A stretch of 64,000 nt of DNA from assembly GCA_025361285.1 (NCBI GenBank), contig JANYAP010000090.1, forward strand, positions 8,176 through 72,175. The letters are read 5' to 3'. The notes under the pieces were generated by a model that had not been told where the DNA came from, searched no databases, and worked only from the letters and a program-made list of their open reading frames with translations. Position 1 is the stretch's first letter; each line of letters starts with the position of its first letter. The translations under genes and the position numbers were made by a program. Of the stretch, positions 1 to 64,000 are shown piece by piece. The stretch comes from Bacteroidales bacterium. GTDB taxonomy: Bacteria; Bacteroidota; Bacteroidia; Bacteroidales; JAAUTT01.

Positions 1-1200
1 CGAACGACTCGAATGAACGAAATTGCCGAAAAAGGTTTGGCCGCCCACTGGAAATACAAAGGTGGTGAAGTTGAAGATGAAAGTGAAGGCGATAGCGGTT
101 TAGATGCTTGGCTTACCAAAGTTCGTGAGGTGTTAGAAGCTCCCGAATCGGAAACCAACGATTTTATCGATACCTTAAAACCAAGCCTTTACACTAAAGA
201 GATTTTCGTTTTTACTCCTACCGGCGATCTAAAAAAGCTTCCCGCAGGTGCCACCGTGCTCGACTTTGCTTTCGACATACACACTAACGTTGGTAGTGCT
301 TGCATTGGCGCAAAAGTAAACGGCAAAAGCGTTCCTATTCGCCATGTGTTGCAAAACGGCGAACGTGTTGAAATTCTGACTTCTAAAATTCAAAAACCAA
401 AAACCGATTGGCTGTCGTTTGTTGTTACATCGAAGGCTAAAAGCAAGATAAAGAACTTTTTACGAGAGGAATTGCAGAAAAACTCCGAGCAAGGCAAGGA
501 AGTATTGTTGCGTAGATTAAGAAATTGGAAACTCGAATTTAACGATCATAATATTAATAAGTTATTAAAACATTACAAACTTAAAACTGTAACCGATTTG
601 TATGCAGCTATTGCTCAGGAAAAATTCGATGTTTCTGACATTAAAGTTCTATTAAATGAAAAAACCGAATTAGCCAGAACGCCAGAAAAAATTGACGAAG
701 AAGCAATAGAGAAAATTTCGAAAACGCATTCCCTTAAAACCGACGATTTTCTTGTTATCGACGAAATACTCGATAAGCTCGATTATAAGCTTTCGAAATG
801 CTGCAGCCCAATTTTTGGCGACCCAATTTTTGGTTTTGTAACCATAAGCGAAGGGGTTAAAATTCATCGCATTAACTGCCCAAACGCAGCACAAATGATA
901 TCGCGATACGGCTACCGCGTTGTAAAAGCTGCTTGGACTCGCTCCGATGGTTCATCGTTATATCAAGCTGAAATTAAAGTAGTTGGCGTTAACGATATTG
1001 GTATTGTTAGCCGAATAACCGATGCTATTTCGAAGGATTTGAAAGTGAATATGCGCTCGATATCAATCGATACCAGCGATGGCATGTTCGAAGGTTATAT
1101 TAAGCTGTTTGTTAAGGATACAAGCCATTTAGATATTCTTATAAACAAGCTAAAGCGCGTAAAAGGTGTGTTGAACACAAGTCGCATTTCGGCTGTTTAA
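1..1200 (+). CDS. RelA/SpoT-family (p)ppGpp synthetase/hydrolase, C-terminal part (5' end lies outside the window)
   Basis: The frame is open from nt 1. 'AAHWKYK' marks the end of the synthetase region. A TGS-like block 'IFVFTPTGDLKKLPAGATVLDFAFDIH' and a C-terminal ACT-like block 'VVGVNDIGIVSRITDAIS' follow. Confidence 0.85.
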   Translation, partial: RTTRMNEIAEKGLAAHWKYKGGEVEDESEGDSGLDAWLTKVREVLEAPESETNDFIDTLKPSLYTKEIFVFTPTGDLKKLPAGATVLDFAFDIHTNVGSACIGAKVNGKSVPIRHVLQNGERVEILTSKIQKPKTDWLSFVVTSKAKSKIKNFLREELQKNSEQGKEVLLRRLRNWKLEFNDHNINKLLKHYKLKTVTDLYAAIAQEKFDVSDIKVLLNEKTELARTPEKIDEEAIEKISKTHSLKTDDFLVIDEILDKLDYKLSKCCSPIFGDPIFGFVTISEGVKIHRINCPNAAQMISRYGYRVVKAAWTRSDGSSLYQAEIKVVGVNDIGIVSRITDAISKDLKVNMRSISIDTSDGMFEGYIKLFVKDTSHLDILINKLKRVKGVLNTSRISAV

Positions 1201-1270
1201 ACGGCAGTAAAAACAGCCAATTGCAAACGGTATATATTTCATATTTTCGTTTATATTTACAGTAAAAAAT

Positions 1271-2536
1271 ATGTTCTCCTTTAAGTTGCTATTTATGATT
1301 CGATTACTTAATTTACTTTTCGCTATCCTTTGTGTAATTGCATTTTCGTGCAAACCCGATATTTTAGAAACCAATCTTGGATCGCTCGACATTTCCGATG
1401 GTTTTGCGTTAGTAATTCCCGACACGTCAAATACTTACAATCCAAAATTGGTAATAGAAACCAACAAATCTGGGCTATATAAAATTACGGGAAGTTCAAG
1501 TTTGCAAAATGTGTCGTTTATTTCAACCGATGGACGTACCATGGACGATAAATACAATGCCGAAGCCATGTACGACTTAAATGCTGCATATTTGTTTATA
1601 GTGCTTTCGAAAATTAATACTACGCCCAAATTGTTTGAAAGTTATGTAGTTAACAAATATACTGGAGACGTTAAAGCAACCGATTATGTTTTTTATCCGC
1701 AAACCATTGATAATGGAATACTTGTTATCGATTATCGATCGAAAGCCTTTAAAATGGGCAAGGAAAACGAATTTTACTGCTTTTTCGACCAATCGATCGA
1801 AAAAATAAGTATTAGTAAATCTAACGAAGTATCGTTCAACAAAGTAACAATTCCATCGACAACAAATTCGTCATTCAAGGTTGATAATGAAGGTAATATA
1901 TTTACCGATGGCAAAATAGTTACCTCGTCGGCAACGGTTGATGTTGAATGGTATGTAAGCGGCAAGTCTATTATATCGAAGGGTTTTAGTAAAGGTTTTT
2001 TTATGACTACCGCAAAAGATACTTCAATAGAAATAAGCAAGTTAACTATAGAAAACGATGTTGTTAAAAGCGAAATACTTAATGATATTGGCAAGGGCTC
2101 CGATCCATGGTTGTTTCGCGGAAGCGCTGCGTTTACAAACCTAAATTGCACTTTTTTTATGTTTAACAAAGGTATTATTAGCATTAATAACCTCGAAACT
2201 AAAATGTTACCGCTTTCAATATATCAATTGTCGAGCATCGATTTATTCGATTATTCTAAAAAGAAATTGTACTTTACTGGCAGTAGCTATAACGATGAAA
2301 ACAAAAAAATGTTTGTAGAACTAAACCCAGAAAAGACCAGCGAATATTCTTCAACACCAAGCACCACAAGCTATGTGAGTAAAATTAACGTAACATTAAA
2401 CAACATTGTTACTTATATTTCAACCCACTTTACCAATAATACCGAAACATTTTACGTTATACCAGAAACAGAGAACGTAAAGGAAGTTGTTAATAAACAA
2501 AAACTTACTGTTAAACAGATTATGGGGTATAGATAG
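1271..2536 (+). CDS. Hypothetical lipoprotein (421 aa), no domain recognised
   Basis: Long ORF with an N-terminal signal peptide ending in the lipobox-like 'IAFSC'. The body is Ser/Thr/Asn-rich. Confidence 0.65.
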   Translation: MFSFKLLFMIRLLNLLFAILCVIAFSCKPDILETNLGSLDISDGFALVIPDTSNTYNPKLVIETNKSGLYKITGSSSLQNVSFISTDGRTMDDKYNAEAMYDLNAAYLFIVLSKINTTPKLFESYVVNKYTGDVKATDYVFYPQTIDNGILVIDYRSKAFKMGKENEFYCFFDQSIEKISISKSNEVSFNKVTIPSTTNSSFKVDNEGNIFTDGKIVTSSATVDVEWYVSGKSIISKGFSKGFFMTTAKDTSIEISKLTIENDVVKSEILNDIGKGSDPWLFRGSAAFTNLNCTFFMFNKGIISINNLETKMLPLSIYQLSSIDLFDYSKKKLYFTGSSYNDENKKMFVELNPEKTSEYSSTPSTTSYVSKINVTLNNIVTYISTHFTNNTETFYVIPETENVKEVVNKQKLTVKQIMGYR

Positions 2537-2602
2537 GGGAATGTGAAGATGTGATGATAGGGGAATGTGAAAATTTCAAATTACAGATGTGCAAATTACA
2601 AC
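2537..2602. repeat. 3'-flank repeat block (gggaatgtga / caaattaca words) starting right after the stop codon
   Basis: 'gggaatgtgaagatgtga...ggggaatgtgaaaat...caaattacagatgtgcaaattacaac'. It shares an exact 17-mer 'caaattacagatgtgca' with 10959-10975. Confidence 0.8.
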
Positions 2603-2612
2603 AATGATTTAT

Positions 2613-2642
2613 CTCTGTACTCTGTACTCAGTACTCAGTACA
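2613..2642. repeat. Octamer tandem array (ctgtactc/agtactc)
   Basis: 'ctctgtactctgtactcagtactcagtaca', period 8. Confidence 0.8.
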
Positions 2643-2676
2643 CTTTACTTATTACTAATGTCTTACAACTAATCCA

Positions 2677-3849
2677 ATGATAAAAGCATTTCAATTTGCT
2701 CAAACACCTAAAATTATTTTGGGGAACGGTAAAATAGCCGAATTGCCTGGAATTACAAAAAGTTTTGGAGGCGAGGTGCTGCTTGTAACAGGCGCAAACT
2801 CGTTTTATTTTTCTAAACACGGCGAATATTTATTGAATACCTTCGAAATGACAGGCGTACGTTGCCATCACATAATTATTGCCCGCGAACCTTCGCCCGA
2901 AATGATTGACCATGCAGCAATTCGATACCGTGATACGAACATTCAACTGGTTATTGCCATTGGTGGCGGTAGCGCTATCGATGCAGGAAAGGCTATTTCG
3001 GCAATGCTTAACAAAACCGAGTTAGTTACCGAGTTTTTGGAAGGGGTAGGGTCGAAGGATCATCCTGGAACAAAAGTGCCTTTTATAGCCGTTCCAACTA
3101 CCTCAGGTACAGGTAGCGAAGCAACTAAGAATGCCGTTATTTCGCGAATTGGCAGGAATGGCTTTAAACGATCGCTGCGCCACGATAATTTCGTTCCCGA
3201 TTATGCAATTGTCGACCCCGAATTAACTTATAACTGCCCGCCAAACATAACTGCTGCTTGTGGCATGGATTGCTTTACACAGCTTGTTGAAGCCTACTTG
3301 TCCGATAAATCATCGGTGCTTTCCGATGCATTGGCACTCGACGGCATCCGCACCCTAACAAACTCGTTACCACGCGCTTGGAAATGGGGTCAAGATATTG
3401 AAGCACGCACAGGCATGTCGTATGCAGCTTTGCAATCGGGTATTTGCCTCGCAAATGCGGGGTTAGGAGTTGTTCACGGGTTTGCCTCGTCGGTAGGAGC
3501 ATTGTACAACGTACCTCATGGTAATATTTGCGCTACATTAATGGCAACCGCTAACACAATAACCGTTAGGAAGCTACGCGAAGAAACGCCAAAGCATATT
3601 GCACTTATAAAATACGCCGAACTCGGAAAAATTACTTCCTCACAAGCAGGCAATTGCGACGAATATTATGTAGATGCGTTTCTCGATAAACTACACGAAT
3701 GGACTGATACAATGAACATTGCCCGTTTAAGTAGTTTTGGCGTTACCACCGACGATATCGATAAAATAGTTTCGGCTACCGATTGCAAAAATAACCCTAT
3801 AAAACTCAATAACAGCGAATTAAAGGAAATATTATTGCAAAGAATTTAG
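2677..3849 (+). CDS. Iron-containing (group III) alcohol dehydrogenase
   Basis: 390 aa. 'AIGGGSAIDAGKA' and 'PTTSGTGSE' are blocks typical of Fe-ADH. Confidence 0.85.
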   Translation: MIKAFQFAQTPKIILGNGKIAELPGITKSFGGEVLLVTGANSFYFSKHGEYLLNTFEMTGVRCHHIIIAREPSPEMIDHAAIRYRDTNIQLVIAIGGGSAIDAGKAISAMLNKTELVTEFLEGVGSKDHPGTKVPFIAVPTTSGTGSEATKNAVISRIGRNGFKRSLRHDNFVPDYAIVDPELTYNCPPNITAACGMDCFTQLVEAYLSDKSSVLSDALALDGIRTLTNSLPRAWKWGQDIEARTGMSYAALQSGICLANAGLGVVHGFASSVGALYNVPHGNICATLMATANTITVRKLREETPKHIALIKYAELGKITSSQAGNCDEYYVDAFLDKLHEWTDTMNIARLSSFGVTTDDIDKIVSATDCKNNPIKLNNSELKEILLQRI

Positions 3850-3870
3850 GCTGGAGGCTGGAGGCTGTAG
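3848..3870. repeat. Octamer array aggctggaggctggaggctgtag overlapping the adh stop codon
   Basis: Period-8 direct repeat. An inverted copy lies at 4054-4067. Confidence 0.85.
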
Positions 3871-3964
3871 ATCTTCTGACTTTGCGTAAACTATATTGTC
3901 CTAATTATTACCATTATTTAAGTATTGATTTTATCTTTAAGTCTGCTCGGTAAATACGATTTAG

Positions 3965-3992
3965 TGTCATTCCGACCTACGTCGGAATGACA
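3965..3992. repeat. Perfect 12-bp-stem palindromic hairpin (tgtcattccgac-ctac-gtcggaatgaca)
   Basis: Read directly from the sequence. It belongs to the same hairpin family as those inside 11065-11365. Confidence 0.9.
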
Positions 3993-4050
3993 GCATACTT
4001 TTAAGGATCGCCAATCTGGAGGGTTGTTCCATTCTTGGAATTGTACGACT

Positions 4051-4072
4051 CTTCCAGCCTCCAGCCTAAAAG
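4051..4072. repeat. Inverted copy of the ggctggag array, directly 3' of the minus-strand PPIase stop
   Basis: 'ccagcctccagcct' (4054-4067) is the exact reverse complement of 3848-3861. Confidence 0.85.
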
Positions 4073-4510
4073 CTACTCTTCGGTAACCACAATCTTTTCA
4101 ATTACATCGCCTTCGCGGATACTGTCGATAACATCCAAGCCATCGTAAACCTTGCCAAAGCAAGTGTGTACCCTATCGAGGTGGCTAGTATTTGAGCGGC
4201 TGTGGCACACAAAAAATTGCGATCCGCCAGTATCTTTACCTGCATGAGCCATCGATAGCACACCTCTATCGTGAAATTGATTATCGCCACCAGTTTCGCA
4301 CTTAATTTTGTACCCTGGGCCGCCAACGCCAGTACCTTTAGGGCATCCACCTTGTATAACAAAGTTTGGTATAACCCTGTGGAACGTTAAACCATTATAA
4401 AACCCTTCCTTCGAAAGCTTTACAAAATTAGCAACCGTGTTTGGAGCATCTTTATCGAAGAAATTAACCTTCATAACTCCCTTTTCTGTGTGAATTTCTG
4501 CTTTTGCCAT
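4073..4510 (-). CDS. Cyclophilin-type peptidyl-prolyl cis-trans isomerase
   Basis: 145 aa. '[13 protein letters not shown]' and 'GSQFFV' are cyclophilin signatures. Confidence 0.9.
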
Positions 4511-4711
4511 TTTTATCTTATTTATTTCGATTTTGAGGCTGCAAAACTACGTTTTTTTTCAATTATTACTAGCTTTTCGAAGTCGGTTATACTACCCATT
4601 TTTCAATTCCGACAAATCATTTTTATCTTCATTTATGCCTTATTTGCCTTAAAACACAACAAATACCTTATAATTTACAAATCATTATTCACATTTACAA
4701 GTTAATTATTT

Positions 4712-4719
4712 TAACTTTG
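4712..4719 (+). promoter_or_regulatory. Candidate Bacteroidota -7 box (TAACTTTG) upstream of the giant ORF
   Basis: It matches TAnnTTTG and lies 60 nt upstream of the GTG start. No clear -33 TTTG was found. Confidence 0.3.
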
Positions 4720-4778
4720 GGCTGTTTTAAGCGTAAAAAGCAATATAATATACAATTATTAAAAAAAGTATATACTCC

Positions 4779-7700
4779 GTGAAATCAAATCTACCAAATA
4801 ACCTAAACCGTTTTTCGAAATGCCAATACTACTGGCTAATGTTTGTGTTGCTAATCGTTGGCATGGCGCCACTAAAAGCACAAATAGATAAGGAATTTTG
4901 GTTTGCTATACCAAAGGAAACCCAAGGACATGGTTGGCTTGATGGAACTAACTTCGCTAGTTTTAAAATTATTAATATAGATAAGTCGTTTCCTGCAACA
5001 GTTAAAATTGAAATGCCATTAAACGATGTTGCATACCCTACCCAAACCATTGTTATACCGCCAGGAGAATCGTATGTACACATTTTGGCTACAACATATC
5101 CCCAGTTCGATGCCATATATGCCAACCCAACCGCCGGAAATGTTAAACCAATTTCAGGATCTACTAAAAGAGGGATACACATAATATCCGACGTAAACAT
5201 CACAGTATATTACGATTATGATAATTTCTATAATAGGGAACTATTTGCGCTAAAAGGCGCAAATAGTTTGGGTACCGATTTTTTTACTCCATTTCAAACA
5301 ATATGGTATAACGATTCTATAAATTATAGTCCAGCACCTACATCATCTATTGAAATTGTTGCAACCGAGAATGGCACAGTAGTAACTATAGAACCAACTG
5401 TTATTTTTCAAGGCTTTATTAGTTTAGCGAATATTACTATCAATTTAAATAGAGGTGAAACCTATTCACTTGTAGCTAAAATATACAATGGACGTTACCA
5501 CCCTTCTGGTACACGCATAAGGAGTAATAAAAAAATTGCTGTATCTATTAACGACGATTCTGTTTGGCTTCAAAATTCAGGTGGCTGTCGCGACATAATA
5601 GGCGACCAATTAGTGCCTACCAATATTATAGGCAAGGATTATGTGGTTATGTGCGGTGATGCATCATTTATATCGCTTGGTGGCGGAGTAAAAAATCCGT
5701 TACGTGGCGAACAAATTTTCGTTGTTGCTACCGAAGACAATACAACTGTAACATTTCGAGATACATCTGGTACAATAATTTATTCAACGCTATTAAATAG
5801 AGGGGAAACCGATTATATTTCGCCTGATATAAATCTTCACGCACAGAATGCAATACATGTGAAAGGATCCGATTCAATTTACGTATTACACATTACTGGC
5901 ATTGGTTGCGAAATAGGTGGCGCATTGCTACCTCCTATTACCGATTGTACTGGCTCATCGGAAGTTACATTTTATCGGTCGAGTACAGTTACTGAGTTAA
6001 CGCTTAATCTTATGATTCAAATCGATACAGCCGATTCTAATAATCCAACTATAAAAATACCTTTTGATGCAGCCAACCAATCATACAAATTTTTTACTAT
6101 TTATACTAAAAGTCTCCCTCCATTTAAAATTCCTAACGATTGGTTCGAGCCTATAAAATCGGCAGGATGGGCAGCTTTGAAAAAAGAGCATAGAGGTTTA
6201 TCTACACTAATAATTCCTGAAAATGAACCCGTTACTATTAAAAATAGTAACTCCGATAACAGTTTTTTTCATTTGGGTATGACAAACGGCCAAGGTGGGC
6301 GAACAAACAAATACGGTTACTTTTCGTCGTATAGTAAGTTTAAACCTGGCGCCAATACTGGTGCATTATACCGAAATCAAGATAAAAAATGTTTTGGGGA
6401 ACCTATTTATTTAAGAGCGGGTGGAGGTAATGATTATACTTGGTGGCATATAGATCCTAATACTGGTGCGCGAACTCATAATTATTTGAGCGATTATAAA
6501 TCGGCAAACCCTATTGCTTATTGTCCTACAGGTATAAACACCTTTGAAGTTTTAATACACATGGCGAAATGTTTCCCCGATACAACCATGCAACTACCTA
6601 TTGTGGTTCGCCCCGAAATAAAATCGGCTATTACAACCAATAAAACAACAACTTGCGCTCCCGATAGTGTTATAGTTACAAATAATTCTACTACTGGTGA
6701 CAAAATTCAATACCAATGGTACATACAAGAAGATAGCCAAACCGACAAACAAATTAGTCCAGCAAGCAACATTCAATTTACGCTTCCAGAGTCGTTGGGC
6801 GTTTTTAATAATAACACCAATGTTCCAATTAATTACACCATTAAGTTAAAAACTAGCTATGCCCTCGAATGCGTGGCCACTGCCACAAAGGATATAACTA
6901 TTTACCCCGAAATTAGTGCTAACTTTACGCCTATAAACACCGTTAGCTGTAACCCGGCACTTATACCGTTTACAAATTTATCGGCTGGCAATGTAACTAA
7001 CAAATCTTACACATGGTTATTTGGCGATGGAGCATCGTCGGTAGCATTCGAACCTGACCACACATTCGAAAACATATTTAAACAAGACGACGATACTTTT
7101 GACGTTCAGTTGGTTGCAGCATCGCCTTACTATTGCCGCGATACCGCCACGGGTACTGTTATAGTGCATCCGTATATAAAGGCTGGCTTTACCGTCGATA
7201 CTGTAAAGGGATGCAGTCCATTAACTATTCGCATTACAAATAATTCGCAGAACCCCGGTGCTATAAAGAATTCTACTGGCAAAAAGGCTTATGAATGGGA
7301 TTTTGGCCATGGACTTCGCGATACTACTAGCAAACAATCGTTTACCCATACATTTCCCGCAAACACTGGCGCAGGTCCAATGCAATATAAGGTGTTGTTA
7401 ACTGTTAGAAATAATAGTGCCTTCCCGCTGCCTGTTGGCTGCCCCGATACAATTTCGAGGCAAATTGTTGTATTTCCACAAGCTTCGGTTTCGTTATTTA
7501 TGAACCCCGACAAAAACGAACTATGCGATTCCACGGCTGTGCAGTTTACCGCCGCGAACCCAAGTGATGCCGTAACTTCATATTTATGGGATTTTGGCGA
7601 TGGAAACACATCAACCCAACAAAACCCTCAACACTTGTATAGAAACTTGTCGTTACGCGATACAACATATACCGTAACGCTTACCGGCTTTTCCGATACT

Positions 7701-10700
7701 TATTGCAATGCCATTGAAACCAAGGATATTGTTGTACACCCTTTTCTCGATGCGCAGTTTGGTATGGATGTACCTTCGCATTGCGCACCTTTTGAAGCCA
7801 CCATTACAAACAAATCGAGGGGCGGAAATATTGCATATAACTTGGATTATGGCGATGGTAGTCTTCATAACTTTACAGATTTCACTACCATAAAGCATAC
7901 ATACACAAATAGTTCGCAAGGCACTTTAACACCAAATGTAAAGCTTTTAATAACTAATGGCAACAGAGTTTGCCGCGATTCGGTTATTCAGCCATTAAGT
8001 GTGTTTCCACAAATTAAGGCTAACTTCTTGCCTTCGGTTAAATTAGGTTGCAACCCATTAACGGTTAAATTTACCAACCTATCTACAAAAAATGTAGCAA
8101 CCAATTTCTTATGGAATTTCGACGACAACGGAACATCGTCAACCATATTCGAACCTACGCATATATTCAACAATACTTCAGCTTTACAAAAATCTTATAA
8201 TGTTAAACTTACAACAACTTCGGCAAATAATTGCGTGGACGATACCACAATCGAAATAAGGGTTGAGCCATATCTGGAAGCCAAGTTTTCAGTCGATTCG
8301 GCTATTGGTTGTTCGCCTTTCACTATAAAAATTACGAATTCGTCGCGCGGAGCCGAAACAACAACATGGACACCATCTGGTGTTAACAACAACGATCCAA
8401 AGCTTACGTTTACAAATTTAGGTTTAACGCCAAAGGATGAAACACTTAAAATACGAGTTAGTAATGGAAACGACCAGTGTTTTAAGGAAATGTCTATTAC
8501 GCTAAAAATTTACCCCGAAGTTGTTGCCAATTTTACTGCTGTTGATACTATAGGCTGCAACCCATTGGGTGTAAAATTTACCTATACGCCCACGAATGGT
8601 AGAGCTGAACCAACCGAATTAGATTGGGATTTCGGCGATAACGGAACGTTTTCAGAAAAATATAAAAAGCCGTACAAACCCACTTGGCATACATATGAAA
8701 ATTTAAGGTCTGATAAATGGTCTTACACCGCAACGCTCAAGGCTACATCGCAGTTTAAATGCAGCACATCTAAAACGCAAACAATAACGGTTTACCCGTA
8801 TATCGATTCCGATTTCGTACTCGATTCGTCGGCCAGTTGTTCGCCATATACGGTAAACTTCATTAACGCTTCGCCATCGGGCGTAAAGGGGGGATATATA
8901 TATTACGACGACACCAATCTACCGGAAAACTTCACTGGTAACCCTAAGCTTTTTAAACAGCATATTTTCAGAAACTTAACCAATTCAGTAAAGACGTATT
9001 CGCCAAAGTTGGTTGTTTATTATTTAGATGGTGCTAAGGTAGTTTGTAAGGATTCGATAACCCGACAAGTAACCATTTACCCCGAAGTTACTGCAAATTT
9101 TACACCCGATAAATTGGCTATTTGCAGCCCCGGAAGTATTACGTTTACAAATTCGTCGCTACTAGGTTCTAAACTAGCTAATTCTAAAGATGTAGATTAC
9201 AACTGGTGGTTTGGCGATAACGGCACATCAAACAGTCCTAAACCTACTGTTGCACACTCGTTTATAAATTACAGTAATATCGACGATAGCGTAAAAACGG
9301 TTACTCTCGATGTTACCTCGAAATTTTTGTGTAAGTCTACGAAAAACATTCCTATTACCATACACCCAAAGCCAAGGGCGCAGTTTGCCGTAGACAGAAC
9401 TATCGATTGCCCGCCATTTAACGTATTAGTTCATAACCAATCGATTGCAAAGGAAAATACTACTAGCTACACATACTCGTATGGCGACACAACTAATAGT
9501 GTTGATGGTCCATTTTTAACCCTCGATTCGCCACCAGCTTTTGCATACGACAATTTTAGAGCCGATATTGCCGCATATAATTTGCAGCTTTTGGTTGAAA
9601 CCGAATTCAAGTGCACCGATATAGCATCGCAAACCATTAGCGTTTACCCACACGTACTTCCGGAATTTACACCCGATACTGCTGGTTGCAACCCTTTAAC
9701 AGTGCTGTTTAAAAACAACACCCAACGGGCAAAAACTTATTTATGGAATTTTGGCGACAACGTAACAGGCAAAATAAAATCGCCTATGCATAAGTACTTT
9801 AACCCCAAAACATACGACACCACATACACCGCAACCATGATAGGTTATTCGGAATATGGCTGTGCCGATACTGCCACACGAGAAATTACCGTTTACCCGC
9901 AGCCCGCAGCCGAGTTTTCGGCATTGCCATCGCATTTGTACTTTCCCGATAATATAATTACTATTAAAAATGAAACCAATGCAGGTAGCTGGAAATATTT
10001 TTGGGATTATGCCGATGGGCAGAGCGATACAATAATAGAACCAAAACGGCACGAGTTTTTGCAATGGGGTGGTTACGATGTTAAGTTAATAGCTTCGAGC
10101 GATAAATGCAGAGATTCTATTACGCACTTTATTCGAGTTTTCCCGCCAATACCAATATCCGATTTGGAAACTAGTGAAAACGGCTGCGTACCTTTAACTG
10201 CAACCTTTACCGACCGTTCAACATGGGCTACAAGCTGGCTATGGGAGTTCGACGATGGCTCCACTTCAACCGAACAAAACCCAACGCATATATATGTAAA
10301 CCCTGGTAAGTACGAGGTTAAGCTTACCGTTGAAGGCGATGGGGGCGAGGCCACCACATACCGTACGGTTGATGTTTACCCAAAACCAACTATTGGCTTT
10401 TCGTCGAACCCTATGCTTGTAATGTTGGGCAATTCGGAAGTTAAATTTCGCAACACAACAAAAAATGGAGTCCGATACCTATGGAATTTTGGCGATACCG
10501 CAACATCAACCGAACTCGAACCTATACATAAATATACCGAGCTAGGTAACTATAATGTTAAGCTTCAGGCATGGTCGGTTTACAATTGCTACGCCGATAG
10601 CACAGCTACAAATACTATTATGGTGGAAGGACAAGGAAAAATTGAATTTCCTAATGCATTCAATCCAAACGAAGGTGGCTCGAATGGTGGCGTGTACAAT

Positions 10701-10943
10701 ACAACCAACGACACCGAAAATCAGGTTTTTCACCCATTTAGCGAAGGCGTTATTGAGTACACTTTAGAAATATACGATCGCTGGGGCGAGAAACTGTTCG
10801 AAACCACCGATCCGCTTATTGGCTGGGACGGTTATTACAAAGGAAAGATATGCAAATCGGATGTATATATTTGGAAAGCTAAAGGTAAGTACACCAATGG
10901 TTTAACATTCGATAAGGCTGGCGATGTTACTTTGCTGCGATAA
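4779..10943 (+). CDS. Giant secreted/surface protein (2054 aa): signal peptide, ~600-aa N-terminal domain, ~15 PKD-like repeats, and a T9SS type-B (gliding-motility CHU_C-like) C-terminal sorting domain
   Basis: GTG start. The signal peptide ends '...APLKAQ'. A recurring ~85-90-aa unit has the pattern 'Y.W.FGDG..S....P.H.Y' (e.g. YLWDFGDGNTSTQQNPQHLY, WLWEFDDGSTSTEQNPTHIY). The C-terminus 'FPNAFNPN...FHPF...LEIYDRWGEKLFET...GWDGYYKGK...DVYIWKAKG' is typical of the type-B CTD. Confidence 0.9.
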   Translation: MKSNLPNNLNRFSKCQYYWLMFVLLIVGMAPLKAQIDKEFWFAIPKETQGHGWLDGTNFASFKIINIDKSFPATVKIEMPLNDVAYPTQTIVIPPGESYVHILATTYPQFDAIYANPTAGNVKPISGSTKRGIHIISDVNITVYYDYDNFYNRELFALKGANSLGTDFFTPFQTIWYNDSINYSPAPTSSIEIVATENGTVVTIEPTVIFQGFISLANITINLNRGETYSLVAKIYNGRYHPSGTRIRSNKKIAVSINDDSVWLQNSGGCRDIIGDQLVPTNIIGKDYVVMCGDASFISLGGGVKNPLRGEQIFVVATEDNTTVTFRDTSGTIIYSTLLNRGETDYISPDINLHAQNAIHVKGSDSIYVLHITGIGCEIGGALLPPITDCTGSSEVTFYRSSTVTELTLNLMIQIDTADSNNPTIKIPFDAANQSYKFFTIYTKSLPPFKIPNDWFEPIKSAGWAALKKEHRGLSTLIIPENEPVTIKNSNSDNSFFHLGMTNGQGGRTNKYGYFSSYSKFKPGANTGALYRNQDKKCFGEPIYLRAGGGNDYTWWHIDPNTGARTHNYLSDYKSANPIAYCPTGINTFEVLIHMAKCFPDTTMQLPIVVRPEIKSAITTNKTTTCAPDSVIVTNNSTTGDKIQYQWYIQEDSQTDKQISPASNIQFTLPESLGVFNNNTNVPINYTIKLKTSYALECVATATKDITIYPEISANFTPINTVSCNPALIPFTNLSAGNVTNKSYTWLFGDGASSVAFEPDHTFENIFKQDDDTFDVQLVAASPYYCRDTATGTVIVHPYIKAGFTVDTVKGCSPLTIRITNNSQNPGAIKNSTGKKAYEWDFGHGLRDTTSKQSFTHTFPANTGAGPMQYKVLLTVRNNSAFPLPVGCPDTISRQIVVFPQASVSLFMNPDKNELCDSTAVQFTAANPSDAVTSYLWDFGDGNTSTQQNPQHLYRNLSLRDTTYTVTLTGFSDTYCNAIETKDIVVHPFLDAQFGMDVPSHCAPFEATITNKSRGGNIAYNLDYGDGSLHNFTDFTTIKHTYTNSSQGTLTPNVKLLITNGNRVCRDSVIQPLSVFPQIKANFLPSVKLGCNPLTVKFTNLSTKNVATNFLWNFDDNGTSSTIFEPTHIFNNTSALQKSYNVKLTTTSANNCVDDTTIEIRVEPYLEAKFSVDSAIGCSPFTIKITNSSRGAETTTWTPSGVNNNDPKLTFTNLGLTPKDETLKIRVSNGNDQCFKEMSITLKIYPEVVANFTAVDTIGCNPLGVKFTYTPTNGRAEPTELDWDFGDNGTFSEKYKKPYKPTWHTYENLRSDKWSYTATLKATSQFKCSTSKTQTITVYPYIDSDFVLDSSASCSPYTVNFINASPSGVKGGYIYYDDTNLPENFTGNPKLFKQHIFRNLTNSVKTYSPKLVVYYLDGAKVVCKDSITRQVTIYPEVTANFTPDKLAICSPGSITFTNSSLLGSKLANSKDVDYNWWFGDNGTSNSPKPTVAHSFINYSNIDDSVKTVTLDVTSKFLCKSTKNIPITIHPKPRAQFAVDRTIDCPPFNVLVHNQSIAKENTTSYTYSYGDTTNSVDGPFLTLDSPPAFAYDNFRADIAAYNLQLLVETEFKCTDIASQTISVYPHVLPEFTPDTAGCNPLTVLFKNNTQRAKTYLWNFGDNVTGKIKSPMHKYFNPKTYDTTYTATMIGYSEYGCADTATREITVYPQPAAEFSALPSHLYFPDNIITIKNETNAGSWKYFWDYADGQSDTIIEPKRHEFLQWGGYDVKLIASSDKCRDSITHFIRVFPPIPISDLETSENGCVPLTATFTDRSTWATSWLWEFDDGSTSTEQNPTHIYVNPGKYEVKLTVEGDGGEATTYRTVDVYPKPTIGFSSNPMLVMLGNSEVKFRNTTKNGVRYLWNFGDTATSTELEPIHKYTELGNYNVKLQAWSVYNCYADSTATNTIMVEGQGKIEFPNAFNPNEGGSNGGVYNTTNDTENQVFHPFSEGVIEYTLEIYDRWGEKLFETTDPLIGWDGYYKGKICKSDVYIWKAKGKYTNGLTFDKAGDVTLLR

Positions 10944-11017
10944 ATTAATTACAAATTACAAATTACAGATGTGCAGATGACAAATTACAAATGAGGGAAT
11001 GAGGAGATGTGAAAATT
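10944..11017. repeat. 3'-flank repeat block (aattacaa octamers plus gggaatg/gatgtgaaaat words)
   Basis: It starts right after the TAA stop. It is related to 2537-2602, with the exact 17-mer at 10959-10975. Confidence 0.8.
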
Positions 11018-11064
11018 AAGAATTAAAAAATGAAAATAATTGAAGGTCGAATCACTGTAGTGGT

Positions 11065-11365
11065 GTTGTCATCCCGACGCAGGTAGGAGCATAGCGGTGT
11101 TGCTGTCATCCCGACGTAGGTCGGGATCCCTATCGGACGAACAACAGTAATGCAATAACGTACCCTTTATGGATTCCTACCTACGTCGGAATGACAGAAG
11201 GGGCGCGTTGTCATCCCGACGCAGGTAGGAGCATAGCGGTGTTGCTGTCATCCCGACGCAGGTAGGGATCCCTATCGGACGAACAACAGTAATGCAATAA
11301 CGTACCCTTATTGGATTCCGACCTACGTCGGAATGACAGTAGGGGGGGTGTTGTCATCTCGACAT
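11065..11365. repeat. Tandem repeat, 2.1 copies of a ~142-bp unit made of ccgac-NNNN-gtcgg hairpin motifs
   Basis: The units start at 11065, 11207 and 11350 (the last is partial). Each carries 'tgtcatcccgacg..' twice and the inverted 'cgtcggaatgacag'. The two full copies are near-identical. Confidence 0.9.
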
Positions 11366-11559
11366 GTATCACAAAAGTTAATAACTTATTGCATTGGTTA
11401 ATAACTTTGGCAAAACAACATAAAATGCAGATAAAATAGTATTTACATTAGCCAACTTAAATATGTTTTCTGAAATTTTTGATAAAAAACGCGAAACCTT
11501 CTAGGAAGCATCAAGTAATATTGGCTCGTATTAATTTAGTATAAATAGCAATTTTTATT

Positions 11560-12552
11560 TTGTTAATATTCAAAAACATAAAAAAAACTATAGTTAAATT
11601 GCTCGTTTTGGGTATGTTAGTATTATTATGCCCAAATGTAAGCGGTCAGGATATACACTTTTCGCAGTTTTTTGCTAACAAGTTATTTTTGGCTCCTTCG
11701 TTTGCTGGCGCTACGCAACAAAACAGGTTAATTTTAAATTATCGTAATCAATGGCCTGGTTTACCTGGCTTTGTAACATATTCAACTTCGTACGACCGAT
11801 ATATCCCTAACTTCAAAAGTGGTATAGGTGTAGCCATTATGCGCGATGTGGCTGGTTCGGCAAACTATAGCAATATGCAACTAGGTCTATGTTATTCGTT
11901 CGATTTTCTTTTGAACGACGAAATACACATACGGCCTGGAGCAAGCTTTTCGTACGTTCAGCGTTCCATCGATTTTTTAAAGCTAGTATATGGGAGTCAG
12001 GTAAACGACAATACCATACCAAATATATTGCCAGCAATCGATATGCTAAATGCCGTTGATGCTGCCAGTTCGGTAATTGTTTACACAAAAAATTATTGGG
12101 GAGGTGTAACTGTCGATCATCTGCTACGCCCAAACTTATCGATTTTGGGAGGGCAGGAGCGACTGTCGCGAAAACTGGACTTATATGGTGGTGCAACACT
12201 TATAAGGAGAGGCCGCCTGCTTAGGCCTATCGACGAAACACTTTCGGTTGCATTCAAATTTGCAGCAATGGACAAATACAAGCAGCTCGACATAGGCTTA
12301 TATTGGTCGAAAAGCCCGCTAATATTGGGCTTGTGGTACAGGGGTATTCCACCATTTAATTCCGATAGAGGCGATGCGTTTGTGTTTCTTGCGGGAGTAA
12401 AATTGCAACACATAACCGTTGGTTATAGCTACGATTTTACAATCTCAAACCTAAGTGGACACTCGGCTGGCTCTCACGAAATATCCATTTCGTACGAATT
12501 TGCTCGCTATCGTAAGAAAAAAATGCACGTAGTACCGTGTCCGGAATTTTAG
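11560..12552 (+). CDS. PorP/SprF-family type IX secretion system membrane protein
   Basis: 330 aa, TTG start, signal peptide. 'IHFSQFFANKLFLAPSFAGA....NYRNQWPGLPG' is the characteristic PorP/SprF N-terminal block. Confidence 0.85.
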   Translation: MLIFKNIKKTIVKLLVLGMLVLLCPNVSGQDIHFSQFFANKLFLAPSFAGATQQNRLILNYRNQWPGLPGFVTYSTSYDRYIPNFKSGIGVAIMRDVAGSANYSNMQLGLCYSFDFLLNDEIHIRPGASFSYVQRSIDFLKLVYGSQVNDNTIPNILPAIDMLNAVDAASSVIVYTKNYWGGVTVDHLLRPNLSILGGQERLSRKLDLYGGATLIRRGRLLRPIDETLSVAFKFAAMDKYKQLDIGLYWSKSPLILGLWYRGIPPFNSDRGDAFVFLAGVKLQHITVGYSYDFTISNLSGHSAGSHEISISYEFARYRKKKMHVVPCPEF

Positions 12553-12699
12553 GGTTTAGTGATAGAGTAGTTAGGTTGGCTTTCTTATTTTGTATTTTGA
12601 TTGTTAGTAACGTGTTGAAATACATGGAAATACATTGAAATATTTTTTATTTTAGTATTTATTTATTTATTTTTAACGCACTAATTTACAGTTTATTAT

Positions 12700-12730
12700 C
12701 TTGGCTCTTGGTTCTTGGTTCTTGGTTCTT
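12700..12730. repeat. Octamer array cttggctcttggttcttggttcttggttctt
   Basis: Period 8. Positions 12702-12717 are the exact reverse complement of 13611-26. Confidence 0.85.
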
Positions 12731-12778
12731 ATTTCTACATATTAACAATCATAACACAAATAATCAACGCTTTATAAA

Positions 12779-13573
12779 ATGAATAATTTAAAATTTGCAA
12801 TTATAGGTGCAGGAAATATGGGGTCGGCGATAGCTGAAGGTTTACTAAAAACTGGAAACATAGCTGCATCGAACATTTTTATTACCGACATGCGTGCACA
12901 AGCACTCGATAGGTTTAAGGTAAATGGCTGTAAAACTGACAGTAATAATATTAAAGCTGCAGCATTTGCCGATATAGTAATAATTGCCGTTAAGCCATAT
13001 CATGTAAAAACGCTTCTCGAAGAAATTAAAACTGAGCTTGTTACGGCAAAAAAGATAATTGTTTCCATTGCTGCCGGTGTAAGCATTGCCGATATTGAAC
13101 AAGTTGTAGGTAAAGTGCCTATTTTCAGAACAATGCCCAATACAGCCATTTCTATTCAGCAATCGATGACCTGCATTGCCGAGGCTAATACAACCAAGGA
13201 ACAGCAGTCCATGGTTTTGGAAATATTCGACCAATTAGGTAAAACCGTTATTATACCCGAAGATTTAATTAACGCCGCTACAGTATTGGGTTCGTGCGGT
13301 ACTGCTTATGCGCTAAGGTTTATACGTGCATCAATGGAAGGAGGCATCGAAATTGGTTTCAGTGCCGATATAGCGCAAACAATAGTTTCGCAAACCATGA
13401 TGGGTGCAGCAAACCTAATACTTGCCACTGGTAACCATCCCGAACAGGAAATTGACCGCGTTACCACACCTCAAGGCATTACTATTGCTGGTTTGAACGA
13501 AATGGAGCATCAAGGTTTTAGCTCCTCGGTAATTAAGGGAATTATAACTTCATATAATAAGGTAAAGAAATAG
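12779..13573 (+). CDS. proC: Pyrroline-5-carboxylate reductase
   Basis: 264 aa. N-terminal 'FAIIGAGNMGSAI' Rossmann motif and overall ProC-like layout. Confidence 0.9.
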   Translation: MNNLKFAIIGAGNMGSAIAEGLLKTGNIAASNIFITDMRAQALDRFKVNGCKTDSNNIKAAAFADIVIIAVKPYHVKTLLEEIKTELVTAKKIIVSIAAGVSIADIEQVVGKVPIFRTMPNTAISIQQSMTCIAEANTTKEQQSMVLEIFDQLGKTVIIPEDLINAATVLGSCGTAYALRFIRASMEGGIEIGFSADIAQTIVSQTMMGAANLILATGNHPEQEIDRVTTPQGITIAGLNEMEHQGFSSSVIKGIITSYNKVKK

Positions 13574-13610
13574 AGGCATATTATAGTTTTGAAGGAATTA
13601 TATTGAACGC

Positions 13611-13626
13611 AAGAACCAAGAGCCAA
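13611..13626. repeat. Inverted copy (aagaaccaagagccaa) of the 12702-12717 array
   Basis: Exact 16-nt reverse complement, so proC is bracketed by the pair. Confidence 0.85.
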
Positions 13627-13651
13627 ATTATAAATAGTTGTAATCCAACAC

Positions 13652-14290
13652 ATGCATTACATGAAAACCAGTTTTTATAAGTTGTTTATTACTATACGTT
13701 TAGTAGGTTTATTTGTGTTTTTAACGTTCAGTTCAATGTTAATATCGTGCAATGCGCAAATAGCTGAAAAATCCGAAGATATTTCACCATTGTTGATTGG
13801 AGAAACATTACCCAACGAAAATATAGTAAATTCGAACAACATAGAGGTTGAGTTACTTTCGCTTTTGAAGTTAAAGCCTTCTGTTATAGTATTTTACAGA
13901 GGAGGGTGGTGTCCGTACTGCAATTTACAACTGGCAGCTTTAGCTCAAGCAGAAAACGAAATTCTGAAATTAGGTTATCAGATTATTGCTATAAGTCCCG
14001 AAGATTTCAAGAATATTACAAGTACTACCTCAACCGATAGTGTTAAATATCAGGTATTTTCCGATCCTGGCGGAAATTTAATTCAAAAAGTTGGTATAGC
14101 ATTTAAAACTCCTTTACTTACAAAGGGGTATATTTCAACCAAAACCAAAGGCGATGTGTCGCAGTTATTGCCGGTGCCCACGGTTATGGTGGCTAACACC
14201 GATGGCGAAATTTTGTTTGAATACATTAACCCAAATTATAAAAAGCGAATTACCAAACAGTTACTATTAGCAGTGTTGAGTAATTTGTAA
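13652..14290 (+). CDS. Thioredoxin-fold redoxin / AhpC-TSA-like lipoprotein
   Basis: 212 aa. Signal peptide with 'LISC' lipobox. 'GGWCPYCN' redox motif. Confidence 0.8.
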   Translation: MHYMKTSFYKLFITIRLVGLFVFLTFSSMLISCNAQIAEKSEDISPLLIGETLPNENIVNSNNIEVELLSLLKLKPSVIVFYRGGWCPYCNLQLAALAQAENEILKLGYQIIAISPEDFKNITSTTSTDSVKYQVFSDPGGNLIQKVGIAFKTPLLTKGYISTKTKGDVSQLLPVPTVMVANTDGEILFEYINPNYKKRITKQLLLAVLSNL

Positions 14291-14297
14291 TGCCTCA

Positions 14298-16688
14298 TTA
14301 CGTTTTTTTGCCGTTTTTGGTATTTTCGCCAGCATAATAGCCGTAACCGTAGCCATAATTATATGAGTAATAAGCATAAGGCCGTCGAGTGTGTTTAATA
14401 TGCACATCGTTTAAAACAATATTCAAATTGTCGATACCTTGTTTTTTCAGATTATGAGTGAGTTGAGAGAGTACATTTTTATAGGTACGATTGTAACGAA
14501 CAACGTAAATGTTTATATCGGAGTACTTTAGAAGTAGCAATGCATCGGCAACCATGCCCAATGGCGGCGAATCGATAATTATATAGTCGTATTTTTCCTT
14601 CAAAGTAGCGAACAGTATCTTTGTACGGTCTGAAGCAATTAATTCCATTGGGTTTGGAGGAATAGGTCCAGCTAAGATGGCATCGAGGTTTTCGAATCGT
14701 GTTTCGCATGTAATATCTTCAAGTTCAGCATTTCCCGATAGGTACAAGCTTAATCCTTTACTGCTTTCGATGCTCAGATATTCCTGAAGTTTTGGTTTAC
14801 GTAAATCGAAGTTAATTAAAACAGTTTTTTTGTTGTAAAGTGCTAAGCTTAAAGCCAAATTGAGTGATGTAAACGATTTACCTTCGCTCATTACCGACGA
14901 GGTAACTAATATGGCGTGTTTTTCTTTTTCACTGGCCAAAAACTGCATATTGGTACGTATGGATCGGATTGATTCGGAGGTTAGCGACATTGGATAGTCG
15001 GCAACAACCGTATGTAACTTTTCTTTATTATGTATTATATGCCCCAAAATAGGGTACTTTGTGCATTTTTCAATATCCTCGTTTGTTAATATTTTAAAAT
15101 TAAAATAACCTTTAAGCAGAATAACCGAAACCGGAAGGCAAATACCTATTATTAAGGCTATTATAAGATTTTTATTGCGGTTTGGCGATATAGGGCTAAC
15201 TTCCTGTTCATTAGCTTCATCTAAAACTTCATTATCGGAAATGTACGATGCTTTTGCAATTTGTATTTCCGATCGTTTTGTAAGCAGATATGTGTATAAG
15301 GCATCGTTTAATTTAAACTTTCGTTCGTAACCTACTAGCCTTCTTTGAGTTTCGGGTAACTTGTTAATTTTTTCGTAAGCTTCGTTAATTCTATTATCGG
15401 TTTCTTGCAACGAAATATTATTTGCGCTTACCAAGTTGTTAATGCTTTTTAGCACCGATGCTTTTACGTTTTTAATTTTTTGTTCGTTCGATAATAGAAA
15501 CGGATTATCCTTCTTAGAATTAAATGTTAATTCGGAACGTTCTGAATACAAATTTATTAAGTCGTTCATAAGGCCGTTCAGCACATTATCCTTTATATTA
15601 AGCGCCGATGGCGAAGCTAAATCTGTTATATCGTTGTTTTTTTCGAGATATTCCTTTAAGTAATTGAAATACTTTGAAGTAACTGATAGTTCCGATCGCT
15701 GTTCTTTAATGTTTTCAATGGTAGAAAAGTTTTTTTGTGCTTGTGCATCTACGTCCATAACATTTTGAGAGACACGATAATTAAGCAAGTTTCGTTCCGA
15801 AAACGACAGCGAGTCGCCAACATCGCCAAGTTGCGAGTCGATAAACCGAATGGTATTTTCGGCCACCTGATTCTTTTTTTCCAAGCCTTTTTCGAGATAC
15901 ACAATTGTAAGTGCGTTAAGAAAGTCGACCATTTTTGCGGCGTTACTTCCTTGTATAGAAATAGTTAACGTGGACGATGCTGAGTTTTCAGTTATTTTAA
16001 ACCAACGAAATTGATTAATTAACGAATTGTCGTCGTACGCCTCAAAATAAAACCGTTTGCCATCTAATTTACTTAAATCGCCAATTTGTTGAGGTGTAAG
16101 TGTAAAACATATTCCATTTGTCTGCATAGGAACAAAAACGCTTCCAGTTGTGTCAATAGCAATTGGCTTATAATCAATTATTTTATTGTCTTTAAACCTA
16201 TAAATAGAGCTATTATCGGAATTTGCCTTTATCGAAAACTTGTTGGGGGATAGAATTTCGATTTCGATTTTTGTAAATAAGGGCAATATGGTTGTAGTAT
16301 CGGTAACAACAAGTATTGGCGAGGATTTATACAATTCCTTATTTTGAAAACAACCTGATGAAAAGTAAGCAATACGAAAATCGAGCCGTTCAATAGTACG
16401 TTTAGTAATTGTTCGAGTCTTTAAAATTGAAATTTCGCTTGGCAATCGGCTGGCAGCACCAATGCCTAGCCCCGACGAAAATCTGTCGTCGAGCATTTTT
16501 CTTTCGTCCTGTATAAGAATTGAGGTTTTTACCGCATATATAGGTACCGAAAAATAATTAACTAAGTAAGCAATGGTAAGGCTTAGCGTAACGCATATTA
16601 AAAACCAGTACCAATAACCCGAAAGCTTAAAGAGGAACTCGCGTACATCAAACGTTTCGTCGCTAAAAGAATCTTTCAGGTTATCCAT
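14298..16688 (-). CDS. Polysaccharide co-polymerase / tyrosine autokinase (Wzc-like)
   Basis: 796 aa. N-terminal Wzz-like region with a TM segment, Walker-A-like 'SSVMSEGKS', and a C-terminal Tyr cluster 'YAYYSYNYGYGYGYY'. Confidence 0.9.
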   Translation of the reverse strand: MDNLKDSFSDETFDVREFLFKLSGYWYWFLICVTLSLTIAYLVNYFSVPIYAVKTSILIQDERKMLDDRFSSGLGIGAASRLPSEISILKTRTITKRTIERLDFRIAYFSSGCFQNKELYKSSPILVVTDTTTILPLFTKIEIEILSPNKFSIKANSDNSSIYRFKDNKIIDYKPIAIDTTGSVFVPMQTNGICFTLTPQQIGDLSKLDGKRFYFEAYDDNSLINQFRWFKITENSASSTLTISIQGSNAAKMVDFLNALTIVYLEKGLEKKNQVAENTIRFIDSQLGDVGDSLSFSERNLLNYRVSQNVMDVDAQAQKNFSTIENIKEQRSELSVTSKYFNYLKEYLEKNNDITDLASPSALNIKDNVLNGLMNDLINLYSERSELTFNSKKDNPFLLSNEQKIKNVKASVLKSINNLVSANNISLQETDNRINEAYEKINKLPETQRRLVGYERKFKLNDALYTYLLTKRSEIQIAKASYISDNEVLDEANEQEVSPISPNRNKNLIIALIIGICLPVSVILLKGYFNFKILTNEDIEKCTKYPILGHIIHNKEKLHTVVADYPMSLTSESIRSIRTNMQFLASEKEKHAILVTSSVMSEGKSFTSLNLALSLALYNKKTVLINFDLRKPKLQEYLSIESSKGLSLYLSGNAELEDITCETRFENLDAILAGPIPPNPMELIASDRTKILFATLKEKYDYIIIDSPPLGMVADALLLLKYSDINIYVVRYNRTYKNVLSQLTHNLKKQGIDNLNIVLNDVHIKHTRRPYAYYSYNYGYGYGYYAGENTKNGKKT

Positions 16689-16689
16689 G

Positions 16690-17478
16690 TTAGCGCTTAA
16701 TGGTAGTAAATAAATACCCTATCGTTATCGCTATACTAAGTAAGCCAAGTGCCGAACCATAAGAAAACGAAGTAACAAGGTACGATTTACTCTTCCGCGG
16801 TTCCACATATATAATATCGTTTGGCACGAGGTAAAAATAATCCGATTCCAAAATGTTTTTATCACTTAAATCGAAATAATAAATCTCCGATCCATTTAGG
16901 GTTTGGCGAACTAGGGCTACTTTATTTATGTTGCCAAATTCCTTAGGACCACCAGCCAATGCTAAAGCTTGAAAAAGATTTACCTGATCCTTATCTATAT
17001 TAAAGTTTCCAGGTGAACTTACTTCGCCAAGAATGGAAATTTGGAAGTTTACCAACTTGATAATCACCGTAGTTTCGTTAAAATATTCGTTTAACGTTTT
17101 CTGAAGTTTTTTCTTCACTTCTTCTAAAGTCATACCCTTAACAAACATACGATCTACAAACGAAAAGTTTATATAACCTTCTTCATCAATCATATAGCTG
17201 TTTAAGTACAAATACGTTGGGTTCATCAACGTTGGTAAGTCGGTCTGAAAAAACTTACTTGTTTTCGGATCGGTGCTATATATCCGAATATAAAGGTGAT
17301 CGCCCGATTGAACCTGATATGTCGTTTTTTTCTTATTAACGAAACTCGTTTTAGGTGCACCAGAGGCTTTGTCCTGAAGCATCATAACCTTTTTCTGAGA
17401 TTGGCACGAGGAAACGATTAAAACCACTAATAGCAATTTCCAAAGTGCACTACCGATTAATTTACGAAATCTTTTCAT
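16690..17478 (-). CDS. Polysaccharide export outer-membrane protein (Wza-like)
   Basis: 262 aa. Signal peptide with 'SSC', 'YQVQSGDHLYIRIY' Poly_export-type block, and a SLBB-like region. Its stop lies 1 nt from the wzc start. Confidence 0.85.
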   Translation of the reverse strand: MKRFRKLIGSALWKLLLVVLIVSSCQSQKKVMMLQDKASGAPKTSFVNKKKTTYQVQSGDHLYIRIYSTDPKTSKFFQTDLPTLMNPTYLYLNSYMIDEEGYINFSFVDRMFVKGMTLEEVKKKLQKTLNEYFNETTVIIKLVNFQISILGEVSSPGNFNIDKDQVNLFQALALAGGPKEFGNINKVALVRQTLNGSEIYYFDLSDKNILESDYFYLVPNDIIYVEPRKSKSYLVTSFSYGSALGLLSIAITIGYLFTTIKR

Positions 17479-17522
17479 GATGTACTGTTTAATTTATCAA
17501 TGTATTAATGCTTACTTTTTAA

Positions 17523-19445
17523 TTAATTACTTGTGTTTTTTCTGCTAGTTGAAACTATAAAAGAGCCTGGAATAGCCAAAGTTTTAAATAATTTTTGTGC
17601 GTTTTTGTAGTTATTCCCAGCGTTGAACGAATACTTGTACCACCCATCTTCCTGAATAGTATCTAGTTTCAAGTCGCCAGTATAGAAACTCTTTAGAATA
17701 CTTTCAGACAATGGCACATGCGATGCTGCTATTTGTATTCTATAATTTACACTTTGCGAATTACTTACAGCCGATTGTTCGTTTTTTATTTGACGTTTAT
17801 AAACAATGGCAGGTGTTATTTTAATTCGTTTGCCGTTTACGTACGCAATTACAAAAGCACCAGGTACTTTAAGTTGATCTCGCATTTTTCGTGCCGATCG
17901 GTAATTGCTGTAAATACCAATGGCGTATTTAAACCATTTGTCCTCAAATAACTCGTCTATTTTTTCAATACCACCATAAATACCTGCTATTGTGTTCTTA
18001 TCTAATCGAATACGAGAAGCTGCAATTTGAACACGGAATACAAAACCAGAGGAATCCACTGATTTTGGTATATATTCCTGATTATAAATTGACTCGCCAA
18101 TAACTTTGTTTTTTTTGCCCTTTGGTTTATTAGTTGTGTTTTTAGATGTAAGTTGAGCATATTTAGCCTTTAACCGTTTGTTTTTTAGCCTATTTTCGGT
18201 TAGTAAAATTTTGCCTTCCGCTGAAGAAGTATCGATATTTGCCGTATCCACCATAGCGAGCTTTAATTTCGATGCATCGTCCTGTATTTTACTGTGGTAC
18301 AAATAGGTATGCCAAGCATCGGATAATTCGTTTATGTTTGAATAGTCTAATCGCTTAAAATCAATTACATAGCTTTCGTAATTTTGAGGGTAAGTCTTTT
18401 TAAGGAAACTATTAAATTGATCAATTTGCTCCTCGTTAACCTTAACTTTGCCGTATAAACTGGAATCGTTTCCAACTACAACGTCGTCGTATTTTATTGG
18501 TAATGGCTCTTTATCAATGCTTTTAACCAACGAAACTGTATCGGATTTTAATGTTTGTAGGTTAGTGCTATCAACCTTAGCTTGTTTGATAGGTCGAATC
18601 GATTTTTTTGTAGATGCTGAATCGGCAGATATGCTGTGTGTTACAGTTCTAATTTTAGCAGAATCGGCAATTATCGAATCGCGCTTAGCAACTGATTGTT
18701 TAACAATCGAATCTGTAGTTACAACAATGCTGTTTTTATGCTGGTTAGTTGTATCCTTAGCTGTGGTTAATTTTAAACCCGGAATGTCAGCTTTGTTTGA
18801 CATTACCCAATCTGTTTCATATTCAATTGGCCAAGTCAAATATGTATATAACACCTTCTGAATAATGGTTATATATGTATTTTCAAGTGTTTCTGCTTGC
18901 TGCAGTATCGTAACTTTTTCGGATAGATTGGTCTTTTTATCAGCTTGAGAGCGTAAGCTGTTCGCTTTATTAAATGGTTCTAGCGATGCATTTTCAACTT
19001 TCTTGGCATAATCTAACAATTGCTTATCGCCCTTATATTTTTTCCAAAACTGTTTTATATTCGACTGATATACTTTGTATTTGGTTTCGAAAGCCTTCTT
19101 ATAAAAATCGTCGGCTTCCAAACGTTTTAAAGCGTATTTTTTTGAGGTATTGGTTTTATCCTTCGTAGTATCGATTAACATATTTGCCTCTGTATCAGAT
19201 ATTAGCCCTTTATTGAAAATTTCATCCGATTTTGAAAGTTTCATTTGATCGGCAACCGAAATTTTCGAATGAAGTTCGCTTATATACGACTGTGCCCATG
19301 AGTGTTGCGAAATAGCAAGAATAATAAACACATAAATGTATTTTATTATCGAAGTTAAAGGACGTTTTGCAGCATATTTTATCATAAGGCAACTTAGAGT
19401 ATTCCCTGAATATGGTTTATTGTTTATTGCAATACTTCGATGCAT
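17523..19445 (-). CDS. Secreted protein with two C-terminal SPOR-like domains
   Basis: 640 aa. 'FRVQIAASR...' and 'YRIQIAASH...' are SPOR-type repeats. The true start is more likely the internal Met at 19385 ('MIKYAAKRP...SWAQ' signal peptide), because the upstream codons abut a repeat fragment. Confidence 0.7.
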   Translation of the reverse strand: MHRSIAINNKPYSGNTLSCLMIKYAAKRPLTSIIKYIYVFIILAISQHSWAQSYISELHSKISVADQMKLSKSDEIFNKGLISDTEANMLIDTTKDKTNTSKKYALKRLEADDFYKKAFETKYKVYQSNIKQFWKKYKGDKQLLDYAKKVENASLEPFNKANSLRSQADKKTNLSEKVTILQQAETLENTYITIIQKVLYTYLTWPIEYETDWVMSNKADIPGLKLTTAKDTTNQHKNSIVVTTDSIVKQSVAKRDSIIADSAKIRTVTHSISADSASTKKSIRPIKQAKVDSTNLQTLKSDTVSLVKSIDKEPLPIKYDDVVVGNDSSLYGKVKVNEEQIDQFNSFLKKTYPQNYESYVIDFKRLDYSNINELSDAWHTYLYHSKIQDDASKLKLAMVDTANIDTSSAEGKILLTENRLKNKRLKAKYAQLTSKNTTNKPKGKKNKVIGESIYNQEYIPKSVDSSGFVFRVQIAASRIRLDKNTIAGIYGGIEKIDELFEDKWFKYAIGIYSNYRSARKMRDQLKVPGAFVIAYVNGKRIKITPAIVYKRQIKNEQSAVSNSQSVNYRIQIAASHVPLSESILKSFYTGDLKLDTIQEDGWYKYSFNAGNNYKNAQKLFKTLAIPGSFIVSTSRKNTSN

Positions 19446-19446
19446 T

Positions 19447-19517
19447 TTTGCAACTTGCTAATAATTAACAACTTGAAATACATAGAAATTGAATAATTAG
19501 AAGTTTACCGAACTATT
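19447..19517 (+). mobile_element. Internally deleted copy of MITE-like family A
   Basis: 'tttgcaacttgct.ataat...ttgaaatacatagaaa' joins directly to 'aattagaagtttaccgaactatt'. Both parts align to 44657-44698 and 44760-44783. Confidence 0.7.
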
Positions 19518-19640
19518 GTTTATTAATGAAAATCAAAAAATACATTTGTTTATAAATTTATTAAAAAATGTAATAGTATAATTATAACTAGCTATAAATT
19601 TTTTACTTTCAGGCTACAATACTAAAATTAAATATTTTTA

Positions 19641-19726
19641 ATGATTTTCACGAACATAATATTATGATTTACATTACCATATAAAGATGATTTATATCAC
19701 CACTTTAAAAAATGATAAATATCAAT
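19641..19726. repeat. Four phased direct repeats ATGAT(T/A)(T/A)(T/A)(C/T)A.. spaced 23-25 bp
   Basis: 'atgattttcacg' at 19641, 'atgatttacatt' at 19664, 'atgatttatatc' at 19687 and 'atgataaatatc' at 19712. Confidence 0.5.
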
Positions 19727-19752
19727 AATTCAAGTATTTAAGTTAATTACTA

Positions 19753-20259
19753 TTATTCAAACTCCTTTTTTAATTGTTCTATCCAAGCTTTAACTCGCTC
19801 TTTATTTTTGGTTGCTTGTGTTTCAAAATCAATAGCTAAGCCTAAAAATTGATTGTTTCGCACTGCTTTTGAGCTTTCAAAAGTGTATCCTTTTGTTGAA
19901 GTTAAACCAACAATTATTGCACCGCTGCTTTCAAAAAGTTGAGCTATAATTCCTAATGCGTCCTGAAAATTTTCGGGGTAGTCCACTTGGTTTCCTAAAC
20001 CGAATAGAGCTATTTTCTTACCTTTAAGATTCATATCCTCAATTGCAGGACCAAATTCGTCCCAATAGGTTGGCAATTCGCCATCGAACCAAGTAGGTAC
20101 GCCCAATATAAGGTTTTCGAAGGCGAGAAATTGCTCTTCGGTAACAGTTTCGGCATTAATACTTTCTATTACATCGCTGTCAAAGCCCTCTGATATGCTT
20201 TCGGCAATTTTTTTAGTTTTATTACTATTAAAGCTATAAAATAATCCTATTTTGTTCAT
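19753..20259 (-). CDS. fldA: Long-chain flavodoxin
   Basis: 168 aa. 'IGLFYSFNSNKTKKIAE' FMN-binding N-terminus and 'PTWFDGELP'. Confidence 0.9.
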   Translation of the reverse strand: MNKIGLFYSFNSNKTKKIAESISEGFDSDVIESINAETVTEEQFLAFENLILGVPTWFDGELPTYWDEFGPAIEDMNLKGKKIALFGLGNQVDYPENFQDALGIIAQLFESSGAIIVGLTSTKGYTFESSKAVRNNQFLGLAIDFETQATKNKERVKAWIEQLKKEFE

Positions 20260-20282
20260 ATTGTATAATTTGTTGGTGTTTA

Positions 20283-20330
20283 CTTCTGACTTCCGACTTC
20301 CGACTTCCGACTTCTGACTTCTGACTTCTC
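20283..20330. repeat. Octamer array (tccgactt / tctgactt), 6 units, abutting the E1 TGA stop
   Basis: 'cttctgacttccgacttccgacttccgacttctgacttctgacttctc'. On the coding (minus) strand it reads tga-gaagtcagaagtcagaagtcggaagtcgg... Confidence 0.9.
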
Positions 20331-22371
20331 AGTACTTAAGTACTTCTATCATTGCTACTTCTATTTTATTGGTATTGGGTAAAATTGCAGCTTCTAAAAT
20401 TCGGTTAAAGCCCACTGGCGTGAAGGTTGATCCCACTCTTTTAACAGGAGCGTCGAGGTATTCGAAGGCTTCGTTAGCAATAATGGCTGCAATTTCGGCG
20501 CCAAAGCCAGCGAAAACCTTGTCCTCGTGAACAATAAGAGCTTTACCTGTTTTTTTTATCGATGCTATTATTGTTTCCTTATCGAGTGGAATTAGCGAGC
20601 GTAAATCTATCACTTCTATGGAGTTGCCATTTTCTTGTTTAAGCTTATTAGCGGCTTCGATACACATGTGCGTAGTGTTACCATAAGTAATTACGGTTAA
20701 GTCGGTTCCTTCTATGCGTACGAGGGCTTTTCCGAACGGTACTTCGTAATCGATGGGAACTGAGGTTATAGCTTGCACAGAGTTGTAGAGTGCTTTAGGT
20801 TCGCAAAATAGCGTAAAGCCTGGCGAGCGAAGGCTTGTACGTAATAATCCTGCGGCGTCGTCGGCAAACGATGGGTAAACAATTCGCACTCCTGGCAAGG
20901 TGGCAAGCGCTCCTTCAATATTCTGCGAATGGTATAGGCCACCACCAATATAGCCGCCCGACGCAAGCCTTACGGTAATATTCGGAACAAACTTGCCATT
21001 GCTACGCCAGTAATCGTGCGTGCATTCCACGAACTGTTCCATGGCTGGCCAAAAATAATCGGCAAACTCGGCACCTTCGGCAACAATGCGAATTTTTTTG
21101 TTAAATCGGCTCATTCCGTTGGCTGTGCCAAGAATATAGTCCTCGGCTATTGGGGCGTTAAACACCCTTTCTATACCAAATTCCTTCTGCATTCCTTTAC
21201 TTACATTAAAAATGCCGCCTTTATCCTTATTAGCAATGTCTTGTCCCCACAGAAAAGTATCGGGGTTATGCCTAAATTCGGCTTTTAAAGTTTCGTTAAT
21301 GGCTTCAATTAATTTTTTGGGTTCGCCTTGTTGGTTGTGGGTTCCGTTGGGGTATTTTGTTGAAATGTAAGGTTCGGGCGATACAAAGTCGAAGATAGAA
21401 TTCGGATCGGGATTTGGAGCAGCCAAAGCTTTCCGGTGAGCATCTTTTACCTCATCTTTTACTTGTTTATCAATGTCTTGAAGTTCTTCTGGCGACAGCC
21501 TATTATATCGTGTAAGAAGTCGGCGATATTTGGCAAGGGGGTCGTTATCGGCTACATAGCCTCTCTCAGCTTCATCGCGGTATAACTCGTGCTTGTCGGA
21601 ATTTGAATGCGAATGAATGCGCACACAGTTGGCTTGTACAAGTGCCGGCATCTGGTTTTCGACGACCCATTGTTTTGCTTCGGTCATAACATTCATCGAA
21701 TCAAACACATCCTTACCGTTGCAGTAAAATATTTTCAAATTTTTAAAACCCGAAAAGTTGTTGACTACTTTGCGGTTAGCTGTTTGATCCTTTTTCGGCA
21801 CCGAAATGCCATAACCATTGTCCTGAAAAACAAATATTACTGGTAGTTTTTCGTTCGATGCGCCATTGATTGCCTCATAAACATAGCCTTCCGACACCGA
21901 CGATTCGCCTTGCGAACTTATAGAAACTCCAATATGTTTATAGCGATTCATACCTCGCCCAACGCCAACGGCATGAAGCGTATGATTGCCAGTTGCCGAC
22001 GAAACGCTGTGAATATTCCATTCGGGTTTTGCAAAGTGGTTGGACATGTGCCTTCCTCCGCCAGCAACATCGGTGGCTTTCGAAATGCCGTTAAGTATAA
22101 TTTCCTCGGCTGTTAGTCCTGCCGATAACGAAGTTAACATGTCGCGATAATATGGAAACAGATGATCGGTGTTTCGGTCGAAAATCTGACCAATAGCCAA
22201 CTGAATGCCATCGTGGCCCGCATACGGCGCGTGGTAAGACCAGCCAATGGCCTGACGCAAATAATTAGGCGCTCGGTCGTCCAAAGCTCTGCCTAAAGTC
22301 ATAATATGTAGCCATTTACGCAAAACTTCTTTATCGGTATGTTTTATGCTAAACAATTTGTTGTTGTACAT
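20329..22371 (-). CDS. 2-oxoacid (branched-chain-type) dehydrogenase E1 component, fused alpha/beta subunits
   Basis: 680 aa. The N-terminal half resembles the TPP-binding alpha subunit and the C-terminal half resembles the transketolase-like beta subunit. It lies next to E2. Confidence 0.85.
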   Translation of the reverse strand: MYNNKLFSIKHTDKEVLRKWLHIMTLGRALDDRAPNYLRQAIGWSYHAPYAGHDGIQLAIGQIFDRNTDHLFPYYRDMLTSLSAGLTAEEIILNGISKATDVAGGGRHMSNHFAKPEWNIHSVSSATGNHTLHAVGVGRGMNRYKHIGVSISSQGESSVSEGYVYEAINGASNEKLPVIFVFQDNGYGISVPKKDQTANRKVVNNFSGFKNLKIFYCNGKDVFDSMNVMTEAKQWVVENQMPALVQANCVRIHSHSNSDKHELYRDEAERGYVADNDPLAKYRRLLTRYNRLSPEELQDIDKQVKDEVKDAHRKALAAPNPDPNSIFDFVSPEPYISTKYPNGTHNQQGEPKKLIEAINETLKAEFRHNPDTFLWGQDIANKDKGGIFNVSKGMQKEFGIERVFNAPIAEDYILGTANGMSRFNKKIRIVAEGAEFADYFWPAMEQFVECTHDYWRSNGKFVPNITVRLASGGYIGGGLYHSQNIEGALATLPGVRIVYPSFADDAAGLLRTSLRSPGFTLFCEPKALYNSVQAITSVPIDYEVPFGKALVRIEGTDLTVITYGNTTHMCIEAANKLKQENGNSIEVIDLRSLIPLDKETIIASIKKTGKALIVHEDKVFAGFGAEIAAIIANEAFEYLDAPVKRVGSTFTPVGFNRILEAAILPNTNKIEVAMIEVLKY

Positions 22372-22393
22372 TTTTTAATTTTTAATTTTAATG

Positions 22394-22475
22394 AATACAT
22401 AGAAATACATAGAAATACATAGAAATATTTATCTATTTCCTTCTATTTGTATTATTTCTTTATTTCTATGTATTT
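22394..22475. repeat. Decamer array (atacatagaa x3) with an inverted partner 'tttctatgtattt'
   Basis: The direct repeats lie at 22395-22427. 22463-22475 is the exact reverse complement of 'aaatacatagaaa'. Confidence 0.85.
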
Positions 22476-22500
22476 GTATTTTCTTTCTTTCATAAAATCT

Positions 22501-23778
22501 CTAAATCTTCCTATTCAAGTCAAAATCTTCCAAATAATCGGCAATTTTTCTTAGAAATCCGCCGCCCAAAGCCCCGTCAATAACCCTGTGATCGTAGGTT
22601 AACGAAAGGAACATTTTGTGCCGTATAGCAATAATATCGCCTGTGGGTGTTTCAATTACGGCAGGTTTTTTTTCGATGTTTCCGGTGGCCAAAATTGCTA
22701 CTTGAGGCTGATTAATTATTGGTGTGCCGAACGAGTTTTTAAAACTTCCAAAATTCGATACAGTAAACGTTCCACCCTGAATGTCGTCGGGGGTAAGTTT
22801 ATTGGTTCGTGCGGCTTCTACTAACCTATGTAGCTCTTTGGTAATGCCCAGAAGACTTAAATTATCGGCATTTTTTATAACAGGCACAATAAGGTTGCCC
22901 GATGGCAGCGAAACGGCTACGCCAAGATTAATATTTTTTCGGATAATTACCTTATACCCATCAACTGAAGCGTTTACGTGAGTGTATTCCTTTAGAGCGT
23001 TAACAATAGCTTCCAGAAAAACAGGCATGTAGGTTATGCTTATTTTTTCGCGTACTTTGAAGTCGTCCTTAACTTTATTTCGCCAAAATACCAAATTGGT
23101 AACATCGGCTTCCACAAAGTTGGTAACGTGTGGTGCTGTATGTTTCGATGCAACCATGTGATCGGCAATTAGCCTTCGCATTCTATCCATTTCAATTATT
23201 TCGTCGTCGGAACCAACGGAAATGGCAACTTTTGGCTTATCGGCAATTACAGCTTCCGAAATTGGCGTATCGTGCTTTATATTAGGCGATTTAGATTTAT
23301 CGAGTACGTAATTTAATATATCGTCCTTACGTACTCTATTGTTCTCACCTGTGCCCCGTATCGTTTCAATCTCATCGCTCGAAATGTTTTCCTTTTTAGC
23401 AATTGTTCGAACTAATGGGGAATAAAAACGTTGACTTTTTGTATTGGTTTTTGGTGCCGAAATAACAGGTGCAACCGTTGGTTTTGGTTCGGACTTTTCG
23501 GAGGGTTTAGCCGAATCGGTATCGCTCACATTTTCAATATCTAACGAAATTATTGCTATAACTTTACCAACAGGAACAACATCGCCAACTTTAAAAAATA
23601 TTTTGGTTATTTTGCCAGCAACGGGCGATGGTATTTCGGAATCGACCTTATCGGTAGCAATTTCCAATAATACTTCGTCTTCGTCGATAATATCGTTTTC
23701 TTTCTTAAACCATTGTGTTATAGTTGCTTCGGTTACACTTTCGCCTAATTTAGGCATTACAACTTCAAACTGAGACAT
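22501..23778 (-). CDS. Dihydrolipoamide acyltransferase (E2) of the 2-oxoacid dehydrogenase complex
   Basis: 425 aa. Lipoyl domain 'EIATDKVDSEIPSP', an E3-binding region, and the catalytic 'DHRVIDGA' motif. Confidence 0.92.
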   Translation of the reverse strand: MSQFEVVMPKLGESVTEATITQWFKKENDIIDEDEVLLEIATDKVDSEIPSPVAGKITKIFFKVGDVVPVGKVIAIISLDIENVSDTDSAKPSEKSEPKPTVAPVISAPKTNTKSQRFYSPLVRTIAKKENISSDEIETIRGTGENNRVRKDDILNYVLDKSKSPNIKHDTPISEAVIADKPKVAISVGSDDEIIEMDRMRRLIADHMVASKHTAPHVTNFVEADVTNLVFWRNKVKDDFKVREKISITYMPVFLEAIVNALKEYTHVNASVDGYKVIIRKNINLGVAVSLPSGNLIVPVIKNADNLSLLGITKELHRLVEAARTNKLTPDDIQGGTFTVSNFGSFKNSFGTPIINQPQVAILATGNIEKKPAVIETPTGDIIAIRHKMFLSLTYDHRVIDGALGGGFLRKIADYLEDFDLNRKI

Positions 23779-23898
23779 AAATTGTTATTTTAAAATTATG
23801 TATAATTCTTATAACTAATTTACCTCATTTTTGTTCAACCTTCGATAGCGAAAATTGATGATTTGGTTTAAAATGCAGGTTCCTCGAAATAAATAAGA

Positions 23899-23988
23899 GG
23901 CTGTAGACTGTGGGCTGTAGACTTTAGGCTGTAGGCTGTAGGAGCTTCGGTGCAACCAATAAAATTAAACCTTATATGCAAATTCGAA
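23899..23988. repeat. Left inverted-repeat arm (ggctgtag octamers plus 58-bp core)
   Basis: The reverse complement of 23931-23988 aligns to 25527-25584 with 52/58 identities by hand alignment. The outer parts are related octamer arrays. Confidence 0.85.
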
Positions 23989-24124
23989 AATAGTGGTTAT
24001 TCGGCAAAAATAGTGTAAATGAAATTGTAAGTATTGTATAAAAATGATAAACATGGTAATAGGGTCGGTATAATTGTTGCATTTTTATTCGCTTTGTTTC
24101 ATAATATTTGTTTTGTTTAAAATT

Positions 24125-24272
24125 GCTCCCAACGTTTGCGGGTATGCGCCTGTGCGGGATTGCGGAGCGACGTTCCTATCAAACGAGGCGAAAGATTGAT
24201 GCGGGTGATGACCTTCGCATACCTCTGAAACCCTTATTGGCTGTACCGCGTGTTGTGGGCTGCATTTTTTTA
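24125..24272. ncRNA. Candidate structured non-coding element (GC-rich island); family unknown
   Basis: About 55% G+C by hand count over 24131-24263, within visibly AT-rich flanks. There is no convincing ORF. 'ggtatgcg' (24141-24148) is complementary to 'cgcatacc' (24216-24223). A 7-T run lies at 24265-24271. Confidence 0.35.
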
Positions 24273-25151
24273 TTCAAATATATCAGGGAATTGGTCAATC
24301 AAGAACTGAAACTTCTCCTTTTCAGGTATTAGCTTAATAATATTTTTCATAGCATTCATATTATCAAGTTGTTTATTTATCCTATATGACAAAGCTAATG
24401 AAATTAATTGATGAGAAATTGATTCTATAATCTCTGACGGATTTGCAATTTCAGGTTCATCATCATAATAGATTACACCAGCAATTGGATTTTGGTCATT
24501 TGGTATATTTTGGTGTATCCATCTAAAATATGGAATCTTCTGTTTTTTTAGTATTATATTGTTTTGCTCAAATTTGATTATTTTCTTCAAACTACTCTTA
24601 AATGTCAAAAGCTTTTCAGAATCAAGTAAATCATTGTAATGAATTGAAACAATAGGATTTCCTAGGTCTACAAAATATCGTTTCCCATCGCCCCCGTATT
24701 TCCAGTCTTTTATATCCTCTTGCCTAGGCTTACCTACACTAATATTGAAGTAGTCAAACTTAGGAGTCAAAACAAGTTGACTAGCATTCTTATATTCACG
24801 CTCAATGAACCATAATGAAGATGTATTATGAATATCAAGTGTGAGTTTCTCAATTGAAATGTAACCAATAAAAAATGGTAGTTCTAATCTAAAAATCCAA
24901 TCAATATCTTCCTTGTGCCATTTATTTTTCTTTACTCTACCATAGACAATTGGTTCTTTCGATGACTTAACTTGTATCATGAATGGTAAAGTTGGGATTA
25001 AGTCATCATTAACAATATCTGTTATTGTGCAATAAAAGTCAACGCCAAAATCTTCCTGTCTTTGAAATTCACTTATAAATCCCAAATGAGAAAGAAAATA
25101 ATTTGCTAAATATTCAGCTCTGTCCCCCTTTCTAAAAATTTCTTTCCTCAT
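24270..25151 (-). CDS. Hypothetical protein with a PD-(D/E)xK nuclease-like (DUF4365-like) N-terminus and an uncharacterised ~200-aa C-terminal region
   Basis: 293 aa. 'GDRAEYLANYFLSHLGFISEFQRQEDFGVDFYC...FMIQVKSS' matches the remembered DUF4365 pattern (G..aE..v...l, D.GiD, QVKs). The gene is much more AT-rich than its neighbours. Confidence 0.7.
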   Translation of the reverse strand: MRKEIFRKGDRAEYLANYFLSHLGFISEFQRQEDFGVDFYCTITDIVNDDLIPTLPFMIQVKSSKEPIVYGRVKKNKWHKEDIDWIFRLELPFFIGYISIEKLTLDIHNTSSLWFIEREYKNASQLVLTPKFDYFNISVGKPRQEDIKDWKYGGDGKRYFVDLGNPIVSIHYNDLLDSEKLLTFKSSLKKIIKFEQNNIILKKQKIPYFRWIHQNIPNDQNPIAGVIYYDDEPEIANPSEIIESISHQLISLALSYRINKQLDNMNAMKNIIKLIPEKEKFQFLIDQFPDIFE

Positions 25152-25408
25152 GTTGGCTCAAGGTCGTTTTTTTAAGTTGCCCACAACAATGCAATATATA
25201 CAATATTTCGTTAAACTTTTTACGGAGTTTTGGTGCCTTGGTGGCTATTACATAATTTTTTGCCACCAAAACACAAAAACACAAAATTGCACTAAATAAA
25301 ATTGTTAAAATACTCAAATAAAAAGTTTACCGAAGCCTCGCCTTCATTTATTGTATTATATTGATGTAAAAATGAGCCCTATTCCGTAAAAGTGCGAATA
25401 AATTAGGC

Positions 25409-25519
25409 TTGTTACAAAGAAAACTCGTTAAAGTGTCAAAAACATGGTTGTATGTCAATATTTATAAGAATTTTCAAATATTTTTATTGTTACTTTTTTT
25501 TCACTTTCGCTCATTAGAG
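25409..25519 (+). repeat. Family-D dispersed repeat, truncated copy
   Basis: It aligns to the reverse complement of 51265-51376 at roughly 85-90% identity by hand alignment ('gttac.aagaaaactcgttaaa.tgtcaaaaa.at.gttgtatgtcaatattta...tttcaaatattttt.ttgttactttttt'). Confidence 0.8.
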
Positions 25520-25526
25520 CAATAAT

Positions 25527-25617
25527 TTCGAATTCACATATAAGGTTCTATTTTATTGGTTGCACCGAAGCACCTACAGCCTCCAGTCTACAGCCTCCAG
25601 TCTCCAGTCTAAAGCCT
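25527..25617. repeat. Right inverted-repeat arm (58-bp core plus cctacagcc/ctccagtc octamers), ending 12 nt before the dcp stop
   Basis: See 23899-23988. Confidence 0.85.
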
Positions 25618-25629
25618 AAATTATTTCTC

Positions 25630-27741
25630 TTACAAAAAACCTTTGCGCTTTAATAATGGCTCTATGCTTGGTTCGGCACCACGGAAGCGTTTGTATGCTT
25701 CCATTTCGTCCATACTACTTCCTTTTTCGAGAATGTATTTACGAAAAAGCTTAGCTGTAGGTTGGTCGAATGTACCGTTTTCCTTAAATGCTTGATATGC
25801 ATCGGCATCGAGTACCTGAGCCCAAACATACACGTAATAACCAGCAGCGTAATCGGTGCTAGATATATGGTTAAAATATGTGGTGCGATAGCGAGGCAAT
25901 ATTTCGGGAATAAGCCCTACTTTTTTCATCGATGCGGCTTCGAATTTCAACACGTCTAAATCGGTAACAACTTCGTTTATTGTGTGATAATCCATATCGA
26001 GAATTGATGCCGCCAGATATTCGACTGTTCCAAAGCCTTCGTTAAAGTAACGACTATTCATCATTTTATCGACCAATTCTTTAGGAATAGGTTTACCAGT
26101 TTTGTAATGTTTTGCATATAAATTAATTACTTCGGGGTCCGATGCCCAGTTTTCCATAACTTGCGATGGAAGTTCAACATAATCGCGCACAAGGCTTGCA
26201 ACACCGGGGTAAGTAACGTTCGAGAGCAGTGCTTGCAATGCATGGCCAAATTCGTGAAACAGGGTGTTGGTTTCGTCGAAACTTAGCAGCGAAGGAGCAT
26301 CGGCGGTGGGTTTCGAGAAATTACAAACAATGCTTACTACTGGCGATATATTTTTGCCGTTGAACTTGTGCTGATCGCGAAAGCCGCCGCACCAAGCACC
26401 ACCACGCTTACTAGCCCGCGGATGAAAATCCATATAAAGTATTCCTACATGCTTACCATCATTTTCTTTAACCTCGTACACATGGCTATCGGCGTTATAT
26501 TTAGGTATATCGGTAACTTCGGTAAAAGTTATTCCAAACAACTTGTTAGCAACCATAAAGGCGCCTTGTTTAACATTTTCGAGCGGAAAATATGGTCGAA
26601 TCTGCTCTTCATCCAAATCGTATTTTTCCTTGCGAACCTTTTCGGCATAGTAACGCCAATCGGAAGGCCTAAGCTTAAACGTATTACCATCCTTATTAAT
26701 GCTTTCTTGCAAGTCGGAAGCTTCGCGTTTAGCTACTTTTAAAGCAGGTGTCCAAAGTTTGTTTAATAGGTTGTAAACATTTTCGGGATTTTTGGCCATT
26801 CGCTCTTCGGTTGCTAATGCTGCAAAATTATTATAACCAAGAAGTTGTGCTTTTTCGATACGTAAGTTGAAAATCTGAGCCATTACCCTTTTGTTGTCGA
26901 ACTCGTTGTTGTTGTTGCCGCGGTTACTATAGGCGTTAAGCATTTTTTCGCGTAGGCTACCATTGGCGGCGTATGTAAGAAACGGCATAATGCTCGAATT
27001 ATCGAGAGTAAATATCCATTTGCCTTCCAACGAAGCATTCTTTGCATCGTCGGCGGCAGCATTTATAAGCGATTCGGGTAAACCGTTCAAGTCTTTTTTG
27101 TTATCGATAACAAGTCTATAAGCTTTGGTTTCTTTTAAAAGATTGTCGCCAAATTTTACACTCAACGAAGCCATTTGCTCGTTTATTTCGCGCAAGCGCT
27201 TTTGCTTAACCGAGTCGAGACCAGCTCCATTCCTAACAAAACGCCTATATGTTTTATCGAGCAAACGCATTTGTTCCTCGTTTAAATTAGCTTTATCGCG
27301 ATTGATGTACACTGTTTTAACGCGGTTAAAAAGTGCTGAGTTAAGTATAATATTGTCGGAATGTTTTGTTAATAAACGAGTTACTTTCTCCTGTATCTCC
27401 TGAAGTGTGTCGTTGGTATTGGCGCTAGTTAAACTAAAAAATATGTATTGAATATCAATTAACCGCCTTCCGCTATAATCCAATGCTTCAATAGTATTCG
27501 TGAAAGTTGCCGAGTCCTTGTTATTAACAATTTGCGCAATTTCATCGTCTTCCATTTTCATACCAGCCTCAAAAGCAGGCATATAATGTTCGTTTTTTAT
27601 TTTATCGAACGGCGGAACCTGAAAAGGTGTTTTAAACTCTGTTAAAAGTGGGTTTTCCGAGGCCGATGTTGATGCTTCCTTTTGTTTGCACGATACTTCC
27701 ATAATAAAAATTGATAAAATAATAATATACAAGTTTTTCAT
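25630..27741 (-). CDS. dcp: M3-family zinc metallopeptidase (peptidyl-dipeptidase Dcp-like)
   Basis: 703 aa with signal peptide. 'HEFGHALQ' zinc motif and M3 length and layout. Confidence 0.88.
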   Translation of the reverse strand: MKNLYIIILSIFIMEVSCKQKEASTSASENPLLTEFKTPFQVPPFDKIKNEHYMPAFEAGMKMEDDEIAQIVNNKDSATFTNTIEALDYSGRRLIDIQYIFFSLTSANTNDTLQEIQEKVTRLLTKHSDNIILNSALFNRVKTVYINRDKANLNEEQMRLLDKTYRRFVRNGAGLDSVKQKRLREINEQMASLSVKFGDNLLKETKAYRLVIDNKKDLNGLPESLINAAADDAKNASLEGKWIFTLDNSSIMPFLTYAANGSLREKMLNAYSNRGNNNNEFDNKRVMAQIFNLRIEKAQLLGYNNFAALATEERMAKNPENVYNLLNKLWTPALKVAKREASDLQESINKDGNTFKLRPSDWRYYAEKVRKEKYDLDEEQIRPYFPLENVKQGAFMVANKLFGITFTEVTDIPKYNADSHVYEVKENDGKHVGILYMDFHPRASKRGGAWCGGFRDQHKFNGKNISPVVSIVCNFSKPTADAPSLLSFDETNTLFHEFGHALQALLSNVTYPGVASLVRDYVELPSQVMENWASDPEVINLYAKHYKTGKPIPKELVDKMMNSRYFNEGFGTVEYLAASILDMDYHTINEVVTDLDVLKFEAASMKKVGLIPEILPRYRTTYFNHISSTDYAAGYYVYVWAQVLDADAYQAFKENGTFDQPTAKLFRKYILEKGSSMDEMEAYKRFRGAEPSIEPLLKRKGFL

Positions 27742-27884
27742 AGCAGGTTGTTTTAATGTGATTTAGAAAATATAATTATAACACAATTTTATCTCGAAAC
27801 CAAAGTTTTTTAGGTAAAGTTTCAAAGTGCCGAAGTAGAAAATAAAAGTCGCATCTTTGCAACCTAAATACCTATCAACTCACT

Positions 27885-28733
27885 ATGAAGAGTTTTATTA
27901 CAGTTCTACTAACCTTATTATCTGTATTTTCAATACTTAAGGCTGTTTTGCCAAATAAACCGAAGAGTGAATCGACGCCTCATTATAAATACCTTATATA
28001 TACGCCCAACGGTTACAATTCGGCACAGAAAAAGAACTGGCCTGTAATTATTTACCTTCACGGAAAATCGGCCAGCGGAAACAATCTTAACGAATTGAAA
28101 AGATATGGAATTCCATTTTTTATTGAAGGCGGCATGGAGTTTAGCGCTATTGTGGTGTCGCCGCAATGTCCTAATGGCAAAAACTGGACAACCGAAAACT
28201 GGTTTGAGCCATTTTATAACGAATTAGTATCGAAATATAACATCGATACAACACGTATTTACCTCACAGGCATGAGTATGGGCGGTTTTGGGACGTGGGC
28301 GCTTGGAATAAAATACCCAAATAGATTTGCCGCACTAATGCCTCTTTGTGGTGGAGGTAAGCCACATGAGGTTAATGTTTTACGAGATGTTCCTGTTTGG
28401 GTACTTCATGGCGATAACGACGAAGTTGTTCCTATAAAACGCTCTGAAGAAATGGTAAACGCCCTTCGCCGTGGAGGCGGAAACCCTATTTTTACGGTTT
28501 TAAAAGGTAAAGGACACGATATTCATCGTCAGTATGCCGATATTAGTCTGTACCAGTGGATGATGCAATACACCAATATACGGAATAGTAATACTGCTTC
28601 ATCAAAAAAGTATAAAACCGATACGCTTGTAACTTCCATGCCCAAATTAAAAAACAAGAACATTTCGAAAAAGCGGGCAACACCCGAGCAAACCGACACC
28701 TTAAAGGGTAAAGAGTATATGCTTGTATTTTAA
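27885..28733 (+). CDS. Secreted alpha/beta-hydrolase (esterase / prolyl-oligopeptidase-family-like)
   Basis: 282 aa with signal peptide. 'GMSMGG' nucleophile elbow and 'HGDNDEVVP' / 'GHD' catalytic-triad-like blocks. Confidence 0.75.
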   Translation: MKSFITVLLTLLSVFSILKAVLPNKPKSESTPHYKYLIYTPNGYNSAQKKNWPVIIYLHGKSASGNNLNELKRYGIPFFIEGGMEFSAIVVSPQCPNGKNWTTENWFEPFYNELVSKYNIDTTRIYLTGMSMGGFGTWALGIKYPNRFAALMPLCGGGKPHEVNVLRDVPVWVLHGDNDEVVPIKRSEEMVNALRRGGGNPIFTVLKGKGHDIHRQYADISLYQWMMQYTNIRNSNTASSKKYKTDTLVTSMPKLKNKNISKKRATPEQTDTLKGKEYMLVF

Positions 28734-28845
28734 GTAGTTGTAAAGATAATTTGTTGAAATTTTAAGTTTGAGAATATTTAATTCAATTCTCTTTTAACTT
28801 CGGTTTAATTGTACGAACTTTAATCTTAAAATTGAGTATTAAACA

Positions 28846-28984
28846 AATAATTCGGTAAACTTAATTTTCAATTTCCACGTATTTGTAATGCGTTGAAATA
28901 CACCGAAATATAAAATATTACAACTTATTTCTTGTATTTCAACTTGGTAATTATTAGCAAGTTGCAAATATGCACCGAAGTATT
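28846..28984 (-). mobile_element. MITE-like family A, full-length copy (reverse orientation)
   Basis: Termini are 'aataattcggt' and 'accgaagtatt'. Internal hairpins are 'ccacgtatttgtaat.cg' and 'gcaagttgc'. The reverse complement aligns along the whole of 44641-44783. Confidence 0.75.
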
Positions 28985-29024
28985 AAACACAACACTTTTA
29001 CTACTAATTTAACAATAACTAATC

Positions 29025-30521
29025 ATGAAATTTCCAAAGTCGCTTTACAACTGGCTTAGTCTTAGTGGTTTATTCTTAGCAGCCAATAGTTTTGTTTTAA
29101 TTGTTGTTTTGTTTATAATTTCCATTACGCTCGATACCGGAAACTCATACTGGGGTTTGTATATTTACATTGTTTTGCCAATAGTAATGGTTATTGGGTT
29201 AGTTTTTGTTCCAATAGGAATGATTTTCAAAATAAAAAAGTTGAAAACTCAAGAGAAGGTATCGGGGCAGGACTGGCCTATTTTAAACCTGAATAATAAA
29301 AATCACCGAAAATCGCTGGCAATTGTTTCGGTTGTTACACTGGTGTTTGTATTGCTTTCTGCTGGTGGTAGTTATCAGGCATTTCACTATTCCGAGTCGG
29401 TAAATTTTTGCGGTAAACTTTGCCATTCCGTTATGAAACCCGAATATGTAACCTATTTAAATTCGCCACACGCGCGCGTAAAATGTGTTGAATGCCACGT
29501 GGGAGAAGGCGCCGATTGGTACGTAAAATCGAAAATGTCGGGTTTATATCAGGTTTATTCTGTAATTTTTAAGAAATATGCACGCCCAATAGCAACGCCA
29601 TTGCACAACTTACGACCAGCCCGCGAAACCTGTGAAAACTGCCATTGGCCTCAAAAGTTTTACGCGCAAAAACTTCGTAATCAGCGGGGTTACTTAAAGG
29701 ATTCGGCAAACACTGCATGGAATATATCGCTATTGATGAAAATTGGTCCCAGCTTCAGTGCTTACGGACTAAACGAAGGTATTCACTGGCATATTTCCGA
29801 TGATGTAAAAATGGAGTATATCGCATCTTCGAACGACCGGGAATCGATACCTTGGGTACGCTACACTAACATAAAAACGGGTATTGTAAAAATATTTCAA
29901 GACGAAGAAAATAAGTTAACTACTAAAGCCTTCGATACTCTTAAAGTTAAAATAATGGATTGCATGGATTGCCACAATCGTCCTTCGCATTCGTATAAAT
30001 CGGCACCGGCATATCTCGACAATGCATTGCTATCTGGCTCAATTCCACTCGATTTGCCATATATTAAAAAAGCAGCCTTAAAAGTTTTAAAAGAGCAATT
30101 CCCCACAACCGATTCGGCGCGATTGATGATTAGGCAAGGCATTAACGCCTATTATAAGGAGCGATATCCTCAAGTTTTTGCTTCCAAAAAAAATCTTATC
30201 GACAAAGCAATTTCGGGAATTCAACTTGCATATAGCCTTAATAATTTCCCCGAAATGAAAGCTTCGAGCGGAAGCTATTTAAATCATATAGGGCACTTAG
30301 AATCAAATGGTTGTTTCCGATGCCATTCAGGCAAGCACAAAACCGAAAAGGGCGAAACCATTTCCAAAGATTGTAATCTATGCCACACCATTGTATCTCA
30401 AGGTACTACGAAAGATTTGAAATCGGTAGGCGTAAACGAAAATCTCGAATTTATGCATCCTATCGATATTGGCGACGATTGGAAGGAAAATGCATGCTCG
30501 GAATGCCATAGAGATATGTAA
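29025..30521 (+). CDS. Membrane-anchored multihaem c-type cytochrome (NapC/NirT- or c3-like)
   Basis: 498 aa with 2-3 N-terminal TM helices. There are six CXXCH motifs (CVECH, CENCH, CMDCH, CFRCH, CNLCH, CSECH) and one CX3CH (CGKLCH). Confidence 0.85.
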   Translation: MKFPKSLYNWLSLSGLFLAANSFVLIVVLFIISITLDTGNSYWGLYIYIVLPIVMVIGLVFVPIGMIFKIKKLKTQEKVSGQDWPILNLNNKNHRKSLAIVSVVTLVFVLLSAGGSYQAFHYSESVNFCGKLCHSVMKPEYVTYLNSPHARVKCVECHVGEGADWYVKSKMSGLYQVYSVIFKKYARPIATPLHNLRPARETCENCHWPQKFYAQKLRNQRGYLKDSANTAWNISLLMKIGPSFSAYGLNEGIHWHISDDVKMEYIASSNDRESIPWVRYTNIKTGIVKIFQDEENKLTTKAFDTLKVKIMDCMDCHNRPSHSYKSAPAYLDNALLSGSIPLDLPYIKKAALKVLKEQFPTTDSARLMIRQGINAYYKERYPQVFASKKNLIDKAISGIQLAYSLNNFPEMKASSGSYLNHIGHLESNGCFRCHSGKHKTEKGETISKDCNLCHTIVSQGTTKDLKSVGVNENLEFMHPIDIGDDWKENACSECHRDM

Positions 30522-30642
30522 TAGCCAGATTATTAATTATATCACTGAAATAACAAAAAACTCGATTCAGTTCTTGTTAATTTACAAAAAACTTGTAGGT
30601 TTGCAACCTTAATTTTACAATCGAAAACGCAATTATTATATT

Positions 30643-31995
30643 ATGAATGTGATTGTTAACGTTGCAAACACTGCAGCAGAATTTTTTTTACGGTTGCTCT
30701 CAATACAATCAGGAACTGTCGATTTGGCTGAAAAGAAGATCTCTGAAGCCGTGAGTGCAAAAGTACGTTTGTTAGATTTGTTTGAACAATGGCTCGTTAA
30801 CCACGGCGTTGGGGTTGCTTATGCCGATTTTGTTAAACTTTTAATTGTGTTTAGCATAATTGCCATATTGGCCTTTTTTGCCGATTGGGTTTTACGCCGC
30901 ACATTCCTTGCCGTTGTGGCGCAAATAGCCAAGAAAACAGAAACTGTTTTCGACGATATGTTGGTTGACAATAAGGTGTTTCATCGTTTGGCAAATTTGG
31001 CGCCCGCTGTAGTTATTTATTACTCTATTAACTTGCCGTTAGCCGATTCGCCAGCAATTGTGCTTTTTGTTCAAAAAATTTGTAAGCTATATTTGGTAAT
31101 AATGGCACTAATGACGGTAATGGCTTTTATTAAGGCTGTTAACGATATGTACCTTACATTATTAATAGCAAAAACGCGATCGATAAAAGGATATCTTCAA
31201 GTACTAAAAATTATTATCTATATAATTGTTACACTTGTACTTATATCGATATTATGGGGTATAAATATTGGAGGTTTATTTGCTGGATTAGGTGCAATGA
31301 CCGCCGTGCTGATGTTTGTTTTTAAAGATACAATTCTCGGACTTGTAGCATCGATACAACTGTCGGCTAACGACATGCTTCGCCCTGGCGACTGGATTGA
31401 AATGCCTAGCCGTAAAGCCGATGGTATTGTGCAGGATATTTCGTTGACTACAGTGAAAGTGCAAAACTGGGATAAAACGGTAACTACCATTCCTACTTAT
31501 ACTTTGGTGTCCGATTCGTTTACTAACTGGCGCGGAATGGAAGAAGCCGAGGGAAGGCGCATTAAAAAGTCGATATATATCGATATGAAAAGCGTGAGGT
31601 TTTATACCGATAACATACTTGATAAGTTGGCTAAGAATAAGATAATAGCCAAGAATTTCGATGTCCAAAAACATGTAGGCGGGGCTCAAATCGATACAGG
31701 AGCAGCTAAAGATCCTGAACACCGCACACTTACTAACCTTGGCATTTTTAGAGCATATTTGGAGTCGTATTTGAAGAATATACCTGTTATTCATGACAAT
31801 ATGACATTGTTGGTGCATTACCTTCAGCCAAACGAAAATGGTTTGCCATTAGAGTTGATTGCATTCTCAAAAGAAAAGGCTGGCAAGCCCTTCGAAATGT
31901 TACAAAGCGACATTTACGACCATATTCTTGCTATTTTACCCGAATTTGAAATAAGTGTATTTCAGCGCCCTACTAGCTACGATTTTCAACGATAA
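30643..31995 (+). CDS. Mechanosensitive ion channel (MscS family)
   Basis: 450 aa with several TM helices, then the MscS beta-domain block 'GDWIEMPSRKADGIVQDISLTTVKVQNWDKTVTTIPTYTL'. Confidence 0.88.
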   Translation: MNVIVNVANTAAEFFLRLLSIQSGTVDLAEKKISEAVSAKVRLLDLFEQWLVNHGVGVAYADFVKLLIVFSIIAILAFFADWVLRRTFLAVVAQIAKKTETVFDDMLVDNKVFHRLANLAPAVVIYYSINLPLADSPAIVLFVQKICKLYLVIMALMTVMAFIKAVNDMYLTLLIAKTRSIKGYLQVLKIIIYIIVTLVLISILWGINIGGLFAGLGAMTAVLMFVFKDTILGLVASIQLSANDMLRPGDWIEMPSRKADGIVQDISLTTVKVQNWDKTVTTIPTYTLVSDSFTNWRGMEEAEGRRIKKSIYIDMKSVRFYTDNILDKLAKNKIIAKNFDVQKHVGGAQIDTGAAKDPEHRTLTNLGIFRAYLESYLKNIPVIHDNMTLLVHYLQPNENGLPLELIAFSKEKAGKPFEMLQSDIYDHILAILPEFEISVFQRPTSYDFQR

Positions 31996-32013
31996 GTTGT
32001 ATTATTGCATAAT

Positions 32014-32058
32014 GCAAAGAGCGCAAGGGAATTAACCTTTGCGCTCTTTGCGTTTTTA
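32014..32058 (+). terminator. Intrinsic terminator (16-bp stem, aattaa loop, T-run) between convergent mscS and asnB
   Basis: 'gcaaagagcgcaaggg-aattaa-cctttgcgctctttgc' is followed by 'gttttta'. Confidence 0.85.
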
Positions 32059-32072
32059 TAAAGACACACCAA

Positions 32073-33671
32073 TTACTTGGTAACTGCCTGTGCATGAATA
32101 TTATTTGCACGTCCCGAAGGGTCGGTGTTTGTCTGCCACTTCGGAATCCATTTTACTACTGTTTCGATAGCCGATTTTTGAGGAAAATGCTTTTCGAAAA
32201 TTGCACGGAAATAAAACGCTTCCTTTGTAGCTGGCGTATTGTGAGGATATAATTCGGCAGCCATAGCAAATTGGGTATCAGAAACTTGTGCGTTGCAATG
32301 GGCAACAATTTGGTCAATCCAGTTATAACCAACGCCATCGCTAAATTGCTCTTTTTGGCGCCACAATATCGAATCGGGCAAGTACGGGTCGTTTTTATCG
32401 TCGAACGCTTTGCGCACAATATATTTCTCCATTCTACCTTCCAAGCGTTTAGGCATGCGGTCTTCGGGACAAATGGTCATTGCAACGTCTAACAAATTAC
32501 GGTCCAAAAATGGAACACGAGCTTCTATACCGAACGCCATAGTCGATTTGTCGGCACGCAAGCAATCGGCTGTTGACAAAAGGTTTACGCGGCGAACGGT
32601 TTCGGCGGCAAATTCCTCGGCCGATGGAGCATTATGAAAATACAGGTATCCGCCAAATACCTCGTCGGCACCTTCGCCCGAAAGCACAACTTTAATACCC
32701 ATATTCGAAATATATTTCGACAGAAAATACATGGGAGTGCTTGCGCGAATGGTAGTTACATCGTAGCTCTCGATATGCCAAATAATTTTTTCAAGCTCCT
32801 TAATTCCCTCTTCAACCGAAAAATATACTTCGTGATGCGTTGTTCCAATAAATTTTGCTACTTCGCGAGCTGCCTTCACATCGGGCGCATCGGCCGAAAG
32901 ACCCACCGAAAATGAATGTAACTCCTGATTGGTACCTCGAAGCAATCGTTTTGTTATTGACGAAATTAAACTCGAATCTAAACCTCCCGAAAGAAGCACA
33001 GCCAAAGGCACATCGCTCATTAAACGAACTTTAGTGGCATCTATTAATGCATCTCGTAGCTTATTTAAATCTACTGGGTTAGTGGCTACTTTATAATCGT
33101 GCCATTCTGGTTTGTAGTAACTTACCAAACCAGTTTCGGGAGTATAGTAATGACCTGGAGGAAAAGCTTCAAATTCAGTACATTGGTCGGTTATCGATTT
33201 CATTTCCGACGAAAAGTACATGTTTCCTTCGGCATCTTTGCCGTAATACAAGGGTTTAATGCCTATGGGATCGCGACCTACCATGTATTTTTCGTTATCG
33301 TCGTCGATAAGAACGAACGAAAAAATACCACGAAGTTTATTGCAAAAATCGAGACCAAATTCTTCGTAAAGGTGTACTATTACTTCGCTATCGCAGGTTG
33401 TGCGAAACGTATGGTTTTTAAGAATTCCATTGCGTAGTTCCACATGGTTATATATTTCGCCATTGTGCATTACATACGCATTTTTCGATCCTTGTATGGG
33501 CTGACGACCAGTTGTAAGGTCGATAATCGATAATCGTTCGTGGCAAAGTACTCTTCCTGAAGGACTAACATGAACGCCCCGCTCGTCGGGTCCACGATGA
33601 CTCATTCGAGAAGATAATTTTTGCACCTCTTCGGGGGCTCTATTTCCTATTACTGCTAAAATTCCACACAT
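32073..33671 (-). CDS. asnB: Asparagine synthase (glutamine-hydrolysing)
   Basis: 532 aa. N-terminal 'MCGI' Ntn nucleophile and 'SGGLDSS' PP-loop. Confidence 0.93.
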   Translation of the reverse strand: MCGILAVIGNRAPEEVQKLSSRMSHRGPDERGVHVSPSGRVLCHERLSIIDLTTGRQPIQGSKNAYVMHNGEIYNHVELRNGILKNHTFRTTCDSEVIVHLYEEFGLDFCNKLRGIFSFVLIDDDNEKYMVGRDPIGIKPLYYGKDAEGNMYFSSEMKSITDQCTEFEAFPPGHYYTPETGLVSYYKPEWHDYKVATNPVDLNKLRDALIDATKVRLMSDVPLAVLLSGGLDSSLISSITKRLLRGTNQELHSFSVGLSADAPDVKAAREVAKFIGTTHHEVYFSVEEGIKELEKIIWHIESYDVTTIRASTPMYFLSKYISNMGIKVVLSGEGADEVFGGYLYFHNAPSAEEFAAETVRRVNLLSTADCLRADKSTMAFGIEARVPFLDRNLLDVAMTICPEDRMPKRLEGRMEKYIVRKAFDDKNDPYLPDSILWRQKEQFSDGVGYNWIDQIVAHCNAQVSDTQFAMAAELYPHNTPATKEAFYFRAIFEKHFPQKSAIETVVKWIPKWQTNTDPSGRANNIHAQAVTK

Positions 33672-33992
33672 ACATTAATTTTTTAAGGGGGTGATTTATT
33701 AAACACATCATATTTATAATACAGAAGCAAATAAAAAGAGGGTATTTAAATATATCAATAAAACTATCAATATTCTTAAAATTTTAAACCCAATTCGACA
33801 ATTATCTTATAAATAAAAATAATTATTGACATTATGCTTGATATTTGTAATCTAAACCTCTGCAAAAATATATTTATGATTTGATTTTGCAAAGAAAAAA
33901 CAAAAAAATATTACAAACAGTTGAAAATATTTAGTTTTTTAAGTAAAATTGAGCTTAATCTTTATAATTTTGATTTTATAATTTAAAAAAAC

Positions 33993-34457
33993 ATGGATAA
34001 CTTTCAAATTGATAGTTTAGATAGGAAAATACTAGCAATTATTAAAAACAATGCTCGTACTCCGTTTTTAGAAGTAGGAAGGGCCTGTGATGTGTCGGGA
34101 GCCGCTGTTCATCAGCGTGTTCATAAGTTAATGAACGAGGGCGTAATTATGCGCGCCGAATTTATTCTCGATCCGCAGAAAGTGGGATACCATACCTGTG
34201 CGTACATTGGGGTGTTTCTCGAAAAGGCTAGTTTGTATAAGGATGTGGCAAAGCAGCTTGAGCTAATTCCCGAAATAGTTGAGTGCCATTATACTACAGG
34301 CAATTATTCGTTATTTATAAAGATATACGCAAAAAACAACGAGCATTTGCGCAATATATTAACCGATCAACTTCAGTCGATTGCTGGCATTTCGCGCACC
34401 GAAACTTTTATTTCGCTCGAGGAAAGTTTTAAAAGACAATTGCCGGTTGAAAAATAG
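33993..34457 (+). CDS. Lrp/AsnC-family transcriptional regulator
   Basis: 154 aa. N-terminal HTH 'LDRKILAIIKNNARTPFLEVGRACDVSGAAVHQRVHKL' and a C-terminal RAM-like domain. It is divergent from asnB. Confidence 0.9.
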   Translation: MDNFQIDSLDRKILAIIKNNARTPFLEVGRACDVSGAAVHQRVHKLMNEGVIMRAEFILDPQKVGYHTCAYIGVFLEKASLYKDVAKQLELIPEIVECHYTTGNYSLFIKIYAKNNEHLRNILTDQLQSIAGISRTETFISLEESFKRQLPVEK

Positions 34458-34513
34458 TGGTTAGTACTGAGTATCTAGTAAATAGTATTTAGTACTTGGT
34501 ACTATGTACTCTG
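34458..34513. repeat. Degenerate (a/g)gtact word array starting directly after the lrp stop
   Basis: 'tggttagtactgagtatctagtaaatagtatttagtacttggtactatgtactctg'. Confidence 0.7.
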
Positions 34514-34531
34514 TTGAAAGAAGGCATACAA

Positions 34532-34591
34532 ATGCAACTATATATTAGCACTCATACCGAGTATGATAGGATTGATGCAAATTTTATTTAA
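34532..34591 (+). pseudogene. higB: 3' remnant of a HigB-family toxin gene
   Basis: It translates to 'MQLYISTHTEYDRIDANFI*'. This matches the remembered HigB C-terminal consensus '...IRFIGTHAEYDKIDAxTI*'. The upstream ~80 codons are missing. Confidence 0.6.
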
Positions 34592-34602
34592 CATATACTA
34601 AA

Positions 34603-34874
34603 ATGGAAATATCGCCAATAAGGAATAAAACAGATTATTGTAATGCATTAAAAAGATTAGAAATCATTTTTGATGCAAAAAATGGCACTTTGGAGAGTGA
34701 TGAGGCAGATTTACTAGGCTTGTTGATTGACGATTACGAGAAAAAATATTACCCAATTGAAGCGCCTGACCCAATTGAAGCCATTAACTAACGGTTGTTA
34801 TGATTCGAAATTTAGCAACTAAATTGAATCTTTCGCCTGGTTTATTGATACATGATTATCAACTTACAAGATAA
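34603..34874 (+). pseudogene. higA: HigA-family antitoxin gene with the HTH core deleted
   Basis: The 62-aa ORF 'MEISPIRNKTDY..DDYEKKYYPIEAPDPIEAIN*' is the N-terminal module. A different frame then reads 'MIRNLATKLNLSPGLLIHDYQLTR*', which matches the usual C-terminus. The ~35-40 codons of HTH between them are absent. Confidence 0.6.
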
Positions 34875-35046
34875 AAAACTACGTTTGGCTAGCTAGCAAT
34901 GGCTATAAATCATAACGGTTTCATCGCAGATTGCATGTTTTCGGCTCACGCCTCACAAGCGCAGAATATTAAAAGGAAACATCTTCGTTCAACCATCCAA
35001 AGCTTTCTGCCCAATTATTGGGGTCGTCAAATTATTACAAACCAAG

Positions 35047-35120
35047 TGATTCCGACGCGATTCGAACGCGTGACCCACAGCTTAGAAGGCTGTTGCTCTA
35101 TCCAACTGAGCTACGGAACC
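35047..35120 (-). tRNA. tRNA-Arg (anticodon TCT)
   Basis: Reverse complement is GGTTCCGTAGCTCAGTTGGATAGAGCAACAGCCTTCTAAGCTGTGGGTCACGCGTTCGAATCGCGTCGGAATCA. It has a 7-bp acceptor stem, D arm GCTC/GAGC, anticodon loop CT-TCT-AA, and T loop TTCGAAT. No CCA is encoded. Confidence 0.93.
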
Positions 35121-35132
35121 ATAAATCGGGTG

Positions 35133-35140
35133 CAAATTTA
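35133..35140 (-). promoter_or_regulatory. Candidate -7 box (TAAATTTG on the minus strand) for the tRNA-Arg gene
   Basis: Perfect TAnnTTTG match, 13-20 nt upstream of the tRNA 5' end. Confidence 0.4.
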
Positions 35141-35288
35141 TAAAAAAAATGCATTGTATATCAGGTTTCAGAAAATATTTACCAATTCGTACTTGCTAGC
35201 TCTACATAATTAATTCAATTGGCTTACAATTAATGGTTTGCAGTTCTATTTGGTTGTTTTCGAAAGCGAAAATGCCTTCCCTTTTCTT

Positions 35289-36134
35289 TCAATTTCCAAG
35301 GCTTTTCCTGTAAATTTTAACGGATCCTTCAATAGGCTCGAACCCAACGTTTATATTGGAATCGAGAACATTTTCCTTTGTTCCTAAGCACAAAAAACCT
35401 CCATTTATTAAACTTTCGGCGAAAAGGTTTAGTACATTGGCTTTTAGGGTTTGATTGAAGTAAATGAGTACGTTACGACAAATAATTATGTTCATTTCGC
35501 AAAGAATACCATCGGAAACTAAATTGTGATTGGAAAAAACTACGTTGGTAATTAGCGATTTATTGAAAATAGCGACTTTCGAATCGGTGTGGTAATAGTC
35601 GGAAAACACCTGTGCGCCACCTGCTTTTTTATAGTTTTCGGTATATGTACCCACTTTATCGATAGGGAAGATGCCATCCTCTGCAGTTTTTAGTGCATAA
35701 CTATTGAAGTCGGTGGCGTAAAATTGTGTTTTGTCGTACAATCCTGCTTCTTTAAAAAGAATGCCCATAGAATACACTTCTTCTCCTGTGGCACAACCAG
35801 CATGCCAAACCTTAATTGAAGGATACGTTATAAGCCTAGGCAATAATATATTACGAAAATAAAGGTAAAATTCTGGATCGCGGAACATTTCGGTAACGTT
35901 GATAGATAGGTCTTTCAGTAAATTATTGAAGTATAACGTATTATATAAAACTTTCTGCTGAACCTGAGCTATCGACGTTAACCCATCCATTATCATACGT
36001 TGCTTTATTCTCCTTCGAAAATGCGAATGTCGATAGTTTCGAAAATCATAACCATATTTTCCGAATATTGTTTCCTGCAAAAGTTTTAATTCAGCTAGTT
36101 CACTACTGTTTTGCTCATCGTTAATATTGCTCAT
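35289..36134 (-). CDS. cheR: CheR-type protein-glutamate O-methyltransferase
   Basis: 281 aa. 'TEMFRDPEFY' and 'IKVWHAGCATGEEVYSM' SAM-binding blocks. Confidence 0.88.
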   Translation of the reverse strand: MSNINDEQNSSELAELKLLQETIFGKYGYDFRNYRHSHFRRRIKQRMIMDGLTSIAQVQQKVLYNTLYFNNLLKDLSINVTEMFRDPEFYLYFRNILLPRLITYPSIKVWHAGCATGEEVYSMGILFKEAGLYDKTQFYATDFNSYALKTAEDGIFPIDKVGTYTENYKKAGGAQVFSDYYHTDSKVAIFNKSLITNVVFSNHNLVSDGILCEMNIIICRNVLIYFNQTLKANVLNLFAESLINGGFLCLGTKENVLDSNINVGFEPIEGSVKIYRKSLGN

Positions 36135-36141
36135 TTATACG

Positions 36142-36612
36142 CTAATTGCTAATATTTAGAAACTTAACTAATGTGGTACGCAGTAATTCGAGGTTTATAG
36201 GTTTCGACAGATACTCGTCGAAGCCAGCGCCAAGTATCTGCATTTTCTCGCTTGCTAAAACGTATGCGGTTTGTGCTATTACTGGCACATTTCGTATTTT
36301 TTTTATTGCCTCTAATGCCTCGTATCCATTCATTACTGGCATTTTTATATCCATAAGTACGAGTTTTATTTCTGGATATTTTTCGAATAAATCGAGTGCT
36401 TCCTTGCCATTTTTTCCCCAATATATTGTAAAGTTGAAACTTCGTAACGCTTCCTTTATGAAATAGTAATTTATTTCTTCGTCCTCTGCAATCAAAATCT
36501 GCATTTTATCGGACTTAACAAGCTCTATTTTATTACTTTCCAGAAATCTTTCAAAAGCTATCAGGTTTTCAACCTTATCGTCTTCAATTAAAATTTTTAC
36601 TTTTTCGGACAT
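36142..36612 (-). CDS. Single-domain response regulator (receiver) with an extra N-terminal receiver-like fragment
   Basis: 156 aa. The complete receiver runs from 'MQILIAEDEE' to 'LVLMDIKMPVMNG' and 'YLSKP'. It is preceded by 'KVKILIEDDKVENLIAFERFLESNKIELV', which looks like a second beta1-alpha1-beta2 start. Confidence 0.8.
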   Translation of the reverse strand: MSEKVKILIEDDKVENLIAFERFLESNKIELVKSDKMQILIAEDEEINYYFIKEALRSFNFTIYWGKNGKEALDLFEKYPEIKLVLMDIKMPVMNGYEALEAIKKIRNVPVIAQTAYVLASEKMQILGAGFDEYLSKPINLELLRTTLVKFLNISN

Positions 36613-36915
36613 GTTGTGAAAATTTTAATATAGCCACACTCTTCTTAAACATAATTATTTACGATAAAATTGGGCTTTGCAAATATTCGCTAGCGCCTTG
36701 CGAAATGTAATTGAAAAATATAAGCGAAACAGTTATTGTATATATTGCCTATATTATTAATAATCAATATAATGTATTCAATTTTCAAATACTATCAAAT
36801 TTAACTTATTTTATTGTAAAGTGCAATTTTTATCTGGTGAACAAGCGCACCTTACTCTGATGATTGATATCATCGAAGAAAATTTATACAATCGTTTAAC
36901 CATTTTGAAATAAAT

Positions 36916-37575
36916 ATGTTTAATTTAAAAATAATTATGGCTAATATTAGACATATTCGAAAAGATTACACACTTAAAGTATTGATTGAGAAAGAAATAT
37001 CGCCAAATCCTCTCCTTCAGTTTTCGGAGTGGCTTAACGAAGCCATTTTAGCCGAAGTGTTGGAGCCAACGGCCATGGCGCTATCTACAGTTTCCTCCGA
37101 AGGGAGACCATCGTCGCGAATAGTATTGTTGAAACATGCTACAATTGAAGGATTCGATTTTTTTACAAACCAACAAAGCAAAAAGGGTAAGCATCTGCAA
37201 AACAATTCGTTTGCATCACTACTGTTTTTCTGGCCCGAACTGGAAAGGCAGGTGCGAATAGAGGGAAAAGTACAAATGCTATCGAACGAAGAATCGGATA
37301 ACTATTTCGATATCAGACCAGAGATGAGTAAAATAGGGGCGTGGGCATCGCCGCAAAGTTCAATTATACCCAACCGAAAAACCTTAGAGGACTGGTTTAA
37401 AGAATTTGAAGAAATATACCACAATAAGCCAATAAAACGACCACCTCATTGGGGAGGGTATCGACTAGTACCCGAATTAATTGAGTTTTGGCAAGGTCGC
37501 GTAAACCGCCTTCACGATCGTATTGAGTACACACTCCACAATGGCGCATGGCAATTACATAGGCTTGCACCATAG
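36916..37575 (+). CDS. pdxH: Pyridoxamine 5'-phosphate oxidase
   Basis: 219 aa. 'EFWQGR..RLHDRI.Y' and the C-terminal 'RLAP'. The start may be the Met at 36937. Confidence 0.92.
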   Translation: MFNLKIIMANIRHIRKDYTLKVLIEKEISPNPLLQFSEWLNEAILAEVLEPTAMALSTVSSEGRPSSRIVLLKHATIEGFDFFTNQQSKKGKHLQNNSFASLLFFWPELERQVRIEGKVQMLSNEESDNYFDIRPEMSKIGAWASPQSSIIPNRKTLEDWFKEFEEIYHNKPIKRPPHWGGYRLVPELIEFWQGRVNRLHDRIEYTLHNGAWQLHRLAP

Positions 37576-37580
37576 CGCGC

Positions 37581-37654
37581 TAATAACTAATAACTAATGT
37601 CTTACGCTAATGTTTTACGACTTACGACTAATATCTTACGACTACTATCTTACC
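37581..37654. repeat. Word array (taataact x2, then cttacgac(t) variants) beginning 6 nt after the pdxH stop
   Basis: 'taataactaataactaatgtcttacgctaatgttttacgacttacgactaatatcttacgactactatcttacc'. Confidence 0.75.
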
Positions 37655-37832
37655 TCTTCGACCTTGGCTTTATTCTTTCGCGCTCTTGGTATTTTCCAGT
37701 ATTACGCGGTACTTCCGATTTTTTGGGCATCATTAAATTGCGGCGCTCCGACACATCGCGCGACGAACTGCAACTATAAGATATTGATAATAAGAACAAT
37801 GCAATCACCGATAATAATGTATATTTTCTCAT
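37650..37832 (-). CDS. Small basic lipoprotein (60 aa), hypothetical
   Basis: Signal peptide 'MRKYTLLSVIALFLLSISYSC' with a lipobox Cys, followed by a Lys/Arg-rich tail. Confidence 0.5.
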   Translation of the reverse strand: MRKYTLLSVIALFLLSISYSCSSSRDVSERRNLMMPKKSEVPRNTGKYQERERIKPRSKR

Positions 37833-37957
37833 AACTATAAGGTTTTAAAACCGTTTACGGTAATTGTAAGTTTTTGATTCGTTGTTAGATATAATATATT
37901 TTACTAATATTTGTGCAAAAACGCTTCGATAACCTTCAATCAAAAATAGACAATATC

Positions 37958-39406
37958 CTATTCTGCCGCTTCCTCTACCGTATCGCCCAAAACAAGCGTC
38001 GATTCTATATAAGGCAATTCCTGAACCTCTTTTAATCGACTCTGTATCTTACGGGTACGCGTACCAACCAGCTCGTCGATGTCTTCTCCAGCTTTCTGTA
38101 TTTTTTCCTGTGCTTTTTTCAACACATCGCCAAAGCGCGAAAACTCCGACTTAACGGCGCCTAATATTTTCCATACTTCGCTCGACCGTTTTTCGATTGC
38201 CAACGTGCGAAAACCCATTTGTAGGCTATTAAGTATGGCAGCTAGTGTGGTTGGACCAGTAACTACAATTTTATATTCGCGTTGCAGCGTTTCTAGCAAA
38301 TTGGTGCGACGCACAACTTCGGCAAACAAGCCCTCAACGGGCAAAAACATTATGCCAAAATCGGTTGTGTATGGCGGATCGATGTACTTATCGCGTATGT
38401 CCTTAGCAAACTTTTTAATACTGCTTTCTAGCGATTTGCCTATATTGGCAACTAAAGTGGCATCGCCAACATCATACGCTTCGAGCAGTGCGTGATAATC
38501 TTCGAGTGGAAACTTCGAATCGATAGGTAGATAAACCGCTCCACCGCCATCGTCCTTTCCGGGAAGCTTAATGGCGAACTCAACGTTTTCGCGAGTATCT
38601 TTTTTGGTAACAACATTGCGATCGAACTGCTCGGGACTAAGTAGCTGATCGAGAATGTTTTCGAGCTGAATTTCGCCTAACACACCGCGCGTTTTTACGT
38701 TCGATAGTACTCGTTTTAAATCGCCAACGCCAGTAGCTAGTGTTTGCATTTCGCCTAATCCTTTGTGTACCTGCTCTAAACGTTCACTTACTTGGTTAAA
38801 CGACTCGGTAAGTCGCTTTTCCAAAGTAGTTTGTAGTTTTTCATCTACGGTTGCACGCATCTCATCGAGCTTCTTAATATTCTCATCCTGAAGAGTTTTA
38901 AGTCGAAGCTCAACCGTTTCGCGTATTTTTTCGAGTTGCAGCATTAGCGAATCGAGCTTCTGGCGCTGTAACTCGTTAAAATCGCGTACGTTAACCGAAA
39001 ACTTTTCTTCGAACGATTTAAGCGATTTCGTAAGCTCTTCTCTATTAGTGCGTTCGCTGGTAGCTTGTTGTTCTGCAAAAGTCTTTAGCTGCACCCCAAA
39101 CGTCTCAAGCTGATCCTTTTGCAGGTTTCCTATATCGGTAATGCTTTTCGAAATCATGTCCGAAAACGCTTTCAATGTCGAAAGTGTTTCCTCGCGGTTA
39201 TCCTTAGCCGAGCGCAGCAATTCCTCGCGATTACGCGAAAACTCCTCGCGTATCGACGAATCAAGACGGGCTAACTGGTCGTTTATCTGGTTAAACCTAA
39301 GTTGATTATCGGATGTGGAACCAGCGTTGGAATTTCGCAGAACTACAATAAGAATTACAATTGTAACTAACAGAATTACAATTAATAGAATAGGTAATAT
39401 CGACAT
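37958..39406 (-). CDS. rmuC: DNA recombination protein RmuC
   Basis: 482 aa. N-terminal TM segment, a long coiled-coil, and the C-terminal RmuC block 'GIMFLPVEGLFAEV...YKIVVTGPTTLAAILNSLQMGF'. Confidence 0.9.
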   Translation of the reverse strand: MSILPILLIVILLVTIVILIVVLRNSNAGSTSDNQLRFNQINDQLARLDSSIREEFSRNREELLRSAKDNREETLSTLKAFSDMISKSITDIGNLQKDQLETFGVQLKTFAEQQATSERTNREELTKSLKSFEEKFSVNVRDFNELQRQKLDSLMLQLEKIRETVELRLKTLQDENIKKLDEMRATVDEKLQTTLEKRLTESFNQVSERLEQVHKGLGEMQTLATGVGDLKRVLSNVKTRGVLGEIQLENILDQLLSPEQFDRNVVTKKDTRENVEFAIKLPGKDDGGGAVYLPIDSKFPLEDYHALLEAYDVGDATLVANIGKSLESSIKKFAKDIRDKYIDPPYTTDFGIMFLPVEGLFAEVVRRTNLLETLQREYKIVVTGPTTLAAILNSLQMGFRTLAIEKRSSEVWKILGAVKSEFSRFGDVLKKAQEKIQKAGEDIDELVGTRTRKIQSRLKEVQELPYIESTLVLGDTVEEAAE

Positions 39407-39540
39407 GAGTGTTTTTTTCGCTAAAGATATATAAAAATGTGCCTGATGGCGTTATAGCAAACGCTAATATCACTCTAATTGTTGTAATGTTCAGTATAAT
39501 TATATACATTTGTTCAGTATAACGAACAGGTTTATTCATT

Positions 39541-40764
39541 ATGATATTACAAGACACTATTGCTTCGGTTATATCGAAACAAAATAAAGCATTGCCAGCT
39601 AATACAAATACAATAAACCGTAATTTAAGCAGCGAAATAAATACAGATACTAATCATGCCATTATAATCACTGGTATAAGGCGTTGCGGTAAAAGTACGC
39701 TGTTAAAACAGTTAGCAGCAAAGTATCATTTGTTTCATTTTTTGAATTTCGAAGATACACGCCTAATAGGTTTGGATAGTTCCGATTTCGGGAAACTTCA
39801 AAATGTATTTGAACTAAGTCCAATGAAATCAAATGTTTATCTTTTCGATGAAATTCAAGTAATTGATAAATGGGAAATTTATGTGAGGCAGTTACTCGAT
39901 AATAGGAGCAAAGTTTTTATTACAGGATCCAATGCGTCGTTGCTTAGTCGCGAGCTAGGTACCCGACTTACTGGTCGACATCTTAGCTACGCTCTATATC
40001 CGTTTTCGTTTAATGAGTTTATCAATTTTAGTAGTAAACTAGCAGATATTGAATCGTTTGCGGAATATTTTAATATTGGAGGTTTCCCTGAATACATTTC
40101 GCACCCCGACGAGCAACTCTTACAAAACTTAGTAAACGATGTGCTTTTGCGCGATATTGTTGTGCGGTACAACATTCGAAATTCGTCTGCTTTACAGCAA
40201 ATTACATTGTATTTACTGTCGAATGTAGGTAAGGTATTTTCGTACACTGGTTTATGCAAGACATTTGAACAAACTTCAATAAACACTTTGATTTCGTTTA
40301 TAAAATATCTCGAAGATTGCTACATGATTTTTACCTTGCCTAAATTCGATTATTCGCTTAAAAAACAATCTGTTAATCCTAAAAAAATATATTGTGTCGA
40401 TCAAGGACTTATCCGTGCAAATAGCTTATCATTTTCGCCCGACGATGGTCGAATTCTCGAAAACGTAGTATATATTCATTTGCGGCGGTGCAAGTTGGTT
40501 ATATATTACTTTAGGCAATTGGGTGATTGTGATTTTGTTGCAGGTAAAAGAAACCAAATTACCATCGCAATTCAGGTTTGTTATCAAATTAACGATGATA
40601 ATAAAACCCGTGAGGTTAAAGGCTTAATTGAGGCTGCTAAATTCTTTAAACTAACAGAAGGACTTATACTTACATATAATCAAACCGATAGTTTCGATAT
40701 TGACGGTGTAAAAGTTAAGGTGCAACCAGTTTGGGAATGGATGTTAAGTTATCAGGCAAGTTAA
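39541..40764 (+). CDS. AAA+ ATPase with a DUF4143-type (PD-(D/E)xK-like) C-terminal domain (COG1373-like)
   Basis: 407 aa. Walker A 'GIRRCGKST', Walker B 'VYLFDEIQ', and the C-terminal 'DCDFVAGKRNQITIAIQVCY'. Confidence 0.8.
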   Translation: MILQDTIASVISKQNKALPANTNTINRNLSSEINTDTNHAIIITGIRRCGKSTLLKQLAAKYHLFHFLNFEDTRLIGLDSSDFGKLQNVFELSPMKSNVYLFDEIQVIDKWEIYVRQLLDNRSKVFITGSNASLLSRELGTRLTGRHLSYALYPFSFNEFINFSSKLADIESFAEYFNIGGFPEYISHPDEQLLQNLVNDVLLRDIVVRYNIRNSSALQQITLYLLSNVGKVFSYTGLCKTFEQTSINTLISFIKYLEDCYMIFTLPKFDYSLKKQSVNPKKIYCVDQGLIRANSLSFSPDDGRILENVVYIHLRRCKLVIYYFRQLGDCDFVAGKRNQITIAIQVCYQINDDNKTREVKGLIEAAKFFKLTEGLILTYNQTDSFDIDGVKVKVQPVWEWMLSYQAS

Positions 40765-40855
40765 TAGAATTAACATAATAATTCTACTTTTGTGAAGTTA
40801 TCAGATTAATAAATAATATAATTGATTCAATTACAATCAAATAAATCAAGCGTCC

Positions 40856-41617
40856 ATGTTTTTTCTACTTTCAAAACTACTCTCGTTTATACTTGCACCA
40901 TATTTTTGGTTTATTACGCTGTTATTCATTGCATTATTTACAAAAAAAGCGAATAAAAAACGTAATTACATTATGGTTGCTATTGCAGTATTGTTTATTT
41001 TTTCGAATACCTTTTTAAGCAACGAAATTAACAACTTATGGGAAGCTAAACCACTAAAAACAAGCAATATAGGGCATTTCGATTATGCCATAGTTTTGGG
41101 TGGTTTTTCGTCGTACGATACCACTTACTCAAAAGTTAAGTTTCTCGATGCTAGCGATAGGCTATGGCAAGCGTTGCAGCTATATCATCTTAAAAAAGTG
41201 AATAAACTTATGATATCTGGAGGATCGGGTAAATTACTTCATCAGGATGAAAGTGAGGCAGATAAGGTTAAGGCATTTTTAATATCGCTAAATGTACCTG
41301 AAAAAGATATTATTATGGAGATAACATCGCGAAACACTCACGAAAATGCCGTAAATACTGCTTCGTGGCTAAAAAAGCATCACCCAAACGCACAATGTTT
41401 GTTGGTAACTTCCGCAGGCCACATGAGGCGTGCTTTGGGCTGTTTCAAAAAAGCAAATGTTAACGTAACGTCTTTTTCAACAAACTATTATGCCGAACCG
41501 CGGTCGTTGGAGTTCGATAAATTAATTTTACCCTCTGCCGATGTTATTGCGGGCTGGCAAGCAACAATTAAGGAAATGGTTGGATTTGTTACTTATAAGA
41601 TAATGAGGTATTGTTGA
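40856..41617 (+). CDS. YdcF/ElyC-family (DUF218) membrane protein
   Basis: 253 aa with N-terminal TM helices. 'AIVLGGF' and 'LMISGGSG' are DUF218-type blocks. Confidence 0.8.
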   Translation: MFFLLSKLLSFILAPYFWFITLLFIALFTKKANKKRNYIMVAIAVLFIFSNTFLSNEINNLWEAKPLKTSNIGHFDYAIVLGGFSSYDTTYSKVKFLDASDRLWQALQLYHLKKVNKLMISGGSGKLLHQDESEADKVKAFLISLNVPEKDIIMEITSRNTHENAVNTASWLKKHHPNAQCLLVTSAGHMRRALGCFKKANVNVTSFSTNYYAEPRSLEFDKLILPSADVIAGWQATIKEMVGFVTYKIMRYC

Positions 41618-41623
41618 TTATAT

Positions 41624-41650
41624 AGAACCAAGAGCCAAGAACCAAGAATC
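41624..41650. repeat. Octamer array agaaccaagagccaagaaccaagaatc, 6 nt after the ydcF stop
   Basis: It uses the same word as the proC-flanking arrays. Confidence 0.85.
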
Positions 41651-41843
41651 TGCGGAGAGAGCTTCACCGTTCGTAAATATTATTGTCGAAACAATAAGGT
41701 ATAAGGTTGGTTGTATGGGTGTCATATTTTTCTATTAAGGTTAAAAAAGTATAGTTAAAAACCTTATTTTAAATTTGTTAACCATAGTACAACAATACAC
41801 CGAGATTTCTAAAAACCCTATTAACCTTGTTTTTATGGCGGAC

Positions 41844-41959
41844 ATCCGACTTCCGACTTCCGACTTCTGTCTTCCGACTTCTGTCTTCTGACTTCCGTCT
41901 TCCGACTTCCGACTTCCGTCTTCCGACTTCGGACTTCCGTCTTCCGACTTCAGTCTTCA
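41844..41959. repeat. About 15-unit octamer array (tccgactt / ccgtcttc / ctgtcttc variants) abutting the ygiQ TGA stop
   Basis: Read directly from the sequence. It is the same word family as 20283-20330 and has the same orientation relative to the adjacent minus-strand gene. Confidence 0.9.
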
Positions 41960-43813
41960 GTCTTTCTTCCTTTTAAACAACTTTTCTATTAAGTCGGGGC
42001 GATTAATCTTAAACAACTCATTCTTAATTTGTTGCTGGTTTTCGGGCTTATAGTAGAAGAAAAATCGCTGTTGAGCTTTCTTTTCATCGGGATGGCGTGC
42101 GGTAAAAACTGGTTTCATGGAGTATGGATCTACACCCGAATAGTAAATAGCAGTAGATAAAGTCATTGGAGTTGGGGTAAAATCCTGTACCTGCTCTGGA
42201 AAAAATCCCATCTGTTTCAATTCGGCAGCCATTTCGGCCATATCGCTAGCTTTCGATGCCGGATGACTTGAAATAAGATACGGAATAATTTGCTGCTTAA
42301 TGCCCGCCACACGGCATATATTTTCGAAATTGATTTTTAGCTTCTGAAACATCTCAAACGATGGTTTACGCATACTTTTCAGAACGTGCGGTGCATTATG
42401 TTCGGGAGCCACCTTTAATCGACCCGAAACATGCTTTAACACTAACTCTTTCAAGTAAATACGAGCTTGTTTTTGCATTTCAACATCAGTTAAACCGTAA
42501 AACAAATCGTAACGAACACCACTACCAATAAATACCCTTTTAATACCGTTAACTGCCGACACTTTGCCATAAAGTTCGGTGAGCGATTTGTGCGAAGCAT
42601 TCAAGTTTTTACACACCGAAGGGTAAATGCACGAGGCTCTACGGCATTTTGCGCAGATAGTTAATTCCTTACCTCGCATGCGGTACATATTTGCCGACGG
42701 ACCACCCAAATCGGAAAGGTTTCCGCGAAAACCAGGCGTTTCTGTTACTTTTTTTACTTCGTCTAAAATCGATTTTTCGGAACGGCTTAGAATATGCTTT
42801 CCCTGATGTGCCGAAATGGTGCAAAAGCTGCAGCCACCAAAGCATCCACGGTGTATGTTCACCGAGTCGCGTATCATGAGGTAGGCCGGTATTGGTTCCT
42901 TGTCGTTATAACGAGGATGCGGCATTCGTGTAAAAGGTAAGCTATAAGGCTCATCTATTTCGTGTTGCGTGTAATCGATGTACGGCGGATTAACCACAAC
43001 TAACTTATTACCAAACGTTTCTAATAAACGAGCGGCATCGTCGCGGTTCGATTCTTCTTCGGTAATTTTGAAGTTTCGCGCATAATTGAGCTTATCTTTT
43101 TTACAATCGTCGAACGACAATAATGTTGTAGTACGTTTATACTTAAAGTCTTCTAGTTTTTCGGTTTTTTTTATCACAAAAGCCGTTTGCGGGATGTTGC
43201 GAAGCGATGATATTGTTTCTCCATTTTTAAGTTGCTGTACAATAGCACTTATAGGCTTTTCGCCCATTCCGTAAACCAGCAAGTCGGCACCGCTATCAAT
43301 TAGAATAGAGGGTTTTAGCGTATCGCTCCAATAATCGTAATGTGTTAGCCTACGCAGCGATGCCTCAATACCGCCAAGAACAACGGGCGTTTGTGGAAAT
43401 AGATTTTTTAATATTTGAGTGTAAACAGTTGCGGCATAATCGGGGCGTGCACCTGCCTTGCCACCTGGCGTGAAAGCATCTTCCGAACGTAGCCGGCGAT
43501 TAACGGTGTAATGGTTAATCATCGAGTCCATATTTCCAGCCGAAACGGCAAAGAATAACCGAGGTGTGCCAAGTTTTTTAAAATCGCGTAAATCGTCGCG
43601 CCAATTGGGCTGAGGCACAACGGCAACCTTTAAGCCTAAATGCTCAAGCCAACGCCCTATTACAGCAAGTCCAAACGATGGATGATCGACGTATGCATCT
43701 CCCGAAAATATGATTACATCGACCTCGCTCCATCCCAACAGTTTAATTTCTTTAGAAGAAGTGGGCAGCCAATTGTTATTATGATGCTTTTGCATAGAAA
43801 TATTCTCAGCCAC
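41957..43813 (-). CDS. ygiQ: YgiQ-family (UPF0313) radical SAM protein
   Basis: 618 aa. 'HRGCFGGCSFCTISAHQGK' cluster motif with N- and C-terminal YgiQ-type extensions. Confidence 0.88.
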   Translation of the reverse strand: MAENISMQKHHNNNWLPTSSKEIKLLGWSEVDVIIFSGDAYVDHPSFGLAVIGRWLEHLGLKVAVVPQPNWRDDLRDFKKLGTPRLFFAVSAGNMDSMINHYTVNRRLRSEDAFTPGGKAGARPDYAATVYTQILKNLFPQTPVVLGGIEASLRRLTHYDYWSDTLKPSILIDSGADLLVYGMGEKPISAIVQQLKNGETISSLRNIPQTAFVIKKTEKLEDFKYKRTTTLLSFDDCKKDKLNYARNFKITEEESNRDDAARLLETFGNKLVVVNPPYIDYTQHEIDEPYSLPFTRMPHPRYNDKEPIPAYLMIRDSVNIHRGCFGGCSFCTISAHQGKHILSRSEKSILDEVKKVTETPGFRGNLSDLGGPSANMYRMRGKELTICAKCRRASCIYPSVCKNLNASHKSLTELYGKVSAVNGIKRVFIGSGVRYDLFYGLTDVEMQKQARIYLKELVLKHVSGRLKVAPEHNAPHVLKSMRKPSFEMFQKLKINFENICRVAGIKQQIIPYLISSHPASKASDMAEMAAELKQMGFFPEQVQDFTPTPMTLSTAIYYSGVDPYSMKPVFTARHPDEKKAQQRFFFYYKPENQQQIKNELFKINRPDLIEKLFKRKKD

Positions 43814-43927
43814 AAAAGTAATGTAATTTAAGTAAATAGGAGTAATGGAGTATAGTTGAGTTGCCGCGAATTATGAATTCTTCATCCTCCCTTCTAAAAA
43901 ATTACTTATCATTGTAAAAAACTTTGC

Positions 43928-44623
43928 ATGAAAGCACATTGCTTACAACATGTACCTTTCGAGGGTATGGCTGCAATTGAATTGTGGTTAATTAAGCAGA
44001 AATTCGAAATTTCGTACACCAAATTTTACGAGAATGCAAAACTACCATCGTTGCACGATATTGATTGGGTTGTTATAATGGGTGGGCCAATGAACGTTAA
44101 CGACGAAAGACAGTTTACTTGGCTTAATTCCGAAAAAATATTTATTCGTCAATGTGTTGAAAAGGGGAAAGTTGTTATTGGCATTTGCCTTGGAGCTCAA
44201 CTAATTGCTAATGTTTTAGGAGCAAAAGTTTACCGAAACTCACAAAAGGAAATTGGTTGGTTTACTATTAGTAAAGCACCTTTGCTTAAAAACGGCAACC
44301 TTTTTGCCGAATTACCAAACCACACAGTGGCATTTCATTGGCATGGCGAAACATTCGATTTACCATCAGGCGCCGACCTTATTGCGAGCTCCGAGGCATG
44401 CAAAAATCAAATTTTTACCATTGGCTCGAAGGTAATTGGTTTTCAGTGTCATTTGGAAGTTACCACAAAATCGGTGGCTACAATGCTCGAAAACTGCAAA
44501 TCGGAACTTAAGCATTCTCCATATATCCAAAACGAGCTGGATATTATTGATGGAGCTAAACAAAATTGTGCTAAAATGAACAAAATATTATATACTATGC
44601 TCAATCGGTTATTAATTGTTTAA
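43928..44623 (+). CDS. Class I glutamine amidotransferase-like protein
   Basis: 231 aa. 'GICLGAQLIA' nucleophile elbow and 'FQCHLE'. Confidence 0.8.
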   Translation: MKAHCLQHVPFEGMAAIELWLIKQKFEISYTKFYENAKLPSLHDIDWVVIMGGPMNVNDERQFTWLNSEKIFIRQCVEKGKVVIGICLGAQLIANVLGAKVYRNSQKEIGWFTISKAPLLKNGNLFAELPNHTVAFHWHGETFDLPSGADLIASSEACKNQIFTIGSKVIGFQCHLEVTTKSVATMLENCKSELKHSPYIQNELDIIDGAKQNCAKMNKILYTMLNRLLIV

Positions 44624-44640
44624 TAGTACGTTGTATTATA

Positions 44641-44783
44641 AATAGTTCGGTGCAAGTTTGCAACTTGCTTATAATAAAAAAGTTGAAATACATAGAAAAA
44701 AGTTGAAATATTTTATATTTCTATGTATTTCCACGTATTACAAATACGTGGAAATTTAAAAATTAGAAGTTTACCGAACTATT
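44641..44783 (+). mobile_element. MITE-like family A, reference copy (143 bp)
   Basis: Perfect 11-bp terminal inverted repeats 'aatagttcggt'/'accgaactatt'. Nested hairpins are 'gcaagtt-tgc-aacttgc', 'gaaatacatagaaa...tttctatgtatttc' and 'ccacgtatt-aca-aatacgtgg'. Confidence 0.8.
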
Positions 44784-44819
44784 GATTATAGCATTGCTTT
44801 AATTAAACATCTAATCTTC

Positions 44820-45983
44820 ATGAAGTTATTAAGTTTTATAGCCGTAGTTTTAGTTATTTTTGTAGTATATTGTGGAGCAAACTATTTCGTATTTATACGA
44901 GGATTACAATCAATACCACAAATTGCATGGTTTCGTTATAGTTACATAACTGTTTTCATATTTCTGTCGAGTAGTTACCTTATCAGTAAAGCCTTAGAAC
45001 ATACATCCTTCATTGGTTTTCATCATTTATTCTATTGGGTTGGATCGTTTTGGTTTGCAGCGCTTCTGTATTTTTTAATGAGCGTTATTATTGTCGATTC
45101 GTTGAAAATAAGCAACTTGGCATTCAATTTCCTTCCTGCAAAAGATAGCTTACCTTACCTGCAACTTAAAATATATTCATTCGCTGGAATTGTTATAATT
45201 GTTTCATTAATACTGACTTATGGTTATTGGAACGCAAGGCATCCAAGGGTTAAACGCTTGGAAATTAGTGTTGAAAAGAATATGGGTACACGTAAAAGTC
45301 TTACAATTGCAATGGTTTCCGATATACATTTGGGAACGTTGCTTGGTAAACAACGTGTTAACGAAATGGTTGAACAAATAAACGTCTTAAAGCCCGATAT
45401 TGTTTTATTTGCCGGCGATATTCTCGACGAAGTTCAAACGCCTATTTTTCGAAACAATGTAGGCGAACCTCTAAAAAACCTCATTGCGCCATTGGGAGTT
45501 TATGGCATTACTGGCAACCACGAGTATATTGGTGGTATTAACCAATCGGTAAATTATCTGGAATCGCTAAATATTAAATTGGTGCGCGACACGGTTTTAC
45601 TTGTCGATAACTGCTTTTATCTGGCAGGGCGCAACGATAAGGATCAAATACGATTTACCCGAAAACCTCGTAAACCACTTAACGAAATTCTTGCAGGAAT
45701 AAATAGCCAATTACCTATTATTTTGCTCGATCATCAACCATATAAACTTACCGAAGCAGAAGAAAACGGCGTTGATCTTCAACTTTCGGGGCACACTCAT
45801 CATGGGCAGTTTTGGCCTATTAAACTAATAACACTTAAAATATTTGAAGTAAGCTGGGGTTATATTCGTAAAAGTAATACAAATATTTATGTATCATGTG
45901 GTTACGGATATTGGGGGCCACCCATTCGCATTGGAAATACACCCGAAATTGTGCTTATTACACTGTTGCCTACAAAGATGTAG
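44820..45983 (+). CDS. Membrane-anchored metallophosphoesterase
   Basis: 387 aa with N-terminal TM helices, then the 'SDIHLG', 'GDILD', 'GNHE' and 'GHTHHGQ' motifs. Confidence 0.88.
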   Translation: MKLLSFIAVVLVIFVVYCGANYFVFIRGLQSIPQIAWFRYSYITVFIFLSSSYLISKALEHTSFIGFHHLFYWVGSFWFAALLYFLMSVIIVDSLKISNLAFNFLPAKDSLPYLQLKIYSFAGIVIIVSLILTYGYWNARHPRVKRLEISVEKNMGTRKSLTIAMVSDIHLGTLLGKQRVNEMVEQINVLKPDIVLFAGDILDEVQTPIFRNNVGEPLKNLIAPLGVYGITGNHEYIGGINQSVNYLESLNIKLVRDTVLLVDNCFYLAGRNDKDQIRFTRKPRKPLNEILAGINSQLPIILLDHQPYKLTEAEENGVDLQLSGHTHHGQFWPIKLITLKIFEVSWGYIRKSNTNIYVSCGYGYWGPPIRIGNTPEIVLITLLPTKM

Positions 45984-46027
45984 AGCTACTTTGCAACGAA
46001 TAAAACTTGCATTTATGTATTGTATTC

Positions 46028-46438
46028 TTACATAAATGAAAACATATCGTGCACTCTACCAACAAGTTCTTTAGGTTCGAAGGGTTTAATAATAAAATCG
46101 ACTATCCCCATAGCTTTAAAACTATTGATAATCATATCGCTATTAACCGATGTAACAAAAATGATAGGAATTTGCCCGTAGCGCGGGTCGGAGTTAACTT
46201 TGCGAACAAATACCCTGCCGTTCATATTTGGCATTTCCATATCGGTTAAAATAAGGTCGGGACGGTTGCCCTGTACCAGATAATCAAGTGCTTGCTGTCC
46301 ATCACTTTTGGTTACAATATTGTATTCGCTCTCCAAAAGTGCCTTAATGTGTTCAAGCATTGTATCGCTATCGTCAACCACTAATATGGTTTTTTGGTTT
46401 TTAGGTTTATTATCGGAGGCAGTATTAGTGTTTTCCAT
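46028..46438 (-). CDS. Single-domain CheY-like response regulator
   Basis: 136 aa. 'ILVVDDS', 'LILTDMEMPNMNG' and 'IIKPF'. Confidence 0.88.
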   Translation of the reverse strand: MENTNTASDNKPKNQKTILVVDDSDTMLEHIKALLESEYNIVTKSDGQQALDYLVQGNRPDLILTDMEMPNMNGRVFVRKVNSDPRYGQIPIIFVTSVNSDMIINSFKAMGIVDFIIKPFEPKELVGRVHDMFSFM

Positions 46439-46500
46439 AATTTTAAAATGACAATTTCAATTTATATATGGTATAAATTTGACTATAATGTATAGGTATT

Positions 46501-46914
46501 CTACTCTGCATTAGTAACATTAAGAACTTCTTTAACCTTTGCCAGTAAATCGTCGTTTACAAAAGGCTTAACAATATAATCTAAAACGCCCATAGCTTTA
46601 AAACTGTTTTTAAGCATAATGCTTTCCACCGTTGTAACAAAAATAATAGGAATTTTGCCATACCTAGGGTTCGAATATATTCGGCGAGCAAAGGTTCGTC
46701 CGTTCATGTTTGGCATAAGCATATCGAGCAGTATAAGATCTGGGCGATTTCCTTCGTTTAAATATTCCAAAGCTTCCTGTCCGTCGTTTTTTGCAACAAT
46801 AATAAAATCTTTCTCTAGTATCGATTGCATAAGAAACCGCATCATTTCGTGATCGTCGACCACCAAAACGGTTTTCTTAGCAATTCCATTTTCATCGGTT
46901 GTGCTTGTATTCAT
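46501..46914 (-). CDS. Single-domain CheY-like response regulator (tandem paralogue of 46028..46438)
   Basis: 137 aa. It is colinear with its neighbour ('GNRPDLIL.DM.MPNMNGR.F.R...S.PRYG.IPIIFVT'). Confidence 0.88.
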   Translation of the reverse strand: MNTSTTDENGIAKKTVLVVDDHEMMRFLMQSILEKDFIIVAKNDGQEALEYLNEGNRPDLILLDMLMPNMNGRTFARRIYSNPRYGKIPIIFVTTVESIMLKNSFKAMGVLDYIVKPFVNDDLLAKVKEVLNVTNAE

Positions 46915-47047
46915 AATGAAGAATCCTTTTCTTATAAAGTTAAAGAATTATGTTGTAATTACCAAGTTATGTAATTTAAATTTTGCTAAAAGCGAAAAAA
47001 TTAAAAAAAACAACATAATTACTTTAAAGCCAGGTAATTATCAATAA

Positions 47048-47680
47048 TTACGATTGGGCTGGTATCCATTTCGGATGTTTTTTTATAAAATTATGAAAAA
47101 CTTTTCGTTTTTCAATCAGTAAGGCTTTAATTTTTTTTGGTATAGTATGTTTGCGCATATACTTAAACGTGTTTTTATTGTTAAGTTTAACGTCCACAGT
47201 ATTTTTATACCATTCGTGCCATTGGCCATTGGTTCCAATCCAATCTACAATTTCCTTGTCGGATGTATTATTAACCGTGTTATGCCAAAAATGTTGTACG
47301 GCTTTTACTAGCTTTTTGTCGTTAGCAATTTCGTTATGGAACGGACATTCCTTCTGTATCAGAAACTTATCAATTTCCTGCTCGCCAAGCCCTTCTTTTA
47401 ATTTTGGGTAGAACGGGTATGTTAAGCAGTCGGTTGGTCGTATATCGATTGACAGTTTGCAACCATCACCTTTCGAAAACAAACATAATTCGTTAATTGC
47501 TATATCTTTACAATTGCCACGCTCGTCAGATACGTTTCCTATCTCAAAGTTTTTGTGAGTGCGCGACAATTTTTCCATTTCCCACCCAAAAACTGTAAAA
47601 ACACCACGTTTGCAGCACTGTCCGTTGCATTGCGAACAATATTTTGCAAACCGTTTAACTATTGCTTCTTTTTCTTTCAT
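47048..47680 (-). CDS. YkgJ-family Cys-cluster (CxxCxxCC) zinc/iron-binding protein
   Basis: 210 aa. 'YCSQCNGQCCKRG' near the N-terminus and further Cys residues ('DCLTYPFYP'). Confidence 0.65.
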   Translation of the reverse strand: MKEKEAIVKRFAKYCSQCNGQCCKRGVFTVFGWEMEKLSRTHKNFEIGNVSDERGNCKDIAINELCLFSKGDGCKLSIDIRPTDCLTYPFYPKLKEGLGEQEIDKFLIQKECPFHNEIANDKKLVKAVQHFWHNTVNNTSDKEIVDWIGTNGQWHEWYKNTVDVKLNNKNTFKYMRKHTIPKKIKALLIEKRKVFHNFIKKHPKWIPAQS

Positions 47681-47775
47681 ATTGTTCTTTTTTTTGACTT
47701 TAAAAACTACTAATTTAATATTTGAAGTCTTTTTAAGGCAACCTATTACTTAGATTGGCTTCGCGCCATTTATCA

Positions 47776-50700
47776 TTAATCGTGCTTCGAAAACTTATCG
47801 GCAATTTGTTCAATTTTATCGAATATGTTTTTTATAAGCCTGAAATACAGTATTGTATATAATAATCCGATAGTAAGCCATAGAACCAAAATGTTAACCC
47901 AAAGTGTACTAAAAAACATTCCAAACACTTGTTTTTGAGGTGCATAGAAATGTGCCTTTATTAGTTTCGAATCGGGGTTAAGGTATATTGGATCGGCTTT
48001 CTGAAATAACTCCCCGCCATATTCAACAATTTTATCAACTTCGTTGGAGTTTGTAACAAACTCAGTAAGTTTTTCGTTATGGTTACTCATTTTAAGCTGC
48101 AAAAACGATGCCTTTTGTTGTGGCGTTTGTTGCAAATTACTAATTATGGCATCGCGCTCGTTGTTTGCTTTGTTGTATAACCTTATGTAATACTTATTTA
48201 GTTTGTCGAGATGTTCCGACAAAGCATTTAAATTTTCTACGGTAATTGTATTGGCGTTAATATTTTCTACCTCATTAAATTTGAGAAGCTTATTGGATGA
48301 ATTTTCCTTTTTAATTTCGTTATGCAAAACTAGTAAATTGTTAGCTAACAAGCCTTTGTCTTCAGGACTTGATAACTGCTGTGAGGCGTAATCGACCTTA
48401 TTTTTCAAATTTCTATACCAAAAGTCCTTTTTGTAGTGCGCCTTACTCATAATTTTTTCGAATGGGTACAAAAGCTTCTCGTAATCGTTATGCATAAATT
48501 GCTGTACAGCTAATGCTTCGTATGCCCAGCGGGCTGCAATAATTTCGCCATAAAATGGAACCTTATGCGGCGTGGATAGGGCAGGGTTTAGCTTGTCGTA
48601 TTTTACTATTACACCGCTTAAAATAATTTGAGGAATTACAAGGAATGGTATTAGTATATAAATAGTTACTACGGTTTTGAAGCTGTCGGAAATAACTAGT
48701 CCAACCACGTTCGATCCGGCCCAGGCGCTAAAAAGTACAATCCAGTATTCGAAATACATTCCTTTTATCTCGATAATTGAATTGCCAACCAATACGAAGG
48801 CAAGGGCTTGCAGTGCCGAAATAGAAAATAGTATAGCAATTTTCGACATCAGGTAGCTAGCCCAACTTAGATTAAGAAATGCTTCGCGTTTAAGAATTTT
48901 ACGATCTTTAATAATTTCCTCGGCACTAACCGACAGCCCAACAAAAATGGCAACTATTACCGACATGAAAATATATACTGGCAAGTTGCTGTTGCCGCTT
49001 AGGGTATAGCCTTCGGCGCTTGTAACGTTAAAATATTTAATAAGGTAGGCTAAAATAAAAGCTAAAAGTGGCGCTTCGAACAAATTTATTATAAGGTATT
49101 GTGTATTTGCTAGTTTCGATAAAACATCGCGTTTTATAAAAACTAAAAATTGCCTTAATAAACCAGGTATTTTAAAATGAATATATGGCTTATCGAACAC
49201 ATTATTAGGTACTTTAGGTTGGGAAGCTATATAATTCAAAAAATGTTCGTTCCACTCTTTCGGCGACACTTTACGGGTATGTGTAATTTTCCCGTATTCG
49301 TCTAACACTCTCGATTCCACTATGTTAAATACCTGCTCGGGGTTTACATTACCGCAAATATGGCATTCGCTTTCGTTCCAGTTGGCATGGTGCATTCGCG
49401 ATTTAAAGTAAATGATCGATTCAATGGGATCGCCGTTGTATATTAAATATCCTCCCGAATCGAGAATTAGTAGCTTGTCGAACATTTTAAAAATATCCGA
49501 CGATGGCTGATGTATAACCACAAATACCAGTTTACCTTTAAATGTTAGTTCTTTAAGTAAATCCATAATATTCTCCGAATCGCGCGACGATAGTCCCGAT
49601 GTGGGTTCATCGAGAAAAAGAATACTTGGCTCGCGAATAAGTTCGAGCGCTATGTTAAGTCGTTTTCGCTGTCCACCGCTAATTTTCTTATTAAGTGGCG
49701 AGCCTACTTTCATATCCTTAATATCAAATAAACCAAGGCTTTGAAGCATGTCGGTTACTATCTGACGTATTTTAGGATCGGTAATATTATCGAAACAAAG
49801 TTTAGCGTTGTAGTATAGGTTTTCGAATACGGTAAGATCCTCAATAAGAAGATCGTCCTGCGATACGTATCCTATAACACCTTCTGTTTCTTTTCGTTGA
49901 GTATGAATATTAATTCCATTAACTAGAATTTCGCCACACGATGGCTTGCTCGAACCATTAAGTACATTCAAGAGCGTTGATTTACCTGCTCCGCTAGCTC
50001 CCATAATTCCTACCAATCGGCCCGATTCTTCAGAAAAGCTCATCTGCTGCAAACCAGCCTTTCCGCCTTTAAAATGGTATTCGATATTATTTACTTCGAA
50101 AATTATTTTCGAACCATCCATACCATTATGAAAAAAAGTAACCACATCGCTAAAATATATTGGTTTAATTTGCGGGTTGCGAATGCTAGAGCCAGTATTA
50201 AACACATGTACTTTATCGTGCGGTAAAAGCTGACCATTAAGATATATTTCACTTTCGCCTAAATACCTCACTAAAAATAGGTTAGCCGAAACTACTTGTA
50301 AAACTCGAACTTGCCCGTCTAAACCATCGGAATATATGTGTCGTGTTCCATCGAACTGAAAATCTTTTATATTATTGATAATTACCACCTTATTTGTAGG
50401 TTGCAAAAGATCGGAAGGGTATAAAACAAAATCGCTAATCAATGAAAATTCGTCGGCAGGAATTTTAAATGTTTCGGATACCGTTGAAATGAAAGCCAGC
50501 TCTTGCTCAGTTATTTCTTCGGTTGGTGGTATATCGGATTTTACGAATTCCAAAAGCTGTATTAATACTATAACCTTCTGTTTTTGAAGTAGTTCCTCGT
50601 TAAGCTCGGTGCAAATTACTAAAAGGCGTACTGAACTTGCCGATGTACGTTTGTCGCTGCGGCTTGTTTCTGTAAGCTTTTTTTGAAGCATCCGATAATA

Positions 50701-50856
50701 TGTGTCGAATACTTTCAAATATTCCTGCACAAGTTCGGCGTTAAGCTGCCGTTTTAAAAAATTTTCTACAACAATTCTTCTGTCATGACGGTTGCTTTGA
50801 GGCCTTGCAATAATAGCAAACAACTGCATTAAAGCTTTTAAAATCTGTTCACTCAT
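47776..50856 (-). CDS. Fused ABC transporter (ATPase plus ABC-2-type permease, ABCG-like) with a ~270-aa N-terminal extension
   Basis: 1026 aa. Walker A 'GASGAGKST', signature 'SGGQRKRL', Walker B 'ILFLDEPTSGL', then ~6 TM helices and a C-terminal TM helix. The N-terminal extension is not ABC-like. It may be TerB-like plus FHA-like, but this is unverified. Confidence 0.85.
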   Translation of the reverse strand: MSEQILKALMQLFAIIARPQSNRHDRRIVVENFLKRQLNAELVQEYLKVFDTYYRMLQKKLTETSRSDKRTSASSVRLLVICTELNEELLQKQKVIVLIQLLEFVKSDIPPTEEITEQELAFISTVSETFKIPADEFSLISDFVLYPSDLLQPTNKVVIINNIKDFQFDGTRHIYSDGLDGQVRVLQVVSANLFLVRYLGESEIYLNGQLLPHDKVHVFNTGSSIRNPQIKPIYFSDVVTFFHNGMDGSKIIFEVNNIEYHFKGGKAGLQQMSFSEESGRLVGIMGASGAGKSTLLNVLNGSSKPSCGEILVNGINIHTQRKETEGVIGYVSQDDLLIEDLTVFENLYYNAKLCFDNITDPKIRQIVTDMLQSLGLFDIKDMKVGSPLNKKISGGQRKRLNIALELIREPSILFLDEPTSGLSSRDSENIMDLLKELTFKGKLVFVVIHQPSSDIFKMFDKLLILDSGGYLIYNGDPIESIIYFKSRMHHANWNESECHICGNVNPEQVFNIVESRVLDEYGKITHTRKVSPKEWNEHFLNYIASQPKVPNNVFDKPYIHFKIPGLLRQFLVFIKRDVLSKLANTQYLIINLFEAPLLAFILAYLIKYFNVTSAEGYTLSGNSNLPVYIFMSVIVAIFVGLSVSAEEIIKDRKILKREAFLNLSWASYLMSKIAILFSISALQALAFVLVGNSIIEIKGMYFEYWIVLFSAWAGSNVVGLVISDSFKTVVTIYILIPFLVIPQIILSGVIVKYDKLNPALSTPHKVPFYGEIIAARWAYEALAVQQFMHNDYEKLLYPFEKIMSKAHYKKDFWYRNLKNKVDYASQQLSSPEDKGLLANNLLVLHNEIKKENSSNKLLKFNEVENINANTITVENLNALSEHLDKLNKYYIRLYNKANNERDAIISNLQQTPQQKASFLQLKMSNHNEKLTEFVTNSNEVDKIVEYGGELFQKADPIYLNPDSKLIKAHFYAPQKQVFGMFFSTLWVNILVLWLTIGLLYTILYFRLIKNIFDKIEQIADKFSKHD

Positions 50857-51208
50857 ACTATGAGACTATATTATTTCTCTTAAGCTCTTTAACAATATTC
50901 AAATAATTAAAAGTAGTTTTAGTTACTACAAGGTACACAATGATAGCAAATAGTTAGCAAAGTTTTTGTATTTATTCTGGCAAAAAGAATATTCTTTTTA
51001 CGTAGAGTGAATAGTAAGGTTGTAAAAAAATAATAGAAATATAGTTTGTTATTAATAAGATAGTTAAATGCAAAATATGCATTTTTTCATATTGTAGATA
51101 AGTACAAATGCTAATTAAGGGTTAAAGAGCCCTTGGGTTTAGTCAAAGGTTTCAAAATTCATTAATAATTAATGCTTTAGCCAAAAAATAATAGAAGAAT
51201 AAGCAATA

Positions 51209-51376
51209 TAGTGACTCTAAGAAAACTCTTCTTTGGTTACTTTTTTCGATAACTTAGCGAAGCGTTCTCATGAGCGAAAGCGAATAAAAAAGTAACAAGA
51301 AAAATATTTGAAACTTATTGTAAATATTGACATACAACTATATTTTTGACATTTTAACGAGTTTTCTTAGTAACAC
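51209..51376 (-). mobile_element. Family-D MITE-like element, full copy (168 bp)
   Basis: Terminal inverted repeats 'gtgactctaagaaaactc' and 'gagttttcttagtaacac' (16/18). Internal 11-bp inverted repeat 'gttactttttt/aaaaaagtaac' and palindrome 'ctcatgag'. It aligns to 25409-25519. Confidence 0.75.
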
Positions 51377-51385
51377 TATAGAGTG

Positions 51386-52636
51386 TTACGCATTATATTT
51401 TCGAAACAGGGTAATTACGTTCTGACCTCCAAACCCAAACGTATTGTTCATTGCAACGTTAACTTCGCGTTTTTGGGCAATGCCAAGTGTTAAGTTTAAC
51501 TCGCTGGATATTAGTGGATCGACATTTGCTGTATTTATAGTAGGAGGGATGATGTTGTTTTTAACGGCGTTAATGCAGGCAATAGCTTCAATTACACCAG
51601 CTGCTCCAAGTAAATGCCCTGTCATTGATTTTGTGGCACTTACCGAAATATTTTTTGTATGGTCGCCAAATACATCGCAAATAGCTTTTAATTCGCACAA
51701 ATCGCCTAGCGGTGTAGAAGTAGAATGCCCGTTTATATAATCCACTTGCGATGCATTTATTTGCGCATTTTGCATTGTTAGTGTCATTGCTCTGTTAACT
51801 CCTTCGCCATCAGGGTGTGGGGCAGTTATATGATATGCATCGCACGTCATTGCACCACCAATAATTTCGGCATAAATATTAGCACCTCTTCGTTGTGCAT
51901 GCTCTAATTCTTCAAGTACAATTGCACCAGCACCTTCGGCCATAACAAAACCATCGCGCGAGGTATCGAAAGGGCGGCAAGCAGTTTCATATTCATCGTT
52001 ATTGGTCGATAGAGCCATCGCTGCATTAAAAGCGCCAATACCAGTTTCGGCAATAGCAGCCTCGGAACCTCCACAAAGTATTATGTCGGCGTTGCCCATG
52101 CGTATTTGATTTAGTCCATCGAGTATTGCTACATTCGACGATGCACAAGCGGCAACAGGAGCATAATTAATACCTTTGAAACCGTATTTAATAGCAATTA
52201 ATGCTGCTCCTATATTAATAATCATTCTAGGAAGAAAAAAAGGCGTAAAGCGAGGTATATTGCCGTGTCGAACGTAATCGAAAACTTGCTCCTCAAGTGT
52301 GTTTACACCTCCATAGGCGCTGCCCCAAATTACACCTACGCGTGTTTTATCAACTGCATTTAAATCGATGTTTGAATTAGTAACAGCTTCTTGCGCAGCA
52401 ACTAGTGCGTATTGGCAAAATAAGTCGAGTTTACGCAATTCCTTCCTATCGAAATGATTTTCAGGTACAAATCCTTTCAATTCGCATGCAAATTTTGTTT
52501 TAAAATGCGTTGTATCAAAAGTAGAAATCAGATTCACTCCGTTTTTACCATTAATAATGCCGTCTAAAAACTCATTAATCGAATTTCCTATTGGTGTTAA
52601 TGCACCCATTCCTGTTACAACAACCCTTTTACCCAT
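51386..52636 (-). CDS. fabF: Beta-ketoacyl-ACP synthase II
   Basis: 416 aa. Active-site region 'PVAACASS', 'HSTSTP' and 'GHLLGAAG'. Confidence 0.93.
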   Translation of the reverse strand: MGKRVVVTGMGALTPIGNSINEFLDGIINGKNGVNLISTFDTTHFKTKFACELKGFVPENHFDRKELRKLDLFCQYALVAAQEAVTNSNIDLNAVDKTRVGVIWGSAYGGVNTLEEQVFDYVRHGNIPRFTPFFLPRMIINIGAALIAIKYGFKGINYAPVAACASSNVAILDGLNQIRMGNADIILCGGSEAAIAETGIGAFNAAMALSTNNDEYETACRPFDTSRDGFVMAEGAGAIVLEELEHAQRRGANIYAEIIGGAMTCDAYHITAPHPDGEGVNRAMTLTMQNAQINASQVDYINGHSTSTPLGDLCELKAICDVFGDHTKNISVSATKSMTGHLLGAAGVIEAIACINAVKNNIIPPTINTANVDPLISSELNLTLGIAQKREVNVAMNNTFGFGGQNVITLFRKYNA

Positions 52637-52763
52637 GATTTAAAAATATAAGTATCTATATTTAAGGCTATTAAAAAACAAATAATTTTTTTTCAAGATA
52701 TATACTTTATTTGAAAATTGAATGATTTTAAATATAGAAGTTTTTAGTATTGTGCGTTCAATT

Positions 52764-52892
52764 AATTAGTGTCCATCCGTAACAGGCGAAACCTTTTCTA
52801 AAACAACATATTATAAGCTTATTGCAGCGTACAAACGAATACTCAATGGAAAGGTTTCGCCTGTAGCAGTATACTACGGATAGACACTAATT
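52764..52892. repeat. 129-bp two-helix inverted-repeat element (outer helix 17 bp with 1 mismatch, inner helix 15 bp perfect)
   Basis: 'aattagtgtccatccgt' pairs with 'acggatagacactaatt'. 'acaggcgaaaccttt' pairs with 'aaaggtttcgcctgt'. The loop is 53 nt. Confidence 0.85.
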
Positions 52893-52976
52893 ATTCTTCT
52901 GTAATCCAATCGATCGTTTCAAATTATTTATCGAAAATCATGCTAATAAACATCATTTAAGGCAGCCTAAATGTTA

Positions 52977-52984
52977 TACTTTTG
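52977..52984 (+). promoter_or_regulatory. Candidate -7 box (TACTTTTG) for gcvT
   Basis: Perfect TAnnTTTG match ending 17 nt before the ATG. Confidence 0.4.
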
Positions 52985-53001
52985 TGCAAAAAAAATAAAT
53001 A

Positions 53002-54090
53002 ATGAAACGTACAGTTTTTTACGATATACATAAAGCACTGGGTGCTCGCATAGTACCGTTTGCTGGTTACGAAATGCCAGTAGAATATTCGGGCGTTACT
53101 CTCGAACATCTTGCCGTTCGCAATTCGGTAGGGGTTTTCGATGTATCGCACATGGGCGAATTTTGGGTTAAAGGTCCTAAAGCATTCGATTTAATTCAAA
53201 AAGTAACCTCCAACGATGCCTCGAAATTATTTATCGGAAAAACCCAATACTCGTGCTTTCCCAATGGCAAAGGCGGTATTGTTGACGATTTAATAGTTTA
53301 CAAATACGCCAACGATAAATACTTGCTTGTAGTAAACGCATCAAACATTGATAAGGATTGGGCTTGGATAAATAGCCAAAATACCTTTGGTGCCGAATTG
53401 GAAAACGCATCCGATAAAATATCGCAGCTGGCCATTCAGGGTCCAAATGCAGTGAAAGTATTGCAAAAATTAACAAAAGTTAATCTTTCAGCGATACTTA
53501 CCTATACATTTGTAGTTGAGGAGTTTGCAGGTGCGAAGGAGGTAATAATTTCATATACGGGATACACTGGTGCAGGTGGTTTTGAATTATATTTCTATAA
53601 TAATGATGGAGTAAATATTTGGAATAAAATTTTCGAAGCAGGCGAGGAATTTGGTATTAAGCCAATTGGTTTGGCAGCCCGCGATACTCTTCGCCTCGAA
53701 ATGGGCTATTCGTTATACGGTAATGATATTGACGACACTACCTCATCGATAGAAGCTGGTTTGGGTTGGATTACTAAATTTTCTGATGGTAAGGATTTTA
53801 TCGATCGCGAATATCTTTTAAACCAGAAAACAAAAGGCGTTGAGCGCAAACTTGTTGGTTTCGAGATGCTTGAAAAAGCAATTCCCCGTAACGGCTATGC
53901 TATTGTAAACGAGAATGGCACCGAAATAGGAGTTGTTACATCAGGAACTATGTCACCATGTCTTAAAAATGGTATTGGCATGGGATATGTAAAATCAACG
54001 TACTCACTAATTGATAGCGAGATATCTATAAATATTAGGAATAAACAAATTAAGGCAAAAGTGGTTAAAATGCCGTTTTATTCTAAATAA
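53002..54090 (+). CDS. gcvT: Glycine cleavage system aminomethyltransferase (T protein)
   Basis: 362 aa. '[12 protein letters not shown]...EH.AVR...GVFDVSHMG' N-terminal block. Confidence 0.93.
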
Positions 54091-54165
54091 TGTTTTAGAT
54101 TTGTATCTGATAATAAGGTATGGCATAGAGATATTGCTCTTTATGCCATTTTTTAATTTGATAAA

Positions 54166-54894
54166 ATGGAAGTTGTTACTAAAAAAGTTGAAGTTTGTTT
54201 TTCGCCAGCACTGTTCAATTACTACCAAAACCCCGAAGCTATTGTGGTTGTTGTTGACGTTCTGCGCGCTACATCCGCCATCTGCGCTGCTTTTATGAAT
54301 GGTGTGGAAAAAGTTATTCCAATTGGCACCGTTGAAGAAGCTATAGAATATAAAAATAAAGGATATTTAGTTGCTGCTGAGCGCGATGGCTTTGTGCTCG
54401 ACTTTGCCGATTTCGGCAATTCGCCATTTAACTTTACCGCTAACCGAGTAAAAGGTAAAACAATTGTTTACAGCACAACCAATGGTACTCAGGCAATTAA
54501 CATAGCCAGTTCGTGTTATAGTGTTGTTATTGGGGCGTTTATAAATATTTCGGCACTTTCAAATTGGTTAAAAAAACAGCAACGCGATGTAATTATTTTT
54601 TGTGCCGGTTGGAAAGGTCGGTTTAGCTTAGAGGACACTATTTTGGCCGGAGCACTTACCGAAAAATTACTCGAAAGTGCTAGTTATGAAACTGTTTGCG
54701 ATTCGGCATTGGCATCACTCGACTTATGGTATGTAGCCAAACCTAATCTTTTAGTTTATATCAACAAAACGGCTCAGCGCAACCGACTTAAAAAAAATGG
54801 TCTCGACGATGTAATTGAATATTGCCATACACCTGACATTACTGATATTATACCAATTTACACTAACGGCTTTTTAACAGCAATAACCCAATAA
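54166..54894 (+). CDS. comB: 2-phosphosulfolactate phosphatase family protein
   Basis: 242 aa. 'VVVDVLRATS' and 'FGNSP' blocks. Confidence 0.8.
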   Translation: MEVVTKKVEVCFSPALFNYYQNPEAIVVVVDVLRATSAICAAFMNGVEKVIPIGTVEEAIEYKNKGYLVAAERDGFVLDFADFGNSPFNFTANRVKGKTIVYSTTNGTQAINIASSCYSVVIGAFINISALSNWLKKQQRDVIIFCAGWKGRFSLEDTILAGALTEKLLESASYETVCDSALASLDLWYVAKPNLLVYINKTAQRNRLKKNGLDDVIEYCHTPDITDIIPIYTNGFLTAITQ

Positions 54895-55044
54895 TTAAAA
54901 ATTTAATTAACAATTTCTTGATAATAATTAGCTCATTTGTACAGTTATTCTTTAAAAATAGTAACAAAATTCAATTAACTTTGGCTTGTTTTTTAAATTA
55001 CAGTAAATTTTAATTTCAACATATAACCAAAACCTCACTTTGCA

Positions 55045-56115
55045 ATGAAAAAATACAATTTTAATGCTGGTCCATCTATCTTACCCGAGTTTACAATTCA
55101 GGAAACTGTTAAAGCTATTCAAAACCTTAATGGCAGTGGATTCTCGTTAATGGAAATATCGCATCGTAGTAAGGATTTCGAAGCTATTTTAGCCGAAACA
55201 ATAACTTTGTTTAAAGAATTACTTCAAATTCCCGATGGTTATTCATTATTGTTTCTTGGCGGTGGTGCTAGCTTGCAGTTTTGCATGATACCGTACAACT
55301 TTCTAAACACAAAAGCAGCGTACCTTAATACTGGCGTATGGGCTTCAAAGGCTTTAAAAGAAGCTAAATTCTTTGGCGAAACGGTTGAAGTAGCTACTTC
55401 GAAAGATAAAAACTTTAATTACATACCAAAAGGATATGTTGTACCTGCCGATGCCGATTATTTTCATATAACAACAAACAATACTATATACGGAACTGAA
55501 ATACACACCGATATCGATTCGAAAGTACCACTTATTGCCGATATGTCGTCGGATATTTTGAGCCGTACAATGGATGTTTCGAAGTATGCTTTGATATATG
55601 GTGGTGCTCAGAAAAACCTTGGACCAGCAGGTGTTACGTTCGTAATTATTAAAAACGAACTTTTGAAAAGTCAAAAAAAACAAATTCCTTCTATACTTGA
55701 TTATAAGCAACATATCGAAAACGATTCGATGTATAATACACCACCGTGTGTGCCTATTTACGCATGTTTGCAAACATTAAAATGGATTAAAAATTTAGGC
55801 GGTGTTGCCGAACTCGAAAAAATAAACATTAAAAAGGCTCAAATTCTTTATGATGAAATAGATAGAAACAAAATTTTTAAAGGAACTGCCGTTAAAGAAG
55901 ATAGATCGTTAATGAACGTTTGCTTTGTTATGAGCGAGCCTTTTGCAGCACTCGAGGATGAATTTATGGAATTTACCAAGAAAAAAGGAGTTGTTGGTAT
56001 AAAAGGTCATCGTTCGGTTGGTGGCTTCCGAGCATCTATATACAATGCAATGCCAATCGAAGGCGTTCAGGTATTGGTTGATGCAATGAAAGAATTTGAA
56101 AAATTGAAAGTTTAA
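55045..56115 (+). CDS. serC: Phosphoserine aminotransferase
   Basis: 356 aa. '[11 protein letters not shown]' N-terminus and '[13 protein letters not shown]' PLP-Lys region. Confidence 0.93.
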
Positions 56116-56170
56116 AATAATACCTAATACTAAGTACTAGGTACTAGGTACTTAGTAATTAGTAATTACC
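56116..56170. repeat. gtact/ggtact/agtaatt word array starting directly after the serC stop
   Basis: 'aataatacctaatactaagtactaggtactaggtacttagtaattagtaattacc'. Confidence 0.75.
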
Positions 56171-56190
56171 GTAACAATAATAATTATACA

Positions 56191-57114
56191 ATGAAAAAAG
56201 TATTAATAGCCACCGATAAGCCTTTCGTAAAGGTTGCTGTCGATGGGATTCGTAAAATTGTGGAAGGTGCTGGTTATCAGTTAGCTCTTCTTGAAAAATA
56301 TACTCAAAAAAGCGAGTTGTTGCAAGCTGTTTCCGATGCAAATGCAATTATTATTCGTAGCGATATTATTGATAACGAAGTAATTGAAGCCGCTAAAAAT
56401 CTAAAAATTGTAGTTCGTGCCGGTGCAGGTTACGATAATATCGACCTAGAAGCTGCTACAAAGAATAATGTTGTGGCTATGAACACCCCTGGCCAAAATG
56501 CAAATGCAGTTGCCGAACTAGCTTTTGGCATGATGGTTTACATGGCGCGTAATACATTCAATGGCTTGTCGGGTACAGAGTTGCGAGGCAAAACTATTGG
56601 TATACACGCTTATGGAAACGTGGGCAAATATGTTGCACTTATTGCCAAAGGTTTTGGAATGGATGTTTATGCTTACGACCCCTTTGTTGCCGACGAAGTA
56701 ATTAAAAATGACGGCATTAAGCCTTTAAAATCGGTCGACGAGCTTTATTCCACTTGTCAGTATGTTTCGCTGCATATACCAGCAACCAAGGACACAAAAG
56801 GATCAATTAATTTAGATCTTTTGTCGAAAATGCCACAAGGTGCAACCCTAGTAAATACTGCTCGCAAGGAAGTTATCGACGAAGCTTCGTTGCAAAGAAT
56901 ATTCGAAACTCGAAGCGATTTTCGCTATGTATCCGATGTGGCACCCGATAATGCAGCAATATTAATTGAAAAATTTGCAAGTAAAATATATTGCACCCCT
57001 AAAAAAACTGGCGCACAAACCGAGGAAGCCAATATTAACGCTGGGTTAGCTGCAGCACGCCAAATTGTCGATTTCTTCGAAAAGGGCGATGTTAAATTTA
57101 AGGTGAATAAGTAA
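56191..57114 (+). CDS. serA: D-3-phosphoglycerate dehydrogenase (short, D-2-hydroxyacid dehydrogenase family)
   Basis: 307 aa. NAD-binding 'GIHAYGNVG', 'VSLHIP', and its position next to serC. Confidence 0.85.
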   Translation: MKKVLIATDKPFVKVAVDGIRKIVEGAGYQLALLEKYTQKSELLQAVSDANAIIIRSDIIDNEVIEAAKNLKIVVRAGAGYDNIDLEAATKNNVVAMNTPGQNANAVAELAFGMMVYMARNTFNGLSGTELRGKTIGIHAYGNVGKYVALIAKGFGMDVYAYDPFVADEVIKNDGIKPLKSVDELYSTCQYVSLHIPATKDTKGSINLDLLSKMPQGATLVNTARKEVIDEASLQRIFETRSDFRYVSDVAPDNAAILIEKFASKIYCTPKKTGAQTEEANINAGLAAARQIVDFFEKGDVKFKVNK

Positions 57115-57363
57115 AAACCCAAACTCATTGTTGGGTTATCAACTTAAAAATGAGTTTGGTCAAATTTTAACTTCCATTTAAAAAAAGACTTAGCATTAAA
57201 GGCATGCATTTATGCAGTACGCCTAATTGGTTACATATTTCATATAGTTTATTTTCTAAGTTGGTCAAACATAGCGTCCATCGTGTTGTTCAATGCCTAT
57301 TTTACAGGGCAAATTGAAGTAACTTCGAGCCATCGATATTTGATAACTTTTTAATAAACAACG

Positions 57364-57639
57364 ATGGAAATAACTAGATTACTTACCATTATTGGCTTAG
57401 CGCTAAGCACGTTTGGAACTATTTTAATCTGGATTGATAGTCAGTTGTTTATAAAGCGTATTATGACTTTCCTTTTGGAAGTTATCTATACCATTGGTGT
57501 TAAGCAGGAAAAGAATGAAAATCAGAATCGTATAAACGCCCTTCGAAAATCAATTCAGGAATCTACACGCCTAAAAATGAGAGGCTTTTTGCTTTTGTTC
57601 CTCGGATTTATTGTTCAAATACTGTCGTTATTGATATAG
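57364..57639 (+). CDS. Small two-TM membrane protein, hypothetical
   Basis: 91 aa. Hydrophobic N- and C-terminal helices flank a charged linker. No homology was recognised. Confidence 0.45.
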   Translation: MEITRLLTIIGLALSTFGTILIWIDSQLFIKRIMTFLLEVIYTIGVKQEKNENQNRINALRKSIQESTRLKMRGFLLLFLGFIVQILSLLI

Positions 57640-57790
57640 GTTTATGGTGTTGATCCATCAACTAAAGATTACATATTTTCTAGTTGCACTTCACCATTGA
57701 AGTCAACGTTACCGCCAAAAATTTTACAAATCAAGCCTAACTGTTTGTAAATTAAATTTCAATTAACCAACTAATGCTGAGTGTGTTAAT

Positions 57791-57824
57791 TGAGACTCAG
57801 GTAAATAAAATACCTTGAGTCTCA
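57791..57824. terminator. Possible bidirectional hairpin between convergent genes
   Basis: 'tgagactcaggta-aataaaa-taccttgagtctca' has a ~13-bp stem with one bulge. There is no clear T-run. Confidence 0.3.
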
Positions 57825-57832
57825 TAATGATA

Positions 57833-58717
57833 CTATTTCAACTTACTAACAATTGCAATTAGCTTTTGGTAATGTGCATCCGATACTGGGGTTAATGGCA
57901 GTCGAACCACGTTTTCGAGGAGTTTTTGTTCGTGCATAATAGCTTTTACGCCTGCTGGACTGCCTTCGGTAAACAAACCTCCCATAACTTCTAAATAAGC
58001 ATTGTGTATTTTTCGTGCTAAAGGGTAGTTTCCATGCAATGCTTCTTCTACCATTGTCGAAAAATCGAGCGGAAAGGCGTTGGCTAACACCGATATAACT
58101 CCCGATGCTCCAAGAGCAATCATTGGAAACGTTAGCGAATCGTCGCCCGAAATAATATCGAAACCAGCTGGCTTATCGCGAAGTAGATCCATAATTTGCT
58201 GCATGTTGCCCGAAGCTTCTTTTATAGCAACCAAGTTTTTAAAATCGTGGGCAAGGGTTAATGTTGTGTCGGTATTCATGTTTATGCCCGTTCGGCTAGG
58301 AACATTGTACAAAATAACCGGCAAAGGGCTTACTTGCGAAATAGCTTTGTAATGCTCGTATAATCCTTTCTGGTTGGGTTTATTGTAGAATGGCACAACC
58401 GACAAAATACCATCAATACCGTTAAAATTAACGGTTTTTATGCCATCAATCACATCCTGAGTATTATTACCACCAATTCCAACAACTATTGGAACGCGTT
58501 TCGAAGTCGATTTTACTACGGTATTAATTACTTCAATTTTTTCGGAATGCGACAGCGTAACCGATTCGCCAGTAGTTCCCAAAACCACTATGTAGTTAAC
58601 CTTCCCCTTAATGCAATGCTCAACTACGCGTTCTAGAGCCAGATAATCGACATTATTGGTGGCAGTAAACGGAGTAACAATGGCAACTCCTGTGCCTGTA
58701 AATCTAATATTTGACAT
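57833..58717 (-). CDS. dapA: 4-hydroxy-tetrahydrodipicolinate synthase
   Basis: 294 aa. 'GTGVAIVTPF' and 'GTTGES' motifs, and the 'AIKEASGN' Schiff-base Lys region. Confidence 0.93.
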   Translation of the reverse strand: MSNIRFTGTGVAIVTPFTATNNVDYLALERVVEHCIKGKVNYIVVLGTTGESVTLSHSEKIEVINTVVKSTSKRVPIVVGIGGNNTQDVIDGIKTVNFNGIDGILSVVPFYNKPNQKGLYEHYKAISQVSPLPVILYNVPSRTGINMNTDTTLTLAHDFKNLVAIKEASGNMQQIMDLLRDKPAGFDIISGDDSLTFPMIALGASGVISVLANAFPLDFSTMVEEALHGNYPLARKIHNAYLEVMGGLFTEGSPAGVKAIMHEQKLLENVVRLPLTPVSDAHYQKLIAIVSKLK

Positions 58718-58816
58718 GCAATAGCGATTAAAATATGTTTTTCAGCACGTAAAATTAATTCAAAAATCTGAATTGCAAACAATACGCGTAAAAATTGACA
58801 AAATGGTAGAAAAACC

Positions 58817-59365
58817 TTAGTTTATGTGGTTTATAAGGTTAATGTATTTTTTTATATGTTCGAGAAATTCTTCAAGCTTTTGATTTTCATTCAGTTCGAA
58901 CATTAAATCGAAACTACTGTGTTCCTGGGTAAAACGACCTATTTTAAATTTCGATTTGGATAAGCGCGATATATATTCAATCGGAAAATGATCGGTAAGG
59001 CTTAAATCGAAAAGAAGATCGAAAGGTTTGTCGATAAAATCGGTAACAACAGGCGTTTTCGGAACCATTGTCCAGTTTAGCTCTTGTTTCGAGAAAAGAT
59101 TAATGCCCTTCCAGAATAGAAAGCTCTCGGGTATGGTTTTATTATCGATATAGCCCAAAACATATATCTGTAACTTGTACTTATTCAGATATGTAAGAAA
59201 TTGTTTTATTTGTTCGAAGCTGGTTTGGTCGGTAGGGTTGAAAAGTATTCCAGCCGTTTTTGCTGTTTCGAGATTATGACTTTCGCGTACGCGCTTGAAA
59301 CTACGTAGCTTTTTGCCAAGAGTGTATCGGCCAACTTTAAGTTTTATGTTACTCACAAAATTCAC
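58817..59365 (-). CDS. Conserved-looking hypothetical protein (182 aa)
   Basis: Clean ORF between ligA and dapA in the same orientation. No motif was recognised. Confidence 0.6.
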   Translation of the reverse strand: MNFVSNIKLKVGRYTLGKKLRSFKRVRESHNLETAKTAGILFNPTDQTSFEQIKQFLTYLNKYKLQIYVLGYIDNKTIPESFLFWKGINLFSKQELNWTMVPKTPVVTDFIDKPFDLLFDLSLTDHFPIEYISRLSKSKFKIGRFTQEHSSFDLMFELNENQKLEEFLEHIKKYINLINHIN

Positions 59366-59415
59366 AATTAGGTAGTTTGAATAAAATTGTTGTAAAGTTG
59401 ATAAATTCCTACTAA

Positions 59416-61431
<2,016 letters not shown>

Positions 61432-61809
61432 TCAAAAAAATATTATAATCGCAAATATAATTGAAAGAACTATTATAGCCGATGTAATATATACGATTTG
61501 CTTATTTCGTTTTTCATTAGCTAAAATTTTTATTTGCTGCATTTTAGATCGATGGATGCTTTCTAGAAACATAATGTCGTACTTAATAGCGTTACAGGCG
61601 ACTACTTCAGTATCATTAAGTAGTAATTGTATATCGTAGTTAGTTGGTTTATAAGATTTTACATCTGGTCTTGTAATAAACACATCTGCATTCGATTCGG
61701 TTGGTCCAAAATATAAAGGTAAATTGGAGTGCCTATAAGCGAATTTATTTGAATGAATAGACGACAATCGCATCGATCGAAAAGTTTCCATGAGATTTTT
61801 GTGTGTCAT
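61432..61809 (-). CDS. Hypothetical protein with a C-terminal TM anchor (125 aa)
   Basis: The ORF lies 12 nt downstream of ligA in the same orientation. The C-terminus 'IVYITSAIIVLSIIFAIIIFF' is hydrophobic. Confidence 0.5.
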   Translation of the reverse strand: MTHKNLMETFRSMRLSSIHSNKFAYRHSNLPLYFGPTESNADVFITRPDVKSYKPTNYDIQLLLNDTEVVACNAIKYDIMFLESIHRSKMQQIKILANEKRNKQIVYITSAIIVLSIIFAIIIFF

Positions 61810-62041
61810 ACATCTATTTGTTAAGAAGTTACAATAACTTTTTCAGTGTACTTATTTTTACACAAATTAGTAATAACTATTGGATAATAGTTAGAAAATT
61901 AGTTTTTTTTGACGAACGTATTTTTGGGAAATTGTTTGGTGAGGTTTCAAATCCTGCATTTTATTTTTTAATGACCCAAACGAAAATATTTATTCATTAT
62001 CTGACGGAGAACCATTTAATGATTAAAAACAATTACTTCCC

Positions 62042-62776
62042 TTAGGTTTTCGCAAATACAGTCATCGATTGCACGTTTTCAACTTTAATAAGTTCATCGC
62101 CACGGTATCGTTGAAATAACAGGGCTACAGCCAATACGTCTTTTTCGCAATATCGCACAATACGTTCGAGGTTGTTTTCATCGTAATACACGCTGGCTAC
62201 TTGGCTTCCGTCGATATCGTCCTTTGGCGAAGGTATCCCGAAAACCTTAGTTAACAGCGCTAATGAGGTAAAGCTTTTGTAATCACCAAATTTCCAAAGT
62301 TCTAGCGTATCGAGGTGGTTTATTTCCCATGGTTTTTTGCCTGCAATATCAAGTACTCTAGGTAGTTGTATGCCATTTATTAACATTCGGCGAGCTATAT
62401 ATGGAAAGTCGAATTCTTTACCGTTATGGGCAGCCAAAAGAACATTCTTTTTTGCTGAAAACAGTTTCATCATCGAAGCAAATTCCTGAAGCATAACCTT
62501 TTCGTCGTCGCCGAAAAACGATTTAGTTCGAAAACAAACTTCGCTCTCAATATTATGAATATAACCAGTTGATATACAGATAATCTTACCAAATTCGGCG
62601 TAAATACCAGCACGTTGATAAACATCGGCAGCAGTTTCATCGGGTTTACGCATATTGGTCGATTTTTTCTCCCACAAATGCCTAAAATCATCGTCGAGAT
62701 CGTTAAATGAACGTTGCTGAGGAACGGTTTCTATGTCGAGAAACAAAATTTCGTCGGAATGTAGGTTGTCGAGCAT
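62042..62776 (-). CDS. RNase H-fold 3'-5' exonuclease (PolB-exonuclease-like)
   Basis: 244 aa. ExoI 'LFLDIETVP', 'LAAHNGKEFDFPY' and 'YCEKDV' ExoIII-like motifs. Confidence 0.75.
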   Translation of the reverse strand: MLDNLHSDEILFLDIETVPQQRSFNDLDDDFRHLWEKKSTNMRKPDETAADVYQRAGIYAEFGKIICISTGYIHNIESEVCFRTKSFFGDDEKVMLQEFASMMKLFSAKKNVLLAAHNGKEFDFPYIARRMLINGIQLPRVLDIAGKKPWEINHLDTLELWKFGDYKSFTSLALLTKVFGIPSPKDDIDGSQVASVYYDENNLERIVRYCEKDVLAVALLFQRYRGDELIKVENVQSMTVFAKT

Positions 62777-62834
62777 GAATTATGAATTATGAATGAGTTG
62801 CAGTTATTTTGCCAACAATTTCGGGTAAAATTAA

Positions 62835-62842
62835 TACTTTTG
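62835..62842 (+). promoter_or_regulatory. Candidate -7 box (TACTTTTG) for manA
   Basis: Perfect TAnnTTTG match ending 21 nt before the ATG. A TTTG lies at 62808-62811, giving a 23-bp spacer. Confidence 0.4.
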
Positions 62843-62863
62843 CAGAAATAAAAAGCTCAAAGT

Positions 62864-63844
62864 ATGAACACCCTTTATCCATTGATATTTAAACCTGCCT
62901 TGAAAGATCGTATTTGGGGCGGCACTAAGCTGAAAACCGATTTTGACAAACAAGGCAAATGCACCACCTGCGGCGAAAGTTGGGAAATTTCGGCCGTTGA
63001 TGGCGATATTTCGGTTGTCGAAAACGGCTTTCTGAAAAATAACAACCTTCAGGAAATAATTGAAATATACATGGGCGACTTGGTTGGCGACAAGGTTTAC
63101 GATACTTTCGGGCTCGAATTTCCTTTGCTAATTAAGTTTATCGATGCTAACGACGACCTTTCCATTCAAGTTCATCCCAACGATAAACTCGCTCACGAAC
63201 GACATAATTCGTTCGGAAAAACCGAAATGTGGTATGTAATGGATTCAAAAACCGGCGCTAGTCTTATTTCGGGCTTTAACAAACAAACCAGCAAGGACGA
63301 ATACACAAAAAGTGTTACTTATAACACTCTAAAACAATTACTTAACCGTACCGAAGTTAAACATGGCGACACTTTTTTCATTCCATCGGGTAGGGTTCAT
63401 GCAATTGGTGCAGGCATTATGTTGGCCGAAATTCAACAAACATCCGATATTACTTACCGCATATACGATTGGGATCGTGTAGATTCCAATGGTAATGCAC
63501 GCGAACTTCATACCGATTTGGCTGTTGATGCTATTGATTACAAGTATTATAACGATATTAAAACCGAATATACCGATAAATTAAATGCAGTTGTTAATTT
63601 AGCTAAATGCAACTATTTTACTACCAACAAATTACATATCGATAAGCAAATGCATCGCGACTATGTAAAGCTCGATTCGTTTGTAATATATATTTGTTGC
63701 GAAGGAAAATTTGAGCTAGAGTATGCCGATAATTTAAAAATTGAAGTACATAAAGGGCAAACCGTTTTATTGCCAGCTATTTATAAAAGTGTTAATTTAA
63801 TCCCTTTCGGGAAAACAGAGCTTCTGGAGGTGTACATTGACTGA
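62864..63844 (+). CDS. manA: Type I mannose-6-phosphate isomerase
   Basis: 326 aa. 'LSIQVHPND', 'KTEMWYV' and '[18 protein letters not shown]' metal-binding blocks. Confidence 0.88.
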
Positions 63845-64000
63845 TCAAAAATTTGATGTTAAGGAGTCGAAGTTTATTTCAAGCAGTCCTGCCTTGAAAG
63901 GATGCCCACCGCCAATAGAACCCGAGTTCGCTTTTATTGGTCGGTCGAACGTAGGAAAATCGTCGTTAATAAATATGCTAACCAACAAAAAAGGGTTGGC
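63837..64000 (+). CDS. engB: Ribosome-biogenesis GTPase YihA/EngB, N-terminal part (3' end outside the window)
   Basis: A TTG at 63837 overlaps the manA stop. The translation '...[26 protein letters not shown]' contains the G1 motif. Confidence 0.75.

Follow-up and report, generated by a model that had tools for sequence, protein, structure and literature searches.

Heptanucleotide arrays in the window

We analyzed a 64,000-nucleotide stretch of a Bacteroidales contig (the window), in which arrays of short tandem words adjoin genes that include adh, proC, lrp, pdxH, ygiQ, serC and an E2-E1-flavodoxin trio (Table 1). The host genome belongs to Bacteroidota and has affinity to Marinilabiliales. 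Non-coding DNA, about 15% of the window, holds 16 of the 21 arrays; in 1.38 Mb from relatives, 46 arrays are intergenic and 6 coding. The genes that the arrays follow are housekeeping genes, and the window annotations reveal no common function among array-adjacent genes.

The initial annotation had listed 13 such sites and given the period as nearly always 8. Tandem arrays were confirmed at 12 of the 13 by TRF and from the sequences, yet the true period is 7. At a score of at least 10, the window contains 14 lag-7 arrays versus a mean of 0.06 expected from 200 block shuffles, and at most two at each of the other lags from 4 to 12; peaks at lags 7, 14, 21 and 28 occur in pooled intergenic DNA only. 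The 8-mers seen earlier were a heptamer plus the opening base of the next unit. The window arrays are heptanucleotide SSR (microsatellite) arrays. The E2 site (22394..22491), between E2 and E1, was rejected as a heptamer array, being a period-10 word family that folds into a hairpin (z=-4.9).

At least eight unrelated words occur, among them GGCTGGA, GAAGTCG, AGAACCA, AATTACA and CTAATAA, in arrays of 2 to 17 units. The same words recur among loci of this one genome (11 identical pairs vs 1.4 expected), and array density reaches 234/Mb in the window vs 34/Mb in 80 relatives. Some loci share longer stretches: a 23-nt composite is common to the 2537..2676 spacer and 10953-10975, positions 3845-3862 are a perfect 18-nt inverted copy of sequence at the cyclophilin array, and TCTTGGT upstream of proC is the reverse complement of the AGAACCA arrays. 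The arrays upstream of E2 and behind dcp form the outer parts of a 98-nt inverted repeat (23898-23995 / 25520-25617) that flanks an orphan ORF (24270-25151) with 5 homologues among 5.8 billion proteins.

Table 1. Tandem arrays in the window, with their units and gene context.
Position	Strand	Units	Context
2537..2676	+	degenerate heptamers GGGAATG/GATGTGA/AATTACA; (CTCTGTA/CTCAGTA)x4 at 2613-2641; then CTAATGT/CTTACAA	whole 140-nt spacer after ORF 1271..2536
3848..3870	+	(AGGCTGG)x3	after adh; TAG stop opens first unit
4053..4075	-	(GGCTGGA)x2	after cyclophilin gene, sense on minus strand; TAG stop in phase, one degenerate unit upstream
10944..11012	+	(AATTACA)x3, then GATGTGC/GGGAATG-type units	3 nt past stop of 2054-aa PKD/T9SS protein
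12699..12730	+	(TCTTGGT)x4.6	48 nt upstream of proC start; exception to stop adjacency
13610..13626	+	(CAAGAAC)x2.4	36 nt past proC stop; inverted partner of 12699-12730
20282..20331	-	(GAAGTCR)x6.9	opens with TGA stop of 2-oxoacid dehydrogenase E1 gene; fills 69-nt intra-operon spacer, 22 nt upstream of flavodoxin start
22394..22491	-	(AATACATAGA)x3.4 + inverted copy	between E2 and E1; long AU-rich hairpin
23898..23942	+	(AGGCTGT/AGACTGT)x6.4	122 nt upstream of E2 start; antisense to flanking genes
25573..25618	-	(GGCTGTA/GACTGGA)x6	after peptidase M3 (dcp) stop; in phase with TAA 14 nt upstream
34458..34513	+	NNNAGTA, eight degenerate units	directly past lrp TAG stop; GTA core invariant
37580..37660	+	(CTAATAA)x2.7, then CTAATGT/CTTACGA units	4 nt past pdxH TAG stop
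41624..41648	+	(AGAACCA)x3.6	6 nt past DUF218 (ydcF) stop
41841..41964	-	(GGAAGWC)x17	8-nt overlap with ygiQ TGA stop; higher-order period 21
56116..56170	+	(CTAAGTA/CTAGGTA)x5, then (GTAATTA)x3	fills 75-nt spacer, serC to 2-hydroxyacid dehydrogenase
62775..62794	.	(ATGAATT)x2.9	abuts start codon of ORF 62042..62776, divergent region

Position and orientation relative to stop codons

In 12 of the 45 genes of the window, the stop is followed within 40 nt by the start of an array. The proposal that arrays begin at or just after stop codons is borne out: of 15 intergenic arrays, 10 begin no farther than 25 nt from a stop vs 3.9 expected (p=1e-4), more than intergenic confinement alone would yield. 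The signal comes mainly from convergent regions, where 6 of 7 arrays are stop-adjacent (p=0.001) and spacers of 220-590 nt carry arrays at their edges instead of anywhere along their length; tandem regions of the window taken alone show no significant adjacency. In relatives, stop enrichment vanishes when the 50 nt upstream of starts are counted as forbidden. Divergent intergenic DNA is nearly empty in the window (a single array in 1.7 kb), which is not so in relatives. Array-adjacent genes end at natural C-termini, as judged by Pfam coverage and the lengths of YgiQ homologues, and the stop codon often supplies the opening triplet of a degenerate initial unit (adh, TAGGCTG-GAGGCTG; E1, TGAGAAG-TCAGAAG; ygiQ, TGAAGAC-TGAAGTC). 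TAG stops are commoner beside arrays (45% vs 25%, p=0.011).

In stop-adjacent arrays, the purine-rich strand is the sense (mRNA) strand, an exception being the array behind pdxH, which is pyrimidine-rich in sense; most sense strands have G>C. Among 59 arrays, 44 have their purine-rich strand running outward from the closest ORF (p=2e-4, background 0.51), a rule not reproduced in a small sample of viral contigs (11 vs 9). The earlier claim that a recurring word keeps its orientation to the coding strand holds for stop-adjacent arrays and is limited to them, since TCTTGGT at 12699-12730 and AGGCTGT at 23898-23942 lie reversed upstream of starts. As an independent test across taxa, we considered (GAAGTCG)3 in metagenome and viral contigs with GC contents of 0.29-0.69: 21 of 29 sense copies start within 11 nt of a stop vs 0 of 16 antisense copies (p=1.2e-6), and the rule holds across this GC range. 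In one IMG/VR contig, TTGGTCA-type and GAAGTCG arrays occur together.

That arrays are DNA-level, iteron-like sites for a nucleoid, replication or recombination protein is very unlikely. The link between orientation and stops points to the transcript or translation, not to duplex DNA, the many unrelated words suit such a site poorly, and no candidate protein was found. What speaks for it is the genome specificity of the word families, the presence of (AGAACCA)3-4, conserved as DNA sequence, within DUF1376 replication-type genes on many phage contigs, and the annotation of Geobacter heptamer x4/x5 elements as putative global regulator sites (PMC2700814).

Comparison with related genomes

The initial annotation had suggested checking whether arrays are conserved, or vary in unit number, at orthologous gene ends. 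They are absent from these gene ends in the nearest relative, which has no array of score >=10 in 21.8 kb, and in most others; four samples and one MAG of the same population, 0.2-0.4% divergent, show no unit-number polymorphism. In the nearest relative, ygiQ and ydcF overlap by 4 nt without a spacer, whereas in the window 339 nt separate the two genes, with an array at each edge of this spacer and unique DNA between the arrays. proC orthologues (76-78% identity) lack arrays; the window copy sits outside the usual proB-proC context with inverted arrays on both sides. The E2-E1-flavodoxin trio is syntenic in 74-80 relatives, several of which have an E1-flavodoxin spacer of 13-30 nt. Arrays in this spacer consist of GAAGTCR in the window, AGTTYAA x10 in one relative and TTATGAA x4, including the start codon, in another. 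The comparison shows that the arrays are lineage-specific gains and that unrelated words were gained independently in the same short spacer in different lineages.

On another reading, which we consider improbable, arrays would be scars left at junctions by DNA insertion or rearrangement and would mark where conserved genes border on acquired DNA. At breaks between genes, units would be synthesized onto the 3' ends, the purine-rich strand growing outward from each gene, and filler or foreign DNA would be joined on afterwards. The expansion of the ygiQ/ydcF spacer from 0 to 339 nt, the displaced proC with its inverted arrays, the orphan ORF within the array-bearing inverted repeat, and a purine-rich strand running 5' to 3' outward on either side of the ORF, whatever the gene direction, fit this picture, and a role in rearrangement was suggested by MacGregor 2015 (PMC4679880). 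However, the E1-flavodoxin and serC spacers contain nothing but the array between conserved neighbors, no arrays accompany the homologue of the orphan ORF in another genome, the purine rule did not recur in the small sample of viral contigs, and no enzyme for such unit synthesis is known or was identified.

RNA structure and possible transcript-level roles

Compared with their own shuffles, array regions show no additional structure (z from -2.3 to +2.6), and several show less. The adh array is unstructured (z=+2.6); the lrp array folds moderately (z=-2.3) because its GTAC core is palindromic, and folded array regions have no U-tract. Instead of the single classical terminator recognized earlier in 64 kb, the window has at least two (32014-32058, z=-7.3; 54120-54149, z=-4.2), from which the arrays differ.

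The suggestion that arrays are unconventional terminators or 3'-end signals replacing scarce hairpin terminators is thus unsupported; we find it scarcely credible and reject it. The arrays do lie where terminators are expected, terminator-like hairpins as a class are no more frequent in 60 kb than shuffles predict, and Rehm et al. saw a slight excess of transcript starts or stops at G4-capable heptamer repeats (PMC4692102). But arrays lack hairpins and U-tracts (z about 0 or positive), their mostly G>C sense strands are the reverse of Rho-utilization (rut) sites, one of them lies within a conserved operon just ahead of the next start, and relatives lack them.

A functional post-stop RNA element, namely an unstructured, purine-rich, multivalent 3' UTR platform for an RNA-binding protein or the ribosome, is an unlikely alternative. 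It might be bound by a period-7 reader like HutP (UAG-N4 repeats) or TRAP and influence how ribosomes are released or recycled, how stable the mRNA is, or how the following gene is coupled. The strict tie between position and orientation across unrelated taxa, the TAG enrichment, first units in phase with the stop, invariant cores of decayed arrays, (U/G)AG-N4 periodicity in the adh, dcp and lrp arrays, recurrence of words within a genome and the paucity of structure would all be expected of it. Unrelated words, variable copy number, the lack of shared function among adjoining genes and the absence of arrays at orthologous ends would not, and Xanthomonas RNA-seq gave no regulatory correlate (Rehm et al., PMC4692102).

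A probable, tolerated by-product of slippage

We lean toward the view that the arrays are heptamer SSRs that bloomed in one Bacteroidota lineage and ride as passengers in 3' UTRs and in spacers within operons without acting as dedicated signals; they were probably produced by slippage and tolerated in the spacers behind stops. The earlier idea of footprints left by a repeat-generating process at gene ends fits better than that of a terminator, since unrelated words arose independently in the same spacer in different lineages and the trait is lineage-specific. Slipped-strand mispairing would seed and resize the arrays, and multi-unit slippage steps could produce the 14- and 21-nt higher-order periods. 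Arrays would persist only where harmless, in the transcribed but untranslated stretch directly past the stop, while coding sequence, promoters and 5' leaders would exclude them; if ancestral spacers were tiny (0-30 nt), an expanding array would have to abut the stop. The strand rule may reflect selection on the transcript or easier expansion where purine-rich nascent RNA is naked, that is, ribosome-free and prone to R-loop-type instability.

Some observations sit uneasily with simple slippage: the shared words at several loci, the invariant 3-nt core of decayed arrays such as that past lrp, the edge positions in long convergent spacers, the TAG enrichment, and a one-word position and orientation rule over so wide a GC range, which looks like more than tolerance. 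Uniform unit number in the population samples also runs against slippage, and stop enrichment in relatives depends on how the region upstream of starts is treated.

Relation to known repeats

The arrays belong to a known heptamer class together with cyanobacterial STRRs, the Xanthomonas and Nostoc repeats GGGAATC and GGGGAYT, and TAACTGA repeats. STRR heptamers of heterocystous cyanobacteria were reportedly described by Mazel et al. in 1990. Their words include CCCCAGT, TTGGTCA and CAACAGT, none of which occurs in the window. Like the window arrays, they form several heptamer families, each at many intergenic sites of one genome; words and host group differ. PMC4692102 cites them as heptanucleotides of Calothrix PCC 7601.

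The initial annotation had held the pattern to be undescribed, which was wrong: stop proximity and strand bias of heptamers are reported in PMC4692102 and Bacteroidetes heptamer arrays in PMC4679880. Rehm et al. 2015 found that the heptamers of Xanthomonas (GGGAATC) and Nostoc/Anabaena (GGGGA[C/T]T) lie near stops and are about 90% intergenic, and that their G-rich strand coincides with the coding strand downstream of ORFs but with the non-coding strand upstream of them; these heptamers are rarer between divergent genes and vary among close relatives, and their function was left unresolved (PMC4692102). The 7-nt unit, intergenic location, stop and strand bias and scarcity between divergent genes are shared with the window. 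In contrast, a single G4-forming word dominates in those genomes, with four units preferred, whereas the window, from a Bacteroidota host, has its many words in variable numbers and, except for GGGGAATG at 2537, no GGG tracts.

MacGregor 2015 described TAACTGA direct repeats in Beggiatoaceae, cyanobacteria and five Bacteroidetes, missing in close relatives with the same gene neighborhood and in some cases overlapping stops, as well as other heptamer arrays in Gramella, Aequorivita and Elizabethkingia (PMC4679880). These are likewise intergenic heptamer arrays, but the BOGUAY TAACTGA repeats are a single word in forward orientation, mostly just upstream of starts, while window arrays lie mostly just past stops; the closest window word, CTAATAA, is a rotation of TAACTAA, itself one mismatch from TAACTGA. 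Multicopy heptanucleotide x4/x5 elements of Geobacter metallireducens, annotated as regulatory elements or regulator sites with no positional analysis (PMC2700814), are also dispersed tandem heptamers (15-49 sites in one genome), yet have fixed copy number and occur inside genes too. REP/BIME-type repeats resemble the arrays in being downstream of genes, co-transcribed and genome-specific, but are palindromic hairpin units mobilized by RAYT transposases, unlike the non-palindromic tandem arrays without shared flanks. Phase-variation (contingency-locus) SSRs are similarly slippage-prone short tandem repeats; they switch the expression of surface or restriction-modification genes from within the promoter or the 5' coding region, whereas the window arrays stand behind housekeeping genes and are constant in length in the population samples available.

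The heptamer class was already known from Xanthomonas, from cyanobacteria and from a few Bacteroidetes. The window arrays add to this class several genome-specific word families in Bacteroidota.

Results

In the window, Tandem Repeats Finder detects some 25 short arrays. At nearly all of the sites to which the initial annotation assigned a period of 8, heptamer arrays are present, and the true period is 7: ggctggag, gaaccaag, gaagtcgg, aattacaa and taataact each combine one heptamer with the base that opens the following unit. The exception among the listed sites is the one behind the E2 gene, which consists of a period-10 word, AATACATAGA, and an inverted copy that together form a long AU-rich hairpin (folding z-score against shuffles, z = -4.9). 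A lag-match scan of the window returned 14-15 lag-7 arrays with a score of at least 10 and no more than two for any other lag from 4 to 12; in 200 composition-preserving shuffles, lag-7 arrays averaged 0.06 and never numbered more than 1. When intergenic DNA is pooled, matches peak at lags 7, 14, 21 and 28, a periodicity that coding DNA lacks. The words in the window comprise GGCTGGA/GGCTGTA, GAAGTCR, AGAACCA, AATTACA, GTACTNA, CTAATAA, CTTACGA and GATGTGA/GGGAATG.

With their head-to-tail 7-nt units, the arrays belong to the broad heptanucleotide LSSR/STRR-like class, and they share its dispersal of the same word over loci within one genome (11 identical pairs versus 1.4 expected, with at most 7 in 200 nulls). 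Word sharing between genomes (11 versus 5.8 expected) is not significant and gives no support to a universal vocabulary. Comparison of intergenic regions by BLAST revealed no flanks common to array copies beyond the arrays themselves, a single 98-nt inverted pair excepted, and a MITE or REP mobile element was rejected for want of a conserved non-repeat body or termini between copies. A search of the window against Rfam matched one tRNA and nothing else. In the window and relatives, few heptamer words contain ATG on either strand (5 of 118 strand-words versus about 12.6 expected), perhaps because runs of start codons in all three frames are avoided.

The arrays are predominantly intergenic, as is typical of LSSR/STRR-like repeats: 16 of 21 with a score of at least 8 fall in the roughly 15% of the window that is non-coding, and in relatives 46 are intergenic versus 6 coding. 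An array begins within 40 nt past the stop codon in 12 of 45 genes and lies within 40 nt ahead of the start in 5 of 45, three of these five being post-stop arrays in short tandem spacers. The proposed association with stop codons was borne out within the window. When each array was placed randomly inside its own intergenic region, 3.9 of 15 were expected within 25 nt of a stop and 10 were observed (p = 1e-4); the same null gave no enrichment of window arrays at start codons. Convergent regions (223-589 nt) supply most of this signal, with 6 of 7 arrays hugging the stop (p = 0.001). Stop adjacency in tandem regions taken alone is not significant, and divergent regions, 1.7 kb in all, contain one weak array. 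Because the neighbouring genes stop at natural C-termini, with Pfam models reaching the last residues and a YgiQ length normal for the clade, the adjacency is not an artefact of gene truncation.

Several arrays open with a degenerate unit whose initial triplet is the stop codon, as at adh (TAGGCTG-GAGGCTG), E1 (TGAGAAG-TCAGAAG) and ygiQ (TGAAGAC-TGAAGTC-GGAAGAC); at the cyclophilin and dcp genes the stop lies one or two units upstream of the array, in phase. TAG is the stop codon of 6 of 12 array-adjacent genes in the window versus 7 of 33 elsewhere. Among the listed matches to (GAAGTCG)3 (metagenome loci L264 onward), 14 of 31 adjacent stops are TAG versus a 25% background (p = 0.011).

The claim that a recurring word keeps its orientation relative to the coding strand holds without exception for stop-adjacent arrays and fails for two same-word arrays ahead of starts, which run in the opposite sense (TCTTGGT and AGGCTGT, see table). 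More generally, the purine-rich strand reads 5' to 3' away from the nearest ORF, as observed for 13 of 15 arrays in the window and 31 of 44 in 82 loci from relatives (combined p = 2e-4). Background strand composition was rejected as the source of this rule, since the purine fraction of non-array flanks is 0.51 on either side. The two strands of the units contain stop triplets equally often (21 versus 20 of 35), and a role as an 'all-frame stop' is therefore unsupported.

For an independent test we used (GAAGTCG)3 in at least 120 JGI metagenome contigs and 20 IMG/VR contigs with GC contents of 0.29-0.69. Among the matches listed, 21 of 29 sense arrays past an ORF begin within 11 nt of the stop codon, versus none of 16 antisense arrays (Fisher p = 1.2e-6). 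ORFs were called by a crude longest-ORF method, the upstream ORFs being long (median about 240 aa); symmetric errors of ORF calling would not produce this asymmetry. In IMG/VR, (GAAGTCG)3 is 5-10 times commoner than two permuted controls. One IMG/VR contig (L103, GC 0.41) carries classical cyanobacterial STRR2-type arrays (ATTGGTC/ATTAGTC, AATGACC) beside GAAGTCG and CAAGTAT arrays, so identical words occur in cyanobacterium-like and Bacteroidota genomes. (AGAACCA)3 in IMG/VR was rejected as a post-stop array: (AGAACCA)3-4 is a separate phenomenon, a nucleotide-conserved feature in the middle of DUF1376 genes on at least 100 phage contigs (GC 0.36-0.68; L129 upward, 120 contigs with 80 listed). 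There it encodes a TKNQEPRTKNQ linker and may represent an origin or iteron that lies within a replication gene.

The suggestion that the arrays act as terminators or 3'-end elements found no support. Sense array regions have folding z-scores of -2.3 to +2.6 and lack a U-tract, with folding confined to arrays containing a palindromic GTAC core, and an intrinsic terminator with a stable GC-rich hairpin was rejected on these grounds. For comparison, the two classical terminators of the window reach -7.3 and -4.2. The initial annotation had noted only one of these; its impression of scarcity was fair in that terminator-like hairpins, taken together, are no more frequent in the window than expected from shuffles. 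The arrays do not substitute for the scarce hairpins. Neither do they qualify as Rho-utilisation (rut) sites, which need about 70 nt or more of C-rich, G-poor, unstructured RNA: most arrays span 15-50 nt, and of 11 stop-adjacent arrays 7 have a positive (G-C)/length, with values above +0.2 in 5. A contingency-locus SSR would sit in a promoter or 5' coding region, where a change in unit number would switch the gene, whereas these arrays follow the stops of housekeeping genes. Moreover, the E1 array fills the 69-nt spacer ahead of the flavodoxin gene within an E2-E1-flavodoxin trio that is syntenic in 74-80 relatives, the sole syntenic group among the loci obtained.

The spacers of this trio also record gains of arrays. 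The E1-flavodoxin spacer, just 13-30 nt long in several relatives, independently gained AGTTYAA x10 in one (L013) and TTATGAA x4 in another (L019), the latter incorporating the start codon; in the E2-E1 spacer, three other words were gained in three relatives. Unrelated words in the same spacer across relatives imply recurrent, local and lineage-specific gains. A proposed check for conservation at orthologous gene ends gave a negative answer: the closest long-contig relative (L262, YgiQ 84% identical) has no arrays with a score of at least 10 in 21.8 kb, and proC orthologues (76-78% identity) have other repeats or nothing at the corresponding place. In L262, ygiQ and ydcF overlap by 4 nt; in the window they are separated by a 339-nt spacer that has arrays at both of its edges. 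Arrays reach a density of 234/Mb in the window versus 34/Mb in 1.35 Mb of relatives, a few of which are array-rich (L088, L013, L009). The nearest genomes are Bacteroidales/Marinilabiliales MAGs with E1 protein identities of at most 81%. The same population is contained in MAG GCA_043724375.1 and four SRA runs; across these near-clonal samples (0.2-0.4% SNPs), five arrays are unchanged in length. Short-read contigs of the organism tend to break at intergenic repeats; in Logan assemblies, the TCTTGGT array holds the start of L082, and the hairpin at 3986 the ends of L249-L251. Such repeats will thus be under-reported in fragmented MAGs. The arrays are also candidate strain-typing loci.

Several other repeats were noticed (see table). 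The 98-nt inverted repeat brackets an orphan ORF with five homologues in 5.8 billion proteins and looks like an inserted or invertible cassette. A link between arrays and this ORF was rejected, as its 73% homologue lies among PIN/PemK toxin-antitoxin genes in an array-free neighbourhood. proC lies between inverted copies of one heptamer array that, if co-transcribed, could pair across the mRNA; its neighbours are a T9SS PorP gene and an AhpC gene, and relatives have a proB-proC cluster. A dispersed element of about 140 nt, always upstream of a gene start, carries direct and inverted copies of the decamer GAAATACATAGAAA and may be regulatory or MITE-like; its copy in the E2-E1 spacer is the long hairpin behind E2. 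An ORF overlapping the tRNA gene on the opposite strand is probably spurious, and no other recognised feature was found in the 589-nt lrp-tRNA region.

Coordinates of arrays, other repeats and associated genes in the window
Feature	Position	Strand	Description
Array with GGG tracts	2537-2565		two GGGGAATG units
12-bp-stem hairpin	3965-3993		TGTCATTCCGACCTACGTCGGAATGACA, T-rich tail; adh/cyclophilin convergent spacer; related to palindromes of 142-nt unit
142-nt unit x2.1	11065-11363		about 93-96% identity; palindromes of type CTGTCATCCCGACGTAGGTCGGGATCC
TCTTGGT array	12699-12730		upstream of proC start; sense opposite to stop-adjacent arrays of its word
proC	12779-13573
CAAGAAC array	13610-13626		downstream of proC
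Dispersed ~140-nt element	19441-19523, 28846-28984, 44641-44783; also 12617-12642, 22394-22491		86-90% identity
Period-10 site behind E2	22394-22491		AATACATAGA and inverted copy
AGGCTGT array	23898-23942		upstream of start; sense opposite to stop-adjacent arrays of its word
98-nt inverted repeat	23898-23995 / 25520-25617		84% complementary; outer ~45 nt are heptamer arrays
Orphan ORF	24270-25151		293 aa
106-nt intergenic repeat	25410-25514 / 51270-51375		inverted, 90.6% identical, two distant loci
Classical terminators	32014-32058, 54120-54149		z = -7.3 and -4.2, respectively
ORF overlapping tRNA	34899-35213	+	104 aa
tRNA gene	35047-35120	-	Rfam 68.6 bits
Arrays with 16S-like words	20282-20331, 41841-41964, 3848-3870, 4053-4072, 25573-25618, 37615-37653

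Discussion

Heptamer repeats are the most over-represented class of long SSRs in many bacteria, and their origin and role have been a long-standing question since 1990. We consider it somewhat probable that the arrays are heptamer microsatellites that were generated by slippage and persist in the untranslated spacer directly past the stop codon; the identity and behaviour of the arrays are demonstrated here, and slippage origin and lack of function are inferred. The arrays would abut stop codons because ancestral spacers were tiny, and their orientation would be set by a transcript-level constraint or by expansion bias. This reading accounts poorly for several observations: words are shared within a genome, decayed arrays retain invariant cores, arrays in long convergent spacers sit at the edges, the positional rule holds across taxa, and TAG is enriched. 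Two rivals therefore stay in contention: that the arrays are a functional RNA element past the stop codon, which we regard as unlikely, and that they originated at insertion junctions, which appears more improbable still.

A broader proposal is that purine-rich heptamer arrays in many phyla constitute a position- and strand-specific post-stop feature, starting at the stop codon in the sense direction and with an excess of TAG stops, that is created or used by a factor linked to translation termination. We hold this to be doubtful, slightly more so than a functional RNA element. Such a feature might arise by R-loop-driven repeat expansion where the nascent RNA first becomes ribosome-free, or might serve as a multivalent platform for an RNA-binding factor that is ribosome-associated or recognises period 7. 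GAAGTCG and GGCTGGA, we assume, each match part of the conserved ~52 nt at the 3' terminus of 16S rRNA (universal primer sites 1492R and 1541R), and CTTACGA presumably complements AGTCGTA, which lies there as well. These three coinciding words hint at mimicry of, or pairing with, the 16S 3'-terminal region. The resemblance, chosen post hoc with a rough p of 0.003-0.05, could be coincidence, and inspection by eye of about 45 array words of relatives found no exact match to this region. None of the loci obtained contains a 16S gene, and the similarity is no more than a lead.

The initial annotation knew of no description of this pattern; it had in fact been reported. Rehm et al. 2015 (PMC4692102) described repeats of GGGAATC (Xanthomonas) and of GGGGA(C/T)T (Nostoc) that are about 90% intergenic and lie on average 28 nt from the upstream ORF versus 160 nt from the next. 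Their G-rich strand is the coding strand where they follow an ORF and the non-coding strand where they precede one. They are depleted between divergent genes and mostly transcribed, and no function was found. MacGregor 2015 (PMC4679880) reported arrays of TAACTGA and other heptamers in five Bacteroidetes, these arrays being missing from close relatives with the same neighbourhood. Multicopy heptamer x4/x5 elements occur in Geobacter metallireducens, and a Nostoc preprint credits heptamer repeats located upstream of genes with regulatory effects.

The window arrays share the positional and strand behaviour of the repeats of Rehm et al. 2015 but do not qualify as G-quadruplex (G4) heptamers, which need at least four consecutive GGG(G) units: GGG tracts are confined to two units of a single array. 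They also differ from STRRs sensu stricto, which are defined by a heterocystous cyanobacterial host and STRR1-3 words; here the words are others, and the host is assigned to Bacteroidota by its relatives and by T9SS components (PorP/SprF, CHU_C) encoded among ordinary housekeeping genes. The pattern itself is thus known and unexplained. New here are the host lineage, the many non-G4 words, and the finding, from the window and the cross-taxon test, that the stop-codon and strand rule of G-rich repeats is independent of G-quadruplex potential, which weakens G4-based explanations and points to a general association with translation ends or with the transcript strand.

Follow-up and report, generated by a model that had tools for sequence, protein, structure and literature searches.

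Introduction

Integrons are the textbook system of gene capture and shuffling, and they have been reported to be rare in Bacteroidetes. The recombination sites of their cassettes, the attC sites (59-base elements, the aadA1 attC, the Vibrio VCR), are the closest described counterparts of the DNA element in this study, which resembles them in being an imperfect palindrome directly 3′ of a promoterless ORF, with outer boxes that end in AAC and start with GTT and a crossover placed in that core. In both, the distal R′ part moves with the next cassette, hence R″ matches the start of its own cassette, and folding favours the strand that is antisense to the genes of the cassettes. The length also falls within the 57–141 nt of attC sites, group II introns occur on the folding strand, and the arrays reach tens of cassettes.

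Unlike classical attC sites, in which the loop is variable, the apical ~70 nt of this family carries motifs that are conserved across Bacteroidota orders, and this conservation could point to an additional function, such as protein binding or a role at the RNA level. The family also departs from classical attC sites in its near-fixed length of ~120–125 nt and in obeying the RYYYAAC/GTTRRRY consensus only loosely past the AAC and GTT, and it departs from integrons in that the neighbouring recombinase has no IntI-specific domain. The insertion that marks IntI is "not fully conserved" in an integron-like subgroup of tyrosine recombinases (PMC8138268), and the array-linked enzymes described below are simple tyrosine recombinases, like the "inverted" group of integron integrases and XerA/XerD.

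Two further systems are close to the locus. Single attC sites without an integron-integrase (SALIN) arise from secondary "attG" insertions, with the target consensus 5′-GWT-3′, in work that concerns IntI1-type integrases and canonical attC sites (bioRxiv 10.1101/2022.09.11.507474). Group IIC-attC introns insert into the attC bottom strand, opposite to cassette transcription (PMC3001079), and introns likewise adjoin some members of the present family on the folding strand, as matches to generic group II models. The literature that was searched holds no description of Xer-linked cassette arrays in Bacteroidota, which counts as absence of evidence only; a family of such sites beside Xer-like recombinases has apparently gone undescribed so far.

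The Locus and Its Parts

The window, meaning the whole 64-kb stretch of Bacteroidales DNA that was analysed, contains a G+C-rich island that had been proposed from its letters alone to be a structured RNA. The island is flanked on one side by the start region of the gene for a 2-oxoacid dehydrogenase E2 (22501–23778, minus strand) and on the other by the stop of a 293-aa ORF (24270–25151, minus strand). It is read here as the attC-like site of a single integron-type cassette (24134–25187, minus strand) whose cargo is this DUF4365-like ORF, with a rough probability of 0.85. The parts of the locus are as follows, with an arrow marking the putative crossover.

24124–24261, plus strand (the folding "bottom" strand, antisense to the cassette ORF): attC-like recombination site, bounded by the left box TGCTCCCAAC and the right box GTTGTGGGCT
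24131–24134, plus strand: the invariant core AAC↓G, read on the cassette strand as the G↓TT of the R′ box; putative crossover and downstream cassette end
24138–24158, plus strand: 5′ arm of the main stem, GCGGGTATGCGCCTGTGCGGG, in the covarying family stem
24159–24230, plus strand: apical domain with the family motifs GATTGCGG, TATCAA, TGATGCGGGTGA and ACCTCTGAAACCC, in columns that are invariant or nearly so
24231–24249, plus strand: 3′ arm of the main stem, CCCTTATTGGCTGTACCGC, in the covarying family stem
24252–24260, plus strand: right box GTTGTGGGC, which on the cassette strand is R″ GCCCACAAC, 9 nt from the ORF stop codon
24265–24271, plus strand: run of seven T, overlapping the ORF stop codon at 24270–24272 and matching the T-rich tract after most family members
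25168–25187, plus strand: putative cassette 5′ half-site TTTTTTAAGTTGCCCACAAC, whose final AAC↓ is followed by no attC body; upstream cassette end
24134–25187, minus strand: whole putative gene cassette, 1,054 bp, made up of a 36-nt leader, the ORF, 9 nt and the attC-like site
24270–25151, minus strand: cassette cargo, the 293-aa ORF, with a weak N-terminal match to DUF4365 (PD-(D/E)xK nuclease-like) and ~28–30% G+C
23898–23995, no strand assigned: left arm of a 98-nt inverted repeat, 84% complementary to 25520–25617, bracketing the cassette region
25520–25617, no strand assigned: right arm of the 98-nt inverted repeat, 12 nt past the stop of an M3 peptidase gene

Much of what the original prediction drew from the letters was accurate. 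The G+C count at 24131–24263 is exact (74 of 133 bases, 55.6%), and the surroundings are indeed AT-rich, with a mean G+C of 37.3% across the window. Stretches of 133 nt as G+C-rich as the island make up 0.028% of the window and fall in two regions, the island itself and 11152–11332. The triple occurrence of TGCGGG and the T7 run at 24265–24271 are present as described, and the plus-strand ORF at 24108–24332 is as implausible a gene as had been suspected, with stops in the remaining five frames over 24091–24300.

The 8-bp complement between GGTATGCG (24141–24148) and CGCATACC (24216–24223) was placed correctly, but as a helix it fails: in the relatives described below 51.6% of cells pair, which is the level of shuffled controls, and there is no covariation. 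A perfect inverted repeat of at least 8 bp also arises in 12 of 300 shuffles, so that the complement alone is only mildly unusual. It is the pairing offered as an alternative, GCGGGTA with TACCGC, that turned out to be the conserved and covarying family stem; the "gtaccgcg" named as its partner exists, with coordinates that were off by one (24243–24250).

A Family of Elements at Cassette Boundaries

The first lead to relatives came from a permissive blastn search against plasmids, which matched unannotated intergenic DNA of Bacteroidota megaplasmids at five places on Persicobacter psychrovividus pPP2 and at single places on three Chondrinema litorale plasmids. On pPP2 the matches sit between small hypothetical genes that run in one direction for more than 64 kb. 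An alignment of the window element with the pPP2 copies extends from "...ACAACG" to "TGTTG...", and invariant internal motifs are common to them. Scanning one genome per species for the exact pattern of the conserved core returned 114 stretches, nearly all from Bacteroidota, in Bacteroidales/Marinilabiliales-type MAGs, Prolixibacteraceae, Flavobacteriales, Saprospiraceae, Cytophagales and one Chlorobiota MAG. The copies have ends of the form AAC↓G...TGTT and near-identical length (~125 nt), and they lie antisense to and just 3′ of small ORFs, often in same-strand arrays. The window element aligns with 89 relatives and is recovered by nhmmer at E 1.9e-27, with a profile that included the window copy; the nhmmer search also gave 29 loci with two to five copies.

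A covariance model built from 43 diverse family members (R1) counted 81 copies in the pPP2 array (64.6 kb), every one of them on the same strand, and zero copies in 40 kb of ordinary DNA beside it, as well as 5–9 copies per 8 kb at several MAG loci. The Persicobacter elements have a common structure and differ widely in sequence, at 120–125 nt from AAC to GTT. One sub-family, to which the window copy belongs, has apical sequence conserved across many genera, and the family alignment consensus shows a T-rich right flank. R1 gives the window element 100.1 bits (E 4e-22), the window copy itself being among the 43 sequences on which the model was trained. A phage genome collection and the viral contigs of IMG/VR gave no match to the element.

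The element family marks cassette boundaries in these Bacteroidota arrays. The pPP2 array contains many duplicated ORF-plus-repeat units, and in the twelve duplicated-cassette pairs that were examined identity begins and ends exactly at AACG(G/T)T. A hairpin scan of pPP2 delimited 41 elements of uniform length, and the 7 nt after GTT proved to be the reverse complement of the 7 nt before the AAC of the next element in 21 of 37 pairs (at least 6 of 7 bases), whereas agreement with the left box of the same element was at random level. Complementarity between neighbouring elements and breakpoints placed at AACG(G/T)T are together diagnostic of integron cassettes, since a crossover that splits the R′ box leaves the cassette start carrying bases that pair with R″ of its own attC. 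The family thus shows what defines an attC by position: it lies 3′ of the cassette ORF, its crossover is in G↓TT, and its R″ is complementary to the start of its own cassette.

Fold and Strand

The main stem is strongly conserved as structure. In 90 sequences 91.8% of cells pair, and in the 43 diverse sequences 94.7%, with compensatory changes at 15 of 18 pairs in either set. The covariation score of the stem is 0.58 against 0.137 in shuffles (none of 500 reached 0.58), and slid controls gave at most 51% pairing. The AAC and GTT pair in 100% of the 43-sequence set and 96% of the 90-sequence set. The family therefore shows the imperfect inverted repeat of an attC, with outer R″/R′ and inner paired boxes and with RYYY/RRRY flanks that are loosely obeyed, the window having TCCCAAC and GTTGTGG, and its sequence varies around a conserved structure at a length within 57–141 nt. 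No further helices could be defined in the apical domain, where a loose screen for covariation, all against all, gave too much noise.

The strand of the fold can be read from the stem. G·T wobbles occupy two stem positions in 40 of 43 and 42 of 43 sequences and would be C·A on the opposite strand, which assigns the fold to the antisense strand of the cassette genes. This aligned strand is also the more stable of the two in 47 of 51 elements when DNA parameters are used. Unlike classical attC sites, the family appears to owe its strand bias to the two conserved wobbles (and in one subtype to a T bulge, on the opposite, R′-side arm); the canonical extrahelical G and T on the R″/L″ arm are not evident, and an unpaired asymmetric spacer is present in the alignment rows as judged by eye. 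At several loci the right box is replaced directly past CACATTGT. In related loci Rfam matched only group II introns (generic D1–D4 models); at four of them (L028, L092, L117 and L122) these domains adjoin the element and lie on its folding strand.

R1 was also run on the class 1 integron of R46, with gene positions as the reference because the attC sites themselves are not annotated. Three of its matches reach into the 3′ ends of cassette genes, those of aadA1 and the two copies of blaOXA-2, and a fourth lies beside orfD. These four, which are among the five best R1 matches, are weak (5–12.5 bits) and all fall on the strand opposite in sense to the cassette genes; their alignments run through AACG... 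and ...TTGTT. Matches at cassette 3′ ends in R46 suggest a core architecture common to the family and to classical attC sites.

The same structure bears on whether the element acts as RNA, either as a plus-strand sRNA ended by the T7 run or as a 3′-UTR element of the ORF, with the stem and apical motifs at work in the transcript. A stem supported by covariation, wobbles that are G·U-compatible on the plus strand and highly conserved apical motifs would all suit such a molecule, but a hairpin of single-stranded DNA would give equal covariation. The T-rich tract past the element on the plus strand, and a weak terminator-like site at 24246–24258 in the terminator scan, would provide an end for a transcript, whereas a promoter scan for sigma-70-type sites found none upstream of the island on that strand. 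The original expectation of no match to a known RNA family was borne out: in Rfam at E up to 10, all matches within 23750–24400 were far below gathering, the best being an implausible eukaryotic scaRNA (17.7 versus 65 bits), and at gathering thresholds the sole pass in the whole window was a tRNA at 35047–35120. RNA folding of the two strands gave z scores of −0.02 and −0.68 against dinucleotide shuffles, i.e. indistinguishable from them, so thermodynamics alone is uninformative.

What an sRNA would leave unexplained are the ends at crossover points and the ~80 copies on one replicon, and the fold is antisense to every cassette gene, which rules out a 3′-UTR role. The original prediction was therefore right that the island is structured and non-coding, and it is conserved elsewhere, as well as linked to the minus-strand neighbour gene; it is the RNA part that lacks support, given ends at the crossover points of cassettes, same-strand arrays and an antisense fold. 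A functional RNA is accordingly regarded as improbable.

Recombinases Beside the Arrays

The 64-kb window contains no integrase, and no IntI or Xer-like match lies near the element, which counts against an attC-like site. Array-bearing relatives do have candidate enzymes. At the upstream end of the pPP2 array, co-directional with the cassettes, lies a gene for a 379-aa tyrosine recombinase; this gene spans the record origin and is missing from the gene table. The enzyme passes NCBIfam NF040815, "site-specific tyrosine recombinase/integron integrase" (226 bits, cutoff 220), and fails TIGR02249, "integron integrase" (198 versus 265 bits), which it matches in two stretches on either side of the IntI insertion. 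Its best solved relatives are archaeal XerA and then VchIntIA. Aligned with IntI1 (a sequence that matches annotated intI1 at 100% identity), it has 47 gap positions, and every one lies within residues ~197–265, the IntI-specific domain.

Similar genes stand at other arrays. XerA-like genes followed by co-directional R1-positive arrays were found in P. psychrovividus, in Persicobacter sp. JZB09, on two Fulvitalea axinellae replicons, where they are annotated xerA, and at two MAG loci (L046 and L088). By tblastn, five other array-linked genes are ~42–45 aa shorter than IntI1, and the Persicobacter enzymes have an extra N-terminal region of ~100 aa. R1 gave no match upstream of the recombinase gene in the JZB09 and Fulvitalea loci, and one element was found just upstream of that gene in L088. 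An integron platform, in the sense of an IntI-type recombinase with the additional domain beside an array, is present neither in the window nor among the array-linked enzymes. From gene neighbourhood, the enzyme that acts on the family is likely to be a XerA/XerD-like recombinase, not a classical IntI.

Such enzymes raise the question of a Xer/dif-type module boundary, as in the pdif modules of Acinetobacter plasmids, where a double-stranded site would be used by XerC/D-like proteins and no strand would fold. The neighbouring recombinases, Xer-like and without the IntI insertion, are what this proposal would lead one to expect. The site itself is not: it is a covarying hairpin of ~125 nt with strand-specific wobbles, not a duplex of 28 bp. 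Each gene has its own site, the sites stand in direct orientation and the complementary end boxes are split, which is the pattern of integrons. A further point against a dif-type boundary is that cassette genes of the R46 integron have four of the five best R1 matches at their 3′ ends, and such a boundary is as improbable as an RNA.

Repeats and Gene Relics as Improbable Alternatives

As a multi-copy palindromic intergenic repeat, in a window that contains other palindromic repeat families, the element could also be thought of as a miniature transposable or REP-type repeat that piles up between genes with no tie to integron-style recombination. Repeat searches found the element to be single-copy within the window. 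In the arrays the copies keep one orientation and each stands directly 3′ of an ORF. Copy number tracks ORF number, and duplications take in whole ORF-plus-site units, breaking at AACG(G/T)T. Complementarity of the end boxes is between neighbours and not within the element, as for circular cassette intermediates, and there is no transposase and there are no target-site duplications. An origin of this kind is, if anything, slightly less probable than the two alternatives above.

A decayed protein-gene fragment, which the original prediction had allowed for, or a tRNA/tmRNA relic can be dismissed as extremely improbable: the G+C-rich block does lie in AT-rich intergenic DNA with one frame open throughout (24108–24332), but the five other frames have stops, six-frame translation of the island gave no credible coding frame, ARAGORN found no tRNA or tmRNA there (its sole find in the window being a tRNA-Arg at 35046–35120), ~80 copies occur in one array, and the family varies by paired compensatory changes and 1-nt indels, not in a codon-like way.

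The Putative Window Cassette and Its Cargo

The extent of the cassette follows from two boundary calls, the AAC↓G core at 24131–24134 and the half-site at 25168–25187, which give 24134–25187. The right box GTTGTGGGC (24252–24260) is an exact reverse complement (9 of 9 bases) of GCCCACAAC at 25179–25187, about 34 nt upstream of the ORF start codon. A weight matrix of the left flank plus AAC, made from the 89 other family members, ranked 25168–25187 best of 127,962 window positions, and the element's own left box second. Past the AAC at 25187 the DNA is AT-rich (AATGCAATATATAC) and contains no attC body. The junction AAC↓AATGCAATATATAC is similar to candidate attI junctions, where an XerA-like recombinase gene meets its first cassette, and to the junction of another lone cassette (locus L126). 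A second, degenerate attC at 25188–25520 was considered and rejected, the box spacing being wrong and the R1 score only 8.8 bits.

The window site is not a typical member of its family in every respect. Compared by eye with the subtype-B rows, its 5′ arm departs from the subtype consensus by three substitutions and two additional bases, its fold with DNA parameters is weaker (−15.3 kcal/mol versus a family mean of −18.6), and its minimum-energy DNA fold lacks the consensus hairpin, which weighs against the attC-like interpretation. With filters off, R1 found no second significant site in the 64-kb window, the next best match having E 0.69; a crude scan of the window for AAC...GTT hairpins had given background-level matches, and the covariance model was used instead.

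The window resembles SALIN in that a single cassette carries a single attC-type site, and neither an integrase nor a further site lies close by. As in attG insertions, the putative target on the cassette strand, G↓TT, fits 5′-GWT-3′. Unlike in the SALIN study, the insertion and the enzyme are here predicted ones. The lack of a second site, the lack of a recombinase and the degraded stem suggest that the cassette is probably stranded, at a secondary G↓TT site and in a manner comparable to SALIN. It is possibly no longer mobile, and the window copy may be a fossil. Searches of metagenomes, through relatives of the E2 gene, for an empty-site allele or for synteny returned none; the closest relatives were at most 70% identical and not syntenic, and those at 70% have no Dcp neighbour, element or inverted repeat. 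Logan contigs break at 24213, for which an array elsewhere in the genome with the same subtype-B core would account.

The cargo is a rare protein, with only five homologues among 5.8 billion proteins. Pfam DUF4365 matches the ORF at E 0.0021, short of the curated cutoff, and matches three of the six members of its family, the best at 1.3e-5. Residues E13, D34, D38, Q60 and K62 are invariant in the family and, judged from the alignment, would be compatible with a PD-(D/E)xK nuclease fold. One homologue, 40% identical, adjoins a type I restriction-modification system in L126 and is followed by an R1-positive element of the same polarity. Another, 73% identical, stands in L124 at the end of a row of toxin-antitoxin-type genes and has no element, which counts against the assignment of the ORF to an attC-bearing cassette.

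Proposed Mechanism and Wider Implications

In the proposed mechanism, the strand antisense to the cassette genes would become single-stranded during replication, conjugation or repair and would then fold into the imperfect hairpin, which would bring the ...AAC and GTT... boxes side by side. A tyrosine recombinase could cut the AAC↓G core and exchange strands with a partner, which might be an attI-like site, another attC or a secondary GTT site, and the exchange would excise the cassette as a circle or insert it. For the window, the predicted empty junction would read AAAATTGCTCCCAAC↓AATGCAATATATAC and the predicted circular junction ...CGCAAACG↓TTGTGGGCAACTT....

A broader proposal is more tentative, and somewhat less than an even chance is attached to it. 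The family and the XerA-like recombinases at the heads of its arrays may together form a Bacteroidota-wide, integron-like system of gene capture without the IntI-specific domain, characterised by a long (~125 nt), near-fixed hairpin, a conserved apical module, strand choice through G·T wobbles, and arrays of at least 80 cassettes on Cytophagales megaplasmids. Such a system would have escaped description because integron finders require the IntI signature. If this is true, cassette capture would be common in marine and sediment Bacteroidota, and would be run by Xer-like enzymes without the domain thought essential for attC recognition. It would then bear on the origin of integron integrases from Xer recombinases and on the minimal features of a folded-DNA site, and would open a large pool of cassette cargo (toxin-antitoxin, nuclease-like and defence-like genes) that could be mined with a simple covariance model. 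For the window itself, the annotation would change from a "candidate sRNA" to the boundary of a mobile element, and an attC-like site would explain the low-G+C nuclease-like ORF as horizontally acquired cargo.

Two other features of the window were recorded. The fused E1 dehydrogenase shares 71% identity with that of Parabacteroides distasonis, the next matches being at ~35%, which makes the host a Bacteroidales-like member of the Bacteroidota. The 98-nt inverted repeats that bracket the cassette region were considered as transposon ends; similar heptad repeats bracket another intergenic region, which makes it more likely that they are a separate genome-wide repeat.

Candidate attI Junctions, Lone-Cassette Junctions and the pPP2 Recombinase

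The crossover follows AAC and is succeeded by A/T-rich DNA at the candidate attI junctions as well as at both lone-cassette junctions, and in all of these a TATA(C/T) motif is located 6–9 nt from the crossover (loci L207, L046, L088 and L126, and window 25185–25205). The candidate attI junctions lie downstream of XerA-like recombinase genes. In the attC 5' arm, TAT(G/A) is found at a distance similar to that of TATA(C/T) in the junctions.

The cassette array of the Persicobacter psychrovividus plasmid pPP2 is headed by a recombinase gene:
L008 14093–14593 plus L009 1–640, recombinase gene, crossing the origin of the circular record NZ_AP025294.1
As the gene spans the record start, the PLSDB gene table lacks it, and in that annotation the pPP2 array appears integrase-less.

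Copies and Neighbors of the attC-Like Sites

Logan contigs of the same strain (window 24213–25272) end at 24213, at a distance of exactly 30 nt from a G at 24243 that is private to this copy. This spacing is what a k=31 assembly graph should give if it branches at the point where the attC core loses uniqueness. Further copies of the window's attC core probably exist in the Logan samples of this strain.

Group II intron domains adjoin attC-like elements of the family at four loci (folding strand, Rfam D1–D4 models):
L122 7743–7998
L117 2031–2336
L028 1521–1863
L092 1102–1197
In these intron-bearing loci the right box is swapped out directly after CACATTGT. The position of the domains, beside family elements and on the folding strand, mirrors the group IIC-attC introns of classical integrons.

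The homologue of the cargo ORF with 73% identity ends a row of small same-strand genes, including DUF6364/PIN and a PemK-type toxin (L124 913–3222), and no sites of the type described by the covariance model R1 were found in this row, which may represent a decayed array or an island of a different kind.

Other Repeats in the Window

Two inverted pairs carry the same heptad units:
23898–23995 and 25520–25617, arms of a 98-nt inverted repeat, 84% complementary, bracketing the cassette region
3841–3871 and 4049–4076, second inverted pair, GGCTGGAGGCTGGAGGCTGTAG / CTTCCAGCCTCCAGCCT
The outer halves of the 98-nt repeat consist of 7-nt units, GGCTG(T/G)AG, in tandem, whilst its inner halves read GCTTCGGTGCAACCAATAAAAT...CCTTATATG, and its right arm begins 12 nt after the stop of an M3 peptidase gene. 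The second pair lies directly past the ends of two convergent genes, and its presence suggests that these repeats belong to a genome-wide intergenic family.

Only one other stretch of the window matches the attC-like site in G+C richness:
11050–11360, intergenic, tandem of ~145-nt units with palindromes such as TGTCATCCCGACGCAGGTAGG and GTCATTCCGACCTACGTCGGAATGAC
A palindrome of this tandem is present again near 3966–3991.
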